A stretch of 64,000 nucleotides of DNA, taken from an uncultured virus (IMG/VR IMGVR_UViG_3300028840_004242) (taxonomy: Duplodnaviria > Heunggongvirae > Uroviricota > Caudoviricetes). The notes beneath the pieces were generated by a model, which searched no databases, was not told where the DNA came from, and worked only from the letters and a program-made list of their open reading frames with translations. The stretch's first letter is position 1. Each line of letters starts with the position of its first letter. Of this stretch, positions 1-64,000 are shown one piece after another. The position numbers and the translations under genes were made by a program. The DNA is taken from the IMG/VR virus record IMGVR_UViG_3300028840_004242, positions 1 to 64,000 of that record. One strand, 5' to 3'.

Positions 1-122
1 CTGTTGCAACCCTTATACTTGGTAATTGCGTTCTGTACACAGGATGTCTTACCAACTTGGATGCCGCTGCTATTGCCGACATTAGCTCTGCTACTTTCGG
101 CCAATACACATACATCCGTTAA
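1..122 (+). CDS. 3' end of probable head decoration protein (partial)
   Basis: Frame 3 is open from the window start (VATLILGNCVLYTGCLTNLDAAAIADISSATFGQYTYIR*). It lies directly upstream of the capsid gene and its GGAGGTG RBS. Confidence 0.55.
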   Translation, partial: VATLILGNCVLYTGCLTNLDAAAIADISSATFGQYTYIR

Positions 123-149
123 TTCCACGATGGAAGGAGGTGAAACCAT

Positions 150-1478
150 ATGCCACGTGGTCAAAGTGATATACCGGAATTGAGACTGTCGGTTCTCCAG
201 AATTACATGGAGATATTTGTTACACCGCCAGAATTGATTCTAATGAACATTTTTGGATCCAGCCAGTCCCCATCAAGTAGCATCGAGTGGGAAAGCCACA
301 GAGGTGGAAGGGGTATGACCCCATTCGTTCCGCCTGGTGCTCCGGCGCCCCAGACCGCTCCTCACGGGATAAGCCAGCACAGAGCCGAGGCTGCATACTG
401 GAAAGAGAAAATGCCTTTTGATGAAGAGTTCCTAAATAATCTTCGTCAACCTGGCACCGAATCCCAACGTATGACAGCTCAGCAGAAACTGGCGAGGGAA
501 TTGGCTAACCTTAAAAACAGGAGCAATAGACGAAAGGAATGGATGTTTGCCCAGATGCTGTTCAATAATGGCTTCTCCTATGATGTACAGGGAGGCTATA
601 AGGTCAGCATTGATTATGGTATTCCTACTGCAAACCGGGTTGCACTTACCTCATCTTACTACTGGGGATCAGGTGCAAGTCGAAATGTGATAGGCGACAT
701 CCAGGACGGTAAGCAGCGAATTGCTGATGAGTGTGGCGGTAAAGTAGACATCGCTATTTTTAACTCCAGCACCTTGAAACTGCTTGCTAATGACACCAAC
801 ATCACTAACTTGTTGAAGCGAGACGCCTTCGGCACTGGCGAGCTTTATGGTAATATCGCCAGAAATGTGCATGAAATTGTGGGTGTCAACCCCCAGATCC
901 TGGGTTCCTTACTGGATATTCCTCGGTTTGTCGTTTACGATGAACAATATGAGATCAAAGCCTGGTTGACTGCTGCCGTAACAGGCGGAAGCACGACTTG
1001 GATATCAGTAGATGCCAATGAGGATTTTGTAGTTGGCGGAACGCTGAGAATTCATGATCGTAGTGCTGGCACTTGGGAGGAAAGGTACATCCTTTCAGTA
1101 GACGCCGAGGCTGGCACCGTTCAGATAGAATATCCATTTACCAATTCGTACAAAGCGATGGAAGACTATGTAACGATGGCACAGAAATTCGTACCGGACT
1201 ACAAGTTCGTTATGATGTCTACCAGAGTCGATGGTCAGAATATTGCTGAGTACAAAGAAGCACCTTTCGGAGTAGCTCGCCATTATGGTCAATACACGGA
1301 TACCAATACGGATTGGGATCCTGAAGTAACGTGGATTAGGGTGCAGGATAAAGGCTTGCCCGTTCTCTATCAGAGAGATGCGGTTTACGTTTTAACCGTT
1401 GCACAGGCAGCTGGCTTAGCAGCCACCTCAACCACCACGACTACATCATCCTCCACCACAACCACTACAACTGCTTAA
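150..1478 (+). CDS. Major capsid protein (lambda gpE-like, HK97 fold) with C-terminal poly-Thr tail
   Basis: GGAGGTG RBS. gpE-family-like segments (IEWESHRGGRGMTPFVPPG, RRKEWMFAQML, IDYGIP, WDPEVTWIRVQDKGLPV). Ends TSTTTTTSSSTTTTTTA. Confidence 0.85.
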   Translation: MPRGQSDIPELRLSVLQNYMEIFVTPPELILMNIFGSSQSPSSSIEWESHRGGRGMTPFVPPGAPAPQTAPHGISQHRAEAAYWKEKMPFDEEFLNNLRQPGTESQRMTAQQKLARELANLKNRSNRRKEWMFAQMLFNNGFSYDVQGGYKVSIDYGIPTANRVALTSSYYWGSGASRNVIGDIQDGKQRIADECGGKVDIAIFNSSTLKLLANDTNITNLLKRDAFGTGELYGNIARNVHEIVGVNPQILGSLLDIPRFVVYDEQYEIKAWLTAAVTGGSTTWISVDANEDFVVGGTLRIHDRSAGTWEERYILSVDAEAGTVQIEYPFTNSYKAMEDYVTMAQKFVPDYKFVMMSTRVDGQNIAEYKEAPFGVARHYGQYTDTNTDWDPEVTWIRVQDKGLPVLYQRDAVYVLTVAQAAGLAATSTTTTTSSSTTTTTTA

Positions 1479-1483
1479 TAGCA

Positions 1484-1702
1484 GTGGTTGAAATTAAGGA
1501 GGCAATCGATATGGATATCGAAAAAGTAATAATATTGAGTACTCTAAAGAGTGGTAAAAAGATATGGGAGGAGGGGACGGTTTTAGTGCCGCCCCTCCCT
1601 CCTGACATACAAGAAGAGGTAGACCTTGGTGTTAAAACTATAAAGGTTATTTATCATAGGAAGTCAAGAAGGCTTCCTTCTCAGGTGAAACAAGATGACT
1701 GA
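1484..1702 (+). CDS. Small hypothetical protein downstream of capsid
   Basis: ORF packed between the capsid and head-tail genes; AAGGAGG RBS precedes the ATG at 1511. Confidence 0.55.
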   Translation: MVEIKEAIDMDIEKVIILSTLKSGKKIWEEGTVLVPPLPPDIQEEVDLGVKTIKVIYHRKSRRLPSQVKQDD

Positions 1703-2150
1703 AGAAGAATTAATCGATCAGCTAACAGAGGAAGTTAAAAATCTAGATACTTATCTGGAGAGGGATGATTACGTAAATGGATTGGGAGATGCCCAGGCTG
1801 AAACTGGATGGACATTACCTTTAGATGACACCCTCAAGCTGTTATGGATTAAGAAAAGAGCCAAACGTCATATCTTCTTTTACCTTTACTCCGAATCTGC
1901 TCATAAATTCAAATATAAGCAAATAAACCTTCAGCAAAGGTGGGAACATTATAAAGAAATAATCAGTACGATGGATGAGGAATTCGTAGCGTTTCAAGAA
2001 GATAGACCTGATCTTTTTGGTGCTGTGGATCCATTTCATGCTTTTGGTACTAAGATCGATGCTGGATTTGCTTATGAAGGTCAGACAGGAGAGGACATAA
2101 CTTATAGTGATGTAGCTGAAGTTGATTTTACTCCTAAAGAGAATGACTAA
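1695..2150 (+). CDS. Probable head-tail adaptor/connector
   Basis: Position and size after the capsid gene; helical acidic protein; overlapping start/stop coupling. Confidence 0.55.
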   Translation: MTEEELIDQLTEEVKNLDTYLERDDYVNGLGDAQAETGWTLPLDDTLKLLWIKKRAKRHIFFYLYSESAHKFKYKQINLQQRWEHYKEIISTMDEEFVAFQEDRPDLFGAVDPFHAFGTKIDAGFAYEGQTGEDITYSDVAEVDFTPKEND

Positions 2151-2815
2151 TGACCATTGGACCTGATATTAAAGAAGCTATTGTTGAGGTCGGAACTAAA
2201 TATAACATATTAAGGGACAGTGGGAATGTTCTTGGAGAATATCTTGACTACGAAACTAATGCTCAGGTCACAAAACCCTTCATTCGAGAGTTCTTTCTCG
2301 AAGCTACCCTAGTATATGATACTTCAGCGTTAGCTGGAGATGTCATTCAATTTACCACCACATCAGAGAAATACTTCATAATGAATTTAACGCCAGAGAT
2401 GTTTGAGAATACAGTTATCTCATATCAAGGCGTATTATATAAAACCAATGAAACCATGACGGTGTACAGACCAAGTGAGTCAAGGGACAGTCAAACCCTT
2501 TTGATGAAAACTACTTGGACACCCGTTGAAACCAACAAACCTATACTGATCACGGCTCCTTTATTTGGTATAGACTTAGATACAGACGAGCAACTTGGAT
2601 TGATTGGGTTACAGGTGCATGAGGCATTTGTTCCATCCAGTTATGATATCCAAGTTTTAGATCGCCTGCTGTTAAGCTCTGGAGAGTACTATAGGGTAGA
2701 GGCGATAAAAAAGAGAAGATTTGAAGGCATGGACGTATTGGAAGTGGGAACTGACACTAGACCTACTACCACTACCACCACAACTTACACCACTACTACT
2801 ACGACTACTGCCTAA
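2150..2815 (+). CDS. Probable head-closure protein with C-terminal poly-Thr tail
   Basis: Synteny; beta-rich segment (DIQVLDRLLLSSGEYYRVEAI) typical of head-closure proteins. Ends PTTTTTTTYTTTTTTTA. Confidence 0.55.
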   Translation: MTIGPDIKEAIVEVGTKYNILRDSGNVLGEYLDYETNAQVTKPFIREFFLEATLVYDTSALAGDVIQFTTTSEKYFIMNLTPEMFENTVISYQGVLYKTNETMTVYRPSESRDSQTLLMKTTWTPVETNKPILITAPLFGIDLDTDEQLGLIGLQVHEAFVPSSYDIQVLDRLLLSSGEYYRVEAIKKRRFEGMDVLEVGTDTRPTTTTTTTYTTTTTTTA

Positions 2816-2858
2816 TGAGTTCAATGCTTGAGTTCTTTTATCTTTAGCATAGGAGATT

Positions 2859-3047
2859 ATGCTAATGTCCAAGCCAGGTTGTTTATGTCCTTATTGCGGA
2901 ACAGAAGTTATTATAATCAGCAGTAAAGAGGACGACCGTTTCAAGGTAGTTTGTCCTAAGTGTTTTAAGCCTTTTTATGTAGTGAATAGTAAGACCGGAT
3001 TACCAGAAGGAGATCAGTATGAGGTGGATCCGAGGCATATACTATGA
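2859..3047 (+). CDS. Small zinc-ribbon protein
   Basis: CPYC and CPKC motifs; AGGAG RBS. Confidence 0.55.
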   Translation: MLMSKPGCLCPYCGTEVIIISSKEDDRFKVVCPKCFKPFYVVNSKTGLPEGDQYEVDPRHIL

Positions 3048-3307
3048 ATTTGTTTATCAGCGATGAGGATTTAATCAGAGTAGATATTTTTGTTAAGCGA
3101 TGTGGCGGAAATTGTGAACCTGGAAGATTACTGCATAGACTTTACTCGGCTTATTTAATGATGAGGGAAGCCCTAAAAAAAGCCGATTATGAAGCGTATC
3201 AAAGGATAATTGAAAATGGTGAGAATGTCGTGGGATTTGAACAGCTACCGTCGGTATCTGGGTGCCTTGATAAAGATAAGAAGGAAGGCACAGATAGAGC
3301 AGAATGA
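3044..3307 (+). CDS. Hypothetical protein
   Basis: ATGA overlap with the upstream ORF. Confidence 0.4.
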   Translation: MNLFISDEDLIRVDIFVKRCGGNCEPGRLLHRLYSAYLMMREALKKADYEAYQRIIENGENVVGFEQLPSVSGCLDKDKKEGTDRAE

Positions 3308-3731
3308 CCTTCCCATGCGTTCGGCACTGGACTATGTTTATCGTGTAAGTAGTAATATCAGTATTCAAAAGTTTGCAGGACAGTGGTCACCTCTTAACCA
3401 GCGTTATAGGGAATGGAAGTTGTTTGCTTTTGGTGAAAGTAGATGGTGGATAATGAGCGGAGCCTTACAAAGGTCTCTTACAATTTTTAAACTAAGTGGA
3501 GGATGGTTTGGAGGAGTTCCTGCACATGCTATGGCACCTGGTACTTCTTGGTTTGGAACGGATCCTGGTCCACCTGTTAGCATAGCTGAGTATGGGTATT
3601 GGGCTGAATATGGTAGAAGGGGGCAGGCTGCTAGGCCTCTTTTTAATCCTACCCTTGAAGAGTTTATAGAAGAAGGATGGCCTAAGCAAGCTACTCAATC
3701 AATGTCTAAATTAATGGGAGCATGGCGATGA
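3210..3731 (+). CDS. Probable neck/tail-completion protein (HK97 gp10-like)
   Basis: WSPLNQRY, SGALQRSL and YGYWAEYGRRGQAARPLFNPTL resemble virion morphogenesis family motifs. Confidence 0.6.
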   Translation: MKMVRMSWDLNSYRRYLGALIKIRRKAQIEQNDLPMRSALDYVYRVSSNISIQKFAGQWSPLNQRYREWKLFAFGESRWWIMSGALQRSLTIFKLSGGWFGGVPAHAMAPGTSWFGTDPGPPVSIAEYGYWAEYGRRGQAARPLFNPTLEEFIEEGWPKQATQSMSKLMGAWR

Positions 3732-4048
3732 AATGGTTAAAAGGTAATGTCGAATCAATTTTAACCGTTCTGGCAATAATTGGAATGGTAGTAGGAGGAC
3801 TGTCCTACTTTGCTAAGAGTGAAGATCTTAATCTTGTTGACCTTAGGCTAGAACAGAAGATAGTAGGAGATGCAATATATCAAATATCTATGCAGATGGG
3901 TCAATTGGAAGATAAACATGGAAATGATAATTGTTCTAGATGGAATGATGCCAGAGATCGTGAACGTTATCGTAAATTAAGATTACAATTGGAATCCCTT
4001 AAGAAAAAGCAAGATGCAATCATCAATGAACAAACAAGGAGTAGATGA
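3722..4048 (+). CDS. Membrane protein with one N-terminal TM helix and a coiled coil
   Basis: Hydrophobic ILTVLAIIGMVVGGLSYF followed by a heptad-rich tail. Confidence 0.55.
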   Translation: MAMKWLKGNVESILTVLAIIGMVVGGLSYFAKSEDLNLVDLRLEQKIVGDAIYQISMQMGQLEDKHGNDNCSRWNDARDRERYRKLRLQLESLKKKQDAIINEQTRSR

Positions 4049-4257
4049 TGAAGATAGTGGATGCTTATCCAAAGGATGTTCATGTTCAAATTGAAATGCC
4101 ATTAAAAGAACTTAAAATGCTCAAAACGTATATTGAGAACAGTCTTCCTGTTTATGCTCGTGTACATGAAGAGTTTGAGGAAGAGCAGTTCTTGGAGCAC
4201 AACTTCATTCCAGAAGCTAAAAGCGTAATAGAGTACGCGGAAAAGTTTAGCAAATAG
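4045..4257 (+). CDS. Hypothetical protein
   Basis: AGGAG RBS; coupled to the upstream ORF. Confidence 0.5.
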   Translation: MMKIVDAYPKDVHVQIEMPLKELKMLKTYIENSLPVYARVHEEFEEEQFLEHNFIPEAKSVIEYAEKFSK

Positions 4258-4276
4258 CACAGCAAGCAATTTAAGA

Positions 4277-4300
4277 AGTTCGTGCAGAATTCGTTAAATA
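4277..4300 (+). promoter_or_regulatory. Conserved intergenic motif, copy 1 (AGTTCGTGCAGAATTCGTTAAATA)
   Basis: 23/24 identical to 27476-27499 and similar to the minus-strand copy at 48474-48497; all three are intergenic. Confidence 0.6.
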
Positions 4301-4325
4301 AACTGCACTAAATTTAAGAACAGAG

Positions 4326-4802
4326 GTGTATAACAGTATGACTTTAGACGCTACAGCAAGAGAAGCAAATATCAGAGATAGTGTTAAAAAGTTCTTTATA
4401 GACACCTACTCCGTCCCTATGTCTTTTGATAAAGCTCTATCTCAGCCTGACTTGCAAGGGCGTACCGTTCATAAATGGATAAATGTAATTATTCACCTTT
4501 CAGAAGTAGCTCTTTTATCTGACACCTTGGTACATGTGTACTGCTGTACGAGACAGGATAATGAATATTTTAAATTATCCCAGTTAAGGGACACTATTGT
4601 GGAAGGACTTTCGATTGACTCTAGTACCAGTCAATCTGATGCCTTTAAACGAATCACTTTCTATCAGAGTCATCCTACTAATCCATGGACAGAAATAGGG
4701 AAACTGCTAGTTACCGAAGTGTATGAGTCAATACCTATGGAAGGTCCTGATGAAACCAAATATAAAATAATAACAGTACGATTAAGGGCACCGGCAAAGT
4801 GA
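4326..4802 (+). CDS. Probable tail terminator protein
   Basis: Size and position shortly before the tail tube gene; likely ATG start at 4338. Confidence 0.5.
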   Translation: MYNSMTLDATAREANIRDSVKKFFIDTYSVPMSFDKALSQPDLQGRTVHKWINVIIHLSEVALLSDTLVHVYCCTRQDNEYFKLSQLRDTIVEGLSIDSSTSQSDAFKRITFYQSHPTNPWTEIGKLLVTEVYESIPMEGPDETKYKIITVRLRAPAK

Positions 4803-4812
4803 GAACTCTATT

Positions 4813-5103
4813 ATGGCAAAACGATTCTACCACTGCAAGTACTGTGGAAAGCGAATGATAGAAAGACTACCGAATGGATGTTGGAAGTTTGTATTTGGTA
4901 GTGATAAGGAAAATCCAGGAGATCCTCCTGTTGAAATGATAATATTTGGATCGCTTAAGATGAAATGTCTTAGGAGATCTTGCGGTAAGTTTAATACTTT
5001 TTATTTTTGGCCTAAGGTGAGGTTTGCAAGTCAATCAGACGACATTGAGGTTAATCCTATAAATGAGCAGTCTGAAGTTCTGGCAGAAACTCGTAATCAT
5101 TAA
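4813..5103 (+). CDS. Zinc-finger protein (Mu Com-like layout)
   Basis: CKYCGKR...MKCLRRSCGKFN motif pair. Confidence 0.5.
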   Translation: MAKRFYHCKYCGKRMIERLPNGCWKFVFGSDKENPGDPPVEMIIFGSLKMKCLRRSCGKFNTFYFWPKVRFASQSDDIEVNPINEQSEVLAETRNH

Positions 5104-5125
5104 CTTTAACAAGGAGGTATAGACT

Positions 5126-5746
5126 ATGGTTGATCGTTATGGTCCATTGACCAAAGACAGTACCACCATTGCGTTAGGTCTGGCGCAGATCAGGGTAGGC
5201 CCTTCAGCGGCTAATATTCATAATTATAATCCCTGTCTCGGTTCTGCACACAGCCTAGGCGCTATGGCAAACACCTCTTACACAGGTAATCTGGAATTCT
5301 ATAAGCTAGAGTCTGGATATCCTCTGTTAGAGGACGCTACATTCCCGCTGCGGGAATCAGCTATGCTGTCATGTGGTTTTAGGGAAATCACTCCCAAAAA
5401 CATGGCTCTAGCTTATGGCTTGGATCCTGCAGATTATACCAATGCACATAGTGGAGATGTGCCGTTGGGTAACATTTCAACCCCGGTGTTCATTAGAGTG
5501 GAGGCTTTGTATACCTTCCCTGATGGCTCCAACACCATGACCATTGTTTTCCCAAGAGCTCAGGCTATTGCTTCTATTGAGATGGAGTTTGCACCTGAGG
5601 AACCTGCTGCTGTTGCCCTTCAACTCGAGGCTAAGAGAGCAGACAGCGGGATTAGTGGTGGAAATGCGGTATGGGATAGTGCCCCTCTGGGTCACATTAT
5701 CTGGAATACCACAACTTACACCACTACCACTACTACTACAGCTTAA
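5126..5746 (+). CDS. Major tail (tube) protein with C-terminal poly-Thr tail
   Basis: AAGGAGGT RBS; tube-like segments (EITPKNMALAYG, IVFPRAQ); directly upstream of the chaperone and tape measure genes. Ends NTTTYTTTTTTTA. Confidence 0.75.
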   Translation: MVDRYGPLTKDSTTIALGLAQIRVGPSAANIHNYNPCLGSAHSLGAMANTSYTGNLEFYKLESGYPLLEDATFPLRESAMLSCGFREITPKNMALAYGLDPADYTNAHSGDVPLGNISTPVFIRVEALYTFPDGSNTMTIVFPRAQAIASIEMEFAPEEPAAVALQLEAKRADSGISGGNAVWDSAPLGHIIWNTTTYTTTTTTTA

Positions 5747-5778
5747 TAGCTGAAACAACCTTTTAGGAGGGAAATAAA

Positions 5779-6231
5779 ATGCCAGACTCTTCTGATGATA
5801 GAAAACTCAATCCGCAGGTTCGCTCTGTCGAAATAGGCAAGCGAACCCTGCGGAACCTTTCCATCTATCCTCTTTCATTATCTGATCAGCTTAATCTCAC
5901 AGACCTTGTAAATAAAGGATTGAATGCTTTCCTTCAAATGGCACCTGATGAAAATGAAGAAGGAATGATGCAGTTTATAGCCTTTGTGTTAAGTTTAATC
6001 AAAGAAAATATCGAGCGTATTGTTGAGATGATTACTGATGAAGATAAAAGTATATTGGAAGAGATAACGAATGTTCAATTAATGGAAATTGTGGAGATCG
6101 TTTATAAGGAGAACTTTGAAGGCCCTTTGGGAAAGTTGACAAGCCTCTTCCCGGAGGTGAAGAGGCAGGAGCAACTGTCACCCTCGCCGAAACGGTCACC
6201 ACGTGTTGTGAGATCTACGGCTACACCTTAG
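5779..6231 (+). CDS. Tail assembly chaperone (gpG-like)
   Basis: Lies between tail tube and tape measure genes; contains an in-frame G GGA AAG slippery heptamer at 6129-6135. Confidence 0.75.
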   Translation: MPDSSDDRKLNPQVRSVEIGKRTLRNLSIYPLSLSDQLNLTDLVNKGLNAFLQMAPDENEEGMMQFIAFVLSLIKENIERIVEMITDEDKSILEEITNVQLMEIVEIVYKENFEGPLGKLTSLFPEVKRQEQLSPSPKRSPRVVRSTATP

Positions 6232-6518
6232 ACCACTTCTATAAGTTAAGTTATAGGAATGGAGGCCTTACTTTTGGACAGGTTGAGGTTTTATTTGATC
6301 ATTACCAAGACCGTATTTATAAGGAGATGCGCTTTAGGGCTTCTATGGCTGGTGTCAATCTTGACAAAGAGGTGGAGAAGAAAAAGGAAACGGATCTTAC
6401 GACCTTCAAGGATCCTGAATCCTATGAACACATGTCAATAAAGGACAGAAGAAAACTTACAATGGAGATGTTAAAGAGGATTAAACCAAAATTATCAGGT
6501 AGTTTTAAAAATGGCTGA
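6129..6518 (+). CDS. gpGT-like -1 frameshift extension of the tail assembly chaperone
   Basis: The -1 frame has no stop codon from the GGGAAAG site through the 6327..6518 ORF. Confidence 0.75.
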   Translation, partial: GKVDKPLPGGEEAGATVTLAETVTTCCEIYGYTLDHFYKLSYRNGGLTFGQVEVLFDHYQDRIYKEMRFRASMAGVNLDKEVEKKKETDLTTFKDPESYEHMSIKDRRKLTMEMLKRIKPKLSGSFKNG

Positions 6519-9500
6519 CAGAACATTAAATCTAGGTACACTTTTTACGGCTGACATACGCGATTTCCTAAGTAAAACCGCCCGCATTAGAGAAGAATTA
6601 CGCAAGATGGGAGCTGCCTTTGAACAGGGAGCTAGGGGCGGATCCAAGATGGGAAGTGAAACTGCCGCTGGTATTGACAAGGTAGATAAGAGTGTTAAGA
6701 AGAGTGGCAAGACGGTCCAGGAATACAGCAAGCAGATTGCTAAAGTGGAAGGTGCTTGGAAGCGTGTTTTGGCTGCTATGAAGGTAACCGCTTCCTATGG
6801 ATTAGCCGCCTCAGCTATCTTCTCCGTAGTGCAGGCTCTTAAAGCAGGTGTTACGGAAATCATAGATTTTGATCAAGCTCTTAAAAACCTCCAAGCTATC
6901 ACCCGTGCTACCGACAACGAAGTGCTAGGTATGGGTGAAACAATAAAAGATGTGGCACAGAAAACCAAGTTCTCTACTGGTGAAGTAGCAGAGGGAATGG
7001 TATTGTTAGGACAGGCTGGTTTTAGTGCTACAGAGGCAATGCAGTCGATGGAAGCAGTAGCTAACTTGGCTACTGGAACATTATCTGATTTAAAGACTAC
7101 TTCTGATTTACTCACCACCACTATTCGTGCATTTGGATTCCAAACGGTAGAGTCAGCCCGTGTATCTGATGTTATGTCAAATGCTATCAACCGTTCTAAA
7201 CTTACCCTTGACAAACTCCGCATAGCGTTCAACTTTGTAGGTGCCGCGGCAGCACAAACAGGCCTATCGCTGGAAGAGACCGCCGCCGCTATGATGGTTC
7301 TTGCTAATAACGGTCTGAGAGCAAGTACCATTGGTACTGGTTTGAGGCAAGTATTAGCCAGACTTCTTGCACCTAACCGCAATTTAAGAGAGGAATTTGA
7401 AGCACATGGTATTGCTCTAACCAAAGTTAATCCTAAATTAGTAGGATTCCAACAGGCTTTAATGAACCTCAAGCCTATACTGTATGACTCTGAGAGGCAA
7501 GTTGTAGATATGGGCAAGGCTTACAGGTTGTTTGGACTGCGTGGTGCCCAAGCGGCCGCTATCCTTACTCGTGCTTTTGTTACAGGTGACTTTAGTAAGA
7601 TGTTGGAGTATACCTATGAAGTGGGTTCAGCTGCTAGGATGGCTGCAAAACAGATGGAAGGTCTTGGAGTTAAGATTAAGAATTTAGCAGATAGAGCAAA
7701 ATTGATAGCAGTAGCTTTCGGTGAAGGCGGGGCAATAGGAGTTATGAAAGGTTTTATCGATGTGCTCAGAGCCGTTGCAAAAGGTATTGCTGATTTTGTT
7801 AGTTCAGGTCCTGGTAGGCTAACTACAAGTTTTACCGTGTGGACAGGTACTATTTGGTTGTCTATACAGGCTTTGAGAGGTCTGTCTGTGGCTTTTGTAT
7901 TTCTTGGCAGTAAAATAGGTGCTGCCATTACCACTTTAAGATTGTATATTCAATTATTAGTTCAACTTCAAATAGTCTCGGGTCAATCCTTACTGACATT
8001 TAAGGGAATGAAAACTGCTCTTTTAAATGTGGGTGGGATAATAAAAGGATTTAAAGGAGGATGGTTATTACTGGCGGCAGCTATAGGTGCGGTGGTAGCA
8101 GCTATTAAGTTTTGGCTAGGTGCTCAAGAAAGAGCTGTAAATGCGGCCATTAAAACTCAACAAGAGCAGGAGAAAACTGTACAGACTCTTAGGGTGTATG
8201 CTCAGGCACTTTCAGATCTTCAGGCAAGACAGAATGAAGGTAAGGATGTAAGTAAGGAACATGCTGGGTTAGTTGCTCGTTTAAGGAAAGAATATGAATT
8301 ATTGAATGGTGTGTTGTCTGAGTCAGTAGATGCAGTAGGTAGGAATGCGGTGCTTACTCAGAGAGCATATGAGGAAGAACTTAAAAAGAGTATCATTGTA
8401 ACTTCTGATTTGGCTAAAGAGCAAAAAAAGCTATTAGATGAAACTGGAAAATGGGAAGGATTTAAGGAAAGAGTAAAAAGGTTCGGTGGTGTATTTGTAG
8501 GTGTGTTAGCTGATTTTGGTCAATGGATACTCAAGGGAATTAAATGGCTTGCTGATTTTGGAGCCAAAATTATAGATTTAGCTAATATAGTGCTGAGGAA
8601 ACTGAGCCCAGCGTTTGCTTTCTTTTCGGATGTAGGAAAGAAGGGCTTAGAAACCCTTAGTAAATTTTTAGGTTACTTTACGGAAAATCTAGAAGATGCT
8701 GGTAAATCAACCGAAAAGTATAAAAAGCAGAATGAAGAGCTCATTAACACTTATGTTATTATGGCTCAAAAACTCAAAGAAATTACAAAAGGACAGGCCT
8801 CTATAGAAGATATAATAAAGCAGATCGAAGAAATGCAGGGAGTTAAGTTAAGCCCAGAGGCTATATCTGCTATAACTGAAGAACTTAATAAAGTAACCGT
8901 TAAGTTTGAGAAGGAGACTGAGGAATGGGAAAAACAGTTAGGTAAGTTACCTAAATCGTTTCAAGAGATGTTTAGGAGTTTAGATCCCATCCAGAAGGTA
9001 GAGTTCGCTAAGAGACTTAAACAGATGGAAAATGAAATAGCGGCTGCTGAGGATCAGATAAAGATACTTCTTGGTAAAGAAGAGAGTTTCCAGAAGGAAA
9101 GGGCTGCTATTAGAGCTAAATACCTTGCCAAGTTTGCGGAAGATATGGGTAAGGAAACCAAGACTACAGAGGAAAGTTTAAATGACCAGATAAATTTGAT
9201 ACAGGAATTTGTAGAGAAAGAGAATGAGGAATACGAAGGACGATTAGAGGAAAGGGAGAAAACTTATGAGAAGGAATTACTGTTAGCGCAGGGCAATGAG
9301 GAAGAGGTAACCCGTGTAAAGCAAGAAAATCTGGAGAAAAGAACCCAAATAGAGAAAGACCATCAGGATACTATTTTGGGTTATCAATCTGTTATTACAC
9401 AGAAAAGGGGAGAGCTTGAGGCCGAACTTACTGAGAAGATACTAAAGGAAAATGCTAAGGTAACCCAGGGTATAATTAATGAACTGAAGAAAAGACAATC

Positions 9501-10872
9501 AGAACTTAGAAAAGAGGCTGAAGATTTTGAAAAGACCTCTCTTGATTTTAAAAAGAAAGGTCAAGAAGAGGCTCTTGAAATATCCCGTCAGGGGATGAGT
9601 GAAGAGCAGAAGTTCCGAAGCATAATGGCTGAAAGGGATGATGTTTTAAGAAGGGCTAGAATAACTAAAGATAAGGAACTTTTCAACAAAGCACTAGAAT
9701 TAACCAAACAGTTAGCCACCGAAGTTAAGGACGAAAATGGAGAAGTAATTTACACCCTTGAAGAGAATGCCCGTAGGTTCTCCCAACAGTATCAGGATAT
9801 CGCTCGTAATGCACAACTCACGTTTAAAAATCTATCAGAGGATAGAAAACAGGAACAACAGGATGTAGAAACAGCAATCACTAAGATGACTGATTTGTTA
9901 AAAGCATACAAAGGGGAGATGGATGAAATTTCAAGGAAGAAATTGGAATTACAAGCTGATGAAGCAATGGATAAATTGGATAAAATGTACGATTGGGTCA
10001 CCAAGTTCAGAAAGGAATGGGACCAAATTGAATCTAAATCAGTAGTTTTGAATGTTGAAGTTAAGCAGAGTGGAGGAGGTGGAAGCACTTCTACCACTAC
10101 TCCTGAAGGTGAGGGTGAAACTGTAGAGTCAGATTCGAGCGAGCGAACCTATATGAGAAAGGGAGGAATAGTTAAGCAAGTTAAAGAAGTAATTCACAGA
10201 AGAATAGGCGGATGGGCGGATAGGGCTAGAGGTAAGATAGCTGGATACGGAGGCGGAGACATTGTTAGAGCTATGTTGGAGCCTGGGGAATTTGTCGCCC
10301 GTAAAGAAGCTGTTAGCAAATATGGTCCTGATTTCTTTGAAGGTCTTAATAAGATGACGGTGCCGCAGACCGTAGTTGAGGCACAAGGAGGTGCCCAAAG
10401 ATCTGGTGGGTCTGAAACTGCTTCCACTGCTGCTTCTGCTGCTGGCGACGGTGGGGATGGCGGAGGGGTAGCTGCTAAAATAGGTGGCTTAATCAAAGAA
10501 ATCAAAAAGAAAGTTATCACTTCTAATACTAAAGTAGTCAAGTTGCGAAAGGGAGGCAATGTAGTGAACTATATAAGGTCTGCTGGTGCCCGTGTTCACT
10601 CCTCCCTTTCCAATATTTCTTATAGCACCCAAAGTAGGACGGCTTATGTGGCCGCTCGTACTGGAGGTTTAATAATGGCTCCTGCCCCTGCTCCTGCCAT
10701 AGTAAAGCTACAAGAAGGAGGAAATGTTCCTTACAGCTCTAAGGAACCAGGCAAAGTTATCAATGTTAATATAGCACCTAGGTATTTAACAGGCGACCGT
10801 AGGAGTATGCGACAGGCAGCGGTTGAAATTAAACGAGAACTCGAAGCACTAGGAGTAAGATGGGGAAAATAG
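6511..10872 (+). CDS. Tape measure protein (TP901-family core)
   Basis: 1453 aa; TP901-type core (DFDQALKNLQAIT, TKFSTGEVAEGMVLLGQAG, GLRASTIGTGLR); hydrophobic central region; long coiled coil. Confidence 0.92.
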   Translation: MADRTLNLGTLFTADIRDFLSKTARIREELRKMGAAFEQGARGGSKMGSETAAGIDKVDKSVKKSGKTVQEYSKQIAKVEGAWKRVLAAMKVTASYGLAASAIFSVVQALKAGVTEIIDFDQALKNLQAITRATDNEVLGMGETIKDVAQKTKFSTGEVAEGMVLLGQAGFSATEAMQSMEAVANLATGTLSDLKTTSDLLTTTIRAFGFQTVESARVSDVMSNAINRSKLTLDKLRIAFNFVGAAAAQTGLSLEETAAAMMVLANNGLRASTIGTGLRQVLARLLAPNRNLREEFEAHGIALTKVNPKLVGFQQALMNLKPILYDSERQVVDMGKAYRLFGLRGAQAAAILTRAFVTGDFSKMLEYTYEVGSAARMAAKQMEGLGVKIKNLADRAKLIAVAFGEGGAIGVMKGFIDVLRAVAKGIADFVSSGPGRLTTSFTVWTGTIWLSIQALRGLSVAFVFLGSKIGAAITTLRLYIQLLVQLQIVSGQSLLTFKGMKTALLNVGGIIKGFKGGWLLLAAAIGAVVAAIKFWLGAQERAVNAAIKTQQEQEKTVQTLRVYAQALSDLQARQNEGKDVSKEHAGLVARLRKEYELLNGVLSESVDAVGRNAVLTQRAYEEELKKSIIVTSDLAKEQKKLLDETGKWEGFKERVKRFGGVFVGVLADFGQWILKGIKWLADFGAKIIDLANIVLRKLSPAFAFFSDVGKKGLETLSKFLGYFTENLEDAGKSTEKYKKQNEELINTYVIMAQKLKEITKGQASIEDIIKQIEEMQGVKLSPEAISAITEELNKVTVKFEKETEEWEKQLGKLPKSFQEMFRSLDPIQKVEFAKRLKQMENEIAAAEDQIKILLGKEESFQKERAAIRAKYLAKFAEDMGKETKTTEESLNDQINLIQEFVEKENEEYEGRLEEREKTYEKELLLAQGNEEEVTRVKQENLEKRTQIEKDHQDTILGYQSVITQKRGELEAELTEKILKENAKVTQGIINELKKRQSELRKEAEDFEKTSLDFKKKGQEEALEISRQGMSEEQKFRSIMAERDDVLRRARITKDKELFNKALELTKQLATEVKDENGEVIYTLEENARRFSQQYQDIARNAQLTFKNLSEDRKQEQQDVETAITKMTDLLKAYKGEMDEISRKKLELQADEAMDKLDKMYDWVTKFRKEWDQIESKSVVLNVEVKQSGGGGSTSTTTPEGEGETVESDSSERTYMRKGGIVKQVKEVIHRRIGGWADRARGKIAGYGGGDIVRAMLEPGEFVARKEAVSKYGPDFFEGLNKMTVPQTVVEAQGGAQRSGGSETASTAASAAGDGGDGGGVAAKIGGLIKEIKKKVITSNTKVVKLRKGGNVVNYIRSAGARVHSSLSNISYSTQSRTAYVAARTGGLIMAPAPAPAIVKLQEGGNVPYSSKEPGKVINVNIAPRYLTGDRRSMRQAAVEIKRELEALGVRWGK

Positions 10873-10873
10873 A

Positions 10874-11608
10874 ATGTCATCTGTAAAATTATTTCCTTAC
10901 AATATATTAGCGGAAGACGCTTCGGTAACCGTTACAGGATCTCCTGATAGCGGTTATCCTGAAAGTAGACTTTATGACAGGTCGATTGACTTCTATTGGA
11001 AATACACTAATACTGGAGACATTAGTATAGAGTGCGATCAAGGATCTGGTATTCTTAATGTTGATTTCTTAGCGATTGAAAGACATAATTTTAATGGAAG
11101 AACGATGCATTGGGAATATAGTGATAATGGAAGTAGTTGGTCACCTGCTGTTACCAGTTGGACTCAGTCTGGTAATACTCAAATCATAAAAACCCTTACT
11201 ACAGCTTTAACTCACCGTTATTGGAGAATACGGGTTATTGGTGCTGTAAATCCTCAATGTACTGAGGTGTGGATGAGTTTAGGGTATGAGTTTAGGATTA
11301 ATTATGAAAGTCCTTCAGGTAAACCACTACCTAATGTTCGCTGGCGTGAAACATTGGGAGGCATGGAGAGGAGCACCAAGCTAGGAGGAGTTAGAAGGGA
11401 AAGAAATTACACATTACCTCATTTTCAGAATGACTATACGTTGGCTTCTTTTAGGCAGGCAGAGGATTATCTGGACGACTATTCTAAACCTCTTTATATA
11501 ATGGATCATGAAGGCAATTATTGGTTTGCTAGGATAAGAGATACAGAAGAAAACTATAATACGGAAGAAACTGCTGAACGAGATATTGAATTCTTAGAGA
11601 TGCTATGA
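10874..11608 (+). CDS. Probable distal tail protein
   Basis: Directly follows the tape measure gene; beta-sandwich-like (HRYWRIRV). Confidence 0.55.
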   Translation: MSSVKLFPYNILAEDASVTVTGSPDSGYPESRLYDRSIDFYWKYTNTGDISIECDQGSGILNVDFLAIERHNFNGRTMHWEYSDNGSSWSPAVTSWTQSGNTQIIKTLTTALTHRYWRIRVIGAVNPQCTEVWMSLGYEFRINYESPSGKPLPNVRWRETLGGMERSTKLGGVRRERNYTLPHFQNDYTLASFRQAEDYLDDYSKPLYIMDHEGNYWFARIRDTEENYNTEETAERDIEFLEML

Positions 11609-14220
11609 AAACCTTAACCTCTTTTAATCAAACAGCTTCGGACAGTCCACATACTGATTTAATAAGATTAGCCAAGATAGAATTAAGCGGTCTTACACTT
11701 TATTTTTGTGACCGTTCTTTTGGTAGTGCTGGGTCTGAAATGGAGTTCAACAGTCAGCTCTATGAACCCATGGTTCTTAGTTGGAGTGAAATAAGATCAG
11801 GAAAGGTGGGATTAGAAGGTAAACCCAGTGAACCAGGAGAAACTAGTTTTGTAATAGACAACACCATTCCTGTGGGAGGTGTGGATTACTTCACCAAACT
11901 CTTTAATTATTACAAACCTGCTTATTCCGTAGTAACCATATCTGAAATATTTGAAGGAGCCTCTGCTTCAGATGAAATCATACGTTTTAAGGGTAGCATT
12001 GAAGATATCGATATGGGATGGGAAGAGGTAACCCTTCACTGTTCTGATCTTAGTATAGATATAGATAAAAAGATAGAATTTGAGGTGATGGATGAGGAGA
12101 CATATCCTGAAGCTGATCCAGATGATTGGGGCAAAATGCTACCAATTGTTTATGGTCAGGCTAAACGAGTTCCTTTCCTAGCTGCTGATGCAGGATCTAT
12201 GTCTACATTGGTAACTAATATTACCAATGTACAAAGTACTTTCGATGTTTCAGAAGGAAGTAAATTTCCTTCTGGTGGTGCAGAGATTCAAATAGACTTT
12301 GAGAGAATATTGTATGTTCAAAGAGTGGGCAATACACTTACTGGATGTATCAGGGGATATAATGGAACAGATGCAGTAGCTCATAATGTAGGTGCAACAG
12401 TGGCAGAGATTCAGACAGCCTATATTTACTTGATAGGGCATCCTGTTCATTCTATTGATGACGTATATGTTATAAATAGAAATTCAGATGAGAATGTTCT
12501 TCAGTCAGGAAACTATACGGTTTATACAGGGCAGAGCGGAGATGAGCATACCGATTATCCTGGAAAGGCTGTGATTCAATTTAACACTATTCCCTCTATT
12601 GAAGCCCAGGTTAATGTAGAGATAGAGGATACTATAGATGTAGATGATAATATTGCGGTTCAAGATGCACAGCATAAGCATAACGCAGGAGGGGTAGATT
12701 ACGAAGTATATGAGTTTGAACAAGCTAGGTATACTGTAGGAGATGGAGGTTGGTTTTCATGTAGTGATATCTATCACCAAGAAAATTGTACTCTTAAAAA
12801 TATTGTAGATAATAATGTTACTAGTTGGTGTGCTATGCAAGGTCAGGGCACTAATGTTGAATTATCTAAAGTTTTTGTTCAAGATGCACCTGGTGATATC
12901 GAACAATACCGTGTTTGTTGTGCTATTTATGCTGCTGATACAAATTGTGGTGTACATGTTGATTTTATTAATAGTACTATTGATTGGTCAAGGACAGGTG
13001 GGGACTTTGTAGTAAATGTGATAGAGAAAGGACCATGGAGGGAGTATAGTGGCACCTGGGAGAATTTCTTAAATGAGGAAGCTAATATAACAAGAACAGG
13101 CACTAGTGCTGGAGGTTATGTTTTAGCGAGTCTTGTATGGGTGGAGTTAATAATTGGTGCGGAGGTGCCTCAATCTTATTCAGGTGTTACTAAGCAGAAT
13201 ACAGTCCTCAAAATAGGTACTGTAGAATTAGTAGGTAATAGCGTAGCTGATACAGTAATCGGGGGTAGGGTTTCGGCTGACATACAAGGATATGAAGCGG
13301 ACGATTCGGGCGATTATGGCACTGACGGAGAAGTGATAGAAAGGCCTGATTACATACTAAAGCACTTCCTGATAGAACGCTGTGGTTTAACCTCCAGTGA
13401 AATAGGAACTACATACACACAAGCAGGCTCTGATTATGATTCTAATAATATCACCCTTGCTCCTGTACTTCTGGAAAAACCTAATATTAGGGAGTTCATT
13501 AGTCAAATAGCTTTTCAATCCCGTAGTATAGAGTATTGGGAGGAAGGCAAGCATAATCTTAAATGGATACCTTACACTGACACTTCAGATAAAACCATCG
13601 AAGCAGCCCGTATAGACATAGAATCTATATTGTTGAGCTATACACCAAGAGCTGAAATATTGAATAAGTTTGTAGGTGCCTACAATAAGGAATGGATAGG
13701 TGCCTTTGGTTCCAGTGCTTATTCTGAGGAGATAGAATCTCAAAGGAATGTAGTTCTAGCTCAGTCTGTTACAAGTCAAGCTGATTTTGGAGTATTGGAA
13801 GAAGATCCACTTCAGCTTGATTTTATCAGAGATGAATCACTAGCTCAACGCATACTTAACTATTTTAGAGACGTTAGGTGTCAACCACGATTAGTAGTGG
13901 AGTACACAGGGGGACAGTACCTTACTGATTTTGAAAAAGGAGATATTTTTGATTTTGTATTTGAAGCGGATGCGGATCTAGATAAAAGACTGCTCGGCTT
14001 GGTCACAAGTGAAGGAACTCAGTTTAGAATTATCGACATGGAGCACAGGGAAGGAGGGGTGATATGGATACAGGGTATATTAGTAGTTTCCTCTTCTACC
14101 TCTTCTGGTGCTTTTTATCCTTCCTCAGCATCTGATGACGGCTATACCCAAGGATCTACTTTTTACAATGACACAATCGCTATACCTATAGGCGATTATC
14201 AAGGAAGCCCTGTTTACTAA
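11605..14220 (+). CDS. Tail tip / baseplate hub protein
   Basis: 871 aa; GKMLPIVYG motif and hub-like C-terminal region; synteny. Confidence 0.65.
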   Translation: MKTLTSFNQTASDSPHTDLIRLAKIELSGLTLYFCDRSFGSAGSEMEFNSQLYEPMVLSWSEIRSGKVGLEGKPSEPGETSFVIDNTIPVGGVDYFTKLFNYYKPAYSVVTISEIFEGASASDEIIRFKGSIEDIDMGWEEVTLHCSDLSIDIDKKIEFEVMDEETYPEADPDDWGKMLPIVYGQAKRVPFLAADAGSMSTLVTNITNVQSTFDVSEGSKFPSGGAEIQIDFERILYVQRVGNTLTGCIRGYNGTDAVAHNVGATVAEIQTAYIYLIGHPVHSIDDVYVINRNSDENVLQSGNYTVYTGQSGDEHTDYPGKAVIQFNTIPSIEAQVNVEIEDTIDVDDNIAVQDAQHKHNAGGVDYEVYEFEQARYTVGDGGWFSCSDIYHQENCTLKNIVDNNVTSWCAMQGQGTNVELSKVFVQDAPGDIEQYRVCCAIYAADTNCGVHVDFINSTIDWSRTGGDFVVNVIEKGPWREYSGTWENFLNEEANITRTGTSAGGYVLASLVWVELIIGAEVPQSYSGVTKQNTVLKIGTVELVGNSVADTVIGGRVSADIQGYEADDSGDYGTDGEVIERPDYILKHFLIERCGLTSSEIGTTYTQAGSDYDSNNITLAPVLLEKPNIREFISQIAFQSRSIEYWEEGKHNLKWIPYTDTSDKTIEAARIDIESILLSYTPRAEILNKFVGAYNKEWIGAFGSSAYSEEIESQRNVVLAQSVTSQADFGVLEEDPLQLDFIRDESLAQRILNYFRDVRCQPRLVVEYTGGQYLTDFEKGDIFDFVFEADADLDKRLLGLVTSEGTQFRIIDMEHREGGVIWIQGILVVSSSTSSGAFYPSSASDDGYTQGSTFYNDTIAIPIGDYQGSPVY

Positions 14221-16097
14221 TGGCAAAAACTTTTATCAGATTTAATAATGTTGTTATTCCTGAGGAATCTGTTATAGCCAGAGCCTTTGTGGTTTTCACT
14301 TCTTATTCTTCTCTAGACTCTATAGATGCTAATGTTAAATGCTATTTTGCTAATCAAGATAATCCTTCCGCTCCTTCCTCTAAAAGTGATTTAGATAGTA
14401 GACCTTTGACCTCTTCTGTGGACTGGACAAACCTCCAAGAATGGGTAGATAATAGGGTGTACACTACTCCTGATCTCAGAGACATACTACAAACAGTGAT
14501 GGATAGGGAGGGATGGGAGAGCGGTAATAGTGTTCTTTTTATAATGGAAGACGATAGTTCTGACACTGGATCCCGTCGTGAGTTTTCGGCTATTGAGTTC
14601 CTTAGTGGGGCTGAGAAAGCAGAACTTAGGTTGTCTTGGGAACCTCCACGTCAAATAGAGAGGGTGGATTTTATTCCTGCACCAGGGGCTTATAGTGAGG
14701 ATGTGGATGTAGAGTTAGTAGCTTACCCTTCTGGATGTTCTATCTATTATACTTTAGATGGAAGTGATCCAGATGAAAATTCTTATCTTTATTCTTCTGC
14801 TCTTCCTTTGATCACTTCTGAGTATAATTATCATATAAGGGCTCGTGCTTACAAAGATCATTGGCTTCCAAGTGAAATATATGATGGTTATTATTTTACC
14901 ACTACTATTGTTAAGGTTGAGGAGATATTTGATTCTGGTGAGAATCGTTTGAGGTATGTAGATATTGCTTTGGATTCTAATGATGTTCCTCATTTATTCT
15001 TTGGAAAGTTAAATCCTCTTGTAGGAGTACTTGGAAGTTATGAATTATATTATATCAATAGAATAGGAGGATCGTGGTCACCAATGGAATTGATCCGTCA
15101 GATTCCTTATGACGGTACTTATAGGCAGATTAATCGAGACATGGGTATAGTGATAGATAGTAATGACGACCCTATTGTTTACTGGTCTGAGAATAGAGAA
15201 AGTGGAATCTATAATGCTGATTTTTGCAGGGCAAAGAAAAGTGGAGGATCTTGGTCATTAGAAACTCCAGTATCAGATCTAAGTTCTTATTTAGTATTGG
15301 ATTTTGAATATTTTATAGAGGAAGATGATACAGAACATGTGATGTTTACTGACTATACAGGTGTATATCCTGTAAGATGGTTTTCGAGGAACCCTAACAC
15401 TGGTAATTGGTCTTATGGTGGTCAATTTTCTAGTAATGTGGATTATGATTTTGTGATAGACAGTAATGGTTATATCCATTGTGTATATGGATCTAACAAT
15501 CTTACCAGTATTTATTATAGGACTAATGCATCTGGTTCTTGGGTAACAGAGTCTTGGCTTCATCATCCAGAAAATGAAGATATAAAAATCTTTGGTACTT
15601 TCAATATAGGATTAGGTATAGGAGATGAAGTTCATATAATGTGGGCTGGTAATGAGTATCATCAAGAAGCTGCCTGTGGTGGAATACATAGGTTTAATTC
15701 TAGAATCATAAGGTGGTATAAGGATGAAGAAGGAACTTGGGTTCGAAGGATATATGAAGATGCTGGTAAGAAATGGGATGAGGCTGGGGATTGTAGAGAT
15801 AATTGGTATACAGCATTAGATATGGAAATGCTACCTATAAATGCAGAAAACAATGTGCCTAGTTTTGTAGGACGTTGGTGCAGTTATAGCACCTGTTACG
15901 TGACACTTTGGAGAGGGTATGGAGCAAATATAAATATAGAAGGGGGATACGAAGAGGACGAATCTGCTGAGTGTAATGCTGTAGATAGTGATCTTAATAA
16001 TCATTTAGCGTGGGTATGGGAAAACGAAGATGTAACTCCTAATACATATAAATTAAAATATGGAACCACTGCAATTGAGTGGAGAGAGTATTTGTAA
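14220..16097 (+). CDS. Tail-associated protein: DNRLRE-like domain, Fn3-associated domain, beta-propeller-like region
   Basis: FIRFNNVVIP start; IYYTLDGSDPDENS (Fn3-associated/CHB_HEX_C-like); repeated DSN-x-x-H propeller-type blades. Confidence 0.6.
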   Translation: MAKTFIRFNNVVIPEESVIARAFVVFTSYSSLDSIDANVKCYFANQDNPSAPSSKSDLDSRPLTSSVDWTNLQEWVDNRVYTTPDLRDILQTVMDREGWESGNSVLFIMEDDSSDTGSRREFSAIEFLSGAEKAELRLSWEPPRQIERVDFIPAPGAYSEDVDVELVAYPSGCSIYYTLDGSDPDENSYLYSSALPLITSEYNYHIRARAYKDHWLPSEIYDGYYFTTTIVKVEEIFDSGENRLRYVDIALDSNDVPHLFFGKLNPLVGVLGSYELYYINRIGGSWSPMELIRQIPYDGTYRQINRDMGIVIDSNDDPIVYWSENRESGIYNADFCRAKKSGGSWSLETPVSDLSSYLVLDFEYFIEEDDTEHVMFTDYTGVYPVRWFSRNPNTGNWSYGGQFSSNVDYDFVIDSNGYIHCVYGSNNLTSIYYRTNASGSWVTESWLHHPENEDIKIFGTFNIGLGIGDEVHIMWAGNEYHQEAACGGIHRFNSRIIRWYKDEEGTWVRRIYEDAGKKWDEAGDCRDNWYTALDMEMLPINAENNVPSFVGRWCSYSTCYVTLWRGYGANINIEGGYEEDESAECNAVDSDLNNHLAWVWENEDVTPNTYKLKYGTTAIEWREYL

Positions 16098-19000
16098 TGG
16101 CGAAAGCATTTATTAGATTTACAGGTGTGAATATTCCTCAGGGAAGCAGTATCAATTTGGCTTTCGCTCGATTTATAGCATATGGAGCTACCAATGCTTC
16201 AAATGCCAATGTTACCTATTATTTTGTAAATGCTGATAATCCTAGTGCACCAGCTAATAAGACAGAGTTAGATGCCTTCAGTTTAACTTCTGGTATAAAC
16301 CAAAGCGATCTACTTGCTTGGGGCGACGGTACAGGCTATAGCACTCCTAACCTAGCTTCTATACTTCAAACAGTGATAGACAGGAGTGGTTGGGCGAGCG
16401 GCAATGCTATTATATTGGTGATAGACGACAATAGTTCTGACACCGGATCCCATCGTATGTTTAGCAGTTATGACTATAATAGTGGTTCGGAGAAGCCTAC
16501 CTTCTATGTAGATTGGCGTAGTCAGTGGCTACAGTATTTTAATTATACTCGTTGGGAACCTGATCATATAGATCCTGAAACTGACATCGAAGTTGAATGG
16601 GATTCTGTTAATGGTGATTGGGATTTCAATGTAAATGCAGATTCAAATGGTGGTCGTCTAAGAGCTATTGGTACTTGGATGATTAACTTCAGACCTGAAA
16701 AGATTAAAATCATCCATGATCATGGAGGCAGTCCAAATCTTGAAATAATGACCACTAATGGTCAATGCTGGCAAGGTAATTATGCTTCAGGTACTGTGAT
16801 TTACCCTAATTGGGTGAATAGAGGAGATATAGATTACTTTACCTTTACCTTAAGTGCTGGAGACGACACACCATTCAATGTAACTGATATACTGCTTTGG
16901 GATACAAGAACCACCGCAAGTCAAACAACAACCTCTACCACTACATCTACTTATAGCACAACCAGCACATTATCCACCACAAGTAGTTTCACCACTACTA
17001 CTGGATCTACTACTTTCTCTAGTACCACTTCAACAACCAGTAGTAGTACCAGCACTACAATGAGCACGAGTAGTACAGAGACCACCTATACTACTAGCAC
17101 TACAGGAACTACTGGGAGCACCACTTCTAGTACTCATTCGAGCACTACTTCCTTTACCAGTACAAGTACCAGCACCTTCAGCACAACCAGTACATCTACA
17201 TCAAGCACCAGCACTTCTACCTATAGTACAACCAGCACTTATTCTACCACCAGTACCAGCACCAGTACATTCACTACGACTAGTACATACTCTACCACCA
17301 GTACCAGCACATCAACCTACTCGACCACAAGTACTTTTATAACAACCACATCTTCTTCTACTTCTAGCACCAGCACCAGCACCAGCACCAGCACATACTC
17401 CACTACTACATCTTCAGCTACTACCACCACTCAAACTGTACCTTGTGATAATTGGAGTAGTGATCATACATCAGGAGGAACTGCTTCGGCTTTTTCAACG
17501 CAGGCTGGTAGTGACCCAGATAATGCTTTTGACGATAATGATAGTACTTATTGGCAGGCTACAGTAGATCTGTTTCCAAATTGGATACAGATTGAAATGA
17601 CATCAGCTTGGATTGTGCATAGGGTTAGATTACTTTTTAACAACGCTTCTTATAGGCCTACAGGATTGTCAATCTTATCTTCGGCTACAGGTAATTTTGC
17701 AGGGGAGGAAACTACTCATTATTCTGGAGAGAATCCTAAGGGAGGATGGAATACTTATGATATATTAGATAATACATTACATCATAAGTATTGGCGTTTT
17801 AGATTTACTGATGCTTTTGATAGTACTAATGTTTATTTGCATGAGGTAGAATTATTAACTTGTGGTACTCTTACAACCACTACAACTACCTATACAACTA
17901 CATCTACCAGTACATATAGCACAACCAGTACCAGCACCTCGACCTTTAGCACAACTAGTACATACTCAACTACCAGTACCAGCACCAGCACCTATTCAAC
18001 CACAAGCACAAGTACCAGCACCTTCAGCACAACCAGCACCAGCACCAGCACCAGTACATACTCTACAACCAGCACAAGCACCAGCACCTTCAGCACAACT
18101 AGTACCAGCACCAGTACATACTCTACTACAAGTACCAGTACAAGTACCAGCACCTATTCAACCACAAGCACAAGTACCAGCACCAGTACCAGCACCAGTA
18201 CATATTCAACCACCAGTACCAGTACATCTACTAGCACAAGTACCAGCACATATTCAAGCACCAGCACAAGCACCAGCACATACTCAACCACTAGCACAAG
18301 CACCAGCACATACTCGACCACTAGTACCTATTCAACAACTAGTACAAGCACTAGTACCTATTCAACAACCAGCACAAGCACGAGCACAAGCACCAGTACT
18401 AGCACTTACTCTACCACAAGCACTTACTCTACCACAAGTACCAGTTCTAGTACAGCATCTACAACCAGCACCTTAAGTACCACATCGTCTACAGCATCTA
18501 CAACCAGCACCTCATCTACCACAAGTACCAGTTCTAGTACAGCATCTACAACCAGCACCTTCAGCACTACCACTACAACCGAGCCCCCTCCTGTTCCTGA
18601 CTTTGAAGATGATTGTTCCGGTACTTTTACTGATAAATGGATCGATAACTCTAATAGTAATAATCATGCTCAATATACAAGTGGACAATTAGAATTAGAT
18701 CTTAATACAGCAGGTGGAAATTATGGATGTAATGCACTTTTGAAAGATGCTTTGGATGCTTCGGGACAATGGTCTTTCAAATTTTGGTTTAAACCTACAA
18801 ACAATCCATACGATGATGGTCTAATTAATTATATACAAGGTTTTGAAATAGTCGAGGCGAGTCCAACTTACTATACTGGTTCTTGGGATTATAACAGATG
18901 TGAACTTGATATGGGTTCTGCTGGAGATAAAATAAGATTGGCAATGAGGTCAGATACTAGTGGATTAATAACTGTTACAGAAGTTAGTGGTGGTAGTGGA

Positions 19001-19249
19001 AACACTCTTATTAATGAATCATTTACATACGATGAAACAAATGGACATAATGTGGAAATTGTCCTTAATTTTGATGAAGAATGGATTGAGTTATATGTAG
19101 ACGATACCCAGTATGGATCACAGCAGTCGGTATCTAGTACGATTCTTTCAGCAATTGGAAGCTCTTTTAAGGTTAATTTACATTATCATAACTATTTAAA
19201 ATCAGGATATAATTGTTGGTTCGACAATTTTGAGTTTACACAGAGTTAA
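16079..19249 (+). CDS. Tail fibre-like protein with two Thr/Ser-rich stalks, an F5/8 (discoidin) domain and a C-terminal lectin-like domain
   Basis: Likely ATG start at 16097. N-domain paralogous to the 14220 ORF. T/S blocks at about 16905-17440 and 17866-18590. NAFDDNDSTYW...WIQIEM discoidin signature. Confidence 0.7.
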   Translation: MERVFVMAKAFIRFTGVNIPQGSSINLAFARFIAYGATNASNANVTYYFVNADNPSAPANKTELDAFSLTSGINQSDLLAWGDGTGYSTPNLASILQTVIDRSGWASGNAIILVIDDNSSDTGSHRMFSSYDYNSGSEKPTFYVDWRSQWLQYFNYTRWEPDHIDPETDIEVEWDSVNGDWDFNVNADSNGGRLRAIGTWMINFRPEKIKIIHDHGGSPNLEIMTTNGQCWQGNYASGTVIYPNWVNRGDIDYFTFTLSAGDDTPFNVTDILLWDTRTTASQTTTSTTTSTYSTTSTLSTTSSFTTTTGSTTFSSTTSTTSSSTSTTMSTSSTETTYTTSTTGTTGSTTSSTHSSTTSFTSTSTSTFSTTSTSTSSTSTSTYSTTSTYSTTSTSTSTFTTTSTYSTTSTSTSTYSTTSTFITTTSSSTSSTSTSTSTSTYSTTTSSATTTTQTVPCDNWSSDHTSGGTASAFSTQAGSDPDNAFDDNDSTYWQATVDLFPNWIQIEMTSAWIVHRVRLLFNNASYRPTGLSILSSATGNFAGEETTHYSGENPKGGWNTYDILDNTLHHKYWRFRFTDAFDSTNVYLHEVELLTCGTLTTTTTTYTTTSTSTYSTTSTSTSTFSTTSTYSTTSTSTSTYSTTSTSTSTFSTTSTSTSTSTYSTTSTSTSTFSTTSTSTSTYSTTSTSTSTSTYSTTSTSTSTSTSTSTYSTTSTSTSTSTSTSTYSSTSTSTSTYSTTSTSTSTYSTTSTYSTTSTSTSTYSTTSTSTSTSTSTSTYSTTSTYSTTSTSSSTASTTSTLSTTSSTASTTSTSSTTSTSSSTASTTSTFSTTTTTEPPPVPDFEDDCSGTFTDKWIDNSNSNNHAQYTSGQLELDLNTAGGNYGCNALLKDALDASGQWSFKFWFKPTNNPYDDGLINYIQGFEIVEASPTYYTGSWDYNRCELDMGSAGDKIRLAMRSDTSGLITVTEVSGGSGNTLINESFTYDETNGHNVEIVLNFDEEWIELYVDDTQYGSQQSVSSTILSAIGSSFKVNLHYHNYLKSGYNCWFDNFEFTQS

Positions 19250-19257
19250 CGGATATA

Positions 19258-19266
19258 TGCTATAAT
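19258..19266 (+). promoter_or_regulatory. Extended -10 element (TGCTATAAT) upstream of the glycosylation cluster
   Basis: TGnTATAAT consensus in the gap before 19311. The same 9-mer occurs on the minus strand at 43191-43199, upstream of the 43164 ORF. Confidence 0.45.
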
Positions 19267-19310
19267 CATATAGCGTCAATCATTAACCAAATGAAGAAAG
19301 GAGTAGGAAG

Positions 19311-20573
19311 ATGAAAATTGCAATCATGACAACATTTCAAGAGTTTCAACCAGGTTACAGTCTTACGGGTATTGTTAAGGATCAGGTAGAGATGCTCGCT
19401 CGTTATGACCATGAAGTTCACCTTTTTGTAAATGAAAGGTATCATGGAGAGGACTTTCCAGGTAACGTACAATTAAGGAAGGAAATACCTTTTACTCACC
19501 TCAAAGATTATCATTCTGTGAGGGACCTGTCAGACGAGCATAAGATTATCAAAATTGAGACAGCCAAAAGGTTCGTCAAGATACTCGGTGAAGAGGAATT
19601 TGATGTAGTTTATACTCATGACTTTGTTTTCATTGGTTGGAATATGCCTTATGGTGAAGCTATAAAGGAAGCTACTTCCAATCTACCAAAGGTAGTGTGG
19701 ATGCACTGGATACACAGTATCCCTTCAGGTGGTCCACGAGATTGGTGGAATATAGGGGAATACGGTCCAAATCATAAACTCATCTATCCAAACGAAACTG
19801 ACCGTATTAGGGTAGCAGAGCACTATAAGGGGCAGATTCATGATGTTCGTTGTATACCTCACATTAAAGATATCCGTACATGGTTTGAATTTAGTGACGA
19901 CACCAAGAGGCTGATTGATAAATATCCAGGCATACTGAGTGCAGAATTCGTTCAATTACTACCTGCTTCAGTAGATCGACTGGCAGCCAAAAGGTTGCGT
20001 TATGTAATGAGTATCTTTGCTGAGCTTAAAGCTCATGGAAGAGAAGTGTTCCTTCTCGTAGCTAATCAGTGGGCTACTGGTAAACAACAGAAAGAAGATA
20101 CTGATAAATATAGACAACATGCGATAATGAAAGGATTGATTGATCAAGTAGACTTCGCCTTTACCAGCGACTTCGAGAGCCCCAAGTTTGATGTAGGCAT
20201 TCCCCAGTATATGATCCGTGAGCTGTTTCTCTGTAGCAACCTGTTTATCTTCCCCACTAGGGAAGAGTCTTTTGGTCTTGTAGTACCAGAGGCGGCTTTG
20301 TCTGGAACCTATATGGTGCTAAATAAGTCTTTGCATCAGCAAATAGAGATTACTAAGGCCAATTGCCTCTATTTTGACTTTGGTAGCTTTAGTCATGATT
20401 TAAAGATTGAAGATCCAGATAAATTCTTTCGTGATGTAGCTTTTATCATCATAGGCAGATTTAAAGAGAATGAGGCATTGAAAATCAAGACACACTGCCG
20501 CAGAACCTATAATTATGATAATCTTTACCGTAAGTACTACGCACCCACAATGCAGGAGTTAAAATATAGATGA
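19311..20573 (+). CDS. Glycosyltransferase, GT-B fold (GT4-like)
   Basis: LFIFPTREESFGLVVPEAALSG (E-x7-E motif). Confidence 0.85.
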   Translation: MKIAIMTTFQEFQPGYSLTGIVKDQVEMLARYDHEVHLFVNERYHGEDFPGNVQLRKEIPFTHLKDYHSVRDLSDEHKIIKIETAKRFVKILGEEEFDVVYTHDFVFIGWNMPYGEAIKEATSNLPKVVWMHWIHSIPSGGPRDWWNIGEYGPNHKLIYPNETDRIRVAEHYKGQIHDVRCIPHIKDIRTWFEFSDDTKRLIDKYPGILSAEFVQLLPASVDRLAAKRLRYVMSIFAELKAHGREVFLLVANQWATGKQQKEDTDKYRQHAIMKGLIDQVDFAFTSDFESPKFDVGIPQYMIRELFLCSNLFIFPTREESFGLVVPEAALSGTYMVLNKSLHQQIEITKANCLYFDFGSFSHDLKIEDPDKFFRDVAFIIIGRFKENEALKIKTHCRRTYNYDNLYRKYYAPTMQELKYR

Positions 20574-21154
20574 GAAATTGGTACGAGAGTAAAAGAGTTA
20601 AAGGACTAAAGGCTCTTATCAGTCATGAACTCGACAGCTTCCCTATAATACAGAAGGTGGTAAGGGATAGTAAGTTTAAGGTAATAGTGGAGTTGGGTAC
20701 TTTTTATTATGGACTTACCTTGTTATTGCATGAGGCTGATCCTAAGGCTACTCTTTTTACCTTTGACAATATGGATGCTAGGACGAGTTTAGTACGTGCT
20801 AAAGGTAAAGTCACTAAGGAGGATTTGGAGTTCCTTATAAACCATGGTTTTGGTAAGAGGGTATCCTTTATAAGGTCAGATGTTATAGACAGGAAGAATA
20901 TCATGCTGTCAGCCTTACTTGAAAGACCTGAAAAGAAACTCCTTTATTGTGATAATGGTAACAAGGACAGAGAAATCTGTTATTATGGTAAGCTGTTAAA
21001 TAAAGGAGATGTGATGGGTGTTCATGATTGGGGATATGAAGTTCATCCTGAGAATCCTTGCGTTAAAGAGGTGCTTGATATGTTCAGAGGACATCCAGCT
21101 AATACTCATCTTAAACTTAAAAGCTGTACCACTCGCTTTTTCATAAAGGAATAG
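20570..21154 (+). CDS. Class I SAM-dependent methyltransferase (CmcI/Methyltransf_24-like)
   Basis: VIVELGTFYYG motif I-like segment; LLNKGDVMGVHDW. Confidence 0.65.
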   Translation: MRNWYESKRVKGLKALISHELDSFPIIQKVVRDSKFKVIVELGTFYYGLTLLLHEADPKATLFTFDNMDARTSLVRAKGKVTKEDLEFLINHGFGKRVSFIRSDVIDRKNIMLSALLERPEKKLLYCDNGNKDREICYYGKLLNKGDVMGVHDWGYEVHPENPCVKEVLDMFRGHPANTHLKLKSCTTRFFIKE

Positions 21155-21155
21155 T

Positions 21156-21878
21156 ATGAGAGTGCCCTTGGGAATTATAACGTACCAACGTCCTGACTAC
21201 TTAGGCAGAACACTCACTTCCTTCTTTAATGTTAATTATGATTGCTTAGAAGAATTTAGACCAGTAGTGGTGCTTGTGCAGGGCATGGATGACGCTACGA
21301 TGAGAGTTCTAGATAGGTTTAAAGAGAGAATAGATAGGATTATTTCCCTTAAAAGTAATCATGGTTGTGCTTGGGGTTATTCCCTTTTAAATCAAGAGCT
21401 TTTAGAAGAAGGTACGGATCTTGTAATGCACTTACAAGATGATTGGTTAAGTACGGAGCCTATTACTCACTACCTTTATGAGGATGACTTCTCTGGATAT
21501 AAAAATAACAAAGGTATCTTTCAACTGTTTGAAGAAAGGGAGGATGTTGGGTATGCACGGCTTAGGTCGGCTACGTGGAGCAAGGTGAGTATTGTAAATA
21601 GAATCTCTAAAAAGACTATCAAATGGAAGAAATGGGATACCAAGTTCAATAAGTACTGTCGTATTGTTATTGGTAATGCTCATTTTACCTTTAATCCTAC
21701 TATCATTAGAACCTCCGTTTTAAAGCGTATGCTACCTGTAACTGAAGAGCACGATGCGATGGAGAAATATCATAAATTAGGTTTACTTGCTGGTCAGGTG
21801 AGAGGAAACTGTTTTATGCACATAGGAGAAGAGAGGGCTACAACAGAAATTAGGGGAAAGGATAGGTGGGTAAGATGA
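21156..21878 (+). CDS. Glycosyltransferase, GT-A fold (GT2-like)
   Basis: IITYQRPDYLGRTLTSF N-terminus; MHLQDDW DxD-like motif; FMHIG. Confidence 0.75.
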   Translation: MRVPLGIITYQRPDYLGRTLTSFFNVNYDCLEEFRPVVVLVQGMDDATMRVLDRFKERIDRIISLKSNHGCAWGYSLLNQELLEEGTDLVMHLQDDWLSTEPITHYLYEDDFSGYKNNKGIFQLFEEREDVGYARLRSATWSKVSIVNRISKKTIKWKKWDTKFNKYCRIVIGNAHFTFNPTIIRTSVLKRMLPVTEEHDAMEKYHKLGLLAGQVRGNCFMHIGEERATTEIRGKDRWVR

Positions 21879-22579
21879 GTAGAAAGAAGAAACCTACCCC
21901 TTTCTCTATACAGTTAAAGAAATGGTATCCTAGGATGGAAGATAGATCCTCCATCATTCATAAGTTTATTTCTATTCACATACCAAGAACAGGAGGGACT
22001 ACTTTTCGCAACCTTCTGTTTTATTGGTATGGTATTTTAAATGTGCTTCATGATGAAACAAGTAAGAGGTATATTCCTGATATAATAAAAGCCTCTCCTC
22101 CTCCTAATGCTACTCTATTTGACATAATACATGGGCATTTTCATCATACTAAGTATGATTATTTAGGATTGCCTATGGTCACATGGGTAAGGAATCCTAT
22201 AGATATGGTTGCAAGTCAGTTCTATTCTCTTAAAATTCATAATACTACTGCCAGGTCTCCAGAAATACACATAAAGATAATAAAGGAGGAGATGACTCTA
22301 ATAGATTTTGCTAGGTACGAAGGCACTCGTAATCCTATTAGTAAGTTTATTGGAGGAACAGATTTAGATAAATTCGACTTTATAGGCATAACAGAGTATT
22401 ACGATGAGAGCTTACAGAGATTTGGTAAGTGGAGTGGTATGCCTATTCCAAATGCTTATCCTATTTATAATTTTAGAGACTACCCGGAGATAAGTAAAAA
22501 GGAAAGAGATATAATCGGAAAATACAATAAAAAAGATCTAATAATATATGATGAAGCGGTTAAGAGGTTTGCACCTTGA
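21866..22579 (+). CDS. Sulfotransferase (Sulfotransfer_2-like)
   Basis: 5'-PSB loop IHIPRTGGTTF; 3'-PB motif VRNPIDMVAS; FDFIGITEYYDESL. Confidence 0.8.
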   Translation: MGKMSRKKKPTPFSIQLKKWYPRMEDRSSIIHKFISIHIPRTGGTTFRNLLFYWYGILNVLHDETSKRYIPDIIKASPPPNATLFDIIHGHFHHTKYDYLGLPMVTWVRNPIDMVASQFYSLKIHNTTARSPEIHIKIIKEEMTLIDFARYEGTRNPISKFIGGTDLDKFDFIGITEYYDESLQRFGKWSGMPIPNAYPIYNFRDYPEISKKERDIIGKYNKKDLIIYDEAVKRFAP

Positions 22580-23715
22580 GGTTGATTTTCTTATTTAATA
22601 GTGATGGAGCAGCACAAGAAGGATCTAATGTGCCTTGGGATCCTCACGCTCAATCTAATAATTTTTATGCTACAGGTGAAAATGGATTGCCTAGCGAAGG
22701 GTACCTGTATATGCTCCGCGAAATGCTTAATCAGGGTATAATAGATGACCTTCTTATTTTTATCGAATCCTCTCGCAGTCCAGGTTATACCACTTATTTT
22801 AATCATGTTAAGTGTTATGTAGTTCCTGAGATAGGATATGCACATCAGTTCTTGAGATCAGATGATATAATTTGGGCAAGAGGTGGATTTAGAAGTTGGT
22901 TTAACTTTTTAAACCGTATGAAGAAAGAAAGGCGTTGGTTGCTGGTTTACGCAGCCAATACAGGTAGGGCACGGTGGAAGTTCTGGGACGTTGTTTTTGA
23001 CGACCTTTATGGGAAGCATCGTTATGATTCCCGAGGTAGATTTTTTTACTACTTCAAAAAGCCTATAAATCCGGATTACTTCCGGCCTCTTCCTGATATT
23101 AAGAAGAGGTATGATATCTGCGTTGGTGCATCGCACGTCCACGACAAGAAAGGTCAGTGGAAAACCATTGAGGTCATCGCGGAGTATAAAAGGCTTTTTA
23201 ATCAAGACCTCCACTGTATAATGCCAGGTCGTGTAACTCACGGGGTCAAAACAAACCAGATAGGTTCAACTATAAATAGTGCCCGTCTGTCAGTACACTG
23301 TCCTGGTATGCTCCACCGCACAAAGGTGGCTGAGGTTTTAAACCAAAGCCACCTTTCTGTCTTTATGGGACAAGGCGGGCAGAATGATAGGGGTCCAATA
23401 GAATCGCTGGCCTGTGGAACTCCTATACTCTTGGCGGGGACTGCCCGCCATTGTCCTTCTATTTGGAAAGATAATCCTTTTTGTCATGTATCTTCAAACC
23501 CTGATGATATAAGCAGCATAGCTCATGAACTTAGGAATGCAATCCTTACCTTCCGTAAAAAGGGAATAAAGCAGAGGTGTTATGATGATTTTCAAAAGCG
23601 TAATGGTCTTTATGATGTAATATTACCTGAAATGGAAAGACTGTTCCGTGTAATTAGAAAGAATCCTAAACCAGATATTCAACCTTTAATAAAGGAATAT
23701 ATTGAAAATGATTGA
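22576..23715 (+). CDS. Glycosyltransferase, GT-B fold
   Basis: KKGQWKTIE; NDRGPIESLACGTPIL (E-x-x-A-C-G-x-P). Confidence 0.75.
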   Translation: MRLIFLFNSDGAAQEGSNVPWDPHAQSNNFYATGENGLPSEGYLYMLREMLNQGIIDDLLIFIESSRSPGYTTYFNHVKCYVVPEIGYAHQFLRSDDIIWARGGFRSWFNFLNRMKKERRWLLVYAANTGRARWKFWDVVFDDLYGKHRYDSRGRFFYYFKKPINPDYFRPLPDIKKRYDICVGASHVHDKKGQWKTIEVIAEYKRLFNQDLHCIMPGRVTHGVKTNQIGSTINSARLSVHCPGMLHRTKVAEVLNQSHLSVFMGQGGQNDRGPIESLACGTPILLAGTARHCPSIWKDNPFCHVSSNPDDISSIAHELRNAILTFRKKGIKQRCYDDFQKRNGLYDVILPEMERLFRVIRKNPKPDIQPLIKEYIEND

Positions 23716-24301
23716 TTTAAGAACAATGTATAAAGGAAGATATTTTGCAAGAAGAAGCAGTTTAGAGTGGAGAGCAAAGGCTGTATGTGATGCTATTTGT
23801 AAAGTATTAGATCCTAAATCTGTGATAGATGCAGGGTGTGCTGTTGGAGATCTAATAAAAGAGTTTGACAAAAGAAAGATAATGTGCTATGGGATAGAGG
23901 GTACGGATAATGTAGTTCCCTACCTTTTGGTTCCTAAAGATAAAGTTTTCATCAAAGACCTGAGACTTCCACTTAACTTAGGTCTAAGTTTTGATCTTGC
24001 AATTTGTTTAGAGGTAGCAGAGCATATAGATGAAGAGTGTGCAGATCAATTTGTTGAGAATTTAACCAATCTCTCCAAAAGAGTTCTAATTTCAGCCGCT
24101 CCTCCTGGACAAGGAGGTCACGGTCATGTCAACTGTCAGCCTTACACCTATTGGGTATTCAAGTTTGTTAATAGAGGTTTTATTAACGGGCAATCTATTC
24201 AGGATAGAGTAAAGAATCTGTTAAAACCTTGGAAAGACAAGAAAGGAATCAAAGCCTATTACGATAACATGATGTATTTTGAAAGGATAAAGCCGTTTTG
24301 A
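23702..24301 (+). CDS. Class I SAM-dependent methyltransferase
   Basis: VIDAGCAVG; FDLAICLEVAEHI; GQGGHGHVNCQ. Confidence 0.85.
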   Translation: MKMIDLRTMYKGRYFARRSSLEWRAKAVCDAICKVLDPKSVIDAGCAVGDLIKEFDKRKIMCYGIEGTDNVVPYLLVPKDKVFIKDLRLPLNLGLSFDLAICLEVAEHIDEECADQFVENLTNLSKRVLISAAPPGQGGHGHVNCQPYTYWVFKFVNRGFINGQSIQDRVKNLLKPWKDKKGIKAYYDNMMYFERIKPF

Positions 24302-24927
24302 GGAAGTTTGTTTTTGTTCATATACCTAAATGTGGAGGCACTTCTTTTAATATTACGGTAAGGGAAAAGTTTAAAGATAAGATATTTAGGGATCGTCATT
24401 TTAGGAAAGACAGATACTTGGGAATGATAAAATTTACTGATAGGTCTGAAAAGGGTTACCCTGGTGGTTTTGACGAAAACTACCATGTAGGCGTTATTGG
24501 TCATTTTACAGCCAATAAGTATAAGCATTTAGGGTGGCCTATGATTACTTTCCTTAGGGATCCTGTAGACAGATTGATTTCCTATTACTCTGTTTGGAAG
24601 CACGGGGCTGAGGGAATTAAATCAAAGAATATATTTTGGTTCGCCCGTCAATTTCCTAACTATATGCATCTAATGACAGGCGGGGATTTAGATCAATTTG
24701 CTTTTGTAGGTATTACAGAGAGGCATGAAGAAAGTATGAGAATAATAGAAAAGATTTTGGGATTTGAAATCATACATAAGATGCATGCCAACAGAACTCC
24801 TGGTAGGAAGAAGTTTAGGTTTAGTGGACGTACCAGGAGAATACTTGATGAAATAAATCAAGAGGATAGAAGTATTTACAATGAGGCATTAAGTAGGTTT
24901 GATATAATGGCTCAAAGATATCTATAG
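24298..24927 (+). CDS. Sulfotransferase (Sulfotransfer_2-like), second copy
   Basis: FVHIPKCGGTSF; FLRDPVDRLISYY; FAFVGITE. Confidence 0.85.
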   Translation: MRKFVFVHIPKCGGTSFNITVREKFKDKIFRDRHFRKDRYLGMIKFTDRSEKGYPGGFDENYHVGVIGHFTANKYKHLGWPMITFLRDPVDRLISYYSVWKHGAEGIKSKNIFWFARQFPNYMHLMTGGDLDQFAFVGITERHEESMRIIEKILGFEIIHKMHANRTPGRKKFRFSGRTRRILDEINQEDRSIYNEALSRFDIMAQRYL

Positions 24928-24935
24928 GAGGTATC

Positions 24936-25664
24936 ATGATAGATGTTACAATCACAGCTTGCAGAAGGCGTGAATTACTATTCAAGACTCTTAATTCTTT
25001 TTTAGAAAACCTTTTATGGAACCATGACTTTAGAATTATTATTAATGTGGATCCTGTAGGAGTAAATGAGGACAGCTATAAGTCGATAGAATTATGCTAT
25101 TGGTTCGCAGAACCCGTTATTGCTCGCTGTCCAGCAGAGCCTAATTTTAGTGATGCTTTTAAGTGGTGTTGGGATCAGGTAGAAAATAATTGGATCTTAC
25201 AACTGGAAGACGATTGGGAATTGTTGCAAAGGGTGGACTTACGACATATGATGGGAATATTAGAATCATATCAAGATCTTGCACTTCTGCGCCTACCTCA
25301 GTTTAAGTGTGGCAAGGATGGTATGAAGAACTGGGATCGTTGGTTTCCCTGGAATGGCACTTATTATGAATGCCCAGAGGAAATTAAACAAGCAGTAGGT
25401 TTCTGTGGTCATCCTTCCCTTATAAAGGGATCCTTCGTTAAAGCCTGTCGCCAACATCTACTCACCGATCGTAATCCTGAAAAGCAATTTCATGGGGGTA
25501 ATGAAGCATTGGTAAACGAGGTGATGCATTGGAAGTATGGGGTATATGGTCATCCAGGAGAGCCTAATTATATACGAGATATGGGGAGGGAGTGGGCTGT
25601 TAAGAATGGATGGAAAAAGAAAGGTAATAAAGCTCACTTTATGATATGGGAAAAGGAAGAATGA
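24936..25664 (+). CDS. Glycosyltransferase, GT-A fold (GT2-like)
   Basis: VTITACRRRELLFKTLNSF; LQLEDDW; similar layout to the 21156 ORF. Confidence 0.75.
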   Translation: MIDVTITACRRRELLFKTLNSFLENLLWNHDFRIIINVDPVGVNEDSYKSIELCYWFAEPVIARCPAEPNFSDAFKWCWDQVENNWILQLEDDWELLQRVDLRHMMGILESYQDLALLRLPQFKCGKDGMKNWDRWFPWNGTYYECPEEIKQAVGFCGHPSLIKGSFVKACRQHLLTDRNPEKQFHGGNEALVNEVMHWKYGVYGHPGEPNYIRDMGREWAVKNGWKKKGNKAHFMIWEKEE

Positions 25665-26572
25665 AGGTACTTTATCTTTTTCACAAAGGAGCGAATGGAT
25701 ATTATCTTGAGAATGTAGTAAGGGAAATGAATTTATTTCCAGATATATCTTCCTCCATAGTTTACTTTTCAAGATTTAAGGAAAGTATGTTAGAGGAAGA
25801 TTATGATGTACTTATTTATGAAACTTTTCCTGATGAGTACAATCCTAAAAAGTTTAATAAGGAAACGGTGGACTATTTTGATAACATATTCTTAAAGTTT
25901 AAAGGGGTTAAGATACTACACGACACCCATGATGATGGTAACAAGGATGGATACACTAGATTTGATGATATAACTCCTTACCCTCCAGTTATAAAAGCAT
26001 TTACAGGTAAGTACTACCCTAAAATTGATTATGTAATATTGAATACCAGTTTAAGTTTGTCTGATGCTAAGGTGTATAGAGATGAATTCGATAGGGACAT
26101 TTCAATAAGTTTCAAGCATGGTCAAATAGGAGTTGAATATTATCCTCATTATGTTAGGGAGTCGGTTCGTAAAATATTGAAAGTTAATAAAGATCTTCCT
26201 GATGTTAGTTATAAAAGGGTGGAAGGTAGAGAGAATTATATTCAAGAATTAAGAAGAACTCTAATAAGTGTGGGCTGCTGTGGTTTTGGACAGTATTCAG
26301 GATCTTACGCAGATTGCTTAAAAGCTGGTGCTTTGCTGTATGCTCATTGTTCCTTGGAGGATATCCACTTTCTGCCTAATGAAGATTTAGTAGATGGGGA
26401 AGATTATATATCTTGGAACTCCCATAATTTTCATTCTAAACTTAAATGGTTATTAGATAATCCTTTATTGATAGATCGGGTTAGGAAGAATGGGAGAGAA
26501 AAGTTCAAGAAATCTTTTAGCTATGATAGGTCTGCAATTAAATTGATAAATTATTTAAAGAAGGAGGTATGA
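25646..26572 (+). CDS. Glycosyltransferase, GT-B (Glyco_trans_1_2/CgeB-like C-domain)
   Basis: LVDGEDYISW...LKWLLDNP...RVRKNGRE C-terminal pattern; likely ATG start at 25661. Confidence 0.65.
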   Translation: MGKGRMKVLYLFHKGANGYYLENVVREMNLFPDISSSIVYFSRFKESMLEEDYDVLIYETFPDEYNPKKFNKETVDYFDNIFLKFKGVKILHDTHDDGNKDGYTRFDDITPYPPVIKAFTGKYYPKIDYVILNTSLSLSDAKVYRDEFDRDISISFKHGQIGVEYYPHYVRESVRKILKVNKDLPDVSYKRVEGRENYIQELRRTLISVGCCGFGQYSGSYADCLKAGALLYAHCSLEDIHFLPNEDLVDGEDYISWNSHNFHSKLKWLLDNPLLIDRVRKNGREKFKKSFSYDRSAIKLINYLKKEV

Positions 26573-26573
26573 A

Positions 26574-27449
26574 ATGAATTATTGCAATCCAGAAGGTTTC
26601 CGTAATGAGATTAAATTATTAAGGGAACAGGGAAGAGATAAGTTCTTTAGTTGGTTTGATGGACCTAAAGGTGAAAATGAAACTACGGATGCGGCTTTTG
26701 AAAAGGCAGAGGATGTTTTCAACAGGCTTATGCTTCCAAGTGCCAAAAAGTATCTTAAGAAACTTAATACCAAGACTTCTTTAGATATAGGTTATGGAAG
26801 TGGTGGACAAGTTTTGGCTGCCTCATTGTATTTTGACAAGGCATATGGTTTAGATGTTCATGAAGAAGCCGACTTTGTTATGGAAGAACTCAATAAGAGG
26901 GGAATTAAGGACGAAGAGGTAGAATTAGTAGTAGGAGATGGTAAAACAATTCCACTTCCAGAAGAGAGTATTGATTTTGTCCACAGTTGGGTTACGTTTA
27001 TGCACTTAGGAACGGTGGAAAATATCAGAAATTATTTGAAAGAGGTTTACCGTGTTATGAAACCAGGAGGAGTTGGAGTAGTTTTCTTTTCCAGAATGCT
27101 AAGGTCAGCTCTTCACCAGCCTTGGTCTGAGGTACTGAAAGACATCGAAAAGGAGAAAGAAGGACCAGGATATCGTGAAGGCGGACCTAAAACTAAAGTT
27201 CGTGGCATTAACATACAGATGTCAATGTGGTATATGGAAGACTTGGCAAAGAGTACAGGATTTGATTTATTAGATAGAACGGGGTCCTGGGATATGATAC
27301 ACAAGCGCAGGTATTTTTTTGGTCAGTATGGTATCGTATTTAGAAAACCCTCTACCAAATCTTCTACCACTTCTAAAAGTGTATCAAGCACAGATGTTGA
27401 AAGTACTCCAGCAAGACCCAGAAGGAAATTGTTTAGTGGAAATAAATAA
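26574..27449 (+). CDS. Class I SAM-dependent methyltransferase (type 11)
   Basis: LDIGYGSG; IPLPEESIDFVHS; EVYRVMKPGG. Confidence 0.88.
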   Translation: MNYCNPEGFRNEIKLLREQGRDKFFSWFDGPKGENETTDAAFEKAEDVFNRLMLPSAKKYLKKLNTKTSLDIGYGSGGQVLAASLYFDKAYGLDVHEEADFVMEELNKRGIKDEEVELVVGDGKTIPLPEESIDFVHSWVTFMHLGTVENIRNYLKEVYRVMKPGGVGVVFFSRMLRSALHQPWSEVLKDIEKEKEGPGYREGGPKTKVRGINIQMSMWYMEDLAKSTGFDLLDRTGSWDMIHKRRYFFGQYGIVFRKPSTKSSTTSKSVSSTDVESTPARPRRKLFSGNK

Positions 27450-27475
27450 AGCATAGTGAAGCATTAAGCAAGCAC

Positions 27476-27499
27476 AGTTCGTGCAGAATTCGTCAAATA
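27476..27499 (+). promoter_or_regulatory. Conserved intergenic motif, copy 2 (AGTTCGTGCAGAATTCGTCAAATA)
   Basis: Near-identical to 4277-4300. Preceded by AGCATTAAGCA, as is the minus-strand copy near 48500. Confidence 0.6.
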
Positions 27500-27526
27500 T
27501 CAGCGTCAATTTTAACGTGTAATTAC

Positions 27527-28543
27527 ATGACTTTACGACAATCTCGCAGGAGAAGAAAGGAATACGATAAAATGGCAGAACTTTCAGTAATTATACCGTA
27601 TGTAAATGAATATCCACAGCTGATATTCACTTTGCAATCCATCGCAGGAGAGCTGCGTGACAGGGTAGACTTCGAGATCGTAGCAGTAAACAATTATTGT
27701 GATCAATTTGTGAATCAAAGAAAGACTCAGAACCTACCTTGGGAAGAGGATAAGGGAGCCGAAGCCATTAAAGCTACAGCTCAGAAACAGAACCCATGGT
27801 TGAAACATGCAGAGTATTCTGAAAGGCTGTCCCATTGGAATGCCAAAAGGGTGGGTGTTAAGCACAGCACTGGTGATTATTTATTTTTTGTGGATTCACA
27901 CGTTATCCTTGCTCGTGACAGCCTTTATGGTATGCTCCAGTACTATAAGCAGAATGAGGAAAAGATAAACGGATCAATGCACTTACCACTCACTTATAAA
28001 ATATTAGAATCTCGTAGGTTGATATACAAACTTAATGTTGAGTGGTTTGAACATGGGTTACTTGACTACAAATTCACACCCTGTCGTGTAGACAAAGGAG
28101 ATCCTTTTGAGGTTCCCTGCATGAGTTGTTGTGGAGTACTCGTATCAAGAAAAGTATATGAAGCATTAGGAGGTTGGTCTCCTGAGCTTGGTATATATGG
28201 AGGAGGTGAGAACTTTTTTAATTTTACCCTATCCGTTTTGGGAATGAATAAATGGATCTATCCTAATGGTACTTGTTTCCATCATGGTGAAAGGAGAAGC
28301 TATCATTACCTTTATGATGACTATGTACGCAATAAGCTCATCGCTTGTTACCTTTATGGAGGAAGGGATTATGCACTCAAAGCTATTAATGGGGGTCTCA
28401 AGGGGAAACCTGAAGTTCTTCACTCTATTTATAGGAATGTAGACCTGAAATGTCGCCGCCACAGAGATCATATTCAAAGGCGTCAAAAGGTCAGTATAGA
28501 GGATTGGGTAAAGAAGTGGATGCCCCCAGACGCTTCTGCCTGA
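27527..28543 (+). CDS. GT-A glycosyltransferase with polypeptide GalNAc-transferase (GT27)-like motifs
   Basis: SVIIPYVNE; FFVDSH (DxH); ALGGWSPELGIYGGGENFF...CFHH. Likely ATG start at 27572. Confidence 0.8.
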   Translation: MTLRQSRRRRKEYDKMAELSVIIPYVNEYPQLIFTLQSIAGELRDRVDFEIVAVNNYCDQFVNQRKTQNLPWEEDKGAEAIKATAQKQNPWLKHAEYSERLSHWNAKRVGVKHSTGDYLFFVDSHVILARDSLYGMLQYYKQNEEKINGSMHLPLTYKILESRRLIYKLNVEWFEHGLLDYKFTPCRVDKGDPFEVPCMSCCGVLVSRKVYEALGGWSPELGIYGGGENFFNFTLSVLGMNKWIYPNGTCFHHGERRSYHYLYDDYVRNKLIACYLYGGRDYALKAINGGLKGKPEVLHSIYRNVDLKCRRHRDHIQRRQKVSIEDWVKKWMPPDASA

Positions 28544-28673
28544 CCAGAAAGTTATTCTATAAAATAAGGGTGAAGATACAACAGGATGAGGAATTGGAAG
28601 ATTATCAGAAACGTAAATTAATCTATTTGCTTGACTTTGTGATTGAGTCAAGATTTAACAAGGGAGGTAAAAA

Positions 28674-29102
28674 ATGAAAAAATCTATTTATGTAGTAATT
28701 CTGTCATTGGTAATTATTTTTAGTGCTTACGCATTAGATTGGCAAAAAACCAACCAGGCAACTGTTGCCTGGGATGCTGTAACTACCTTGGAGGATGGTA
28801 CAGTAATACCTGCTGGAGATGTAATTAAGTACAATGTCTACCTGGCTAATTTTAAGACCGATCCTAACAAAGAGAATCCTTCTTTGCTCACTACTACACC
28901 TATTGTTGATTTACAATATGTTATTACTTTGAATACCGAAGGTCGCTATTTAGTAGGTGTTAGTGCTGTTAGGTTTGATTCAGAAGGAACTTTATTAGAA
29001 GAGAGTGAGGTTAACTGGTCGGATACTAATGGGGAATATACGCCAAACCCTTTCGGTATCGTGCATCACGTTCCACCGGGCAAGCCGAAGAACTTGAGGT
29101 AA
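28674..29102 (+). CDS. Secreted fibronectin-III-like protein
   Basis: Signal peptide MKKSIYVVILSLVIIFSAYA; VAWDAV...YNVY...PPGKPKNLR; GGAGGT RBS. Confidence 0.6.
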   Translation: MKKSIYVVILSLVIIFSAYALDWQKTNQATVAWDAVTTLEDGTVIPAGDVIKYNVYLANFKTDPNKENPSLLTTTPIVDLQYVITLNTEGRYLVGVSAVRFDSEGTLLEESEVNWSDTNGEYTPNPFGIVHHVPPGKPKNLR

Positions 29103-29151
29103 CAAAAGAGCTTATAGAAAGTTCCAGTTGTTTTATCAATACGGTGATTAA

Positions 29152-32100
29152 ATGAGACTTGTAAAATCAGAAGAACAAAACCCTCAGGATTATTTTCTGC
29201 AAAGTGGAGTCGATGAACAGGGTGATCCGATTTACAAAGATGTAAATCAAGAAGTCACAGACTATGCACCCGCCAAGGCTTTCCGCAAAAAGGTGTTCGA
29301 TGGGACTGCCGACATCGTGGTCCTGTCGAACACGATTCAGATTTATTGGAAAGGTAACCTTGTAGCTGAAGCCCAGCTTGAAGGGCAGGTAGAAATATCA
29401 CCCAACAACTGGCAAGGGCAGTTGTTTTCTTTTGCTGATTCCAACGTGCAGAAGATAACTGAGATTGAAACAGACGAAGGTACGGTTCCAGTGACTCCAT
29501 TTTTCAGGTGTTATGTAGTCAAAGACATTCCGGCACTTGGTATAACTGATGCGGTTTTCGGCATGGATGTTCACTGGGCTTTTAAAAACACCAAGCTATC
29601 GTTTTATCTGGACACGCCAGGTTTCAATGCCCGAATCCGTTGGCAATGTAGGGTTAAGGATTCAGCTTTGCGATGGGTTGATGAATCTGATCCATTGTTT
29701 CCTGTTGTTCATAAAGGCTTGTGGTTTTCTGTTTCAGACTATGAGGGCAATGTCAATCATGGATCACAGGGAGACCCAGAACCAGGATGGACTCAGCATT
29801 GGTGGACATTTGAGCCGGATGGAAAACAAATAGACGTTGCAGACGCAAGGACTCCACTTGAACGCTATGAGCAAGGCGTGGGGCTTGTGGTTGATCCGTA
29901 TTTGTCAATCGAAGAATCCGGCAGCACAGTAACAGTTTATTGTGATGGATTTAGTATATTATTTGATCCGACAGAAACTGGTGGTTTAAATTGTGACAAC
30001 AATAGTGCGACTACATGGAATTATTATTATCCCGCTCAAGTCGTTGTTTCTTCAGGTGTCTACAATTTAGGATACGACCCAAATTCAATTATAGAAATAA
30101 TTGAATCAAATGCAAACAGGGTAGTTTTGAGATTTAGAGGAAACTTTTATAATTCAACTCCTACTGTATTGACCAATTCAGATTCCATTGAAATTTATCT
30201 TTATATTTATTCAGACCGTATTGTGCAGCACAGTAAATGGATAACTTCTGGTGGAAATATTAGTATTGATAGCAATGGTCAAAATGGCTTCCCTATGAAT
30301 TATATAGGAAGTGGAGTTTTAACGAACGATACAGCAATTTATGAAAATGGTGGCTCTGAATCAACAGGTACAGGAGAGCATGGGAGTGCTGACTATGTTG
30401 GAATTGATGCTGATGAGCTGGATCATATTTTAATTAACTTATCGGAATCATCAACAGGAGGCAGTTTAAGCCAATATCATAGTAGTACAAGGCAATATCG
30501 AATAGGGTGGGATAACTGCACTATTGAGCCAGGTACACATGAGATTGTAAATGTTTGGATATTTGATACAGAAGACCGCGAAGGCTCCACAAAAATCTAT
30601 GACTCCACTGACCGCCTTGCAATGGGTGATCAATATAAAGACGCCATCTTGGATCAAAGCCCAAGCAAAGGTGATGATGTCACCGACATGATTTTACCGG
30701 CAAGGATTTCAAGCGGCACCCTGCATTCAGATGGAGCACACCATTATGAGGTGGATACAAACGATGCAGTTAAATTGACTTTAGATACAACCCGCATACG
30801 CCCTGCATTTGCAATTCATGATTGGCCTTTTCAGTATGGAACCGTGGCAAGCCCGACAGATATTTTGCTGTGCCATTTAAAATGTGATGAGAACGCCGCA
30901 AGCCCCACTCTTACAGATCAAACTGCAAACAATGCAGATGGCACTTGGAGCAACATTTCAGATGGAAGTGACAGGAATACCAACACAAGTGGAGATTCTG
31001 TTCAGGTGTTTGGCAGGGGTAGGAATTTGGATACTCAGGACGGTGCTGGACATATTGAAATGACATTTGGAAGCGGGACTGTACATGATAATGCGTTTTT
31101 TTGTCGTGGGTCACTTATGATAAAACTTTTACCCCAATTTGATTATGATACAGTTGATGGACAAGGTCTTTTTGAACTCTACATAAGTAGTGATGATTAT
31201 TTTACATGCATTTATAATCCAACGCCTGATAATTGGAATACAGGTGGTTCCGTTGGAGGATCAGCTATTTGGCAAGGTTCAGCACCACAAACTTATGATA
31301 ATTATAGTCTTAAAAGATGTCATGTGATTTTATTTTCATGGGATCTTTTAAGGCATGAGTGGTTTATTTTTTATGATGGGGTATGTGCAGCAAGTAAAAT
31401 TAATACTGGAACAGCTGGATCAGGCGATCCTGTAAATTTCGAGATTGGTTCAAGAATAAATCGTACTTATCCTGCTGATATAATCATTGACGATGTCAAA
31501 ACCTTTAGTGAGTGTCTGCTGCCCTTCGGTGCCTACTTCATCGGCAACGGCGAAGGGCTGTTGGCAGACATTAACAACCCACATGCTGATTTGACTTTTT
31601 TCTGGGATTGTCAGGCATCAGGGGCGGGGGCAGCCAAGGGTGGTGCAAACCTCGGCACGAATTATACAGTCACCCTGAATGGGTCAGGTGTGCTGACAAC
31701 CGCCGATAAGATTATTGGAACAAAAAGTTTTGACACTACGGCAGAGGGGAGCCACTCAGCTTCATTTTCAATAGATGCAAATAATTTTGATGGCAGCTAT
31801 GGGCGAATAGGTATGTGGGTTAATTTTCAGACTGTCACAGCATCCAAGTACTTTTTAGGGTTTGGAGATGCAACAGATTATATAGATTTGTATATAAGTG
31901 CGAGCAGTTATTTCTATGCTATCTGGCAATCTGATGGAGTAACAAGATATTTGGCAAGCACATTAACGCCAACAGCAGGAGTATGGTACTGGGTTGAACT
32001 TGCTTGGGATGATTCAGATTATATAGATTTCTATGTAAATGGAATCTTATTAGATCATGAAGATTCAGGTGGAAGTTGGTCAAAGACGACAGGAACAATG

Positions 32101-32241
32101 TATCTGGGTGCAGATGAAAGTGGAGCAAATTCTGCTGACTGTCTGATCGGGGCTTTTTATATAACCAAGGACAGATTTACACCACAAATCTGGACGGCAT
32201 TTGGCAAGCCGCTGCATGTGCCGCTGGTGGACTTACAATGA
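29152..32241 (+). CDS. Large virion-associated protein with LamG/ConA-like domains
   Basis: Two LamG-like C-terminal domains (GRIGMWVNF...WYWVELAWD...FYVNG; IIIDDVKTF). Confidence 0.65.
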   Translation: MRLVKSEEQNPQDYFLQSGVDEQGDPIYKDVNQEVTDYAPAKAFRKKVFDGTADIVVLSNTIQIYWKGNLVAEAQLEGQVEISPNNWQGQLFSFADSNVQKITEIETDEGTVPVTPFFRCYVVKDIPALGITDAVFGMDVHWAFKNTKLSFYLDTPGFNARIRWQCRVKDSALRWVDESDPLFPVVHKGLWFSVSDYEGNVNHGSQGDPEPGWTQHWWTFEPDGKQIDVADARTPLERYEQGVGLVVDPYLSIEESGSTVTVYCDGFSILFDPTETGGLNCDNNSATTWNYYYPAQVVVSSGVYNLGYDPNSIIEIIESNANRVVLRFRGNFYNSTPTVLTNSDSIEIYLYIYSDRIVQHSKWITSGGNISIDSNGQNGFPMNYIGSGVLTNDTAIYENGGSESTGTGEHGSADYVGIDADELDHILINLSESSTGGSLSQYHSSTRQYRIGWDNCTIEPGTHEIVNVWIFDTEDREGSTKIYDSTDRLAMGDQYKDAILDQSPSKGDDVTDMILPARISSGTLHSDGAHHYEVDTNDAVKLTLDTTRIRPAFAIHDWPFQYGTVASPTDILLCHLKCDENAASPTLTDQTANNADGTWSNISDGSDRNTNTSGDSVQVFGRGRNLDTQDGAGHIEMTFGSGTVHDNAFFCRGSLMIKLLPQFDYDTVDGQGLFELYISSDDYFTCIYNPTPDNWNTGGSVGGSAIWQGSAPQTYDNYSLKRCHVILFSWDLLRHEWFIFYDGVCAASKINTGTAGSGDPVNFEIGSRINRTYPADIIIDDVKTFSECLLPFGAYFIGNGEGLLADINNPHADLTFFWDCQASGAGAAKGGANLGTNYTVTLNGSGVLTTADKIIGTKSFDTTAEGSHSASFSIDANNFDGSYGRIGMWVNFQTVTASKYFLGFGDATDYIDLYISASSYFYAIWQSDGVTRYLASTLTPTAGVWYWVELAWDDSDYIDFYVNGILLDHEDSGGSWSKTTGTMYLGADESGANSADCLIGAFYITKDRFTPQIWTAFGKPLHVPLVDLQ

Positions 32242-32555
32242 GCAAAGGAAAATGGAAAATATATTACACCGACAGTAGCTTTAACGACGAACAGGGCTCC
32301 CCTAGGGAGGCACCGTTCTGGGACGTGCAAGACATTATTCAGTATGATTTGCACACCGAGAGAAAATATCACCAGAACGGTAGCGACTGGTATATTTTCC
32401 AAGACGGCTTCTGGGTGGGTGTGGACATGATAGGTTTAATTGACTACATGGCACATTATAAGGGAGAAATAATCGTGAAGGCGGGGCGCACCATACCCTC
32501 TAAACAATGGCAAAAAATATTCGATACGGCAAGGAAAGACCCGTACATTAAATGA
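32238..32555 (+). CDS. Hypothetical protein
   Basis: ATGA-coupled to the upstream gene; its stop overlaps the start of the next gene. Confidence 0.55.
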   Translation: MSKGKWKIYYTDSSFNDEQGSPREAPFWDVQDIIQYDLHTERKYHQNGSDWYIFQDGFWVGVDMIGLIDYMAHYKGEIIVKAGRTIPSKQWQKIFDTARKDPYIK

Positions 32556-35500
32556 CAAATCCAATTTATACACAGGAGGACTTTCAGGGCTACAAAGACG
32601 ATGCCGTTCCTGGTAGCGCAACCACGAAAGCCTCGCTTAATAATGATTGGACGCAGAATACTGATGAGAACTTCCGCATCCGTTTTGCCGTTGTGGAGTC
32701 GAACAACAAGGCGGAAGCTAACCCGATGTTCGAACTGGAATACCGCTACGATTCCACCGGCACGGGGTCAAGCTATGGCTCTTGGACTCAAGTAACAACC
32801 ACATCAGTCGAAATAGCCTTCTCGACTACCACCTACTATACTGACGGCGACCTTGACAATAACAAGCGGGTTTATGACGGAGGTGCATCGTCCAGCGGAG
32901 ATTTCGGTGAGCTGAGTGACGGCGCAACCAACGACACGATTGCTGACACCATCGACTTCGGGGGAAATGAGTTCTGTGAGATGGAGGTCTGCCTCCAGAT
33001 TAATTCTGTGAACGTTGTCAATGGTGGTTTGATACAGGTTAGGGTTAAAGACCCGAATTTATCGACATTTGACGAGACGCCCACGATCACGATTTCCTCG
33101 CCTACCACTACCACGAGTACTACCACTACCACCTTTAGTACTACAAGTACCAGCACCTATTCAACCACAAGTACCAGTACAAGCACTCAAACAAGTACAA
33201 GTACCAGCACTCAAACAAGTACAAGTACCAGCACCTATTCTACCACAAGCACCAGTACAAGCACCTACTCAACTACCAGCACAAGCACCAGCACTTTCAG
33301 TACAACCACTACCTTTAGTACAACTAGTACTACAACTACCGAACCTCCTTCTACTTGTAATATACAACAGTATGGAGGTACTAATAATTATCAACTAGTA
33401 TGGTTGCCTGGTGGTGAAATATTAATAACCACTGATGATGAACTTACAGCCTCAGAAACTTTGGAGTTCCTATTAGAGTGTGAAGGGGAGGCTGCTACTA
33501 CCACTACCACTACCACTACTTTTACTACGACCAGTACAAGTACCAGCACCTACTCAACAACCAGCACCTATTCTACCACCAGTACAAGTACCAGCACCTA
33601 TTCAACTACCAGCACCTATTCTACCACCAGTACTTCTACTAGTACCTATTCTACCACCAGTACTAGCACTCAAACAAGTACCAGCACTAGCACCTTAAGT
33701 ACAACCAGCACCAGTACCAGTACAAGCACTTCAACCTATTCAACCACCAGTACAAGCACCAGCACTTCTACCAGTACCTATTCAACTACCAGTACAAGTA
33801 CCAGTACAAGCACCAGTACCAGCACATACTCAACCACAAGTACCAGTACCAGTACAAGTACCAGTTCCTATTCAACTACCAGTACAAGTACCAGAACAAG
33901 CACAAGTACTTCAACCTATTCAACCACTAGCACATCTACTAGCACAAGTACTTCAACCTATTCAACCACAAGTACCAGTACCAGCACTAGTACATATTCA
34001 ACCACAAGTACCAGTACCAGCACAAGTACCAGCACATACTCAACAACCAGCACAAGCACCAGCACATACTCAACCACCAGCACCAGCACTAGTACATATT
34101 CAACCACAAGTACCAGCACTAGCACAAGCACCAGCACATACTCAACCACAAGTACAAGTACCAGCACAAGCACCAGCACATACTCAACAACCAGTACCAG
34201 CACAAGCACCAGTACCAGCACATACTCTACTACAAGTACCAGTACCAGCACAAGCACCAGTACCTATTCAACCACAAGCACCAGTACCAGTACTTCTACC
34301 AGCACATACTCAACTACAAGTACCAGTACCAGCACAAGCACCAGTACCTATTCAACCACAAGCACCAGCACATACTCTACCACAAGCACTAGTACCAGCA
34401 CATACTCTACCACAAGTAGCAGTACCAGCACATACTCAACTACAAGTACCAGTACCAGTACCAGCACCAGTACATACTCAACAACCAGCACTTCTACCAG
34501 CACATACTCAACAACCAGTACCAGTACAAGCACCAGCACCAGTACATACTCAACAACCAGCACCAGCACCAGCACCTATTCAACCACAAGTACCAGTACA
34601 AGCACCAGCACCAGTACATACTCAACAACCAGCACCAGCACCAGCACATACTCAACCACAAGTACCAGTACCAGTACAAGCACCAGCACATACTCTACCA
34701 CAAGTACAAGTACTAGTACATATTCAACCACAAGTAGCAGTACCAGCACTTCTACCAGCACATACTCAACAACCAGCACTTCTACCAGCACATACTCAAC
34801 AACCAGCACAAGCACCAGCACATACTCAACCACAAGTACCAGTACCAGCACAAGTACCAGCACATACTCTACTACAAGTACCAGCACCAGCACATACTCT
34901 ACTACAAGTACCAGTACCAGCACAAGCACAAGCACCAGCACTTTCAGTACAACTAGTACCTTCAGTACCACTACAACTACAGAACCAGGAGAAACTACCA
35001 CCAGTTCCACAACTACTACTTCCTTTACAAGCACCAGCACCAGCACATACTCAACTACCAGCACAAGCACCAGCACATACTCAACCACAAGTACCAGTAC
35101 CAGTACCTACTCTACCACAAGTACCAGTACCAGCACAAGCACCAGCACATACTCAACCACAAGTACAAGCACTAGTACATATTCAACCACCAGCACATCT
35201 ACTAGTACAAGCACTTCAACCTATTCAACCACAAGTACCAGTACCAGTACAAGTACCAGTACCTATTCAACCACAAGCACCAGTACCAGTACTTCTACCA
35301 GCACCTACTCAACAACCAGCACATCTACTAGTACAAGCACCAGCACATACTCTACTACAAGTACCAGCACCAGTACTTCTACCAGCACCTACTCAACAAC
35401 CAGCACCTACTCTACTACAAGCACCAGCACCTACTCAACAACCAGCACATCTACTAGTACAAGCACCAGCACATACTCTACTACAAGTACCAGCACCAGT

Positions 35501-37507
35501 ACTTCTACCAGCACATACTCAACCACAAGTACAAGCACCAGCACATACTCAACCACAAGTACAAGTACCAGCACAAGCACCAGCACATACTCAACTACCA
35601 GTACTTCTACCAGTACATACTCGACAACCAGCACCAGCACCAGCACCAGCACCAGCACATACTCAACCACAAGTACCAGTACCAGTACAAGTACCAGCAC
35701 ATACTCAACCACAAGTACAAGTACCAGCACCTACTCTACAACCAGTACATCTACTAGCACAAGTACCAGCACATACTCAACCACCAGTACCAGCACTAGT
35801 ACATATTCAACAACCAGCACAAGCACCAGTACTTCTACCAGCACCTCAACTTATAGCACTACCAGTACCTTCAGTACCACTACGACTACAGAACCAGGAG
35901 AAACTACCACTAGTTCTACAACCACTACTTCCTTTACAAGCACCAGCACATCTACCTTCAGCACAACTAGCACCAGTTCTAGTACTTCTACCAGTACCTA
36001 CTCAACCACCAGTACCAGTACCAGTACCAGTACAAGCACTTACTCTACAACCAGTACAAGTACCAGCACATACTCAACCACAAGTACCAGTACCAGTACA
36101 AGTACCAGCACATACTCAACCACCAGCACTAGTACTTCAACCTATTCAACCACCAGTACAAGCACCAGTACTTCTACCAGTACATATTCAACCACAAGTA
36201 CAAGCACCAGTACAAGCACCAGTACATACTCAACTACCAGCACTAGTACTTCAACCTATTCAACCACCAGTACAAGTACCAGCACCAGCACATCTACCTT
36301 CAGCACAACTAGCACCAGCACATCCACCTTCAGCACAACTAGCACCAGCACATCTACCTTCAGCACAACCAGCACCAGCACATACTCTACCACAAGTACC
36401 AGCACATCCACCTTTAGTACCACCAGTACAAGCACCAGCACATACTCTACCACAAGTACCAGCACATACTCAACCACAAGTACCAGCACATACTCAACCA
36501 CAAGTACCAGCACATACTCTACTACAAGCACTAGCACATACTCAACCACAAGTACCAGTACCAGCACCTACTCAACCACAAGTACCAGTACCAGCACTAG
36601 TACATATTCAACCACAAGTACCAGTACCAGCACAAGTACCAGCACATACTCAACAACCAGCACAAGCACAAGCACCTATTCGACCACCAGTACAAGCACA
36701 AGCACCAGTACCAGTACCAGTACCAGTACCTACTCTACTACTAGTACAAGCACCAGTACAAGCACCAGCACATACTCTACCACAAGTACCAGCACATCCA
36801 CCTTTAGTACCACCAGTACAAGCACAAGCACCAGCACCAGTACCAGCACAAGTACCTACTCGACAACCAGCACAAGTACCTACTCGACAACCAGTACCAG
36901 TACCAGCACAAGCACAAGCACAAGCACCTTCAGTACCACTAGTACTCTCAGCACAACGAGCACTACTGGAACAGGAACAACTTCTAGTACTTCTACCAGC
37001 ACCTTCAGTACAACCAGCACCTATTCAACCACAAGTACCAGCACATCTACTTCTAGTACTTACAGTACCACTACGACTACATACCCTCCCTCTGAGGAGC
37101 CCCACATTGGATTTACCCGTGACGAGGTCACGTTAGGATATAAAAGAGATGTTGTAACATTAGGATTTAAGGAGGTGATTGAGGTGGGCAGCACACCAAA
37201 AGTAAAGAACTTTTTCAAGCAACCTTGGGAGTCCTTCGTGCCATATGGTGACTTTGAGGATGTACTCGAGAGTGGAGAAACTATAGACACCAATAACTCT
37301 ACCGTAACTGCTAAGGATAAGGACGGCAATGCTGTTACTGATATATTGTCAGGCAGTCCCTATGTGGTAGATGTTTACAAATACTGTCAAAGAGTGGTTA
37401 GCGGGGATCCAGACTTAGATCCTTATCTAATCACTTTTCGCATACAGACTAATCTTAACAATAAATGGGAAGTTGATGTTAAGATGAAAGTAGGTGAGTT
37501 AGTATGA
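32552..37507 (+). CDS. Giant mucin-like Thr/Ser-repeat protein with globular N- and C-terminal domains
   Basis: 1651-aa uninterrupted ORF; about 1200 aa of (Y/F)STT(ST)n repeats. The C-terminal KQPWES...LESGETI...YLITFRIQT domain resembles phage fibre-attachment adaptors. Confidence 0.75.
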   Translation: MTNPIYTQEDFQGYKDDAVPGSATTKASLNNDWTQNTDENFRIRFAVVESNNKAEANPMFELEYRYDSTGTGSSYGSWTQVTTTSVEIAFSTTTYYTDGDLDNNKRVYDGGASSSGDFGELSDGATNDTIADTIDFGGNEFCEMEVCLQINSVNVVNGGLIQVRVKDPNLSTFDETPTITISSPTTTTSTTTTTFSTTSTSTYSTTSTSTSTQTSTSTSTQTSTSTSTYSTTSTSTSTYSTTSTSTSTFSTTTTFSTTSTTTTEPPSTCNIQQYGGTNNYQLVWLPGGEILITTDDELTASETLEFLLECEGEAATTTTTTTTFTTTSTSTSTYSTTSTYSTTSTSTSTYSTTSTYSTTSTSTSTYSTTSTSTQTSTSTSTLSTTSTSTSTSTSTYSTTSTSTSTSTSTYSTTSTSTSTSTSTSTYSTTSTSTSTSTSSYSTTSTSTRTSTSTSTYSTTSTSTSTSTSTYSTTSTSTSTSTYSTTSTSTSTSTSTYSTTSTSTSTYSTTSTSTSTYSTTSTSTSTSTSTYSTTSTSTSTSTSTYSTTSTSTSTSTSTYSTTSTSTSTSTSTYSTTSTSTSTSTSTYSTTSTSTSTSTSTYSTTSTSTYSTTSTSTSTYSTTSSSTSTYSTTSTSTSTSTSTYSTTSTSTSTYSTTSTSTSTSTSTYSTTSTSTSTYSTTSTSTSTSTSTYSTTSTSTSTYSTTSTSTSTSTSTYSTTSTSTSTYSTTSSSTSTSTSTYSTTSTSTSTYSTTSTSTSTYSTTSTSTSTSTSTYSTTSTSTSTYSTTSTSTSTSTSTSTFSTTSTFSTTTTTEPGETTTSSTTTTSFTSTSTSTYSTTSTSTSTYSTTSTSTSTYSTTSTSTSTSTSTYSTTSTSTSTYSTTSTSTSTSTSTYSTTSTSTSTSTSTYSTTSTSTSTSTSTYSTTSTSTSTSTSTYSTTSTSTSTSTSTYSTTSTYSTTSTSTYSTTSTSTSTSTSTYSTTSTSTSTSTSTYSTTSTSTSTYSTTSTSTSTSTSTYSTTSTSTSTYSTTSTSTSTSTSTYSTTSTSTSTSTSTYSTTSTSTSTYSTTSTSTSTSTSTYSTTSTSTSTYSTTSTSTSTSTSTSTYSTTSTFSTTTTTEPGETTTSSTTTTSFTSTSTSTFSTTSTSSSTSTSTYSTTSTSTSTSTSTYSTTSTSTSTYSTTSTSTSTSTSTYSTTSTSTSTYSTTSTSTSTSTSTYSTTSTSTSTSTSTYSTTSTSTSTYSTTSTSTSTSTSTFSTTSTSTSTFSTTSTSTSTFSTTSTSTYSTTSTSTSTFSTTSTSTSTYSTTSTSTYSTTSTSTYSTTSTSTYSTTSTSTYSTTSTSTSTYSTTSTSTSTSTYSTTSTSTSTSTSTYSTTSTSTSTYSTTSTSTSTSTSTSTSTYSTTSTSTSTSTSTYSTTSTSTSTFSTTSTSTSTSTSTSTSTYSTTSTSTYSTTSTSTSTSTSTSTFSTTSTLSTTSTTGTGTTSSTSTSTFSTTSTYSTTSTSTSTSSTYSTTTTTYPPSEEPHIGFTRDEVTLGYKRDVVTLGFKEVIEVGSTPKVKNFFKQPWESFVPYGDFEDVLESGETIDTNNSTVTAKDKDGNAVTDILSGSPYVVDVYKYCQRVVSGDPDLDPYLITFRIQTNLNNKWEVDVKMKVGELV
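33494..37085 (+). repeat. Degenerate coding tandem repeat (ACCAGC/ACAAGT/ACCAGT hexamers punctuated by TAY-TCN-ACN-ACN)
   Basis: Directly visible A/C-rich low-complexity tract with varied synonymous codons. Confidence 0.95.
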
Positions 37508-37860
37508 GTGATTGGAATGGAATAGAAGATAGAAGGAAACACATAAGGAGGGAATCAGATAGATCCGTCTGTGCATTTCATGATATCAAATGTTCTGCTA
37601 TTCATAAAAATGAAGCACATATAGAACAATTATTCGAGAGAACGGCAACTAAGGAGGATTTGAAGGAAATGAGAGAAGATATTAAATCTAGGGCACCACG
37701 ATGGGTCTTGATAATATTAGTAGGTATAACGATTACGATGTTTGGATGGATAGCTACGAGAATGGAGGAGAAATTTGATACCATACACACTATCAAGGCT
37801 AATCAAGAAGTACTACTCAAGGCGTTTCATATCCAACCTAAACAGAAAGGAGGTGAATGA
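37504..37860 (+). CDS. Membrane protein, possible holin
   Basis: Single TM (WVLIILVGITITMFGWI) after a coiled coil; located at the end of the late operon. Confidence 0.45.
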   Translation: MSDWNGIEDRRKHIRRESDRSVCAFHDIKCSAIHKNEAHIEQLFERTATKEDLKEMREDIKSRAPRWVLIILVGITITMFGWIATRMEEKFDTIHTIKANQEVLLKAFHIQPKQKGGE

Positions 37861-38060
37861 GTATGAAGGATATCCTTTTAAAGCTGTTCAGTATTTTGTT
37901 TGGTCTCTTGACGCCAGAAATGTTGAAGGATTTAATGGACCATGTGCTGGATTTTATCGAGGATAAAGTTGCCAGCACTGATGCAGATTGGGACGATAAA
38001 ATATTTCTACCCATTTGCAATTTAATTAGAGTGTCATTCAACATTCCGGACAATGATTAA
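37857..38060 (+). CDS. Small hypothetical protein
   Basis: AAGGAGGTG RBS. Confidence 0.55.
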   Translation: MSMKDILLKLFSILFGLLTPEMLKDLMDHVLDFIEDKVASTDADWDDKIFLPICNLIRVSFNIPDND

Positions 38061-38081
38061 TCTTCAACAGCCTTGCAGCCG

Positions 38082-38112
38082 AAAGTGGCTGTCTGATAGA
38101 GACAGCCACTTT
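38082..38112 (+). terminator. Stem-loop, probable intrinsic terminator
   Basis: Perfect 13-bp inverted repeat AAAGTGGCTGTCT-gatag-AGACAGCCACTTT followed by AATTT. Confidence 0.65.
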
Positions 38113-38128
38113 AATTTAGGAGAATAAA

Positions 38129-38293
38129 ATGAAGTGGTTAGGTATAATCTTGAAGGCCTTTTTTGAATCACTTTTAGGTCTTTTAAAGAAAGAAACTCAA
38201 ACCATGGAGGTAGGTCATAGTAATGGAGACACCGAAAAAAGACTACATGACAAAATTAATGATACTTGGAGTAAGCCTTCTGATCCTAAGTAG
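38129..38293 (+). CDS. Small N-terminally hydrophobic protein, possible i-spanin (absent from ORF track)
   Basis: AGGAG RBS; MKWLGIILKAFFESLLGLLKK... (54 aa); overlaps the lipoprotein ORF. Confidence 0.45.
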   Translation: MKWLGIILKAFFESLLGLLKKETQTMEVGHSNGDTEKRLHDKINDTWSKPSDPK

Positions 38294-38450
38294 CTGTACT
38301 TGGATGGCACCTAAAATTAAGACCATTTATGTGCCTGAAGGTGATGCGGTGATGCTCAGGCAGGATGTAAAGAATGTAGATATATGGGCTAAGGCTAAAG
38401 ATCAGGCTCCTGTTCCAGGAAAGATGACTTTAGAAGAAGGTTGGATGTGA
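38247..38450 (+). CDS. Lipoprotein, possible o-spanin
   Basis: MTKLMILGVSLLILSS-C lipobox; overlaps the upstream ORF in another frame. Confidence 0.55.
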   Translation: MTKLMILGVSLLILSSCTWMAPKIKTIYVPEGDAVMLRQDVKNVDIWAKAKDQAPVPGKMTLEEGWM

Positions 38451-38490
38451 CTGTCTGACCCTAGGTACCACCGTGAGTGGAAATCAGAAC

Positions 38491-38748
38491 TTAACGCTTT
38501 GGAACAGTAGGTTTCTTTTCAGGTCGATACACTACACTGTCTCTCCAGTATTCTAAGTAATCTATTCTAATTAGGTTTTCTGCTATACTCGCTTCTAGTC
38601 TCATCACATCCTTTTGTAGCATAGCAATCTCTTGAGCTAACTGTTTATTTCCTTCTAGGGGTTCTCTAAGCATCTGATTATTAGATACCAGGTAACCTAG
38701 AATAAATCCACTAATAATAAGAGCCACACCAAATATCAATTCTTTCAT
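38491..38748 (-). CDS. Membrane-anchored coiled-coil protein
   Basis: N-terminal TM followed by heptads. Confidence 0.55.
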   Translation of the reverse strand: MKELIFGVALIISGFILGYLVSNNQMLREPLEGNKQLAQEIAMLQKDVMRLEASIAENLIRIDYLEYWRDSVVYRPEKKPTVPKR

Positions 38749-39464
38749 ATTACCTCTACTTTACTCACTTTCCCTTTCTTGCTGTTATGGAATGTCCTGT
38801 TGGCAGCTATATTGATGTCCTCTGCATGGCTGACCATTATGATTTGCAGTCCAAGTCGATCACAGACCATTTTGAGCATTTCGCTGACCTTATCCTGCCT
38901 GTCTGGGCTGACATTACGGAAAGGCTCATCAAGTATAAATGTTGGTCTATTCTTTTTGAGAGACCAGTAAGCAATTCTGAGAGCAAAGCTGGCGATATCT
39001 TTGACTCCTCCACCACTGCTATCTTTTGGACGTTGATCGACACCTTCCTCTCTGAAGAGCAAGTCACACTCTGTTCTGTTTCTTCGTATGGTAATTTTAA
39101 CGACAAACTCTGGCCAGTCTGGGTCAACGGCTTCAATGGCAGTAGTGACGAGAGAACTGATGTGGAACTCAAGTCTTTCTTGAGTCTTTTTAGCCACCTC
39201 CTGGATAATGGCGAGGGCACGAGCGCCATCTTCTATTTTCCTTTCTGTCTCTTCCTTCTTAACCTGTAACGAGTAATACTGCTGTCTGATGGATTCTTGA
39301 GCAGTTTTGAGTTCATGGTACTTTCTTTGAATTTCTGAAAATTTCTCAGTACTGAAGGGATATGCAACCGTTTTGTTCATACTGCTTTCATCTACAACTA
39401 GGGTTTTATTCCCAGTCGTAGTTAGCTTTGAGCTCCGAGTAATCTTTCTGGATTTCATTCTCAA
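38745..39464 (-). CDS. SbcC/Rad50-like ATPase, C-terminal half
   Basis: Signature SSGGG; Walker B FILDEP; IIMVSH. True start is probably downstream of 39464. Confidence 0.8.
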   Translation of the reverse strand: MRMKSRKITRSSKLTTTGNKTLVVDESSMNKTVAYPFSTEKFSEIQRKYHELKTAQESIRQQYYSLQVKKEETERKIEDGARALAIIQEVAKKTQERLEFHISSLVTTAIEAVDPDWPEFVVKITIRRNRTECDLLFREEGVDQRPKDSSGGGVKDIASFALRIAYWSLKKNRPTFILDEPFRNVSPDRQDKVSEMLKMVCDRLGLQIIMVSHAEDINIAANRTFHNSKKGKVSKVEVI

Positions 39465-39648
39465 TTTCCTCGAGTTCTGAAGTTAAGGTAACAATCTTAA
39501 TTTTAGCTTCATTATAGTCCTTAACGTCAAATTCTTCTTTAAGTGATTTATACATCTCCTCCAGTCTGCCTTCCTCCCTAGAGAGATTGCTCTTAGCCTC
39601 TTCTAAAGAGCTTCCTAGCTTCTCAAGGTCTTTCAGTATATCATCCAT
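39406..39648 (-). CDS. Small coiled-coil protein
   Basis: Heptad-rich 80-aa ORF between the SbcD-like and SbcC C-half genes. Confidence 0.6.
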   Translation of the reverse strand: MDDILKDLEKLGSSLEEAKSNLSREEGRLEEMYKSLKEEFDVKDYNEAKIKIVTLTSELEEIENEIQKDYSELKANYDWE

Positions 39649-40594
39649 CTGACAGGACTCCTTCTATTAACTTCCTCACACTCGGTTTAACACGGTGTGA
39701 TTTAAGGTATGAATCAATATTGTGTTTAAAATCTAGCCCTTCGATTTGGACGTCTTTGCGGACCCCTTCCACGAAGGCTTCCAGCTTTTCATTCCTTTCT
39801 TTTTCTTCCGCTGCTTGATCCACACGGAGAACCTCAGTGATGGGAGCCAATGGGTGTACTTCATGTTTTTCCACCGTCCTTCCTACTGTGTCGTAAATGT
39901 ATATGCAAGGTATGTGATGAATTTGATCTATGGTAGATCGCATTAGGCTACCACAATTAATGAGTACCCTATTGTTTGCCTTAATTAGGAAACTTCTATG
40001 GTTGTCACCTGTAACTATGAGGTCAAATTTAGTTCTTCTGAGTAAAAGTTCACCTTGTTCATAGTCAGTCTGTCCTGGCCATAGGGGGTCGCCTGATACC
40101 ACCATACGGTGTGTGACCCATACATGGAGCCCAGAGGCATCACAGGGCTCGGGTATGGCGGCATTCCAGCCTGAGCCGTAGAAGTGTACTCTATCTGCAA
40201 AGGTGCTAGGTCTTCCAAATTCTAAGATTGATTCTTCTTTTAGGATCCTTATTACACCCGCCGCAGCCAGCACCCCCATAGGTGTATCCCTCAAGTCGCT
40301 GGTATGGTAGCGCATGTCATGTTGACCAGGAACAGTGAGTACTTTTATACCATCATTAGATAGAACATTTTTCCATCTTTCTATCCAATCTGTTTTCATC
40401 CTGTCCCTGGCTTTGAAGCTGTCGAACATATCCCCAGGCTGTAGAATATATTTGCATCTATTCTGTACAGCCATTCCTATCATCCAGCTTATCTTGCGGT
40501 GCTGTGTAGCTGGATAATCGTCAATACGGTTCCTCGGGGTTTTGTCCGTAAGGTGCCAGTCACCCGTTATCAGTAGTTTCACATTCTTCTCCAA
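39641..40594 (-). CDS. SbcD/Mre11-like metallophosphoesterase nuclease
   Basis: GDWH, PGDMFD, PGQHD, TGDNH and NCGSLMR motifs. Confidence 0.88.
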   Translation of the reverse strand: MEKNVKLLITGDWHLTDKTPRNRIDDYPATQHRKISWMIGMAVQNRCKYILQPGDMFDSFKARDRMKTDWIERWKNVLSNDGIKVLTVPGQHDMRYHTSDLRDTPMGVLAAAGVIRILKEESILEFGRPSTFADRVHFYGSGWNAAIPEPCDASGLHVWVTHRMVVSGDPLWPGQTDYEQGELLLRRTKFDLIVTGDNHRSFLIKANNRVLINCGSLMRSTIDQIHHIPCIYIYDTVGRTVEKHEVHPLAPITEVLRVDQAAEEKERNEKLEAFVEGVRKDVQIEGLDFKHNIDSYLKSHRVKPSVRKLIEGVLSDG

Positions 40595-40814
40595 TTACAA
40601 TGCCTTTAGGTACAAATACCATCGACTGGCTGACGGTAACTTTTGTCATCAAGTGTCCTACACCAATAGCGATTATATTCTTATATAGAGTACCTTCAGG
40701 TATCTCCATCTTCTCCGTAACCTCTTCACCAGTAACTCCGCCTTCTGGCGGATGTGATACTTTATGAACTTCTTCCCATTTGTACATTACCAAGCCCTCC
40801 CACACAGCGGACAA
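40560..40814 (-). CDS. Hypothetical protein
   Basis: Fills the gap between the SbcC N-half and SbcD-like genes. Confidence 0.4.
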   Translation of the reverse strand: MSAVWEGLVMYKWEEVHKVSHPPEGGVTGEEVTEKMEIPEGTLYKNIIAIGVGHLMTKVTVSQSMVFVPKGIVIGEECETTDNG

Positions 40815-41857
40815 GCGTTTGTGCTTTTTAGCAAGCTGTCATATTTGGACTGTAAATTTCTTACGTGCTTATTTGCTGAATTCACGACGATTTCTGCTTC
40901 GTCTATACGCTTACATACACTTTTTAACTGCCTTATTTGCACCAAAAGCTGTTGCCTTCGTGTAACCTTCTGTGATAACTGCACATACTTATCCTCAACT
41001 GACAGCCACTCTTTGCCCCTCTCCACAGCTTTGCTGTAGTTGTCCACCTGCATTAATAAATAACTGAGTCTTCCTTTTTTGATCTTTATATTATCTCTTC
41101 TTTCGAGTTTCCACATCAGATTGATGTAGTGATCCTCAACTTTTAACCAATGGCTGTACTCTTTTATCTTATCTTCAACTGATCTTATGTTCTCAATCTT
41201 TTCATTAAGAATATATATTCTGTATTTAATCTTATCAGTCCTATTTATGTTCTCTTTTACTCTTAGTATTTTAGGACCAACTTCATCTATCCAGGCAAGT
41301 GACTCCAGGTCATTCTCTGCTTTAAATATATCTTCGTTGATTATCTTCAGCGCAAGGTTAGCTTTGGATACTATGCTGTTTACCTTACTCATACTTTCAT
41401 CTATTATGTCAAGCCCTACTGCCTCATTGAGCTTTCGGGCTACACTGCCTGGACTGTCAAGTATGAGAAAATAAGGATCGTCCTGCCCTTGAAGGTTAAC
41501 TTCATTCATCTGTGATGCTTCCAGTACTTCATCAGGCAAGTCAGATTTTATTGCTTTCAGTTCTTTTCCATTTACAAGGTAACTGTTTTCACTATCAGAC
41601 TTATTGCGGAAGATGGTAGCATCATTGAATTCTAATCCTGTTGTAGTTACGCTACCTTTGGGTGCGAAGTAGGAACGGAATCCTTCACCTAAAGGGCGGT
41701 TCTGGAGAGCCCAATTAAGAGCTCTCCAGATTGAGGATTTACCGCTATGCGAAGTGCCCTTTATGACATTAAGGCCTTTATCAAACTCTAGTACAGAGTG
41801 TTCGTGTCTTTGGTAGTATTTTATTTCAGCCGTCTCTAGCATTGTTTCATGATCCAT
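40787..41857 (-). CDS. SbcC/Rad50-like ATPase, N-terminal half ending in a zinc hook
   Basis: Walker A GTSHSGKS; Q-loop region NLQGQDDP; coiled coil; terminal CPLC. Confidence 0.85.
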   Translation of the reverse strand: MDHETMLETAEIKYYQRHEHSVLEFDKGLNVIKGTSHSGKSSIWRALNWALQNRPLGEGFRSYFAPKGSVTTTGLEFNDATIFRNKSDSENSYLVNGKELKAIKSDLPDEVLEASQMNEVNLQGQDDPYFLILDSPGSVARKLNEAVGLDIIDESMSKVNSIVSKANLALKIINEDIFKAENDLESLAWIDEVGPKILRVKENINRTDKIKYRIYILNEKIENIRSVEDKIKEYSHWLKVEDHYINLMWKLERRDNIKIKKGRLSYLLMQVDNYSKAVERGKEWLSVEDKYVQLSQKVTRRQQLLVQIRQLKSVCKRIDEAEIVVNSANKHVRNLQSKYDSLLKSTNACPLCGRAW

Positions 41858-42207
41858 TCAGGAGTTTGTTGTACATCTAAACATTCCCAATCGTCTCCTG
41901 CAAGGTTCTTGACATTATATACCAGTCTAGATCCAAAATCCATGGAGTAAATTTCGTTTACGTTATCAAGATTTACAAGTACTACATTGGATATGATTCC
42001 ACTGGCTTTTAATATGGGGTGAACTCTAGTTACCTTTATCCAGTTCATTGAGTAAGCAACCTCTCTGCCCAAATGGCCTTTTTAAGGATCCATTTTTCCT
42101 TAGTAGTTAGGTTAGTTTTGACACCACTTCTTATCTCCGCCAGCTTCCAACGGTATCGTTGTAAGTGACGACGAGCCATCTTCTTCAGGTGCCTTTCCTT
42201 CTTTTCC

Positions 42208-42714
42208 CTATTCACTCTTTTTATCATGATGTTCAAGAATCCTTCCTATAAAAACAGCTCTTTCGATGGCATTCTTTGCTATCAGCATAGGCTCCCAAAG
42301 TGCTCCTGTTGTTTCTCTTCTGAGGTTACTCGACATATTATTCATAAAACAATGTACAACTCTATCGAGCAAAAATTCTATATCTTTATTGCTCTTACCT
42401 ATGCTTTTCATCGCTAATTCCGAGTAGCCATGAAATATATAAAGGAACTCGTTTTGGGACTCCCTGGTAGTTTTTATATTATCAATCCATTTTCCTGCAT
42501 ATCTACAGTCCACACCCTTCCTTTTAAGAAAGTTGCTCACCTTACCTCTGGATTTTCGGGTGACTCTTATCACCGTATAGCTACCTTCATAAAAGAAGTG
42601 CCACCAATTATCTTCAGACAGCACCTCTTTCCATAGAGTATGAAGTATCTTTTCCTCATCTTCATTAAAGTTCCACAGTTTATATTCATATAATTTTTTA
42701 ATCAAAGCGAACAA
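42208..42714 (-). CDS. Hypothetical protein
   Basis: 168-aa ORF in a densely packed minus-strand operon. Confidence 0.55.
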   Translation of the reverse strand: MFALIKKLYEYKLWNFNEDEEKILHTLWKEVLSEDNWWHFFYEGSYTVIRVTRKSRGKVSNFLKRKGVDCRYAGKWIDNIKTTRESQNEFLYIFHGYSELAMKSIGKSNKDIEFLLDRVVHCFMNNMSSNLRRETTGALWEPMLIAKNAIERAVFIGRILEHHDKKSE

Positions 42715-42834
42715 TCCTCCTTGGTTTTTGTCTTTTAGGTTCCCAGGGTATAGTGTCTATTTCCCCTTTACGACAATTAACGTGGAGAGGTGTAACTGTC
42801 CAACCAGATACTGAGCAGTACTTTTCCCACTCTA

Positions 42835-43164
42835 TTAAGTTCTCTCTTTTGAACCGTTTACAGTGGCCGCAAAGGAATCTTCTTTGTTTTTCCACAGGTG
42901 AATTACCTCTCCCATCTTCTCTTTCAGTTCTTCCTTTTTCTTTAATATCTCTTCCTCAACAGTTTTGGTTTCCTCACACAAGCGCCAGGCTTCATCCACT
43001 TCCATTTTCATGTCAATCGCTGCTAAGGCAAGCACAAGAAGCTCATCAAAACTGCCTACTTTATTCAACACATAGTACATGTTTTTAGGTTTTTGTCCAA
43101 AAATGAATGACAGGCTGTTCACAACTTTCACAAACATATTCAGCGTTTCGACATCCTTAGTCAT
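42835..43164 (-). CDS. Hypothetical protein
   Basis: AGGAGGT RBS and upstream TGCTATAAT. Confidence 0.55.
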   Translation of the reverse strand: MTKDVETLNMFVKVVNSLSFIFGQKPKNMYYVLNKVGSFDELLVLALAAIDMKMEVDEAWRLCEETKTVEEEILKKKEELKEKMGEVIHLWKNKEDSFAATVNGSKERT

Positions 43165-43216
43165 AGGCTAACCTCCTGTATTTATTACATATTATAGCAC
43201 ACAGCCTTTGGCTTTT

Positions 43217-43753
43217 TTAGGGTTTCCGTTTAGCCCTTTTGATATTTCCTGTGGTAGTTTGTCTTTCCATCATGTCCTCCATTGCCATCCGTGCAAGGCA
43301 GTAAGCATCACACAGGTTATTATTCTCGAATTCTACACCCCACTTCTTAAAGCAATGGAGCAACATCAGTTCTTTCTTGCTACCCTTCTTCTTACCCTTA
43401 GTACCTATTACGAACTTCTTTAAGGATGTAGGGTTGATTATCTTGTATGGAAATAAGTGCTTTCTGGTTTCAATTATGATATAGTATAAGAGGCCTCCAT
43501 CGTATAGGGCTTGCTTTCGTGATTTGCCAACAAACTTGTCCTCAATATATACCATATGAGGCAAGTCAAATTGGTCAAGGAAGTAAAAGATTTCCTCACC
43601 TATATAGATGATTCTTTCTTCAGGCTTTTGTTTAGAGTTTGATTTTATTAAGGTTTCACCAAGTATAAATTCTTTATCAGTAAGTACAGACACACCTGTC
43701 TCAGTAAAGCTGAGGTCTAAGCCCACATAGTTCATCTTGCTAACTCCTTCCAC
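43217..43753 (-). CDS. ruvC: RuvC-like Holliday junction resolvase
   Basis: VGLDLSFTETG; VYIED; PTSLKKFV; NLCDAYCLA. Confidence 0.8.
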   Translation of the reverse strand: MEGVSKMNYVGLDLSFTETGVSVLTDKEFILGETLIKSNSKQKPEERIIYIGEEIFYFLDQFDLPHMVYIEDKFVGKSRKQALYDGGLLYYIIIETRKHLFPYKIINPTSLKKFVIGTKGKKKGSKKELMLLHCFKKWGVEFENNNLCDAYCLARMAMEDMMERQTTTGNIKRAKRKP

Positions 43754-44637
43754 GCTCTCAACCTGCTATTTTTCAACAAAGTAAACAACCCGTAGTCCTC
43801 ACATATGGAGAATATATTATCTAAATCAAAATTCTCTTCAAAGTCAAGCTGTGGTGTTTTAATACCTGGAAATGGTAGGTTTACAAGTAGGTCATTTCGT
43901 GTTATGAATTCTTCCGTTGCAAATTTAATGTCATGATAGAACTTACCAGGTTTAAGCTCTCCTTTTAACCAAGAAATGGCTCTCGCATTTCCTATACCTG
44001 GCAGTCCAGGTACTCCATCCCCAGGGCAACCTACTAGGATTTTAACCTGGACCCATTGCTCAGGTTCTATGTCATATTCATTATAGAAGTCTTGGTGAGT
44101 ATAGAACTTTTTAGTGTTGAGTCTCCACATCCTACAGTGGCTTAGCAGTTGGTAAAGATCATTATCACTACTCACTACTATATAATCAACATAGCAATCA
44201 TTTAGGACGATGTCTGCTATGATATCATCAGCTTCGTAACCTGTCTGTATGAACACATTTTTGAATCCCAGTGCAGGGAGTATGTTTTTCCTAAGTTGGT
44301 GCATCTGTTCAAAACAATGAGAGTATAATATTTGTTCTTCTTCTGTCCTTTCCACATTGTGCTTCTCTTTTTTGTAGTCAGGAAATACTTTCTCCTTACG
44401 GTAGCTTTTCCTGCTGTCCCAAGCAAACACGAACTTAGTGGTGTCAAACATATTTACAAAGGACAGAAGGCGATTAAGGAAGTGAAAAATAACACCAGTA
44501 TGGCGGTCCTCCCATTGAAGACCGCCAAAATGGTGCATAGCTTCATAGCAGATAGGATGGCAGTCAATGATGACTATCTTGCTTTTCGCTTGCGGTTGCG
44601 AGTATTCTTTTTGAACTTGTCCTCGATTTCCAGCCAT
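43732..44637 (-). CDS. 5'-3' exonuclease / RNase H (FEN family)
   Basis: FAWDS...YRKE..PDYK; GYEADDII; SSDNDLYQL; GDGVPGLPGIG. Confidence 0.9.
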   Translation of the reverse strand: MAGNRGQVQKEYSQPQAKSKIVIIDCHPICYEAMHHFGGLQWEDRHTGVIFHFLNRLLSFVNMFDTTKFVFAWDSRKSYRKEKVFPDYKKEKHNVERTEEEQILYSHCFEQMHQLRKNILPALGFKNVFIQTGYEADDIIADIVLNDCYVDYIVVSSDNDLYQLLSHCRMWRLNTKKFYTHQDFYNEYDIEPEQWVQVKILVGCPGDGVPGLPGIGNARAISWLKGELKPGKFYHDIKFATEEFITRNDLLVNLPFPGIKTPQLDFEENFDLDNIFSICEDYGLFTLLKNSRLRAWKELAR

Positions 44638-45650
44638 AAGTCAATTACCTGTTCCTTCAGCTTTTGTTCTAAATTGTGCTTCTCTACATATTGTATAGCA
44701 TAGTCCATGGCTTGGTAAGTTTGTCCGTCTCCACATTCATAAGTGCTGGCCTTTTTCATGTCCTTTTGCCATTGCAAGTTAGCCCTAATATCATCTATAC
44801 CATATCCAAAGATGATAGGAATATAGGCCTCCCTGTGAGGATCGTCCTTGCTATTCTTAATAACTGTGGCAATACTGTTAATGCCTATTACTTTAGGAAC
44901 CTTCGCACCACTTTCCAGTGTAACTTCTTTATCAATATGATGAGCACGGCCATATTTCTTTTTGTACATGGCTTGGATATAAATTCTAACTGAAGCCCAG
45001 AAAGGAATTCCCTTGCCGCCAGGTGTTTTAAGTCCCGTGTCTCCTTGCCGTACTTGATTGGTGCACACTAATGTTTTATACCCTCCTTGAGCCAACATAT
45101 TTCCTGTTTTCCTTAAGCCAGCACTAAAGTCCTTGGCTATCCTCATGCCCATTTTATCACCTTTCTCCATCTCGAGCTTAGAAGAAAGAGCTGCCAAGGA
45201 ATCACATCCATAAATGCTCACGGTTCCTTCGTTTGGTGGATTCCATTCTCTAATATCGTCAAATACTTCCTCCACCAAGCTAGGTCTCCAGTACTTGTCC
45301 TCAGGTAGGTTCACTCCATAAATCTCTGCGTATTCCCTGTCCAGTCGTGCCTCAGGATCTGCAAATCGAACTGTGCCTCCTGCTGCCTGAGAGCATCCAC
45401 ATATTTCAGCCAGAACTGCTGTCTTTCCCAGTTGTGCTTCGCCAAAGATCTCTACAATAAGACCTCCAGGAAGTCCACCTCCTCTTACTCTTCCACCAAA
45501 GATAGCAAGGTCAAGTAGTGTACTGCCTGTGCTGATAATTAGGTCTTTTGATTTAGGAGTGTCCTCTTTCTCCTCCTTTGCTTTAGTTGCTTGGGAGTAC
45601 TCCTCCGCTGCCTGCGAAGGAGTCCTTGCCCTTCTTATTATTCTAGCCAT
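44574..45650 (-). CDS. recA: RecA/UvsX-like recombinase
   Basis: ISTGSTLLDLAI; VEIFGEAQLGKT; DSLAAL; NQVR; TPGGKGIPFWASVR. Confidence 0.9.
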   Translation of the reverse strand: MARIIRRARTPSQAAEEYSQATKAKEEKEDTPKSKDLIISTGSTLLDLAIFGGRVRGGGLPGGLIVEIFGEAQLGKTAVLAEICGCSQAAGGTVRFADPEARLDREYAEIYGVNLPEDKYWRPSLVEEVFDDIREWNPPNEGTVSIYGCDSLAALSSKLEMEKGDKMGMRIAKDFSAGLRKTGNMLAQGGYKTLVCTNQVRQGDTGLKTPGGKGIPFWASVRIYIQAMYKKKYGRAHHIDKEVTLESGAKVPKVIGINSIATVIKNSKDDPHREAYIPIIFGYGIDDIRANLQWQKDMKKASTYECGDGQTYQAMDYAIQYVEKHNLEQKLKEQVIDLWLEIEDKFKKNTRNRKRKAR

Positions 45651-46756
45651 TACTTACCTCCTTTTTCCAACCTGTCTGCCTCTGCCGCACAATCATCCCA
45701 TACTTTGCAGTCGTCACATTCAGGTAGAGGTTTGTCTATGTCCTTGCCAAAAACACCGCCTGCTGGACATTTGTTTCCATTCTCTTCTTCCTCTTCAGGT
45801 TGTTCTTCTTGCTGAGGTTTCCGCACTCTCCTGCGTGTAGGTTGTTCCTCAGGTTCCTGCTGTTCTTCTTCCTCATCCGGCTGTCTTTCCTCAGTTTCAG
45901 GTTCTTCCTCTTCCTGTACTGGAGGCCGTCGTGTAGCCCGTGTAGCTTTTGGTTGTTCCTCTTCCTCTTCTGGACTGGTAGCAGGTATATCCTCTCCACC
46001 CCAATATTTACGTTTCAGTTCTTCATAGGTAAGAACTATTATACCTTGATCTAGGGAGATTGTGCTGTCCAACACTTCATCCGACACTTTATATTCCCTG
46101 TCTAGGAATTGATGTGCCATGTACTCAGTATTGAATTGTCCCTGTCCTTTTCGTTTGAAGTATACCTGTTTGCCTTCGTCAGGATCAGCGTAAGGGATAA
46201 ACCCTCCCCTCTTTGGCTTCTGTGAAAGCTCGGTCAAGTGACGTTCCATGAAGAAATGAGCAACGTCCCAAATCTGCACACCTTTTGACTCCTCCTCATG
46301 GCTGTCATAGCACACGATCTGGTAAATACTGCGGCGCTTAGGGTTCTTTTCGGATGTTTTTTCTTTAATCTCATCCTCAGTAAGATCGTCCCGCTTTCTA
46401 ATCTCATTTATGTGCTCACAGATAGGACAAGGCAGACCATAGTTACGAGCAGGACAGACTACACTATCCTCATTAGGTCCTACATTGTAGTGTACCCAAA
46501 GGTCAAGTACTATGGCAATGTCACCACTTTTGATGTCATAGCTCTTGGTCGGATAATTGTCGCCTGCAATCCAGGGTATGATGTCAATTTGGTGTTCTCC
46601 TTCTCCACACTTCCAAAACTCTTTGTTTCCAAGTTCACTTTTAGACTTGAAGAATGATCCATACCTACCACTTTCGTCCTTTTTGTCATAGCTCTCTTGG
46701 CTACGTTTTAGGAGATCCTGTTGTAGGGTTTTTCTGCTTCTGATTTTTGATACCAT
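45650..46756 (-). CDS. Single-stranded DNA-binding protein (T4 gp32-like)
   Basis: VHY...VVCP...CPICE zinc site; DPDEG; long acidic C-terminal tail; adjacent to recA. Confidence 0.7.
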   Translation of the reverse strand: MVSKIRSRKTLQQDLLKRSQESYDKKDESGRYGSFFKSKSELGNKEFWKCGEGEHQIDIIPWIAGDNYPTKSYDIKSGDIAIVLDLWVHYNVGPNEDSVVCPARNYGLPCPICEHINEIRKRDDLTEDEIKEKTSEKNPKRRSIYQIVCYDSHEEESKGVQIWDVAHFFMERHLTELSQKPKRGGFIPYADPDEGKQVYFKRKGQGQFNTEYMAHQFLDREYKVSDEVLDSTISLDQGIIVLTYEELKRKYWGGEDIPATSPEEEEEQPKATRATRRPPVQEEEEPETEERQPDEEEEQQEPEEQPTRRRVRKPQQEEQPEEEEENGNKCPAGGVFGKDIDKPLPECDDCKVWDDCAAEADRLEKGGK

Positions 46757-46901
46757 TTTTACCTCCTCTGTCAGATTGTTTTCTTACTTGTTGTTTACTT
46801 ATATGCCAAGCATATGATACGAGTCTTACCACCATATATATAAAGAATAATAGTAACAATATCACTATTATAGATCTTAAAGTATCAATCAATAGTTCCA
46901 T
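46701..46901 (-). CDS. Small membrane protein
   Basis: Single long hydrophobic segment. Confidence 0.4.
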   Translation of the reverse strand: MELLIDTLRSIIVILLLLFFIYMVVRLVSYAWHISKQQVRKQSDRGGKNGIKNQKQKNPTTGSPKT

Positions 46902-47388
46902 CTTCTTGCCTTCTCTTGAGTCGTGGATTATCAGCCACCTTTTCCCTTAGCTGCTCCCTTCTGTAATCGTCTACTGTGGTGTCAGTGGTAAAGTAGTCAG
47001 CTAAGAATAAACGAGTGAGATACTCAAGCGCCATTTTCTTATCTAACATGGCATAGCTCGCAGCCTGGAGAATATTTACATCATGCTCTGCATCAATAAA
47101 GTCTCTGTAGGCTTTTTGATACTCTTCGTTCTTCATCGCAGCGTTACGAACAAAAGTACTGCTGTTGGCCTGCTGTTTATTTAATCCATAGTCCTCATAG
47201 TTTTGAAGAATGAAATCCATAGCGTCTGCCAGTGCCAAGTCCATAAGGCGTTTCTTATTTGCCATATCCTTCCTAGCATCTGCTAAGTCTTTCCCAAAGT
47301 CAAAGCTCGACCTTGACTGTCTTTCCCACTCTTCGTCAAGGTTGTTCTTGTCAACATCTATTTCATCATATATCATTTCTGTTTCCAT
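46885..47388 (-). CDS. UvsY-like recombination mediator
   Basis: Helical protein (IDVDKNNLDEEWERQ...KKMALEYL) next to SSB and recA. Confidence 0.55.
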   Translation of the reverse strand: METEMIYDEIDVDKNNLDEEWERQSRSSFDFGKDLADARKDMANKKRLMDLALADAMDFILQNYEDYGLNKQQANSSTFVRNAAMKNEEYQKAYRDFIDAEHDVNILQAASYAMLDKKMALEYLTRLFLADYFTTDTTVDDYRREQLREKVADNPRLKRRQEDGTID

Positions 47389-47518
47389 TATCTTTCCAGT
47401 AAATTCTGTATACCTAATAAAATCATTAGAATTCCTAAAGGTAGGAAGATGCTTTTAAGGTGTAACCCAATAAGTATAATTCCAAAAACAAAGAATATCG
47501 TTGTAATTATTGATCTAA

Positions 47519-48457
47519 TCATAATTTACATGCCAAGTATAATGAATACACTATACCTGCCCTTTTTCCTGTGTTATAGTATGGTTCAATAAAAAGGCTG
47601 ATTATTTCAGCTAACCTATCGTCCTCATTTCTACCAACCAGCACTTTGCTTAAATAGTTTAGTATTCCTACCCGTGCGCTCTCCTGCTTATCGTCCTCAA
47701 TAGCCACTATATATGTTCTCATTTTAGCCCAACTTATACCATCTACTAAGCCTTGACATATTTGCTTCAGTGTGGCTTCTCCAATAATGCCTTCACGAAC
47801 CATCTTTAGAGCTTCCCTTGGCTTCTCTATGTAGCGCACCATGTCAAGGGTTTTCAGCGCCGCTCTACAACTGCCTTCACTCACTTTGGCAATTTCTTGC
47901 AGTACAGGATCAGGAAATTTAATTCCCTCCTTCTCACATACTATCTTTAACAACCCCACCACTTCGTGGCTTGCCAGTCTTTTAACTGTATAAATGTGGC
48001 AGCGATTACGGATGGTGTCGAGTAGCTTTTCAGGTTCGGTAGTGCAGAGGGCGAAGTAAGCAAAGCTGGGTGGTTTTTCAAGTAGTCTGAGCACAGCATT
48101 TTGAGCTTCATTAGTGAGTTTATGACACTCATCTAGTATGTAAAATTTAACCTTACCCCCCATAGGTCTTAACTTAGAGAGCATGTCAATCTCTCTCATC
48201 GTGTCAATACCCCTAGTGTTGGAAGTATTTAGGTATTGGAAGTCCCTATCATGACAGCCAAGGATGTCTTTGAGAATCATAGCAAGGGTTGTTTTACCAC
48301 ACCCACTAGGACCAGCGAAAAGGAAACTATGGTGTTTTATATCATCTTTAGTGTAAGACCTAAGCGTTTCTACCAGCGTTTTATTGCCTACGAAGTCGTC
48401 GAATGTCTTGGGTCTGTACTTTTCAGGTAGGCTTTCGTCTAATAGCATGTTGGACAT
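47519..48457 (-). CDS. Clamp loader subunit (DnaX/RFC-like AAA+)
   Basis: KYRPKTFDDFVGN; GPSGCGKTT; ILDECHKL; TIRNRC. Confidence 0.9.
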   Translation of the reverse strand: MSNMLLDESLPEKYRPKTFDDFVGNKTLVETLRSYTKDDIKHHSFLFAGPSGCGKTTLAMILKDILGCHDRDFQYLNTSNTRGIDTMREIDMLSKLRPMGGKVKFYILDECHKLTNEAQNAVLRLLEKPPSFAYFALCTTEPEKLLDTIRNRCHIYTVKRLASHEVVGLLKIVCEKEGIKFPDPVLQEIAKVSEGSCRAALKTLDMVRYIEKPREALKMVREGIIGEATLKQICQGLVDGISWAKMRTYIVAIEDDKQESARVGILNYLSKVLVGRNEDDRLAEIISLFIEPYYNTGKRAGIVYSLYLACKL

Positions 48458-48473
48458 AATATTTTCGCTTTCT

Positions 48474-48497
48474 TATTTGCTGAATTCTGCATGAACT
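48474..48497 (-). promoter_or_regulatory. Conserved intergenic motif, copy 3 (AGTTCATGCAGAATTCAGCAAATA on the - strand)
   Basis: 21/24 identical to copy 2; ends 17 nt upstream of the clamp loader ATG. Confidence 0.55.
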
Positions 48498-48537
48498 TCC
48501 TGTGCTTAATGCTACGCTATACTTAACATGTTTCCAC

Positions 48538-49110
48538 TTAACCTTCTAACTTATAATATATACGCCTAACGACACGAGCGTCGAACATAGCACCATGAAA
48601 ATTATCATCTTTCATTTCAAAACCCATCGCTTTTGCCAATGTATTTAACCTAAAGTTAGGTAACAGACCACGTTTGTCTTGCAAAGCCCAGGCAGCTATT
48701 GTCATCACGTCTAAATAGGGAAACCAAAAGAAGCTACCAAAGAATTTGTCGTCATGGTTCATCCAGAGGCGTCGGCAGAACCTGTAATCAAACTCAGCAT
48801 TGTAAGCTACAAAGAACATTTTATCATCACTATCAAACTTGTCAACCCATTCACTCAGCCATGCTTCAAACATCTCTTTGAGTTCTATCTGTGTGTTTTT
48901 ATAGTTACAGATTTCCTCCACTGTTTTACCACATGCTGTGAGGGCTTCTGTATTAATAGGAGCACCTTTAGGAGGTCGTGCCTTCATATGGAACTTATCT
49001 TTCTGCACCCCATCTACATCAAGTATGCACCCTAATTCCCATATGTGATGTTTACTTTCAAATATACCTGTGGTTTCAACGTCGAGAAAGAGCATCTTTT
49101 TTTCACTCAT
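48538..49110 (-). CDS. DEDDh 3'-5' exonuclease (DnaQ-like)
   Basis: FLDVETTG; VAYNAEFD; FHGAMFD. Confidence 0.88.
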   Translation of the reverse strand: MSEKKMLFLDVETTGIFESKHHIWELGCILDVDGVQKDKFHMKARPPKGAPINTEALTACGKTVEEICNYKNTQIELKEMFEAWLSEWVDKFDSDDKMFFVAYNAEFDYRFCRRLWMNHDDKFFGSFFWFPYLDVMTIAAWALQDKRGLLPNFRLNTLAKAMGFEMKDDNFHGAMFDARVVRRIYYKLEG

Positions 49111-49395
49111 GAATTAGGTCCTCCCTTTGTGGCCATAATATTACTGATTCTTCTGGGTGAAGTTTGCATGGAACAACTGTGAGTTTTACACTATAGGGCG
49201 GCATCCTTTTCAATACAATCAAGAGTCTGGTTCCACACTTCCCACATCTACCTTCAAAATCATATTCCCTCTTACCTTCGTGTTTGTATTGTTTAGCCAT
49301 CTTGTTCCTCCTTGATGTCAATACGAATAATCTTACCTACCCAGTATGCTTTCACCGTTGTGTGGTCCTCATAAAGGTCAATTCTCTTCTGACCA

Positions 49396-49593
49396 TCAGC
49401 TACTCTTGTGTAGGCTTCTTGGATCATTTCCATTGTGTCCATCAATCATCCTCCTAAAGTATCTGTTGAAGTCACCACCTTCACGTACCCAAAAGTAAGA
49501 CATCACCAACCGTGCTTTTACCTTTCTGAAGTAAGCCTCACGGTGTAAGCCTGCTTTGCCATGTCCTGGATTGCCTGCTAAGTAGAGTTTCAT
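49396..49593 (-). CDS. Small MKxYxAG-family protein 1
   Basis: MKLYLAGN...RLVMSYFW. Confidence 0.55.
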   Translation of the reverse strand: MKLYLAGNPGHGKAGLHREAYFRKVKARLVMSYFWVREGGDFNRYFRRMIDGHNGNDPRSLHKSS

Positions 49594-49742
49594 ATTTTAT
49601 CAAACAGCCTTAATACACAGGTGGTAAATAAGGCCGTCATGCAGATTAAACCAATAGCTCTCCACACAATATTACCTATTTTGTGCCAGTTAATTCCTGG
49701 GCTTGGTTTTAGACTTGGTGGTACATATCCCATAATTCACCA

Positions 49743-52388
49743 TCAATAATTTAAATCATATATCTTTCCTGACTCTACACCTACGAAGTCACCATTCTTA
49801 TTCATCGTCACTTCCTCTTTCGTGTACCAATTAGCATTGATAGGTGTAAATTCAAATTCCATTATAAGTGGTACAATAATCCAATCAAATTCATCTCGTA
49901 TGTCTTTCTCTGCTACTTGGCGTATAGTTTCAACCACCATCTCTTGTTCAGGAGGATAAGTATCAAACATCATACTGTCATGTACTTGACTGAGCAACTC
50001 GCTGTCCCAGTTTTCATCCCTTGCTATGTCATCACACCTGTTACATGACCACAGTAGGCAGTGAAAAGCGGTTGCCTGTATAGGTGTGTTGATAACTTCA
50101 TTCATGGATAAGTAGCCACTCCTTCTATGTCCAAAATAAGTAGTTACATATCCCTTTTTTACATAATCACGAATCACCTTTTCTTGCCATTGTTTAGTTT
50201 TCTTAAAACGGTTCCAGTAACGGCGTTCGTAGTTCTTACAGTGAGTCTCAAAGCGATCATAAGAGGCTATGTCTTTAGATCTTAACCACTCTTTCATTAG
50301 CTCACCTTCAACTGTTTTCAGTCCTCCTTCTACAACTGAACTCCAGAGGTGCTTTGCACAATTACCATAGTAGGAGCCATATAACTGTGGAAATACCCAT
50401 TGATTCTTACTGTAAAATCTTACTGCACCCGTAACCTGCTTACTGTCCAACTTAAATACCTCTGCCGCACAATCACGGTGCATGTCAGCACCTGGGGTGA
50501 CGATATAGTTTATCCATTCAGGGTCCTCTGTATAGCATCCAGCGATTCTGACTTCTTGGCTTCCATAGTCAGACTCAATAAATCTAAAGTCATCTGAAGG
50601 GATGATTCCAGTTCTACAAGTACGTTTTGCATCCTCTTCACGGACCGGAATATTATGCAGATTAGGATTGTTTGAGCTACTACGGTAAGTGCGAGCGATA
50701 TGAAGATTAAAGAAGCTGTGGACTCGTCCATTGTATTCCTCCCTTAGAAATTGTGCTAAGTAGGTATCTTTGATCTTTTTAGATCGCCTGTGCTGTAATA
50801 TTCTCTGAGTGAAATCAGTATTTATCTCGTCTAATACCTCAACGTCTACACTCTCCTGCTGACCTGTTTTAGTTTTCTTAACAGGAGGATATTTTAAGAT
50901 ATTGAACAGTAAGTGGCGAACGTCAGAGCCTGAGCTATGGTTGAAGGGCTTACCTGTCTTAGATCTGAACTTTTTTGCTTCAGGAGAATTTAGTATCATT
51001 CTATCCAGCCTCTTCATCTTATTCTCAAGCCTGACATCCTCCTTTTTGTAGTAATTTATATCAACAGGAACCCCACGCCGTTGCATATTATTGAAGGTGT
51101 AGATAGAGCGTTGGTAGAAGCTGCGGGCTCTTTCAAGCTCTAAATTTTGCTCTAAATATTGTTTCTGTAGGAAATACAGTTTGCGAGTGAAGATACAATC
51201 CATCCCACAGTAAAGCATCAGCTTTTCAAGTGGTGCATTATCAATATCATTATACTCTACTGTGTTGTCCGTTTCTAGGTAAGGTCTAATCTCATCTTCA
51301 TACCCCTCAACACCAAAATTGAGGAAGGTTTGAAATTTGAGCCCAGTAAAGTATTTCCTATCGTCTATTAAGTGAGCTGTGTTCATCGTACACCAGCTCA
51401 AGTTTCGAGGTCTAACTCCAGCTCTTATTGTGCTCCAGAGGTCCTCATATGCTACATTGTGGGCTATTTTCTTTACGGGTTCCCATGTTAGAACTCTTCT
51501 CCATAACCTTAGCACTTTATTTTGCTCATTTTCTTTCCAATAGTTAGGCTTCTCTAAGGGAAACACATAAGCATCTTCATCAAAAGAGAGACCTACACAG
51601 TGAATCCTGTGCTCAGGTTTAAATGGTTTACGACCTGTAGTTTCGTAGTCGAAGGACATGATAGCATTATTCATATCCAGTATTTTATGGACTAATTCCT
51701 CAACCTCTTTTATTTTGTAAAGCAAATGAACATTCTTTTCATAATTTTTATATAGAGGTAGTGGAGTTTTCCATTTAAGGGCTTCCTTTAGATCTCTTTC
51801 AAAGGTAGCTTGTATGTTGGGATCCTTTTGTCCTCTCATAGCCCAACTGGGGTGAAACATAGGATGTACCCAGAGCATGTGTTTCATATCAGGCACATGC
51901 AACCCTCTCCACCTTGTTATTGCTCGCTTGTCAAACCTATCTCCATATAAGCTGTCTATCGCATAGCCTCCCATTGTCCAGAGGTGGTCAAATTTATATT
52001 CTTCCAGTGCTTTGAGAACATAAGGACGGCAGCAGTTTATCTCTTTCATGGAGGGCTTTGCGTTCTTGGGCTTGCGGCAGTTGATAGCGTTAAGCATGTA
52101 GCAATCGCGATGTAGACTGATTCCTAAAGATGATAATTTATTGGCTAAGAAAGTGCCAGCCTCCCCCACCAGCTGTGTTCCTTTTATGTCTTCCGTTTCC
52201 CCAGGCTCTTCACATAGTATGAAGATTCCTTTTTCACCCTTTCCACCTACAGGCATTTTAGGTGTCTTAGGCCAAGTATGTAGCCCACATGCCTTGCAAT
52301 CAGGCTCTCCTGGTGTGTTATATTTTATATCAAGAGCTGACTTTCGTGGTGCCTTCTTTTCGAATGTAAAGAAACCTTTATTTGCCAT
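49743..52388 (-). CDS. polA: Family A DNA polymerase with N-terminal family-4 uracil-DNA-glycosylase-like domain
   Basis: UDG4 motifs (CKACGL, EEPG, NAINCR, CCRPY, FHPS); exonuclease FDYETTG; polymerase motifs SDYGSQEVR, RFYSK...LYG, QVHDS. Confidence 0.92.
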   Translation of the reverse strand: MANKGFFTFEKKAPRKSALDIKYNTPGEPDCKACGLHTWPKTPKMPVGGKGEKGIFILCEEPGETEDIKGTQLVGEAGTFLANKLSSLGISLHRDCYMLNAINCRKPKNAKPSMKEINCCRPYVLKALEEYKFDHLWTMGGYAIDSLYGDRFDKRAITRWRGLHVPDMKHMLWVHPMFHPSWAMRGQKDPNIQATFERDLKEALKWKTPLPLYKNYEKNVHLLYKIKEVEELVHKILDMNNAIMSFDYETTGRKPFKPEHRIHCVGLSFDEDAYVFPLEKPNYWKENEQNKVLRLWRRVLTWEPVKKIAHNVAYEDLWSTIRAGVRPRNLSWCTMNTAHLIDDRKYFTGLKFQTFLNFGVEGYEDEIRPYLETDNTVEYNDIDNAPLEKLMLYCGMDCIFTRKLYFLQKQYLEQNLELERARSFYQRSIYTFNNMQRRGVPVDINYYKKEDVRLENKMKRLDRMILNSPEAKKFRSKTGKPFNHSSGSDVRHLLFNILKYPPVKKTKTGQQESVDVEVLDEINTDFTQRILQHRRSKKIKDTYLAQFLREEYNGRVHSFFNLHIARTYRSSSNNPNLHNIPVREEDAKRTCRTGIIPSDDFRFIESDYGSQEVRIAGCYTEDPEWINYIVTPGADMHRDCAAEVFKLDSKQVTGAVRFYSKNQWVFPQLYGSYYGNCAKHLWSSVVEGGLKTVEGELMKEWLRSKDIASYDRFETHCKNYERRYWNRFKKTKQWQEKVIRDYVKKGYVTTYFGHRRSGYLSMNEVINTPIQATAFHCLLWSCNRCDDIARDENWDSELLSQVHDSMMFDTYPPEQEMVVETIRQVAEKDIRDEFDWIIVPLIMEFEFTPINANWYTKEEVTMNKNGDFVGVESGKIYDLNY

Positions 52389-52569
52389 TGCTGAAGTCGT
52401 TCACTCCTTTGTAGTTAATTTCCTCTATCCGTTTGTAGTGTTTCAGCGTGATGAGGCACTTCTTGAGGTAGAAGAAGGTTACAAGTCTGTTTTTGATTCC
52501 AGATGCTTCCAGCCCTTCTTCCCGTGTGCGTTGTAGCCCTGCTGGTACTCCTGCAAAGTAGATTTTCAT
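52378..52569 (-). CDS. Small MKxYxAG-family protein 2
   Basis: MKIYFAGV...NRLVTFFY. Confidence 0.55.
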   Translation of the reverse strand: MKIYFAGVPAGLQRTREEGLEASGIKNRLVTFFYLKKCLITLKHYKRIEEINYKGVNDFSNGK

Positions 52570-52757
52570 TTGCTTATCTTATAGATGATTCCAAGTACAA
52601 AGGATAATATTGACCAAAGCAGCACTTTAATTTCTCCAATGTCAGATAGAGGTTGGGTAGAAATCCAATCGTATCTAAAGTTATGTATTTCATTCCAACT
52701 CACTATACCTATTAAAAATAGGAAAAACCATCCAAGTAGGTAGAAAAGAACTTGCAT
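52566..52757 (-). CDS. Small two-TM membrane protein
   Basis: Two hydrophobic segments. Confidence 0.5.
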   Translation of the reverse strand: MQVLFYLLGWFFLFLIGIVSWNEIHNFRYDWISTQPLSDIGEIKVLLWSILSFVLGIIYKISK

Positions 52758-52758
52758 C

Positions 52759-53775
52759 TTATTGTTCCGGTAAGCTAATTATATGTTGAAATCGTTCGCT
52801 CTTAAAGTAAGCTAGGTCATCTGTGGCAACCATTGTGGTTGCTTTCTCAAGTACTTGGCTGAGGAAGAAAGGGTTGATGAAGAAATGGAACTCCTTATCA
52901 CTTTCGAAGTCAACGAAGTCCTCAATCTCCCCTACGCTCTTCTCTGCCTTGCACTTTATCTTGTCCTTCTCTATAATCACTTCAACCCGTTTGTCTAAAT
53001 CAATCTTACCTTCCGCCATAAACACTACAGATTCTATTAAGGGCTTTAGCTCTGTAGGTAGTGTGAGTTCTGTGCCCTGAACGTCAAAGTATTCTAAAAC
53101 GTCAGGGTATTTATCTTCCATCACCCTTGCTGAAAACGTAACATCTTTGCCAGTCTTAAAATGCACCCAATTCTTCTTCAGACAAACTTTAGTGATGTCA
53201 AAATTGATCAAGTCAGCTACCGACCTAGCTGGTATCAGCGTAGAGAATCCTGTGCCTGAGGGAAGTGTATAAAGGGAGATACGTGCTTCATCAGAGCTTG
53301 CAAGGTAAGTGTCGTTTACATATACACAGGTGCCTGCTCCCTTTGTCATGTCCTTACTGGCGCTAAACATGCAGAGGAACATTCCTTTTACGAACTCCCT
53401 TGGTAGCCTCTGCCATTCTTCTATTTTATCCAATTCCAGCATTTCGATCATCTTCTCTGCATCCCTCTCCACTTCTGTGCTCAACTTCGCCTCCCTGCTG
53501 CTCGTTTTAACGAGCATTTTATCATCTTCCATTTCAAGTTTAACAGCTTGGTTCCCACGGGTGCCAGTTAGGGTTTTATACAGATCATCAGCTATGACGC
53601 TACATTGGAAGTCAGTTTGGAGAGGATGGCTTACACAGATTTCATCATTATATGTCATCACTGCGTTGCCACTGAAAATGAAATGAGTAAACTGTTCTAT
53701 GATTCCCTTGCTTGCCAGTCCAGGTTTAACTGCTTGGAGTATCTCCAGCAGGTCGTTCTTTTCCATTAGTTCCAT
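52759..53775 (-). CDS. DNA sliding clamp (beta-clamp-like)
   Basis: 338 aa; LLEILQAVKPGL start; ASSDEARIS; MEDKYPDV; FFINPFFLSQVL resemble DnaN repeats; near polymerase and clamp loader. Confidence 0.75.
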   Translation of the reverse strand: MELMEKNDLLEILQAVKPGLASKGIIEQFTHFIFSGNAVMTYNDEICVSHPLQTDFQCSVIADDLYKTLTGTRGNQAVKLEMEDDKMLVKTSSREAKLSTEVERDAEKMIEMLELDKIEEWQRLPREFVKGMFLCMFSASKDMTKGAGTCVYVNDTYLASSDEARISLYTLPSGTGFSTLIPARSVADLINFDITKVCLKKNWVHFKTGKDVTFSARVMEDKYPDVLEYFDVQGTELTLPTELKPLIESVVFMAEGKIDLDKRVEVIIEKDKIKCKAEKSVGEIEDFVDFESDKEFHFFINPFFLSQVLEKATTMVATDDLAYFKSERFQHIISLPEQ

Positions 53776-53953
53776 TTAGCTTCCCCCTTTCATAAGGTAT
53801 TCCTGTTGCTAACTCCCAGCTCTTTCTGCGAAATTGAAAGCCTCCATGTTCTAAATCATAGTAACTAAAAAGGACTCTCTGGGTAGCACCATGCAAGGCC
53901 CGTACATGATGCTCCCAGAGGTCACTTCCCACTGCCGCGAAGTATATTTTCAA
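53726..53953 (-). CDS. Small MKxYxAG-family protein 3
   Basis: MKIYFAAV...RVLFSYYD. Confidence 0.55.
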   Translation of the reverse strand: MKIYFAAVGSDLWEHHVRALHGATQRVLFSYYDLEHGGFQFRRKSWELATGIPYERGKLNGTNGKERPAGDTPSS

Positions 53954-54103
53954 GGTAGGATTATTCCTCCTTTACTTCTGCGTTCAGGTAATAACTTTTT
54001 TACGCCGCCTTCTGTGCGTAGAGCAATTAATATGGACTCCACGGTGGGTAGAAATTTGTTATCTGACTTTCGGAAGTGTCGGACACCCTGCTTAAGGGCA
54101 TTC

Positions 54104-54304
54104 TCAATCGTCATTATCAGCTTTCGGGCGTCCTGCTCTGGATTCCTCACTAACTTTGATGACATTCTTTGCTCCTTTTCTATGGTAAAAGCTGGCAAGT
54201 CTGTTGTAGGAACTATAGCCATTCTTCAGTACATACTCTTTCATAGCTCGTTCCTTCTGTATGTCATTCATTACAGGGAAATTGCCAGCCATATATAGTA
54301 TCAT
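54104..54304 (-). CDS. Small MKxYxAG-family protein 4
   Basis: MILYMAGN...NRLASFYH. Confidence 0.55.
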   Translation of the reverse strand: MILYMAGNFPVMNDIQKERAMKEYVLKNGYSSYNRLASFYHRKGAKNVIKVSEESRAGRPKADNDD

Positions 54305-54491
54305 TTAGATTGATCCACTAAGACAGTTATTCTTCCTTTTATTGTTAAAAAGGATAGTTTCAGTAATCTCCATCCTACTCTCCTTGCTTCTTTCCTAGAG
54401 ATATTTAGAATTACCATTTGTTTAGGTAGGGTAGTAGTGGTTACTGGAATTTTACTCGTAGAAGAATCAGTTTTATTATTTGATGTATTAG

Positions 54492-55679
54492 TCAAAATAA
54501 GTTGAATCCTTTCGGCATTTTGTGGCGCTTGAAAGCCCAAGGCCAGTCAGGTTGACTCTTTTCTAAATCTAGATAGTAAAGTATGTTCAATTCATCTCTT
54601 ACTCTGTAGTCAGTAGCAAGGCCCTTTTCAATTTCGATTTCAACTTCCCGTTCTTTATCTCCTTTTCTTCCACTAACGAATCTCTCATTATCCTGGAGGT
54701 CGTAGCCATTGCCGACAAGTTTATACTTACAACTTCCAAGTCGGAAACCTTTTTCGTGGTAGTAATTAAGGATGAAATTTCGTTCAGCAGGTGAGTAATT
54801 TGAGATATGTTTTCCCTGCATCTCTTTAAACGGACTTCTATCTGAAACTGCAACGCTGTGGGGCGAGACGTTGTAGACACGTTTACCTCCTTTTGTTCTT
54901 GGAGTCAATACTATACCATACTTACCATATTTTACCCAGCTGGCACTATCCACACTGTACCAGGGATAGCGACTAACAAGTTCAGGTGCTGTCACCGCGA
55001 AGCCATGTACTTTAACCCGCGGGATGCCATTGTCGTAGGTCAACAGGTAATCCCAAATGTCATCCAACGGAGGTATAATAACTGAAGTAGGGTTAGGAAC
55101 CAATCCACCTATTGCTATGTACTCATAGCCTTTAGCTAGATACATCTCAAGCCATTTGATCTCGCATCCAAAATGCCAAACAGGTATAGGCTTTAGGCCT
55201 TTGCTCTCCATATACTGCTGATTCTCCCAGGTAGCTTCTGCATTATTAATCACATCAAGTACGGCATAGACTTCTAGGTTAGGAAGGTACTCCTTAATAA
55301 ACATGGTATACTTGCGACGATAGATTTTGTATTCGTTCATCTCAAGGAAGCTGAAGTCATCATGCTTCCTGTCCTTTAGGTAACTTCCCATGTAAGTGTG
55401 AGCACCTCCTTCTTTGTTTCTCACAAGGGAGTTATAAAGGCTAGGAGCCCCAGAGTCCATAAATATCTTTACATCGTCATATTTCACCATATACTTTATC
55501 CTTTCCCATAAATCCCTTACAGTTCTATCCCGTACCTGAAGTAGCTTAATTGCGGTGTGAGGTCTCATTCCTATTCTAGGAGTAGCAGGAGGTTTGCTTA
55601 TAGCATTTCCCAGCTCTTCTCTTAGATTGAGTATATCGTAAGTGCCTTCAATGCTGAAATGATTATTATAGAGTTTCAT
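54492..55679 (-). CDS. dpdA: DpdA/TGT-like DNA transglycosylase (7-deazaguanine insertion)
   Basis: IFMDSGA; LDVIN; PIPVWH; IAIGGLV; KVHGFAV; PWYSVDSASW (TGT-type TIM barrel); clustered with folE/queD/queE. Confidence 0.72.
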   Translation of the reverse strand: MKLYNNHFSIEGTYDILNLREELGNAISKPPATPRIGMRPHTAIKLLQVRDRTVRDLWERIKYMVKYDDVKIFMDSGAPSLYNSLVRNKEGGAHTYMGSYLKDRKHDDFSFLEMNEYKIYRRKYTMFIKEYLPNLEVYAVLDVINNAEATWENQQYMESKGLKPIPVWHFGCEIKWLEMYLAKGYEYIAIGGLVPNPTSVIIPPLDDIWDYLLTYDNGIPRVKVHGFAVTAPELVSRYPWYSVDSASWVKYGKYGIVLTPRTKGGKRVYNVSPHSVAVSDRSPFKEMQGKHISNYSPAERNFILNYYHEKGFRLGSCKYKLVGNGYDLQDNERFVSGRKGDKEREVEIEIEKGLATDYRVRDELNILYYLDLEKSQPDWPWAFKRHKMPKGFNLF

Positions 55680-55942
55680 TCCATGTATGTTCTTTCCGTT
55701 GTGTCTTCCTCTTTTTCACGTTCAGGACAGGGAACCTCTTCTCCAGTTTCAGAATCAATACACTTATAAATAAACACTCTCTTCCTCTTATTATGAGGCC
55801 TAATAGGTCTCGTTGTGTGGATTCCTTCGCTCTCAATTCTTTTGTTATCAATATATATTTGGCGAGTACTTTTGGGCAAGTCACCTGCCTGACTTATCAT
55901 CACTGTTGCTAACAGTATAACAGCTATCCTTAGTACCTTCAC
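55676..55942 (-). CDS. Small secreted protein
   Basis: Signal peptide MKVLRIAVILLATVMISQA. Confidence 0.5.
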   Translation of the reverse strand: MKVLRIAVILLATVMISQAGDLPKSTRQIYIDNKRIESEGIHTTRPIRPHNKRKRVFIYKCIDSETGEEVPCPEREKEEDTTERTYME

Positions 55943-56982
55943 AATTCCTCCAATATAGTTAGCATTTTCTCTATGGCAAACTTTCCTTTCATTATAAACT
56001 TTTGTGCCAGTATTTGAGCCATCACTTGCATGGCTTCAAAGTATTGTTCATCTGTTACCATCTTTACAATCATACCTACGCATTGACCAAAATTGTGAAA
56101 GCGAAACTCTGCAGGGTACAGCTCTTGGTAGCTTAGTCTGTTTGGTACCAGAGGAATACACCCACACATCACAGCCTCTTGCATAGCTATACCCCAAGTT
56201 TCCTGCTCTGCAAAGCTCACTGCTATGCTTCCATTATTCAGCATATTGTAGTATTCTTGTTTACTCTTTATCATATCCTTAGTCTTGAAAAAGTTCCATT
56301 TGCTGAAGTCAACATCAGACTCACGACATGCTTTCTCTAGTTCATCAAACATGTGAGGATTCTTTTCTATGTCCAGTCGGTGTGGAAATAATATGTCCTG
56401 TCTAGGACGAGGGTTAGGATTAGCAAACTCAGGATAGATAGGCAGACCTGTGATGTGTATTTTATTATCTATATCATGTGGTTTACTGGGTGTCCATCCT
56501 CTTTGTTCTAATATTAGATTTTTATGAAATTGAGTAGCTACAAATATATGATCGATAAACTCCAACCATCCTCTTTCAATCCACTGTGCCCACCTCGTCA
56601 TTCCTACTCTGTGGAGCATGTCGTGTTCGTCATAGCTACCAGCATGTAGTATGCCAGCTATTTTGAAATCAATTTTCAGTGCATCTCTCATATAGGCTAA
56701 CATTTCAATACCAGGAAACCAGAGGTCGTGAAATAGGAATGTGTCGCCTGGCATTACTTTATTCATCCAGAATAGTTGACAGATAGTGGATAATTGGTTA
56801 GCTTTAAAATGATTGGTAGTTATGACATCAAGGAAGCTACCCTGCTCTATTTTGTTAGATAGTGGAGTGGGATATACAGTTTTGCTCTCGATTTTCAATC
56901 GTTTAAGCTCTTCAGGGAACCATTTGTTCCACTGTTTACTGTACCTCTCCTCAAGACTTTCGATTGGAATGTTGTAAATCAT
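55939..56982 (-). CDS. GT-B glycosyltransferase in the deazaguanine cluster
   Basis: ILFPHRLDIEKNP; QETWGIAMQEAVMCGCIPLVPNRLSYQE. Confidence 0.8.
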   Translation of the reverse strand: MIYNIPIESLEERYSKQWNKWFPEELKRLKIESKTVYPTPLSNKIEQGSFLDVITTNHFKANQLSTICQLFWMNKVMPGDTFLFHDLWFPGIEMLAYMRDALKIDFKIAGILHAGSYDEHDMLHRVGMTRWAQWIERGWLEFIDHIFVATQFHKNLILEQRGWTPSKPHDIDNKIHITGLPIYPEFANPNPRPRQDILFPHRLDIEKNPHMFDELEKACRESDVDFSKWNFFKTKDMIKSKQEYYNMLNNGSIAVSFAEQETWGIAMQEAVMCGCIPLVPNRLSYQELYPAEFRFHNFGQCVGMIVKMVTDEQYFEAMQVMAQILAQKFIMKGKFAIEKMLTILEEL

Positions 56983-58322
56983 ATTATCCCCAGTCTGGCA
57001 AGTATAGCATAAAAGGTTGCAGAGTCTGCTATACTGATGCCTTCTTTAAGATTGCGTAGAATATTTTCCCATACTGTACCTGAATTAGGTATGCCTATAT
57101 CAGGAAGTCTGTAAAGATTGATGTAATAATCTAAATCTTCGTGGTCTTGTCTGTGTTTTATGAGTTGAGATAGGAAACTGTTAGGCAGGTAACTGGGAAG
57201 CAAACGCATCGGTCTACTTGAAATGAACTTACCTCTCTTCTTGAGTTGTGAGTAATCTTTAGTTCCATGATAGGGCTGAAAGAATTGTCCTAATCCCCCT
57301 TCAGTTCCATTAGTACGGACCCGTCCATACAGCTCTTCAGGTTTAAAACCATGCTCTCTTAAAAACTTTCCAGTTTCGTTTAGAGTTTTCAGCGTTTCAC
57401 CTGGGAAGAACGTCAGGGCTAACCAGAATATATCAACTGAGCATTTCTCAGAAAGTTCCTTGCATTTATTGACAGGGGCTTTACCCATCTTCTTACCTAA
57501 GTCAGGGTCGGCCGTCTCCATGCCTATTTCAATCAACTTCATACCACTGTCTGTGAGCACCTCATTACCATGAAGGTCAATAAAACGGTTTACAGTGGTT
57601 ACTTCACCTAGAGCGATAAAATTAAAACTTCCTAACCGTGCAGCATGATTCAGTATTTCAAATGCTCTTTGGTGATCGAAAAAGAAGTCCTCATCTGTAA
57701 AATGAATGTTATTGATATCTCTTTCTATACAGTGATCGAGCATCATTTTGACATCTTCTATGGGAATTACTATTCTCTTCCTACCACAGTTAACCGTAGA
57801 GGGACAGAAAGCGCAGCCTCTTGGACAACCATATGAGGTAAACAGTGGATATACCTGCCCCTCATACTTTGTAAGATGCATATCACAATCACTCAACAGC
57901 AGATGTTTTAGTGAGGCATAGCATTGAGGATAATTGTACATTCCTGCCAATATCATTTCTTCTTTAGGATACCAGTGCTTTAATTTAAGGTGTTTAATTA
58001 AAGGTGTGTACCCAAAGAAAATAGGCTGTTTAGGAAGGAACTTATTGAGCATGAGGCAGAGATCTATCTGCGGATATGACCAAAGAGCTACCAAATAGTC
58101 CTCTGCCTTTGGTATTCTGTTAATTTGTGCCATAGTGAAGTCTTCCATTAGCCATGCGTTCTGTTTTAAGGCTATGCTGTTGTAGACAATATAGGGAAGA
58201 TAACAGAAGCTGCCTCGGTTGACTTCTGGACTTGTGGGATCAATAACTACTACTTTCATAGGTTTACCTTGGTTCGAATGTTCTGTAGTATTCTGCTCCA
58301 TTTTCACCATCCTCAAATACAC
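56979..58322 (-). CDS. Radical SAM protein with probable cobalamin-binding N-domain (class B-like)
   Basis: TSYGCPRGCAFC (CxxxCxxC); IHFTDEDF; IGMET; FPGET. Likely start MKVVVIDP at 58259. Confidence 0.8.
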   Translation of the reverse strand: MYLRMVKMEQNTTEHSNQGKPMKVVVIDPTSPEVNRGSFCYLPYIVYNSIALKQNAWLMEDFTMAQINRIPKAEDYLVALWSYPQIDLCLMLNKFLPKQPIFFGYTPLIKHLKLKHWYPKEEMILAGMYNYPQCYASLKHLLLSDCDMHLTKYEGQVYPLFTSYGCPRGCAFCPSTVNCGRKRIVIPIEDVKMMLDHCIERDINNIHFTDEDFFFDHQRAFEILNHAARLGSFNFIALGEVTTVNRFIDLHGNEVLTDSGMKLIEIGMETADPDLGKKMGKAPVNKCKELSEKCSVDIFWLALTFFPGETLKTLNETGKFLREHGFKPEELYGRVRTNGTEGGLGQFFQPYHGTKDYSQLKKRGKFISSRPMRLLPSYLPNSFLSQLIKHRQDHEDLDYYINLYRLPDIGIPNSGTVWENILRNLKEGISIADSATFYAILARLGII

Positions 58323-58614
58323 TCACATAGTCAGCCTTAAAGTGGTCTGCGAGCTGTTTACATATCATCTCGCAACTCCTATGCCCTAGGTCCATTGTCA
58401 TATTTGCATTGATATATTCCTGTACTTCCCATTTCATCATGAAGAATTCTATATCTCTATCGTCATGATGAACAATCCACTTCATCTCTACATGGAACAT
58501 GTGACGATGGGGCTCTCTTAGGAAAGCTACTTCATCCGGTGCGCTAGGCCAACAATGCAAGGCTTCAAATTGAGTTCTAATTACAACGAATGTTTTAGGC
58601 ATTACTTCCTCCAA
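58264..58614 (-). CDS. dpdL: QueD-like T-fold protein, probable DpdL (CDG decarboxylase)
   Basis: FEALHCW; LREPHRHMF (LxxxHRHxF); SCEMIC; VSVFEDGENGA. Confidence 0.6.
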   Translation of the reverse strand: MEEVMPKTFVVIRTQFEALHCWPSAPDEVAFLREPHRHMFHVEMKWIVHHDDRDIEFFMMKWEVQEYINANMTMDLGHRSCEMICKQLADHFKADYVSVFEDGENGAEYYRTFEPR

Positions 58615-58988
58615 TAAAGTGACCAGTCACATCCATCCTTGTCAGCTAAGAAAGGGAAGATGTGCCAAATAACCCAGGTAGGTTCATGTTCGTTTAAGGC
58701 ATCACAGTAGTCTTTTTCAGGATACACGTATTCGTTTGGGACATCTCCGTCTGCTGCTGCTCCAGGAGAAGCACCTGCAGATGCAGAACCTCCAGAACCG
58801 CCAGAACCGCCAGAACCACCTGAACCTCCACCGTCGTCTCCACCTGAACCTCCACCGTCGTCTCCACCTGAACCTCCACCGTCGTCTCCACCTGAACCTC
58901 CACCGTCGCCGCCCCCACAACTCAAGGCGGGATTTACCACAAGGGCAAATACACAGACGATTGCTAAAATCCAAATTATTTTTCTCAT
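58602..58988 (-). CDS. Secreted/lipoprotein with GGDDGGGS repeats
   Basis: AAGGAG RBS; signal peptide ending ALS-C; Gly/Asp/Ser repeat. Confidence 0.6.
   Translation of the reverse strand: MRKIIWILAIVCVFALVVNPALSCGGGDGGGSGGDDGGGSGGDDGGGSGGDDGGGSGGSGGSGGSGGSASAGASPGAAADGDVPNEYVYPEKDYCDALNEHEPTWVIWHIFPFLADKDGCDWSLYWRK
58816..58908. repeat. 24-bp tandem repeat (CCACCTGAACCTCCACCGTCGTCT), about 3.9 copies, next to 9-bp CCAGAACCR repeats
   Basis: Direct inspection; no spacers between copies. Confidence 0.9.
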
Positions 58989-59013
58989 TTTAGTATCTCC
59001 TTAATCCCCCTGA

Positions 59014-59214
59014 TTAATAAGCATCAACGTATTCACACATTATAGACAATGCTTCATCATAACTGCCACTATGAAAAATTCTATCTACCATCTCCTTAGC
59101 CTCATCATTAAGGCCTTCCTTTCTAAGGGCTTTCTGGCAGATTCCCATAAGGTTGAATACATTACCATTTTCTCCAACGAGTTTTACTTTTGGTTTCTTT
59201 TTCTTTTCGTTCAT
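59014..59214 (-). CDS. Small hypothetical protein
   Basis: KLVGENGNVFNLMG...SGSYDEAL pattern, recalled from small phage/ICE proteins. Confidence 0.6.
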   Translation of the reverse strand: MNEKKKKPKVKLVGENGNVFNLMGICQKALRKEGLNDEAKEMVDRIFHSGSYDEALSIMCEYVDAY

Positions 59215-59798
59215 TCTATCATCCCCTGCATCATTGAAAGTTTGATTAAGTCCATTGCTTCCGCTCTTGCTTTTGCATCCTTTTTAAGAACTCCAGATAA
59301 AGAAGAGGTTATCATTCCTGCTCCTCCACTCTGCTTTACTCCTCTGCATCTCATACAGCTATGAATAGCTCGCATTACGAGTATAGTTCCTTTAGGTTCA
59401 ATTTGTTTGTCAAATTCTTTAATGCAGTTCATACATAGGAATTCTTGAAGATTAGGGCAAGCACTATAATGCTCTATAAGGCGTGAGGGTTTAGAGGCAC
59501 CTATAACAAATTTATCTGGAATATATCCCATCCAAGCGTATCCCTCAAAAGGTAAGAAATGATGACTACACCAACTTACGAAGTGTATTCTATCTAACAT
59601 TATTAGCTCTTGAATGTTTTCTTCGTTTGGAAACTTGGTGAGTTTTGGTTTACATTCCATTTTAGCATTCCTGAAAATATGACGATACATTTTTGCCATA
59701 CGTTCAGGGGTGCCAACAAGGTTGGGGTCATCTAACGACAACCCCAACCCTTGTTCGATGATCAGCTTGAAACAATCCTTGATAAGTCTTTCATTCAT
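59211..59798 (-). CDS. folE: GTP cyclohydrolase I
   Basis: TPERMAKMY; SWCSHHFLPF; LQE; HSCMRCRGV. Confidence 0.92.
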   Translation of the reverse strand: MNERLIKDCFKLIIEQGLGLSLDDPNLVGTPERMAKMYRHIFRNAKMECKPKLTKFPNEENIQELIMLDRIHFVSWCSHHFLPFEGYAWMGYIPDKFVIGASKPSRLIEHYSACPNLQEFLCMNCIKEFDKQIEPKGTILVMRAIHSCMRCRGVKQSGGAGMITSSLSGVLKKDAKARAEAMDLIKLSMMQGMIE

Positions 59799-59801
59799 GA
59801 A

Positions 59802-60311
59802 TTATTCCTTCGCTTCTCCTTTGGCAGGTGTAGCCTCCCCACCTTCTTCCTTTTCGATCCTCTTTTTGGCAATGCGAATGTAGATGTCGATTCGCTTTTT
59901 GATGAAATCAGCGTCTTTCTGATCCCGCTTGTGATACCTTTCAGTGAATGCCTTAGCGATTTCATTTTCAGATTTGCCAGCTTTGACCATGTCGTAGGCT
60001 AACTGCTCATTAGAAGGTCCTTCCCGTTTAGGTCCTTTCTTCTTGGCAGCTTCCATCGCGGCAATCTCTTCAGGGCTAGGATCTTTCCCTTCGACAATGC
60101 TGTTATAGAATTCCACGACGGAATCCGGCAGCTTCTTTTCTTCCTCACTGCCTTCTGGAATGCTATCTACGGCCTTGAGAAAACTGTCGACCATGACCTC
60201 TTTCTTAATGCCTACGGTCTTCAACTTCTCTTCCAGAACACCGGTTGCATTGAGAGCACCAATCTGCTCTCTCAGCTCTTTTGCGTTTACAAATTGCGGA
60301 CTTAATGCCAT
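59802..60311 (-). CDS. Hypothetical protein (charged, helical)
   Basis: AAGGAGGT RBS; two TATAAT hexamers in the upstream gap (about 60376-60392, - strand). Confidence 0.65.
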   Translation of the reverse strand: MALSPQFVNAKELREQIGALNATGVLEEKLKTVGIKKEVMVDSFLKAVDSIPEGSEEEKKLPDSVVEFYNSIVEGKDPSPEEIAAMEAAKKKGPKREGPSNEQLAYDMVKAGKSENEIAKAFTERYHKRDQKDADFIKKRIDIYIRIAKKRIEKEEGGEATPAKGEAKE

Positions 60312-60443
60312 AATGTGTTACCTCCTTGTGTGATATTTGAGCTCTCGCCCAGTTAGTTATTCAGCCTTTCAGCTAATTATAGCTACATTATAGAACGTTT
60401 CCATTGGTGTTTATAAACTTTTTGATGATATTTTTTAGGCAGT

Positions 60444-61100
60444 TTACCTAGGTTCTGGAAGTTTCACCAATTTGTGCAACTGAAGGCTGAGCTGTACGTC
60501 CCAAATATTGTCTTCCAGCATCCAATAGTATAGAGCAGCAGGTTCTAACCTATCCAGGACTGGAGAGAAAGCGCACCTTGCCTTGGAATTTCTCTGTTTC
60601 AGTCTCCTATAAGCTCTTTTTGCCTCTTGATAGTCACTCTCGTCTGATATCACAAATTTAACCACGTCATTTTGGGAAAACACGTTAGTATTAGCCCATT
60701 GAAAAACATCACCTACTCCTGCACCAGGCAGCTTATAGTCTACCACATAGCAATCCACGGTGCAGAGCTGCCGTGGGGGTAGAGCGTAGGCTCCATTTGT
60801 TTCTACCGTAACGTGGAATCCTTTAGTTCTAACCAGTGAGATAAACTGAAGCAATTCTTCCCCTTGCTCTAGTGGCTCACCCCCTGTGATCAACAAATAG
60901 GGACCTTTATACTTCTCCACTCTTTCTATTAACCTAAAAATGTCCATTTCCTTGCCTACTCTAGGATCTTGGGCATACTTTGTATCACAGTAGTTACAAC
61001 CTAAGCTACACCCAGCAGTTCGTACGAATGTTGCCCAACTACCCTGTCCACGGCAATTTGCCTCCCCGTGTATGCTGGAGAAAATGCTGTAAATCTTCAT
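60444..61100 (-). CDS. queE: 7-carboxy-7-deazaguanine synthase
   Basis: IFSSIHGE; FVRTAGCSLGCNYCDT; ITGGEPL; VETNG; LSLQLHK. Confidence 0.93.
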   Translation of the reverse strand: MKIYSIFSSIHGEANCRGQGSWATFVRTAGCSLGCNYCDTKYAQDPRVGKEMDIFRLIERVEKYKGPYLLITGGEPLEQGEELLQFISLVRTKGFHVTVETNGAYALPPRQLCTVDCYVVDYKLPGAGVGDVFQWANTNVFSQNDVVKFVISDESDYQEAKRAYRRLKQRNSKARCAFSPVLDRLEPAALYYWMLEDNIWDVQLSLQLHKLVKLPEPR

Positions 61101-61470
61101 GACGTACCTCCACGTAACTGGTTGGTGTTTCCCACAGCCTTACTTTTGAAATACCTCTATCCTCTTCCTCTTCAAAGTATTTATCTAGCTCATAAAATAT
61201 CTTAAAGGCTATGATTTCTGCTGTGGGATTCTCAAATATATCATTTAGGTAAGAATGATCAAGGTTGTTAAGAACAACCTCTTCTACTAAATCTTTTAGA
61301 TCTTTAAAGTCAATAACCATTCCTTCTATTGTGCTTCTTTCATTCGTAACTACAGGTCCATATGCTTCTACCTCCAACTTATAGGTATGACCATGTAGCT
61401 TATTACAGTCCCCACGATACTTAGGTAGTTGATGAGCTGCATCAAATGTAAATGTCTTTCCTACTATCAT
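61039..61470 (-). CDS. queD: 6-carboxy-5,6,7,8-tetrahydropterin synthase
   Basis: FDAAHQL; CNKLHGHTY; LDHSYLND; NPTAE; LWETPTSY. Confidence 0.93.
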   Translation of the reverse strand: MIVGKTFTFDAAHQLPKYRGDCNKLHGHTYKLEVEAYGPVVTNERSTIEGMVIDFKDLKDLVEEVVLNNLDHSYLNDIFENPTAEIIAFKIFYELDKYFEEEEDRGISKVRLWETPTSYVEVRHEDLQHFLQHTRGGKLPWTG

Positions 61471-61724
61471 TTAGTTACCTCCCTTTTACTTAGGTCTATA
61501 TGAATAATTCCTTCTCTAGTATAAACGTAAATGCTCGGATCTACAGGAACCCAACGTATAGTTAAATCATCTGTTACTTTGTAGTCTTCCACCTTACCGT
61601 GCATGTGTTTTCTAACATATTCCCATTTCCATTGATTTATTTTGTAGCTATAAACATATAAAAAGAACAGGAGTACTAATAAGATTGTAGTTATTGTTAG
61701 ATAAATCTTTGAACGGTCATCCAT
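61467..61724 (-). CDS. Small membrane-anchored protein
   Basis: N-terminal TM. Confidence 0.5.
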   Translation of the reverse strand: MDDRSKIYLTITTILLVLLFFLYVYSYKINQWKWEYVRKHMHGKVEDYKVTDDLTIRWVPVDPSIYVYTREGIIHIDLSKREVTK

Positions 61725-61725
61725 T

Positions 61726-63252
61726 TTAATCTCCTCTCACTTTATCAAGTGCGGCATCCAGGTAAGGTTGCCCGAGATCTAATTGTTGAAGAACCTTGAT
61801 AGTCATCGTTTCGTCAAATTGTTTGTGCCTATGTGCTATCACTCCAAAGCGCATTATATTTTTTCTCTTCTCGAAGTCTTTTTGATTAAGAACCGCCATT
61901 AAGTTTACGTGTGCTAACTTCCTGATATCTTCACCTGTGTTTTTTTGTCTAACATATGTCTTTTCCATTGAGTCTCTATTTGCCTGTGTAGCCGTGGCAA
62001 CTAAACAGCCCCGCTCCTGTGCTAGGCTCTTTGCTGTCATCCAGGTATCGTTTATAGCTTCACGACCAACCAGCTTAGGATTTTCTGGACCCAAAATGTC
62101 CATATAGTCTATCAGTATAACGTCAGGTATAAAATCCTCTGTATATTCCAGCAAGTCAAGATCCCTCTTTATATCTCCTATGTTGGCAGTCTTTATGGGA
62201 TAGCTTATAGTTCTAAGCAAATTGTTTCCATACATCATCATAAAAGATTTGGTAGCCTTTTTAACCTTAGCTACTGACATGGTGGGAACCTCTTGCTCTT
62301 CATACCAAGGTTCAGGATCAAAGAATCCCAATTTATTGTCAAGGCAGTAAGTACAAACTGTCCAATCTAAGTTAGGACTGTAAGGTGATAATTTGCCTTC
62401 ATCATTTATTAGTGAACCAGAACCCCTACGCTCTTTCATGTCACAGGTGCCCTGCTGGTTCTTAAGGCAGTCAAATATGGGAAAACGGTAGATGTTTTTT
62501 TCTTCGGTAGATAGGGCGGTAAGTCGTTGATAGGACCTTATAGACGTTTCCTCTTTTGACATCTCTAATGAAATGGAAGCTACCTTCAGCCTGTTATACA
62601 AGGCAGCGAATTTTATCTCTTCCAACCACCAAGTCTTTCCCCGCTTCATAGGACCCATAAGGGATATTAGCCAAGTTCTTTTAAGAGGACCTAATATCTG
62701 TCCTAGCCTACCTGGCATTTTAAACAAGTATTCTTCATCACGAATCATCACTTGTTCTATTTGTTGGATATCAAAAGGATTTATCCATTCTGATGTAGTT
62801 TTACTGACCTTCCTAAAGTTAGAAATTTCTATCTCAGCCTCCTCAACTTTACCAAGGTCAATTAAGTTCATCAGTTTGTCTTTGTGGTCTATTATGGATC
62901 TTTTCTTTAGATATTTTAAACAGCGCCTCTCTAAATATTCCTCATTGAAACTCTCCATTTCTTCATAATAACCACTCAGTCCTGCAATAAATTCTCCTAC
63001 CAGCTTCTGCTCTTCTTCCTCCAGTTCCTCCTTCTCTACTTCATAGATTTTCTGTATATTGTGTCCAGGTGCATCTTCAAATTCTTTGTAATAATCTCTC
63101 ACCCATTTGTACACCCTTTTACTGTACTTACTTTGTAGGTAATGGGACTGTATCATAGGAAGGAAGGTTTGACAGAACCTTTTACTGATAATCAGACCTA
63201 TCATTAAGTTCTTCTCATCAGCTGTGTCTATTTTGACTCGTCTGCGGATCAA
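61726..63252 (-). CDS. dnaB: DnaB-like replicative helicase
   Basis: GPMKRGKT Walker A; ISLEMS; ILIDYMD; TATQANR; GEDIRK. Confidence 0.88.
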   Translation of the reverse strand: MIRRRVKIDTADEKNLMIGLIISKRFCQTFLPMIQSHYLQSKYSKRVYKWVRDYYKEFEDAPGHNIQKIYEVEKEELEEEEQKLVGEFIAGLSGYYEEMESFNEEYLERRCLKYLKKRSIIDHKDKLMNLIDLGKVEEAEIEISNFRKVSKTTSEWINPFDIQQIEQVMIRDEEYLFKMPGRLGQILGPLKRTWLISLMGPMKRGKTWWLEEIKFAALYNRLKVASISLEMSKEETSIRSYQRLTALSTEEKNIYRFPIFDCLKNQQGTCDMKERRGSGSLINDEGKLSPYSPNLDWTVCTYCLDNKLGFFDPEPWYEEQEVPTMSVAKVKKATKSFMMMYGNNLLRTISYPIKTANIGDIKRDLDLLEYTEDFIPDVILIDYMDILGPENPKLVGREAINDTWMTAKSLAQERGCLVATATQANRDSMEKTYVRQKNTGEDIRKLAHVNLMAVLNQKDFEKRKNIMRFGVIAHRHKQFDETMTIKVLQQLDLGQPYLDAALDKVRGD

Positions 63253-63947
63253 AAATCCCTCCTGTCCTCAATAATACTATTAGAGTAGAGGAAAGCTGGT
63301 AACCTTTTGTCAAACATCGTATCGCTGCTGAACCACCCAGGCGTCAATTTATGGAGATCTCCATTCACGCTTTGCTCTAACGCTTCGGTTACCAGCTCTC
63401 CAAATTGTAGCAAGCTATAAATGCCTGCCCCTCTTAACTCCATCTTATCTTCGTGCTCTTTATAGAATTCTGCTGTTCGCTCTGCAGCGCGGACAAAATG
63501 GTTCATATCGTACTGGCTGAGGCCATTTTTAGGTTTTATACCTCCGAGCACTTTATCTAGATAGAAATTGGCGTAGTACTTAGTTAGATTGGGATATTTA
63601 TCTTCTGGATGCTCTTGTTGTTCTATTTTCTTAGGAGGTTCTAAATATTCCTCTAGGTAGGACCTGCTGGAATGTTTACTGTAGACATAATAAGCGAGAG
63701 GTATTTTAGTGAGCGATTTCTTGTATTTACTTTCAGGTGGATGGTAATGAGGATGAGTAGCTGCCAGGTGAAAGTTAGTTATAGACTTTATGATTTCTTC
63801 CTTATTAAATTTCCTTCCTTCAGCACAGGATAGGGAACCTCTCATAGCTCTTTTTACCTGTCTTATGTTTTCATTATAGGTCTTAGTTCCTGGTTGAGCA
63901 TTATGCAGTCCTAATGTGTTCCAAAAGTTAATAATTTCCTCTACCAC
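63249..63947 (-). CDS. Hypothetical protein upstream of helicase (may extend beyond window)
   Basis: Long ORF coupled to the dnaB start. Confidence 0.55.
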   Translation of the reverse strand: MVEEIINFWNTLGLHNAQPGTKTYNENIRQVKRAMRGSLSCAEGRKFNKEEIIKSITNFHLAATHPHYHPPESKYKKSLTKIPLAYYVYSKHSSRSYLEEYLEPPKKIEQQEHPEDKYPNLTKYYANFYLDKVLGGIKPKNGLSQYDMNHFVRAAERTAEFYKEHEDKMELRGAGIYSLLQFGELVTEALEQSVNGDLHKLTPGWFSSDTMFDKRLPAFLYSNSIIEDRRDF

Positions 63948-64000
63948 CTTAGGGCAAGAGATAGGTGTGATTTCTTTTCTCTGTCTTTTAGGTTTTATAG

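Follow-up and report, generated by a model that had tools for sequence, protein, structure and literature searches.

A complete 87,830-bp (about 88 kb) record of an uncultured tailed phage with terminal repeats was found to encode what is likely a mucin-type O-glycosylation system for its own virions, one that appears to be widespread in uncultured phages. The particle is probably sugar-coated by the phage's own enzymes. This reading is built on the Thr/Ser tails of virion proteins, the families to which a cluster of late genes belongs, the linkage of tails and enzymes in phages that are not related to one another, and the lack of any membrane segment in the enzymes. Coordinates refer to the window, the 64-kb stretch of the record that was analysed; the late genes described lie on its plus strand.

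Thr/Ser-tailed capsid, neck and putative tube proteins

A sequence-only reading had named five late-module proteins as bearing Thr/Ser tracts, and all five were found where it had placed them. Three of these, the major capsid protein, a two-barrel neck protein and the putative tail tube protein, carry C-terminal tails of about 12–20 residues with 10–16 potential sites per tail. The capsid protein (150–1478, 442 aa; PF03864, 3e-34; phrog_29, 1.8e-48) ends in ATSTTTTTSSSTTTTTTA, its tail occupying residues 423–442 (nt 1416–1475) and holding 16 Ser/Thr. The neck protein (2150–2815, 221 aa) ends in TTTTTTTYTTTTTTTA, with a tail at residues 201–221 (nt 2750–2812), and the tube protein (5126–5746, 206 aa) ends in TTTYTTTTTTTA, with a tail at residues 193–206 (nt 5702–5743).

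The AF2 model of the neck protein (pLDDT 78 overall) comprises two predicted stopper/connector-like β-barrels followed by the tail, for which pLDDT fell to about 50 and no secondary structure was predicted. Foldseek alone gave weak matches only. By VIA-align, residues 1–100 matched the phage Chi neck protein (8vhx_F, Z 10.1) and the R4C stopper (8gtf_M, Z 9.5), and residues 95–205 matched solved neck proteins at Z 9.0–9.3 (GTA 6tba_3A, 9.3; XkdH 3f3b, 9.2), a model that fits the earlier label of head closure. Untailed homologues stop exactly at ...EDTR and tailed homologues run on with 10–45 Ser/Thr residues; the tail is a cleanly appended module, unstructured in the model.

The tube protein was assigned from its position immediately before the genes for the chaperone and tape measure, and searches of Pfam and PHROG returned no family match of its own. 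Its homologues are tailed in 14 loci and untailed in relatives G005–G007. Two ORFs (5779–6231 and 6327–6518) separate it from the tape measure gene (6511–10872; PF10145, 1e-35), which is followed by distal tail genes at 10874–11608, 11605–14220 and 14220–16097 (CHB_HEX_C_1, 2.6e-12, in the region 6511–16097). The G001 homologue of the 14220 gene product ends in a poly-Thr tail.

Two giant mucin-like proteins

The remaining two proteins contain long internal tracts. The first (16079–19249, 1,056 aa, probably starting in fact at ATG 16097), homologues of which are found in 14/78 GT4 loci, holds 367 Ser/Thr in two tracts, at residues 274–456 (nt 16898–17446, 152 Ser/Thr) and 592–838 (nt 17852–18592, 215 Ser/Thr). 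The tracts flank a globular middle domain, between an N-terminal domain paralogous to that of the 14220 protein and a globular C-terminal domain; a Pfam scan of the protein gave no match. The second (32552–37507, 1,651 aa, 74% Ser/Thr) holds 1,162 Ser/Thr in STSTSTYSTT-type tracts at residues 174–270 (nt 33071–33361, 78 Ser/Thr) and 311–1516 (nt 33482–37099, 1,084 Ser/Thr), set between globular N- and C-terminal domains. Its C-terminal 169 residues gave only a sub-threshold match to the Gp77 fibre-tail adaptor (E 0.023). The repeat units match each other only 60–90% at the DNA level, and therefore peptide composition has been maintained while nucleotides drift. Judged from gene position, both giant proteins are presumably located in the virion.

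Between the two giant proteins, as had been proposed, lies a cluster of 11 same-strand ORFs (19311–28543) embedded in the late operon, in which ORFs overlap. It is followed by genes for a small protein bearing a hydrophobic segment at its N terminus (28674–29102), a 1,029-aa LamG_3 protein (29152–32241; Laminin_G_3, 1.6e-9) and a 105-aa product (32238–32555).

The enzyme cluster

At E<0.01, Pfam scans of the cluster supported three glycosyltransferases (GT4, GT1-like and GT2), a pair of methyltransferases and a single sulfotransferase. Its members were classed as core or accessory by their recurrence among 78 non-self GT4 loci. The cassette marker is a GT4-kind GT-B glycosyltransferase (19311–20573; Glyco_transf_4, 1.2e-6, and Glycos_transf_1, 1.7e-5, both scores near or below the curated cut-offs), whose structural neighbours in the ESM Atlas are GT4 clusters (TM 0.80–0.89), the nearest of them 92–100% viral. 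The family comprises 731 representative clusters at E≤0.001; its profile matched nothing in the PDB at E≤0.01, and matches were found in 0 of 50,697 GenBank phage records.

Four further proteins belong to the core. The GT-B-like glycosyltransferase (22576–23715; Glycos_transf_1, 0.0032; 33/78 loci) matched WbaZ-1 (9e-5) and CapJ (8e-4) when its profile was compared with the PDB. A class I SAM methyltransferase (23702–24301; Methyltransf_23, 1.5e-5) is present in 29/78 loci. The GT-A fold glycosyltransferase at 24936–25664 (31/78 loci; AF2 pLDDT 93.4) matched SpsA (4e-10) and also K4CP, POMGnT1, GnT-I and TarP by Foldseek. The fourth, a ppGalNAc-T-like GT-A glycosyltransferase (27527–28543; PF00535, 5e-10; 34/78 loci), is the candidate initiating enzyme. 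The profile of this last family (A5) matched ppGalNAc-T10 across the whole catalytic domain (5.6e-8), with further PDB matches to T7, T9, T4, T12, T1 and T2. D123-x-H125, which we take to be the metal motif, is invariant in 15/15 family members and aligns with DSHC of GalNAc-T10, T7 and T9. The family sequence LGiYGGGENfinF aligns with LEIWGGEqyEIsF, presumably the WGGEN-type Gal/GalNAc-T motif, and HH-G aligns with VGH of T9, presumably the downstream His; G225–G227, E228 and H252 are likewise invariant. The likeness to ppGalNAc-Ts is moderate (E about 1e-8), and over the N-terminal half TarP, a teichoic-acid GlcNAc-transferase, scores equal to them and is the top PDB match. The earlier description of the system as mucin-type gains support from this alignment with animal ppGalNAc-transferases, DxH and GGEN included.

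The sulfotransferases and most of the methyltransferases are accessory and lie outside the conserved core. The sulfotransferase at 24298–24927 (Sulfotransfer_2, 1.6e-6, above cut-off and spanning residues 3–98; phrog_3347 'galactose-3-O-sulfotransferase', 5.9e-7; 3/78 loci) and its sulfotransferase-like paralogue at 21866–22579 (BLASTP 32% identity, 4e-19; Sulfotransfer_2, E 0.019; 3/78 loci) have in common an HIPxxGGT stretch, presumably an N-terminal P-loop-like PAPS site. Also accessory are a CmcI/rhamnosyl-O-methyltransferase-like class I methyltransferase (20570–21154; no Pfam match; TM 0.75–0.83 to RMNT_CmcI clusters of the ESM Atlas; family in 4/78 loci), a GT-A-like glycosyltransferase (21156–21878; 4/78 loci) paralogous to 24936 (hhalign against A3, 91%, E 1e-6), and a 308-aa protein (25646–26572; 4/78 loci) with Glyco_trans_1_2 at E 0.08 only and no hhalign match to A4. 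A second class I SAM methyltransferase (26574–27449; Methyltransf_11, 2e-16; 7/78 loci) has a Ser/Thr-rich C-terminal stretch of its own (residues 260–274). Hydrophobic segments were found in 0/11 of the cluster enzymes. From these families we infer that the glycan may be sulfated and methylated.

Linkage of tails and GT4 among relatives and unrelated phages

The sequence-only reading had suggested comparing tails and cluster across relatives, and the outcome was favourable. GT4 is present in 4/4 tailed long relatives and in 0/2 complete untailed relatives; in a further untailed relative, G005, the contig stops 3.8 kb past the tape measure, and a window-type cluster may lie beyond. The capsid tail is present in 28/43 relatives with a complete C-terminus, the status of capsid and neck tails is concordant in all 33 relatives in which both genes are complete, and tube tails split among relatives in the same way. 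No tail or tract was detected among the 343 ORFs of three untailed relatives. The structural operon of untailed relatives contains a glycan-type cluster too, and a glycosyltransferase cluster there does not, therefore, by itself imply Ser/Thr acceptors.

Tailed or tract-bearing ORFs lie within 10 kb of GT4 in 51 of the 78 non-self viral loci, against 0/38 control loci around a different glycosyltransferase cluster, where 0/561 ORFs qualified (Fisher p 3e-13, a value that overstates the evidence because loci are phylogenetically non-independent). The feature exceeds chance, and all 122 such ORFs over the full set of 80 GT4 loci share the GT4 strand. In 27/78 loci no Ser/Thr protein was found within 10 kb, which may reflect the limited reach of the search, since the capsid tail in the window is 18 kb from GT4. 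PHROG assigned a functional category to 13/71 Ser/Thr proteins near GT4, and 13/13 were head or tail. At least four Thr followed by 0–3 residues close 103/115 unique tails.

No homologue of the window capsid occurs in five long GT4 records. In the three of these that were examined (G011, G014 and G015), the tailed proteins are the major head protein, the Ad1 adaptor, the major tail/tube protein and a gpJ-like protein; elsewhere a cement protein and small proteins adjoining the capsid gene carry the tails. The GT4 family is linked to Ser/Thr-tailed proteins of the virion where the phages' capsids are unrelated. In the reverse comparison, GT4 was missing from 9/10 long records with a TTTTTTA end, four of the nine being 100% complete; these ends are mostly short T6–8 runs on single small proteins. 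Five of the nine were checked for other glycosyltransferases, and another GT1/GT2 was found in four and none in one.

It is well established that some phage glycosyltransferases change the glycans of the host surface. Serotype conversion is mentioned in a passage of PMC12619734. The cluster might accordingly remodel LPS, capsule or S-layer glycan during infection, to block superinfection or help with release, with the tails serving as unglycosylated hydrophilic 'bristles' or spacers. The match of the 27527 N-terminal half to prophage TarP and the glycan clusters in the structural operon of untailed relatives speak for such a role, but we consider it unlikely: it does not explain why GT4 tracks Ser/Thr tails across unrelated capsid lineages when the other cluster does so in 0/38 loci. 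Moreover, Pfam identified no flippase, polymerase or polyprenyl-phosphate transferase in the window cluster, its enzymes are free of membrane segments, it lies in the late operon, and no integrase was listed by the Pfam scans or the PHROG scan of late genes.

Alternatively, glycans might be attached only to fibre proteins, such as the two giant ones with tracts, and the short tails of capsid, neck and tube would have a different function, for example in assembly, solubility or charge-free spacing. The giant proteins directly flank the cluster, and short poly-Thr ends do occur in records without this GT4. Such a restriction is nonetheless improbable, given that the three tails come and go with the cassette among close relatives; distant phages pair GT4 with tailed small, tube, adaptor and head proteins and no giant tract protein, and the common TTTTT-A ending suggests a single recognition mode. 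Hypermodification of the phage's DNA, a mode known from T-even phages and from those that contain 5-hydroxymethylpyrimidines, is very improbable: DNA glycosylation is described as a classical role of phage glycosyltransferases in PMC12619734, and this genome does modify DNA through FolE, QueD and QueE-like 7-deazaguanine genes, but those genes lie in the early region on the strand opposite to the cluster, Pfam scans of the genome found no thymidylate-synthase-like hydroxymethylase, sulfotransferases and a ppGalNAc-T-like enzyme are unsuited to DNA chemistry, and the tail linkage would be left unexplained.

Discussion

Glycosylation of the virion by the phage's own enzymes has a counterpart in mycobacteriophages. 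Virion O-glycosylation in Che8, Corndog and Myrna is attributed to Freeman et al. 2023 (Cell Host Microbe) in passages of PMC12619734, PMC13313380 and PMC12363180, according to which the phages' own glycosyltransferases are proposed to place O-glycans on capsid and tail-tube subunits at their C-termini, and methyltransferases accompany glycosyltransferases in related actinophages. In the window phage the candidate acceptors likewise lie C-terminally on capsid and tube subunits, and methyltransferases likewise accompany glycosyltransferases. In contrast, the Che8 capsid ends ...NKTGS and its major tail protein ...YSDGS, with no poly-Thr tail, and its three glycosyltransferases are encoded at the right end of the genome, well away from the genes for structural proteins. 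BLASTP of Che8 gp108–110 against 20 late-operon proteins of the window (the 11 cluster enzymes and nine structural proteins encoded nearby) revealed no sequence similarity to the cluster enzymes: the lowest E, 0.25, was to the non-enzyme 29152, and the best for an enzyme was 0.68. Added in the window phage are 10–16 potential sites per tail, a tagged neck protein, giant mucin-like proteins, sulfotransferases and uncultured hosts. The two systems are probably of the same kind, as different variants.

Homopolymeric Ser/Thr stretches are given as acceptors of animal and apicomplexan mucin-type O-glycosylation in PMC3417536. The 27527 family aligns with the GT27 ppGalNAc-Ts over the GT-A catalytic domain, matching DxH, GGEN and the later His. 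Unlike them, 27527 (338 aa) has neither an N-terminal type II membrane anchor nor a C-terminal ricin-type lectin domain, its setting is cytoplasmic rather than Golgi, and its similarity is moderate (E 5.6e-8), Pfam placing it under GT2. Serine-rich-repeat adhesins of Gram-positive cocci are modified before export by cytoplasmic GtfA/GtfB and accessory glycosyltransferases; there too GT-B (GT4-type) and GT-A genes lie beside long Ser/Thr-repeat proteins, but the phage lacks SecA2/Y2 export genes and its acceptors would be virion subunits. Giant viruses (mimivirus fibrils, chlorovirus capsid) likewise decorate their own surface proteins, methylated sugars included, with multi-gene virus-encoded machinery, but they are eukaryotic viruses with other enzymes and other acceptor types.

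In the proposed mechanism the acceptor would be a portable module on exposed virion proteins, either a disordered C-terminal Thr/Ser tail, typically ending TTTTT-A, or the long internal STSTSTY tracts of fibre-like proteins. Late-expressed soluble cytoplasmic enzymes would decorate it before or during assembly, with host nucleotide sugars as donors. The core set would comprise GT4, the GT-B-like enzyme, the SpsA-like GT-A, the ppGalNAc-T-like GT-A, which may start the chain, and a methyltransferase; in the window phage the extra GT-A, O-methyltransferase and sulfotransferase genes would then extend and trim the glycan. Such a coat may serve in shielding, in adhesion to polysaccharide matrices or in colloidal stability.

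Genome layout

The parent record of 87,830 bp has direct terminal repeats and was rated complete; the window covers its bases 1–64000. A siphovirus-like late operon spans 150–37860 on the plus strand, where the major capsid protein gene (150–1478; PF03864, 3e-34; phrog_29) is followed by connector genes, a putative tube gene, chaperones, the tape measure (PF10145, 1e-35), distal tail genes, the enzyme cluster, large proteins and a small membrane protein. The terminase, portal, NlpC/P60 and scaffold-like genes occupy 79–87.8 kb and continue across the record ends into the capsid gene. On the minus strand, the stretch between 38.5 and 78 kb encodes replication and recombination functions together with a 7-deazaguanine module. 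Promoter-like sites were fewer than in shuffled sequences, and an excess of terminator-like sites on the minus strand was rejected as repeat artefacts; a separate transcription unit is therefore neither supported nor opposed by these scans. A search for tRNA genes found none.

The 7-deazaguanine-type module (minus strand, within 55939–61470) encodes GTP cyclohydrolase I (59211–59798), PTPS/QueD (61039–61470) and a QueE-like radical SAM protein (60444–61100), and suggests that the DNA is modified. Adjoining genes encode a second radical SAM protein (56979–58322) and a 347-aa protein (55939–56982) with a weak Glycos_transf_1 match (E 0.004). A family A DNA polymerase (49743–52388, minus strand) combines an N-terminal uracil-DNA-glycosylase-superfamily domain with a 3'-5' exonuclease domain.

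Ser/Thr-rich tails and tracts on late proteins

The sequence-only reading had described Thr/Ser tracts on five late-module proteins, and the sequences confirm this as written. The C-terminal residues are ATSTTTTTSSSTTTTTTA in the capsid protein, TTTTTTTYTTTTTTTA in the 221-aa protein (2150–2815) and TTTYTTTTTTTA in the 206-aa protein preceding the chaperones (5126–5746). Two tracts in ORF 16079–19249 contain 152 and 215 Ser/Thr residues, and Ser/Thr make up 74% of ORF 32552–37507, its two tracts accounting for 1,162 such residues. The tract DNA is an imperfect repeat whose units match at 60–90%, so peptide composition is conserved while the nucleotides drift. Tails were defined as at least 9 Ser/Thr in the last 12 residues and tracts as at least 24 in 30; by these definitions, neither was found among the 343 ORFs from three untailed relatives or the 561 from 38 control loci, the surroundings of a GT1+GT9 fusion from another cluster type.

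The GTG start of the mucin-like ORF 16079–19249 overlaps the preceding gene. An alternative ATG at 16097 reads MAKAFIRF..., paralleling the MAKTFIRF... that opens 14220–16097, and the two proteins have an N-terminal domain in common; 16097 is probably the true start.

A family search with the 221-aa protein gave no match. Its AlphaFold model (16 homologues, pLDDT 78) comprises two beta-barrels followed by an unstructured tail. In VIA-align comparisons, residues 1–100 matched the phage Chi protein 8vhx_F (Z 10.1, rmsd 2.5, 95 aligned) and the R4C stopper 8gtf_M (Z 9.5), and residues 95–205 formed a second connector barrel, matching GTA 6tba_3A (Z 9.3), XkdH 3f3b (Z 9.2) and the Douge connector 8zdl_M (Z 9.2). 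Because both barrels match solved neck, stopper and connector proteins, the head closure or neck identity proposed for this protein is a fair label. Foldseek returned no match to the model at E<=0.001. Assignment as an Ad1 adaptor was rejected, an hhalign comparison with the Ad1 of another phage giving 16% probability. Gene order makes the 206-aa protein a putative tail tube.

An enzyme cluster within the late operon

The 11 ORFs at 19311–28543, named here by their start coordinates, encode no hydrophobic segment. They include a GT4-type GT-B enzyme (19311–20573, hereafter GT4), the GT-B-like 22576, two class I methyltransferases (23702 and 26574), 20570, which resembles CmcI and rhamnosyl O-methyltransferases, and the Sulfotransfer_2 protein 24298 with its paralogue 21866. 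Profile searches of PDB found nothing at E<=0.01 with the GT4 family and no sequence match for the 24936 family; 24936 was assigned to GT-A from its fold model (pLDDT 93.4), which matches SpsA (4e-10), POMGnT1 and GnT-I. ORF 21156 is a paralogue of 24936. No enzyme class was assigned to 25646, which showed no match when compared with the 22576 family. The cluster contains no gene for a flippase, polymerase or lipid-carrier transferase and no nucleotide-sugar gene.

The remaining GT-A enzyme, 27527, has a profile resembling polypeptide GalNAc-transferases. Its family profile matches the human and fly enzymes across the whole catalytic domain (T10 at 5.6e-8; also T7, T9, T4, T12, T1 and T2), and the DxH and GGEN motifs, as well as a His further along, are all aligned. 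TarP scored equally, but over the N-terminal half only. Kinship between the 27527 and 24936 families was sought with hhalign, which showed none. Databases contain at least 800 relatives of the 27527 family; among the matches listed, those with a source name are labelled only 'glycosyltransferase' or 'hypothetical protein'.

Between the cluster and a LamG protein lies a gene for a 142-aa protein (28674–29102) whose N-terminal part includes a hydrophobic segment, either a signal or an anchor. It had no family match, and a homologue was found in only one of 78 GT4 loci.

Tails and enzyme cluster in close relatives

Capsid relatives are encoded in 47 viral loci, 43 of them with a complete C-terminus. 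A Ser/Thr tail is present on 28 of the 43 (58–100% identity) and absent from 15 (40–53% identity, plus one at 60%). Tail status of the capsid and neck proteins agrees in all 33 loci where the two genes are both present; without a tail, the neck protein ends exactly at ...EDTR, and tailed versions extend beyond it.

The co-occurrence of tails with the glycosyltransferase cluster, which the sequence-only reading had proposed to look for across related genomes, was borne out. GT4, 22576, 23702 and 24936 are present in four of four tailed long records, and 26574 and 27527 in three of these, the fourth contig stopping at that point. GT4 is absent from both complete untailed genomes (G006 and G007) and from three incomplete untailed ones; the untailed G005, whose contig stops 3.8 kb past the tape measure, was left out of this judgement.

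Untailed relatives carry a different glycan-type cluster of 9–13 kb directly after the neck-protein gene (L055:4724–15229 in G005, L060:6162–14867 in G006, and L066:10758 to L062:9931 in G007). It encodes a GT1+GT9 fusion, a GT2, a DegT aminotransferase, a hexapeptide acyltransferase, radical-SAM/SPASM and B12-radical-SAM enzymes and CmcI-like methyltransferases, and holds a homing-endonuclease insert. Ser/Thr tails thus track one cluster type, not glycan genes generally. In G007, the tail-region protein L063:2627–3901 contains RCC1 repeats (PF25390, 1.5e-49).

GT4 loci beyond this phage group

A single-protein query for GT4 relatives retrieved only the phage itself. An alignment of five GT4 proteins identified at least 144 viral stretches, of which 80 (78 non-self) were kept with 10 kb each side of GT4; the family forms 731 representative clusters. 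At least one Ser/Thr-tailed or tract-bearing ORF was present in 51 of the 78 non-self loci, including 12 of the 23 with the most distant GT4s (<=36% identity), and none was found within 10 kb in the other 27. All 122 such ORFs across the 80 loci lie on the GT4 strand. In the matched control, none of 38 loci at the GT1+GT9 fusion had a Ser/Thr protein (Fisher p 3e-13, an overstatement given the relatedness of the loci). Conserved companions of GT4 among the 78 loci were 27527 (34 loci), 22576 (33), 24936 (31) and 23702 (29); the sulfotransferases (3 each) and 20570, 21156 and 25646 (4 each) were accessory.

Five long GT4 records lack a homologue of this capsid. Three of them, fetched whole, have tails on a major head protein, two Ad1 adaptors, two major tail proteins, a Phage_tube_2 tube, a gpJ-like tip protein and other structural proteins. 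More distant loci present a capsid gene, then two or three small Ser/Thr-tailed proteins or a tailed cement protein, and downstream GT4, GT2s, UDP-sugar dehydrogenase, epimerase/dehydratases and methyltransferases; one also has unrelated sulfotransferases (Sulfotransfer_3). A PHROG functional category was available for 13 of 71 Ser/Thr proteins near GT4, and was head or tail in all 13; 12 matched families of unknown function and 46 matched nothing. Across 115 unique tailed proteins the median tail is 24 residues, 50% Thr and 26% Ser, and 103 tails close with at least four Thr plus 0–3 residues, a final Ala being most frequent. One 33-kb viral record with Ser/Thr-tailed proteins (L282; G021:C1:1833–5814) holds two tandem GT4 copies (6e-165 and 8e-140).

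Poly-Thr ends in records without GT4

A reverse scan for TTTTTTA-stop returned at least 125 stretches, about half of them chance frames and many short. GT4 was present in one of ten long records with such ends; of the other nine, four are 100% complete. The ends in the GT4-less records are mostly short T6-8 runs, each carried by a single small protein, and most fall below the tail threshold. Of five GT4-less records checked for other glycosyltransferases, four had GT1 or GT2 and one had none. Short poly-Thr ends are therefore not diagnostic of the cassette. A conserved protein of about 125 aa ending ...CNTPEPC...TIVPNPTTTTTTTA was observed in phage records of 103–113 kb (L276, L301 and L265; G017 and G018) that lack GT4 and carry GT2 genes, and may represent a different tag-enzyme pairing.

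Known systems, cultured phages and hosts

To our knowledge, phage-encoded virion glycosylation is documented only for a few mycobacteriophages, in which it shields particles from antibodies. Capsid and tube C-termini are reported to be glycosylated in Che8, Corndog and Myrna (PMC12619734, PMC13313380, PMC12363180). Unlike those of the window phage, the Che8 capsid and tube lack poly-Thr, their final residues being ...TGS and ...DGS, and the Che8 glycosyltransferases lie at the right end of the genome and have no similarity to the window enzymes. In the portions of the literature returned by our search, there was no account of phage structural proteins with poly-Thr tails, nor of phage enzymes resembling polypeptide GalNAc-transferases.

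GT4 was found in none of 50,697 GenBank phages. The only cultured-phage relative of 27527 is distant (23% identity): positions 1567–2565 of L221, from the acidobacterial Tunturiibacter phage Tunturi_4 (PP885687), a GT-A with an LDNHC (DxH-type) stretch encoded between terminase and portal. Tunturi_4 head, adaptor and tail proteins lack Ser/Thr tails. Among 185,579 species genomes, GT4 occurs in six MAG contigs only, with mixed labels (three Desulfobacteraceae or Deltaproteobacteria), too weak a basis for naming a host.

A proposed system of virion O-glycosylation

These observations probably reflect a phage-encoded O-glycosylation system, with the Thr/Ser tails and tracts on exposed virion proteins as acceptors. 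The system would consist of a conserved five-gene core with lineage-specific tailoring, here by extra GT-A, O-methylating and sulfating enzymes. It would work like mycobacteriophage virion glycosylation, but is not a member by enzyme homology, and like mucin-type glycosylation, although the match to GT27 is only partial. The proposed system is widespread in uncultured phages.

We give roughly even weight for and against a broader 'glyco-tag' reading. Here, a transferable C-terminal poly-Thr tag (TTTTT-A) and mucin-like tracts would mark exposed virion proteins of any kind for a mobile cassette led by GT4, one of whose members is a cytoplasmic relative of the animal mucin-type O-glycosylation starters; such a system would be widespread in environmental tailed phages and undescribed so far. 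On this reading many uncultured phages would be covered by a dense, self-built mucin-like coat, here perhaps methylated and sulfated, and the phage and bacterial world would hold close functional, possibly evolutionary, counterparts of GT27.

If the glycosylation reading holds, self-glycosylation would be common among uncultured phages, given the 731 clusters and at least 144 stretches, and a soluble bacterial-virus relative of mucin-initiating transferases would take part. It yields a directly testable enzyme-tag pair, and the simple, portable peptide tag would be usable for glycan display on phage particles. Models of phage surface chemistry in sediments, biofilms and mucus would change, with adsorption, aggregation, decay and immune recognition among the properties affected.

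What the first reader, a model, noticed from the sequence alone, without database searches (positions are those of the whole stretch)
27527..28543. Phage glycosyltransferase with the motif architecture of eukaryotic polypeptide GalNAc-transferases (GT27)
Seen: SVIIPYVNE...TLQSI, LFFVDSH and VPCMSCCGVLVSRKVYEALGGWSPELGIYGGGENFFNFTLSVLG...YPNGTCFH. Known: ppGalNAc-Ts, which start mucin O-glycosylation on Thr/Ser, have SVII.F.NE, a DxH metal motif (FLDSH) and the Gal/GalNAc-T motif (P.MAGG.F...YF..LG.YD.GM.IWGGEN.E.S...W..GG.....P...V.H). The order and spacing match; there is no ricin lectin domain or TM anchor. Inference: this is the initiating enzyme for the poly-Thr substrates.
Basis: partly seen in the sequence, partly recalled or inferred. 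Interest (0 to 1): 0.85.

Follow-up and report, generated by a model that had tools for sequence, protein, structure and literature searches.

The report
Phage GalNAc-transferase-like enzyme, poly-threonine virion proteins
An uncultured 88-kb phage encodes a small soluble enzyme shaped like the animal enzymes that start mucin sugar coats, inside a sugar-building gene block that travels with virion proteins ending in threonine runs, so the phage probably sugar-coats its own particle, though no sugar has been measured.

Summary

The phage genome has exactly five Ser/Thr-dense proteins, all structural. Across non-duplicate viral loci holding relatives, 34 of 59 have Thr-rich ORFs within 10 kb, against 2 of 80 random loci. 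Capsid relatives with poly-Thr tails carry the enzyme. Complete tail-less relatives lack it.

The claim that it is the initiating enzyme is only partly supported. A generic GT4 co-travels in 53 of 67 loci. However, one complete phage has the GT27-like gene and Ser/Thr proteins with no GT4.

No biochemistry exists, and the donor sugar is unknown. Sequence similarity to GT27 is weak (14-20% identity), so this is a GT27-like sister clade and not a proven member. The scan has reached the same reading on at least eight other phage genomes. I found nothing in print.

The parts
27572..28543 (+). GT27-like GT-A glycosyltransferase, 323 aa (the longest ORF starts at 27527)
27584..27610 (+). SVIIPYVNE, the first strand of the nucleotide-binding half; pairs with SIIIPFHNE of GalNAc-T10
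27893..27901 (+). DSH = DxH metal motif (D108 and H110 from Met16), invariant in 43 of 43 members
   Evidence: PMC7185993 passages
28199..28213 (+). GGGEN = Gal/GalNAc-T motif core (E213 invariant; the next residue is N, Q or H, never Asp)
28274..28297 (+). CFHHGERR: invariant H237 aligns with the His of GT27's VGH[VI]F (C-terminal metal ligand); R242 is invariant
19311..20573 (+). GT4 (GT-B) glycosyltransferase, first gene of the cassette and constant partner of the GT27-like gene
20570..21154 (+). cassette ORF of unknown family
21156..21878 (+). GT-A-like protein, paralog of 24936..25664 (same BLAST cluster)
21866..22579 (+). weak sulfotransferase-like ORF (PF03567, E 0.019)
22576..23715 (+). 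GT-B-like protein (weak PF00534); cluster present in 38 of 69 loci
23702..24301 (+). methyltransferase; cluster present in 42 of 69 loci
24298..24927 (+). sulfotransferase-like protein (PF03567 E 1.6e-6; phrog_3347)
24936..25664 (+). GT-A-like protein; cluster present in 42 of 69 loci
25646..26572 (+). weak Glyco_trans_1_2-like ORF
26574..27449 (+). Methyltransf_11 methyltransferase
150..1478 (+). major head protein ending ...TSTTTTTSSSTTTTTTA (candidate acceptor)
2150..2815 (+). head-region protein ending ...TTTTTTTYTTTTTTTA (candidate acceptor)
5126..5746 (+). protein ending ...NTTTYTTTTTTTA, upstream of 5779..6231 and the tape measure gene; tail tube by position only (candidate acceptor)
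16079..19249 (+). 1056-aa tail-region protein with two long Ser/Thr repeat blocks (candidate acceptor)
32552..37507 (+). 1651-aa protein with about 1280 residues in Ser/Thr-dense repeats of 14-residue period (candidate acceptor)

Best explanation
The gene encodes a cytoplasmic, lectin-less, anchor-less GT-A glycosyltransferase. It belongs to a large phage-borne family that is the closest structural relative of the eukaryotic GT27 polypeptide GalNAc-transferase catalytic domain. Proposed mechanism: it binds a UDP-sugar and Mn2+ through D108-x-H110 and H237. Like GT27, it has no Asp base after the conserved Glu (GGGE-N). It therefore most likely transfers the sugar with retention directly onto Thr/Ser hydroxyls of the disordered poly-Thr/Ser tails and repeats of this phage's own virion proteins: the capsid, two small head/tail proteins and two giant repeat proteins. 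The neighbouring GT4, GT-A and GT-B enzymes, methyltransferases and sulfotransferase-like proteins would then extend and decorate the glycan, giving a mucin-like coat. Shown here: the fold, the motif correspondence, the cassette, and its co-variation with Ser/Thr-rich virion proteins. Inferred: the donor sugar, the stereochemistry, that the acceptor is protein, that this enzyme acts first, and the biological benefit.

For: Motifs. D108, H110, G211, G212, E213, H237 and R242 are invariant in 43 of 43 members. Profile alignments put DxH on GT27's DSH/DAH and H237 on the His of VGH[VI]F in TgGalNAc-T3 and PGANT9. PMC7185993 (passages) states that DxH in place of DxD is specific to GT27 and GT60, the polypeptide Ser/Thr O-glycosylating families, and that the C-terminal His binds the metal in GT27.

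Context. The complete 87.8-kb phage has exactly 5 Ser/Thr-dense ORFs, all structural, with one GT27-like gene and one GT4.

Co-occurrence. Thr-dominant dense ORFs lie within 10 kb in 34 of 59 non-duplicate GT loci against 2 of 80 random viral loci. C-terminal tails occur in 19 of 59 against 0 of 80 (looser criterion 41 of 67 vs 11 of 80).

Capsid natural experiment. Of 47 capsid-relative loci, 28 are tailed, 14 tail-less, 4 cut and 1 broken. Among records at least 90% complete, tailed ones carry the enzyme in 4 of 5 (own genome, G015-G017; in G008 the cassette is cut by the contig end). Tail-less ones carry it in 0 of 2, and they also lack the GT4.

Against: No glycan, activity or expression data exist. 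Sequence similarity to GT27 is marginal (best E 7.2e-6; profile E 1e-4 to 5e-3, interleaved with TarP and TarS; 14-20% identity). The single-sequence alignment to T12 shifts the HHG region by two residues relative to the profile alignments (vs 46). I could not inspect the metal-site geometry of the model.

The enzyme is never clearly alone. The GT4 co-travels in 53 of 67 loci. Where both are present, the GT4 is the first cassette gene in 47 of 52 and the GT27-like gene is last in 44 of 52. G021 still has two other GT-A enzymes beside it.

26 of 67 GT loci show no Ser/Thr-dense ORF within 10 kb. Some fragmentary records have the GT4 and Ser/Thr ORFs but no GT27-like gene (L212/L219, L216, L247, L273).

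Tail presence follows capsid phylogeny: all but one relative at 58% identity or more are tailed. The co-variation may therefore rest on only one or two evolutionary events. From recall, GT27 itself includes isoforms that prefer already glycosylated peptides.
Confidence: 0.58

Rival explanations
1. The cassette does glycosylate the Ser/Thr tails, but another enzyme attaches the first sugar. That could be the GT4, as GtfA does on serine-rich repeat adhesins, or one of the GT-A paralogs. The GT27-like enzyme would then extend or cap the glycan, or fill in further sites on already glycosylated tails.
For: The GT4 is present in 53 of 67 loci and is the first cassette gene in 47 of 52. The GT27-like gene is last in 44 of 52. 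Minimal cassettes still hold both genes (L018, L036, L038, L040, L043, L048). GT4 relatives occur with Ser/Thr ORFs on records where no GT27-like gene was found. From recall, GT4 GtfA and SdgB are known protein O-GlcNAc transferases, and some GT27 isoforms prefer glycopeptides.
Against: The GT4 model is closest to small-molecule, lipid and sugar-acceptor GT4s. GtfA and SdgB rank 34 and 36 with no score gap. The A2 profile finds no PDB sequence at E <= 0.01. Complete phage G021 has the Ser/Thr ORFs and the GT27-like gene but no GT4 relative and no GT-B enzyme. Fragments G020 and G022 show only GT27-like GTs beside Ser/Thr ORFs. The records that lack the GT27-like gene are 18-74% complete, or are cut off within 4 kb of the GT4.
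Confidence: 0.22
2. The enzyme and its cassette do not act on virion proteins. They would modify a host envelope polymer or lipid carrier (as prophage TarP or Gtr systems do) or phage DNA, and the Ser/Thr-rich proteins are merely neighbours in the late operon.
For: TarP, TarS and other wall-polymer GT2s appear among weak sequence hits. Pfam files the protein only under GT2. The phage has a DNA-modification-type gene elsewhere, a queuine tRNA-ribosyltransferase-like ORF at 54492..55679. Phage GTs are known to modify DNA and host serotype (passages of PMC12619734).
Confidence: 0.1

Closest known systems
CAZy GT27 UDP-GalNAc:polypeptide alpha-N-acetylgalactosaminyltransferases (human T2, T4, T7, T10, T12; mouse T1; fly PGANT9; Toxoplasma T3)
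   Different: Only 14-20% identity and marginal sequence E-values. No ricin-type lectin domain, no signal anchor, presumably cytoplasmic. One extra Gly in the motif (YGGGEN). Encoded by phages of prokaryotes. Donor sugar and activity unknown.
Mycobacteriophage virion glycosylation (Che8, Corndog; Freeman et al. 2023, known to me only through citing passages in PMC12619734, PMC10877033, PMC11256854 and PMC4351075)
   Same: Phage-encoded GT plus O-methyltransferase cassette in or near the structural genes. Glycans are reported at the C-termini of capsid and tail-tube subunits. Here the capsid and a positionally inferred tail-tube protein end in poly-Thr tails.
   Different: No detectable homology. 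tblastn of this enzyme against 50,697 deposited phage records finds one distant hit, an Acidobacteria phage at 23.5% identity, and no mycobacteriophage. The cassette here is larger and includes sulfotransferase-like genes. The acceptors include giant Ser/Thr-repeat proteins.
CAZy GT60 polypeptide alpha-GlcNAc-transferases (Pfam PF11397 'GlcNAc')
   Same: DxH motif and polypeptide Ser/Thr (or Hyp) O-glycosylation, and the same GT-A clade as GT27 according to PMC7185993. From recall, some members are soluble and lectin-less. Several structurally similar uncultured-phage proteins in BFVD are annotated 'Glycosyltransferase, GlcNAc'.
   Different: No PF11397 match in this genome at E <= 1, and none among the 17 Pfam families matched by the 43 members. 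No GT60 structure appeared among the listed fold matches.
GtfA/GtfB O-GlcNAcylation of serine-rich repeat adhesins; SdgA/SdgB (GT4)
   Same: Cytoplasmic glycosylation of long Ser-rich repeats by a multi-GT locus that contains a GT4.
   Different: The GT4 here is not specifically GtfA- or SdgB-like (ranks 34 and 36). The system is viral. The constant, distinctive enzyme is the GT27-like GT-A.
Generic bacterial GT2 enzymes (SpsA, K4CP, heparosan synthase, TarP/TarS, WrtF)
   Same: GT-A fold and a PF00535 match.

Membership tests
CAZy GT27 (polypeptide GalNAc-transferases) | GT-A catalytic domain with the GT27-specific elaborations, superposable over its full length | tested here: met
CAZy GT27 (polypeptide GalNAc-transferases) | DxH metal-binding motif in place of DxD | tested here: met
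   D108 and H110 are invariant in 43 of 43 members and align with DSH/DAH of T10, T7 and TgT3. Clade specificity per PMC7185993 passages.
CAZy GT27 (polypeptide GalNAc-transferases) | C-terminal His as third metal ligand | tested here: met
   Invariant H237 aligns with the His of VGH[VI]F in TgGalNAc-T3 and PGANT9. The phmmer alignment to T12 is shifted by two residues. The geometry in the model could not be inspected.
CAZy GT27 (polypeptide GalNAc-transferases) | Gal/GalNAc-T motif (WGGEN) with Glu and no Asp base after it | tested here: met
   YGGGE[NQH] with E213 invariant, with one extra Gly relative to WGGEN. The reading of 'no Asp base = retaining' rests on PMC7185993 passages and on recall.
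CAZy GT27 (polypeptide GalNAc-transferases) | C-terminal ricin-type lectin domain | tested here: not met
   The 323-aa protein ends with the catalytic domain. Pfam shows no lectin domain in it, in the 43 members, or in 9 longer relatives.
CAZy GT27 (polypeptide GalNAc-transferases) | Type II membrane anchor / Golgi-lumen topology | tested here: not met
   The highest 19-residue hydropathy mean is 1.02, and the protein starts directly with the first beta-strand.
CAZy GT27 (polypeptide GalNAc-transferases) | Significant family-level sequence similarity | tested here: inconclusive
   Best E 7.2e-6 (T10). With the profile, 7 of the top 8 hits are GT27 but at E 1e-4 to 5e-3. Identity is 14-20%. PF02709 matches only 2 of 43 members, at E >= 0.055.
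CAZy GT27 (polypeptide GalNAc-transferases) | UDP-GalNAc donor and alpha-O-linkage to Ser/Thr of polypeptides | not testable with these tools
   Needs enzyme assays and glycopeptide MS.
CAZy GT60 / Pfam PF11397 (polypeptide GlcNAc-transferases) | Match to the family's Pfam model | tested here: not met
   No match in the whole genome at E <= 1. PF11397 is not among the 17 families matched by the 43 members at E <= 1.
CAZy GT2 / Pfam PF00535 | Match to PF00535 above the curated cut-off | tested here: met
   E 5.4e-10, 39.9 bits vs cut-off 23.3. All 43 of 43 members match. From recall, this Pfam model also covers GT27 catalytic domains, so it does not discriminate.
CAZy GT2 / Pfam PF00535 | Inverting mechanism with the xED Asp base | tested here: not met
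   The residue after the conserved Glu is N, Q or H in the family, never Asp.
Phage virion O-glycosylation system (Che8/Corndog type) | Phage-encoded GT and methyltransferase genes plus Ser/Thr-rich C-terminal extensions on capsid and tail-tube subunits | tested here: met
   Cassette at 19311..28543. Capsid and two further small structural-region proteins end in poly-Thr. The tail-tube identity of 5126..5746 is by gene position only.
Phage virion O-glycosylation system (Che8/Corndog type) | Homology of the enzymes to the mycobacteriophage ones | tested here: not met
   tblastn against 50,697 phage records gives 1 hit and no mycobacteriophage.
Phage virion O-glycosylation system (Che8/Corndog type) | Glycans detected on virion proteins | not testable with these tools
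   The phage is uncultured, known only from metagenome contigs.
GtfA/GtfB-type serine-rich-repeat glycosylation | Initiating GT4 specifically related to GtfA or SdgB | tested here: inconclusive

The most novel reading that the evidence does not exclude
Tailed phages of anaerobic-sediment bacteria carry a large, old sister clade of the GT27 catalytic domain that starts true mucin-type (alpha-HexNAc-O-Thr/Ser) glycosylation in the bacterial cytoplasm. The result would be methylated and possibly sulfated mucin-like coats on capsids, tails and fibres. Mucin-type O-glycosylation would then not be a eukaryotic invention. The minimal lectin-less enzyme would be either the ancestral form or an ancient viral capture, and a ready soluble tool for making mucin-type glycoproteins in bacteria.
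Probability: 0.2. Interest if true: 0.9.

Novelty: new variant of a known kind. Interest (0 to 1): 0.68.

Why it matters
From recall, GT27 enzymes are treated as a eukaryotic hallmark. A soluble, 323-residue, lectin-less relative that is widespread in phages would bear on where mucin-type O-glycosylation came from. The family has 786 representatives at E <= 1e-3 in the exhaustive search.

It would also extend virion glycosylation, so far shown only in mycobacteriophages, to a different enzyme lineage and to a much broader set of uncultured phages. The implications cover particle stability, adhesion, and escape from recognition.

In practice, a small cytoplasmic polypeptide O-glycosyltransferase with simple poly-Thr acceptors would be attractive for bacterial glycoengineering. 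The claim is directly testable with recombinant protein and synthetic peptides.

Tried and rejected

Complex prediction: not run. The tool's own text says an enzyme-substrate pair is rarely worth a job, and low-complexity tails are poor targets.

PqqD-fused relative P0239: no genomic context was found in genome, viral or metagenome contigs. Only its domain architecture is used.

PHROG scan of the small poly-Thr-tailed ORFs and the giant proteins: no informative family. The tail-tube assignment of 5126..5746 therefore stays positional.

GT4 profile against PDB sequences: 0 hits.

PADLOC and NCBIfam were not scanned.

Freeman 2023 (PMC10527164) is not held.

Literature searches for a phage or prokaryotic GT27-like enzyme or poly-Thr virion glycosylation found no such report. 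Subscription journals and supplements are not covered.

Rejected: a membrane-bound or secreted enzyme (no hydrophobic segment).

Rejected: a cellular (MAG) origin of the family. The 8 MAG contigs carry the same phage cassette with tail genes.

Rejected: repeat slippage as the sole source of the Ser/Thr arrays. DNA repeats are only 65-88% matched although the protein pattern is kept.

Reciprocal search from the GT4: it showed tight coupling (52 of 79 loci, most of the others truncated) but could not order the two enzymes.
Full report
OBSERVATION

The ORF 27527..28543 (+) is real and gives 338 aa. SVIIPYVNE lies at 27584-27610, DSH at 27893-27901, VPCMSCCG at 28112-28135, GGGEN at 28199-28213 and CFHHGERR at 28274-28297.

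The true start is probably Met16 at 27572, giving 323 aa. Three things point that way. The public gene call for the identical protein is 323 aa (P0001). The 42 aligned homologs start at the equivalent position. A purine-rich AGGAG...AAGGAA stretch precedes that ATG.

There is no membrane anchor: the highest 19-residue hydropathy mean is 1.02. Pfam reports only PF00535 (E 5.4e-10) and, below its cut-off, PF10111, so there is no lectin domain.

The resemblance is not chance. phmmer against 177,635 distinct PDB sequences ranks polypeptide GalNAc-T10 first (E 7.2e-6, query residues 14-239). That alignment pairs SVIIPYVNE with SIIIPFHNE, FVDSH with FLDSH, and the VPCMS...IYGGGEN stretch with PVMAG...IWGGEQ. 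GalNAc-T12 and T4 follow, with the wall-teichoic-acid enzyme TarP between them and a noise hit at E 0.53.

THE FAMILY

The protein belongs to a large, essentially unannotated family. There are 679 proteins at E <= 1e-3 among near-length candidates. In an exhaustive profile search of 1.84 billion representatives there are 786 at E <= 1e-3, 226 at E <= 1e-10 and 120 at E <= 1e-30.

In an alignment of 43 members, the residues D108, H110, G211, G212, E213, H237 and R242 (numbered from Met16) are invariant.

Among 50,697 deposited phage genomes, only one carries a detectable relative: an Acidobacteria phage at 23.5% identity. In IMG/VR there are 69 loci. The 8 hits in prokaryotic MAGs carry the same phage cassette with tail genes, so they are phage DNA.

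AlphaFold2 on the 43-sequence alignment gives a confident model (mean pLDDT 94.9, pTM 0.92).

- Foldseek against the PDB lists only GT27 enzymes through rank 50: human T2, T4, T7, T10 and T12, mouse T1, fly PGANT9 and Toxoplasma T3, at E 2e-16 to 3e-12.

MOTIFS

Profile alignments place the family's DxH on DSH/DAH of GalNAc-T10, T7 and TgT3. They place the invariant H237 on the His of VGH[VI]F in TgGalNAc-T3 and PGANT9. The single-sequence alignment to T12 is shifted there by two residues, so this equivalence holds at alignment level only.

The Gal/GalNAc-T core is YGGGE[NQH], one Gly longer than WGGEN. The residue after the Glu is never Asp.

Passages of PMC7185993 state three relevant things. 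Replacing DxD with DxH is specific to GT27 and GT60, the two families that O-glycosylate polypeptide Ser/Thr. The C-terminal His binds the metal in GT27. The Asp of xED is the base of inverting enzymes and is often missing in retaining ones. On that basis I infer a metal-dependent, probably retaining transferase of the GT27/GT60 lineage.

The enzyme is not a GT60 member by Pfam. PF11397 finds nothing in this genome at E <= 1, and nothing among the 43 members.

Strict GT27 membership is not established either. Sequence E-values are marginal (1e-4 to 5e-3 with the profile), identity is 14-20%, and the lectin domain and membrane anchor are absent.

CONTEXT IN THIS PHAGE

The window is 64 kb of a complete 87,830-bp phage genome with terminal repeats. 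It encodes a major head protein, a tape measure protein, and a DNA polymerase with clamp and clamp loader.

The gene closes an approximately 9-kb block, 19311..28543, on the structural strand. The block holds a GT4, two paralogous GT-A-like proteins, a GT-B-like protein, two methyltransferases, two sulfotransferase-like proteins and two weakly typed ORFs.

Genome-wide there are exactly five Ser/Thr-dense proteins, and all are structural:
- the head protein, ending TSTTTTTSSSTTTTTTA;
- ORF 2150..2815, ending TTTTTTTYTTTTTTTA;
- ORF 5126..5746, ending NTTTYTTTTTTTA. It lies upstream of 5779..6231 and the tape measure gene, where a tail-tube gene normally sits. This assignment is positional only, since one search found no family;
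- a 1056-aa protein;
- a 1651-aa protein with long repeats.

The repeat DNA has a 42-nt period but only 65-88% matches. The protein pattern is therefore conserved beyond recent slippage.

COMPARATIVE TESTS

1. Enrichment. In viral loci holding a relative (own phage excluded), a Ser/Thr-dense ORF (at least 10 of 12 residues) lies within 10 kb in 41 of 67, and a C-terminal tail in 23 of 67. In random viral loci drawn with an arbitrary 14-mer the figures are 11 of 80 and 1 of 80. I then required Thr-dominant runs and removed 8 near-duplicate loci. That gives 34 of 59 against 2 of 80, and 19 of 59 against 0 of 80 (Fisher 4e-14 and 1e-8). Two caveats apply: the loci are related to one another, and the controls are not matched to structural modules.

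2. Cassette. Unbiased clustering of all ORFs in the 69 loci finds a core of the GT27-like gene (69 loci), GT4 (55), methyltransferase (42), GT-A paralogs (42) and GT-B-like (38). The variable middle holds GT2-, GT9- and GT1-like transferases, two other methyltransferase types, a hexapeptide acyltransferase, an RmlD-like reductase, a UDP-sugar dehydrogenase and a radical-SAM/SPASM protein. In the 52 loci with both genes, the GT4 is the first cassette gene in 47 and the GT27-like gene is last in 44. In the other 8, a GT2-like or RmlD-like gene follows it. The span is 2.4-10.9 kb. Ser/Thr-tailed tail genes usually lie just upstream.

3. Capsid natural experiment. Of 47 loci with relatives of this capsid protein, 28 end in a Ser/Thr tail (436-499 aa) and 14 end right after the conserved core (400-415 aa). 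Four are cut by contig ends and one frame is broken. Among records at least 90% complete, tailed capsids go with the enzyme in 4 of 5: the own genome, G015, G016 and G017. G008 carries the GT4 only 3.8 kb from its contig end and no GT27-like gene was found in it. Tail-less capsids go with the enzyme in 0 of 2 (G011, G012), and those two also lack the GT4. A 79%-complete record with a tail-less capsid at 60% identity also has neither gene. Tail presence largely follows capsid phylogeny, so the number of independent events is small.

WHICH ENZYME ACTS FIRST?

The GT4 co-travels in 53 of 67 loci. A reciprocal search from the GT4 finds the GT27-like gene in 52 of 79 loci. Most of the remaining 27 are cut soon after the GT4, or lie on contigs that hold the gene further away. 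Whole-record searches of nine others found it once, and eight of those nine records are 18-74% complete.

Four observations favour the GT27-like enzyme as the protein-acting step.
- It alone resembles enzymes whose solved members all act on polypeptides.
- The 100%-complete phage G021 has two Ser/Thr-rich ORFs directly upstream of the GT27-like gene. It has no GT4 relative and no PF00534 match, only two further GT-A enzymes.
- A distant family member fuses a PqqD domain (Pfam E 1e-10) to the same catalytic domain with all motifs intact. From recall, PqqD is a peptide-binding element of peptide-modifying pathways. The alignment is 23% identical at E 2e-23. Its genomic context could not be recovered.

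None of this is proof. I put direct Ser/Thr glycosylation by this enzyme at about 0.58, a downstream role within the same pathway at about 0.22, and a non-virion acceptor at about 0.1.

WHAT IS KNOWN

Virion glycosylation by phage-encoded GT/O-methyltransferase cassettes is established for mycobacteriophages, with glycans at the C-termini of capsid and tail-tube subunits. I could not read Freeman 2023 itself. I rely on passages in citing papers: PMC12619734, PMC10877033, PMC11256854 and PMC4351075. Those enzymes are not detectable homologs of this one.

The BFVD library of viral models holds only generically annotated relatives from uncultured phages.

Six literature searches found no report of a GT27-like enzyme in phages or prokaryotes, and none of poly-Thr virion tails as its acceptors. 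The library lacks most subscription journals.

Within this scan, eight earlier AI notes on other phage genomes reach the same reading. They are unchecked and are not counted as evidence here.

VERDICT

This is a real, well-supported GT27-like phage glycosyltransferase in a conserved virion-glycosylation cassette. It is a new variant of known kinds: phage virion glycosylation, and GT27/GT60-type polypeptide O-glycosylation. Activity, donor sugar and order of action remain untested.

Noticed in passing
window 21866..22579 and 24298..24927: Two sulfotransferase-like ORFs inside the glycan cassette (PF03567 at E 0.019 and 1.6e-6; phrog_3347 'galactose-3-O-sulfotransferase'). Relatives occur in only 3 of 67 other loci. 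This hints at a sulfated glycan, which would be unusual for a phage particle.
   Followed up: partly
window 54492..55679 (-): Queuine tRNA-ribosyltransferase-like gene (phrog_887, E 8e-37) in the replication module. From recall, genes of this kind often mark 7-deazaguanine DNA modification in phages.
   Followed up: no
window 29152..32241 and 14220..16097: A 1029-aa protein just after the enzyme ends in a Laminin_G_3/ConA-like lectin domain (E 1.6e-9). A 625-aa tail-region protein carries a chitobiase/hexosaminidase C-terminal domain (E 2.6e-12). Both are glycan-binding-type modules next to the glycosylation block.
   Followed up: no
window 32552..37507: The 1651-aa protein is about 78% Ser/Thr-dense repeat with a Tyr or Phe every 6-14 residues (14-residue period) and a non-repetitive C-terminal region of about 140 residues. 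Its DNA gives the window's extreme GC skew (-0.55 at 34-36 kb).
   Followed up: partly
P0239, P0122, P0123 (database proteins): Fused forms of the family. P0239 has a PqqD domain followed by the GT27-like domain. P0122 and P0123 have an ordinary GT2 domain, itself with a DSH motif in P0122, followed by the GT27-like domain.
   Followed up: partly
L066, L010, L050, L058 (viral loci): Tandem duplications of the GT27-like gene: three copies in L066 and two in L010, L050 and L058. In L010 the two copies flank a methyltransferase and sit between two Thr-rich ORFs with no other GT nearby.
   Followed up: partly
L032:3559-4509 and 7 other loci (cluster c30): A radical-SAM/SPASM enzyme recurs inside the cassette in 8 loci, next to Ser/Thr-rich proteins. 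From recall, SPASM enzymes usually modify peptides.
   Followed up: no
L028:11001-11450 and 25 other loci (cluster c7): A protein of about 150 aa with no Pfam family lies directly beside the GT27-like gene in 26 loci. In the minimal cassettes it is the only gene between the GT4 and the GT27-like gene. It is absent from this window.
   Followed up: no
Genome-contig loci L190-L197: Four of the eight MAG contigs holding the cassette are binned as Deltaproteobacteria, Desulfobacteraceae or Thermodesulfobacteriota, and two as archaea. This gives a weak hint at sulfate-reducer hosts in sediments.
   Followed up: no
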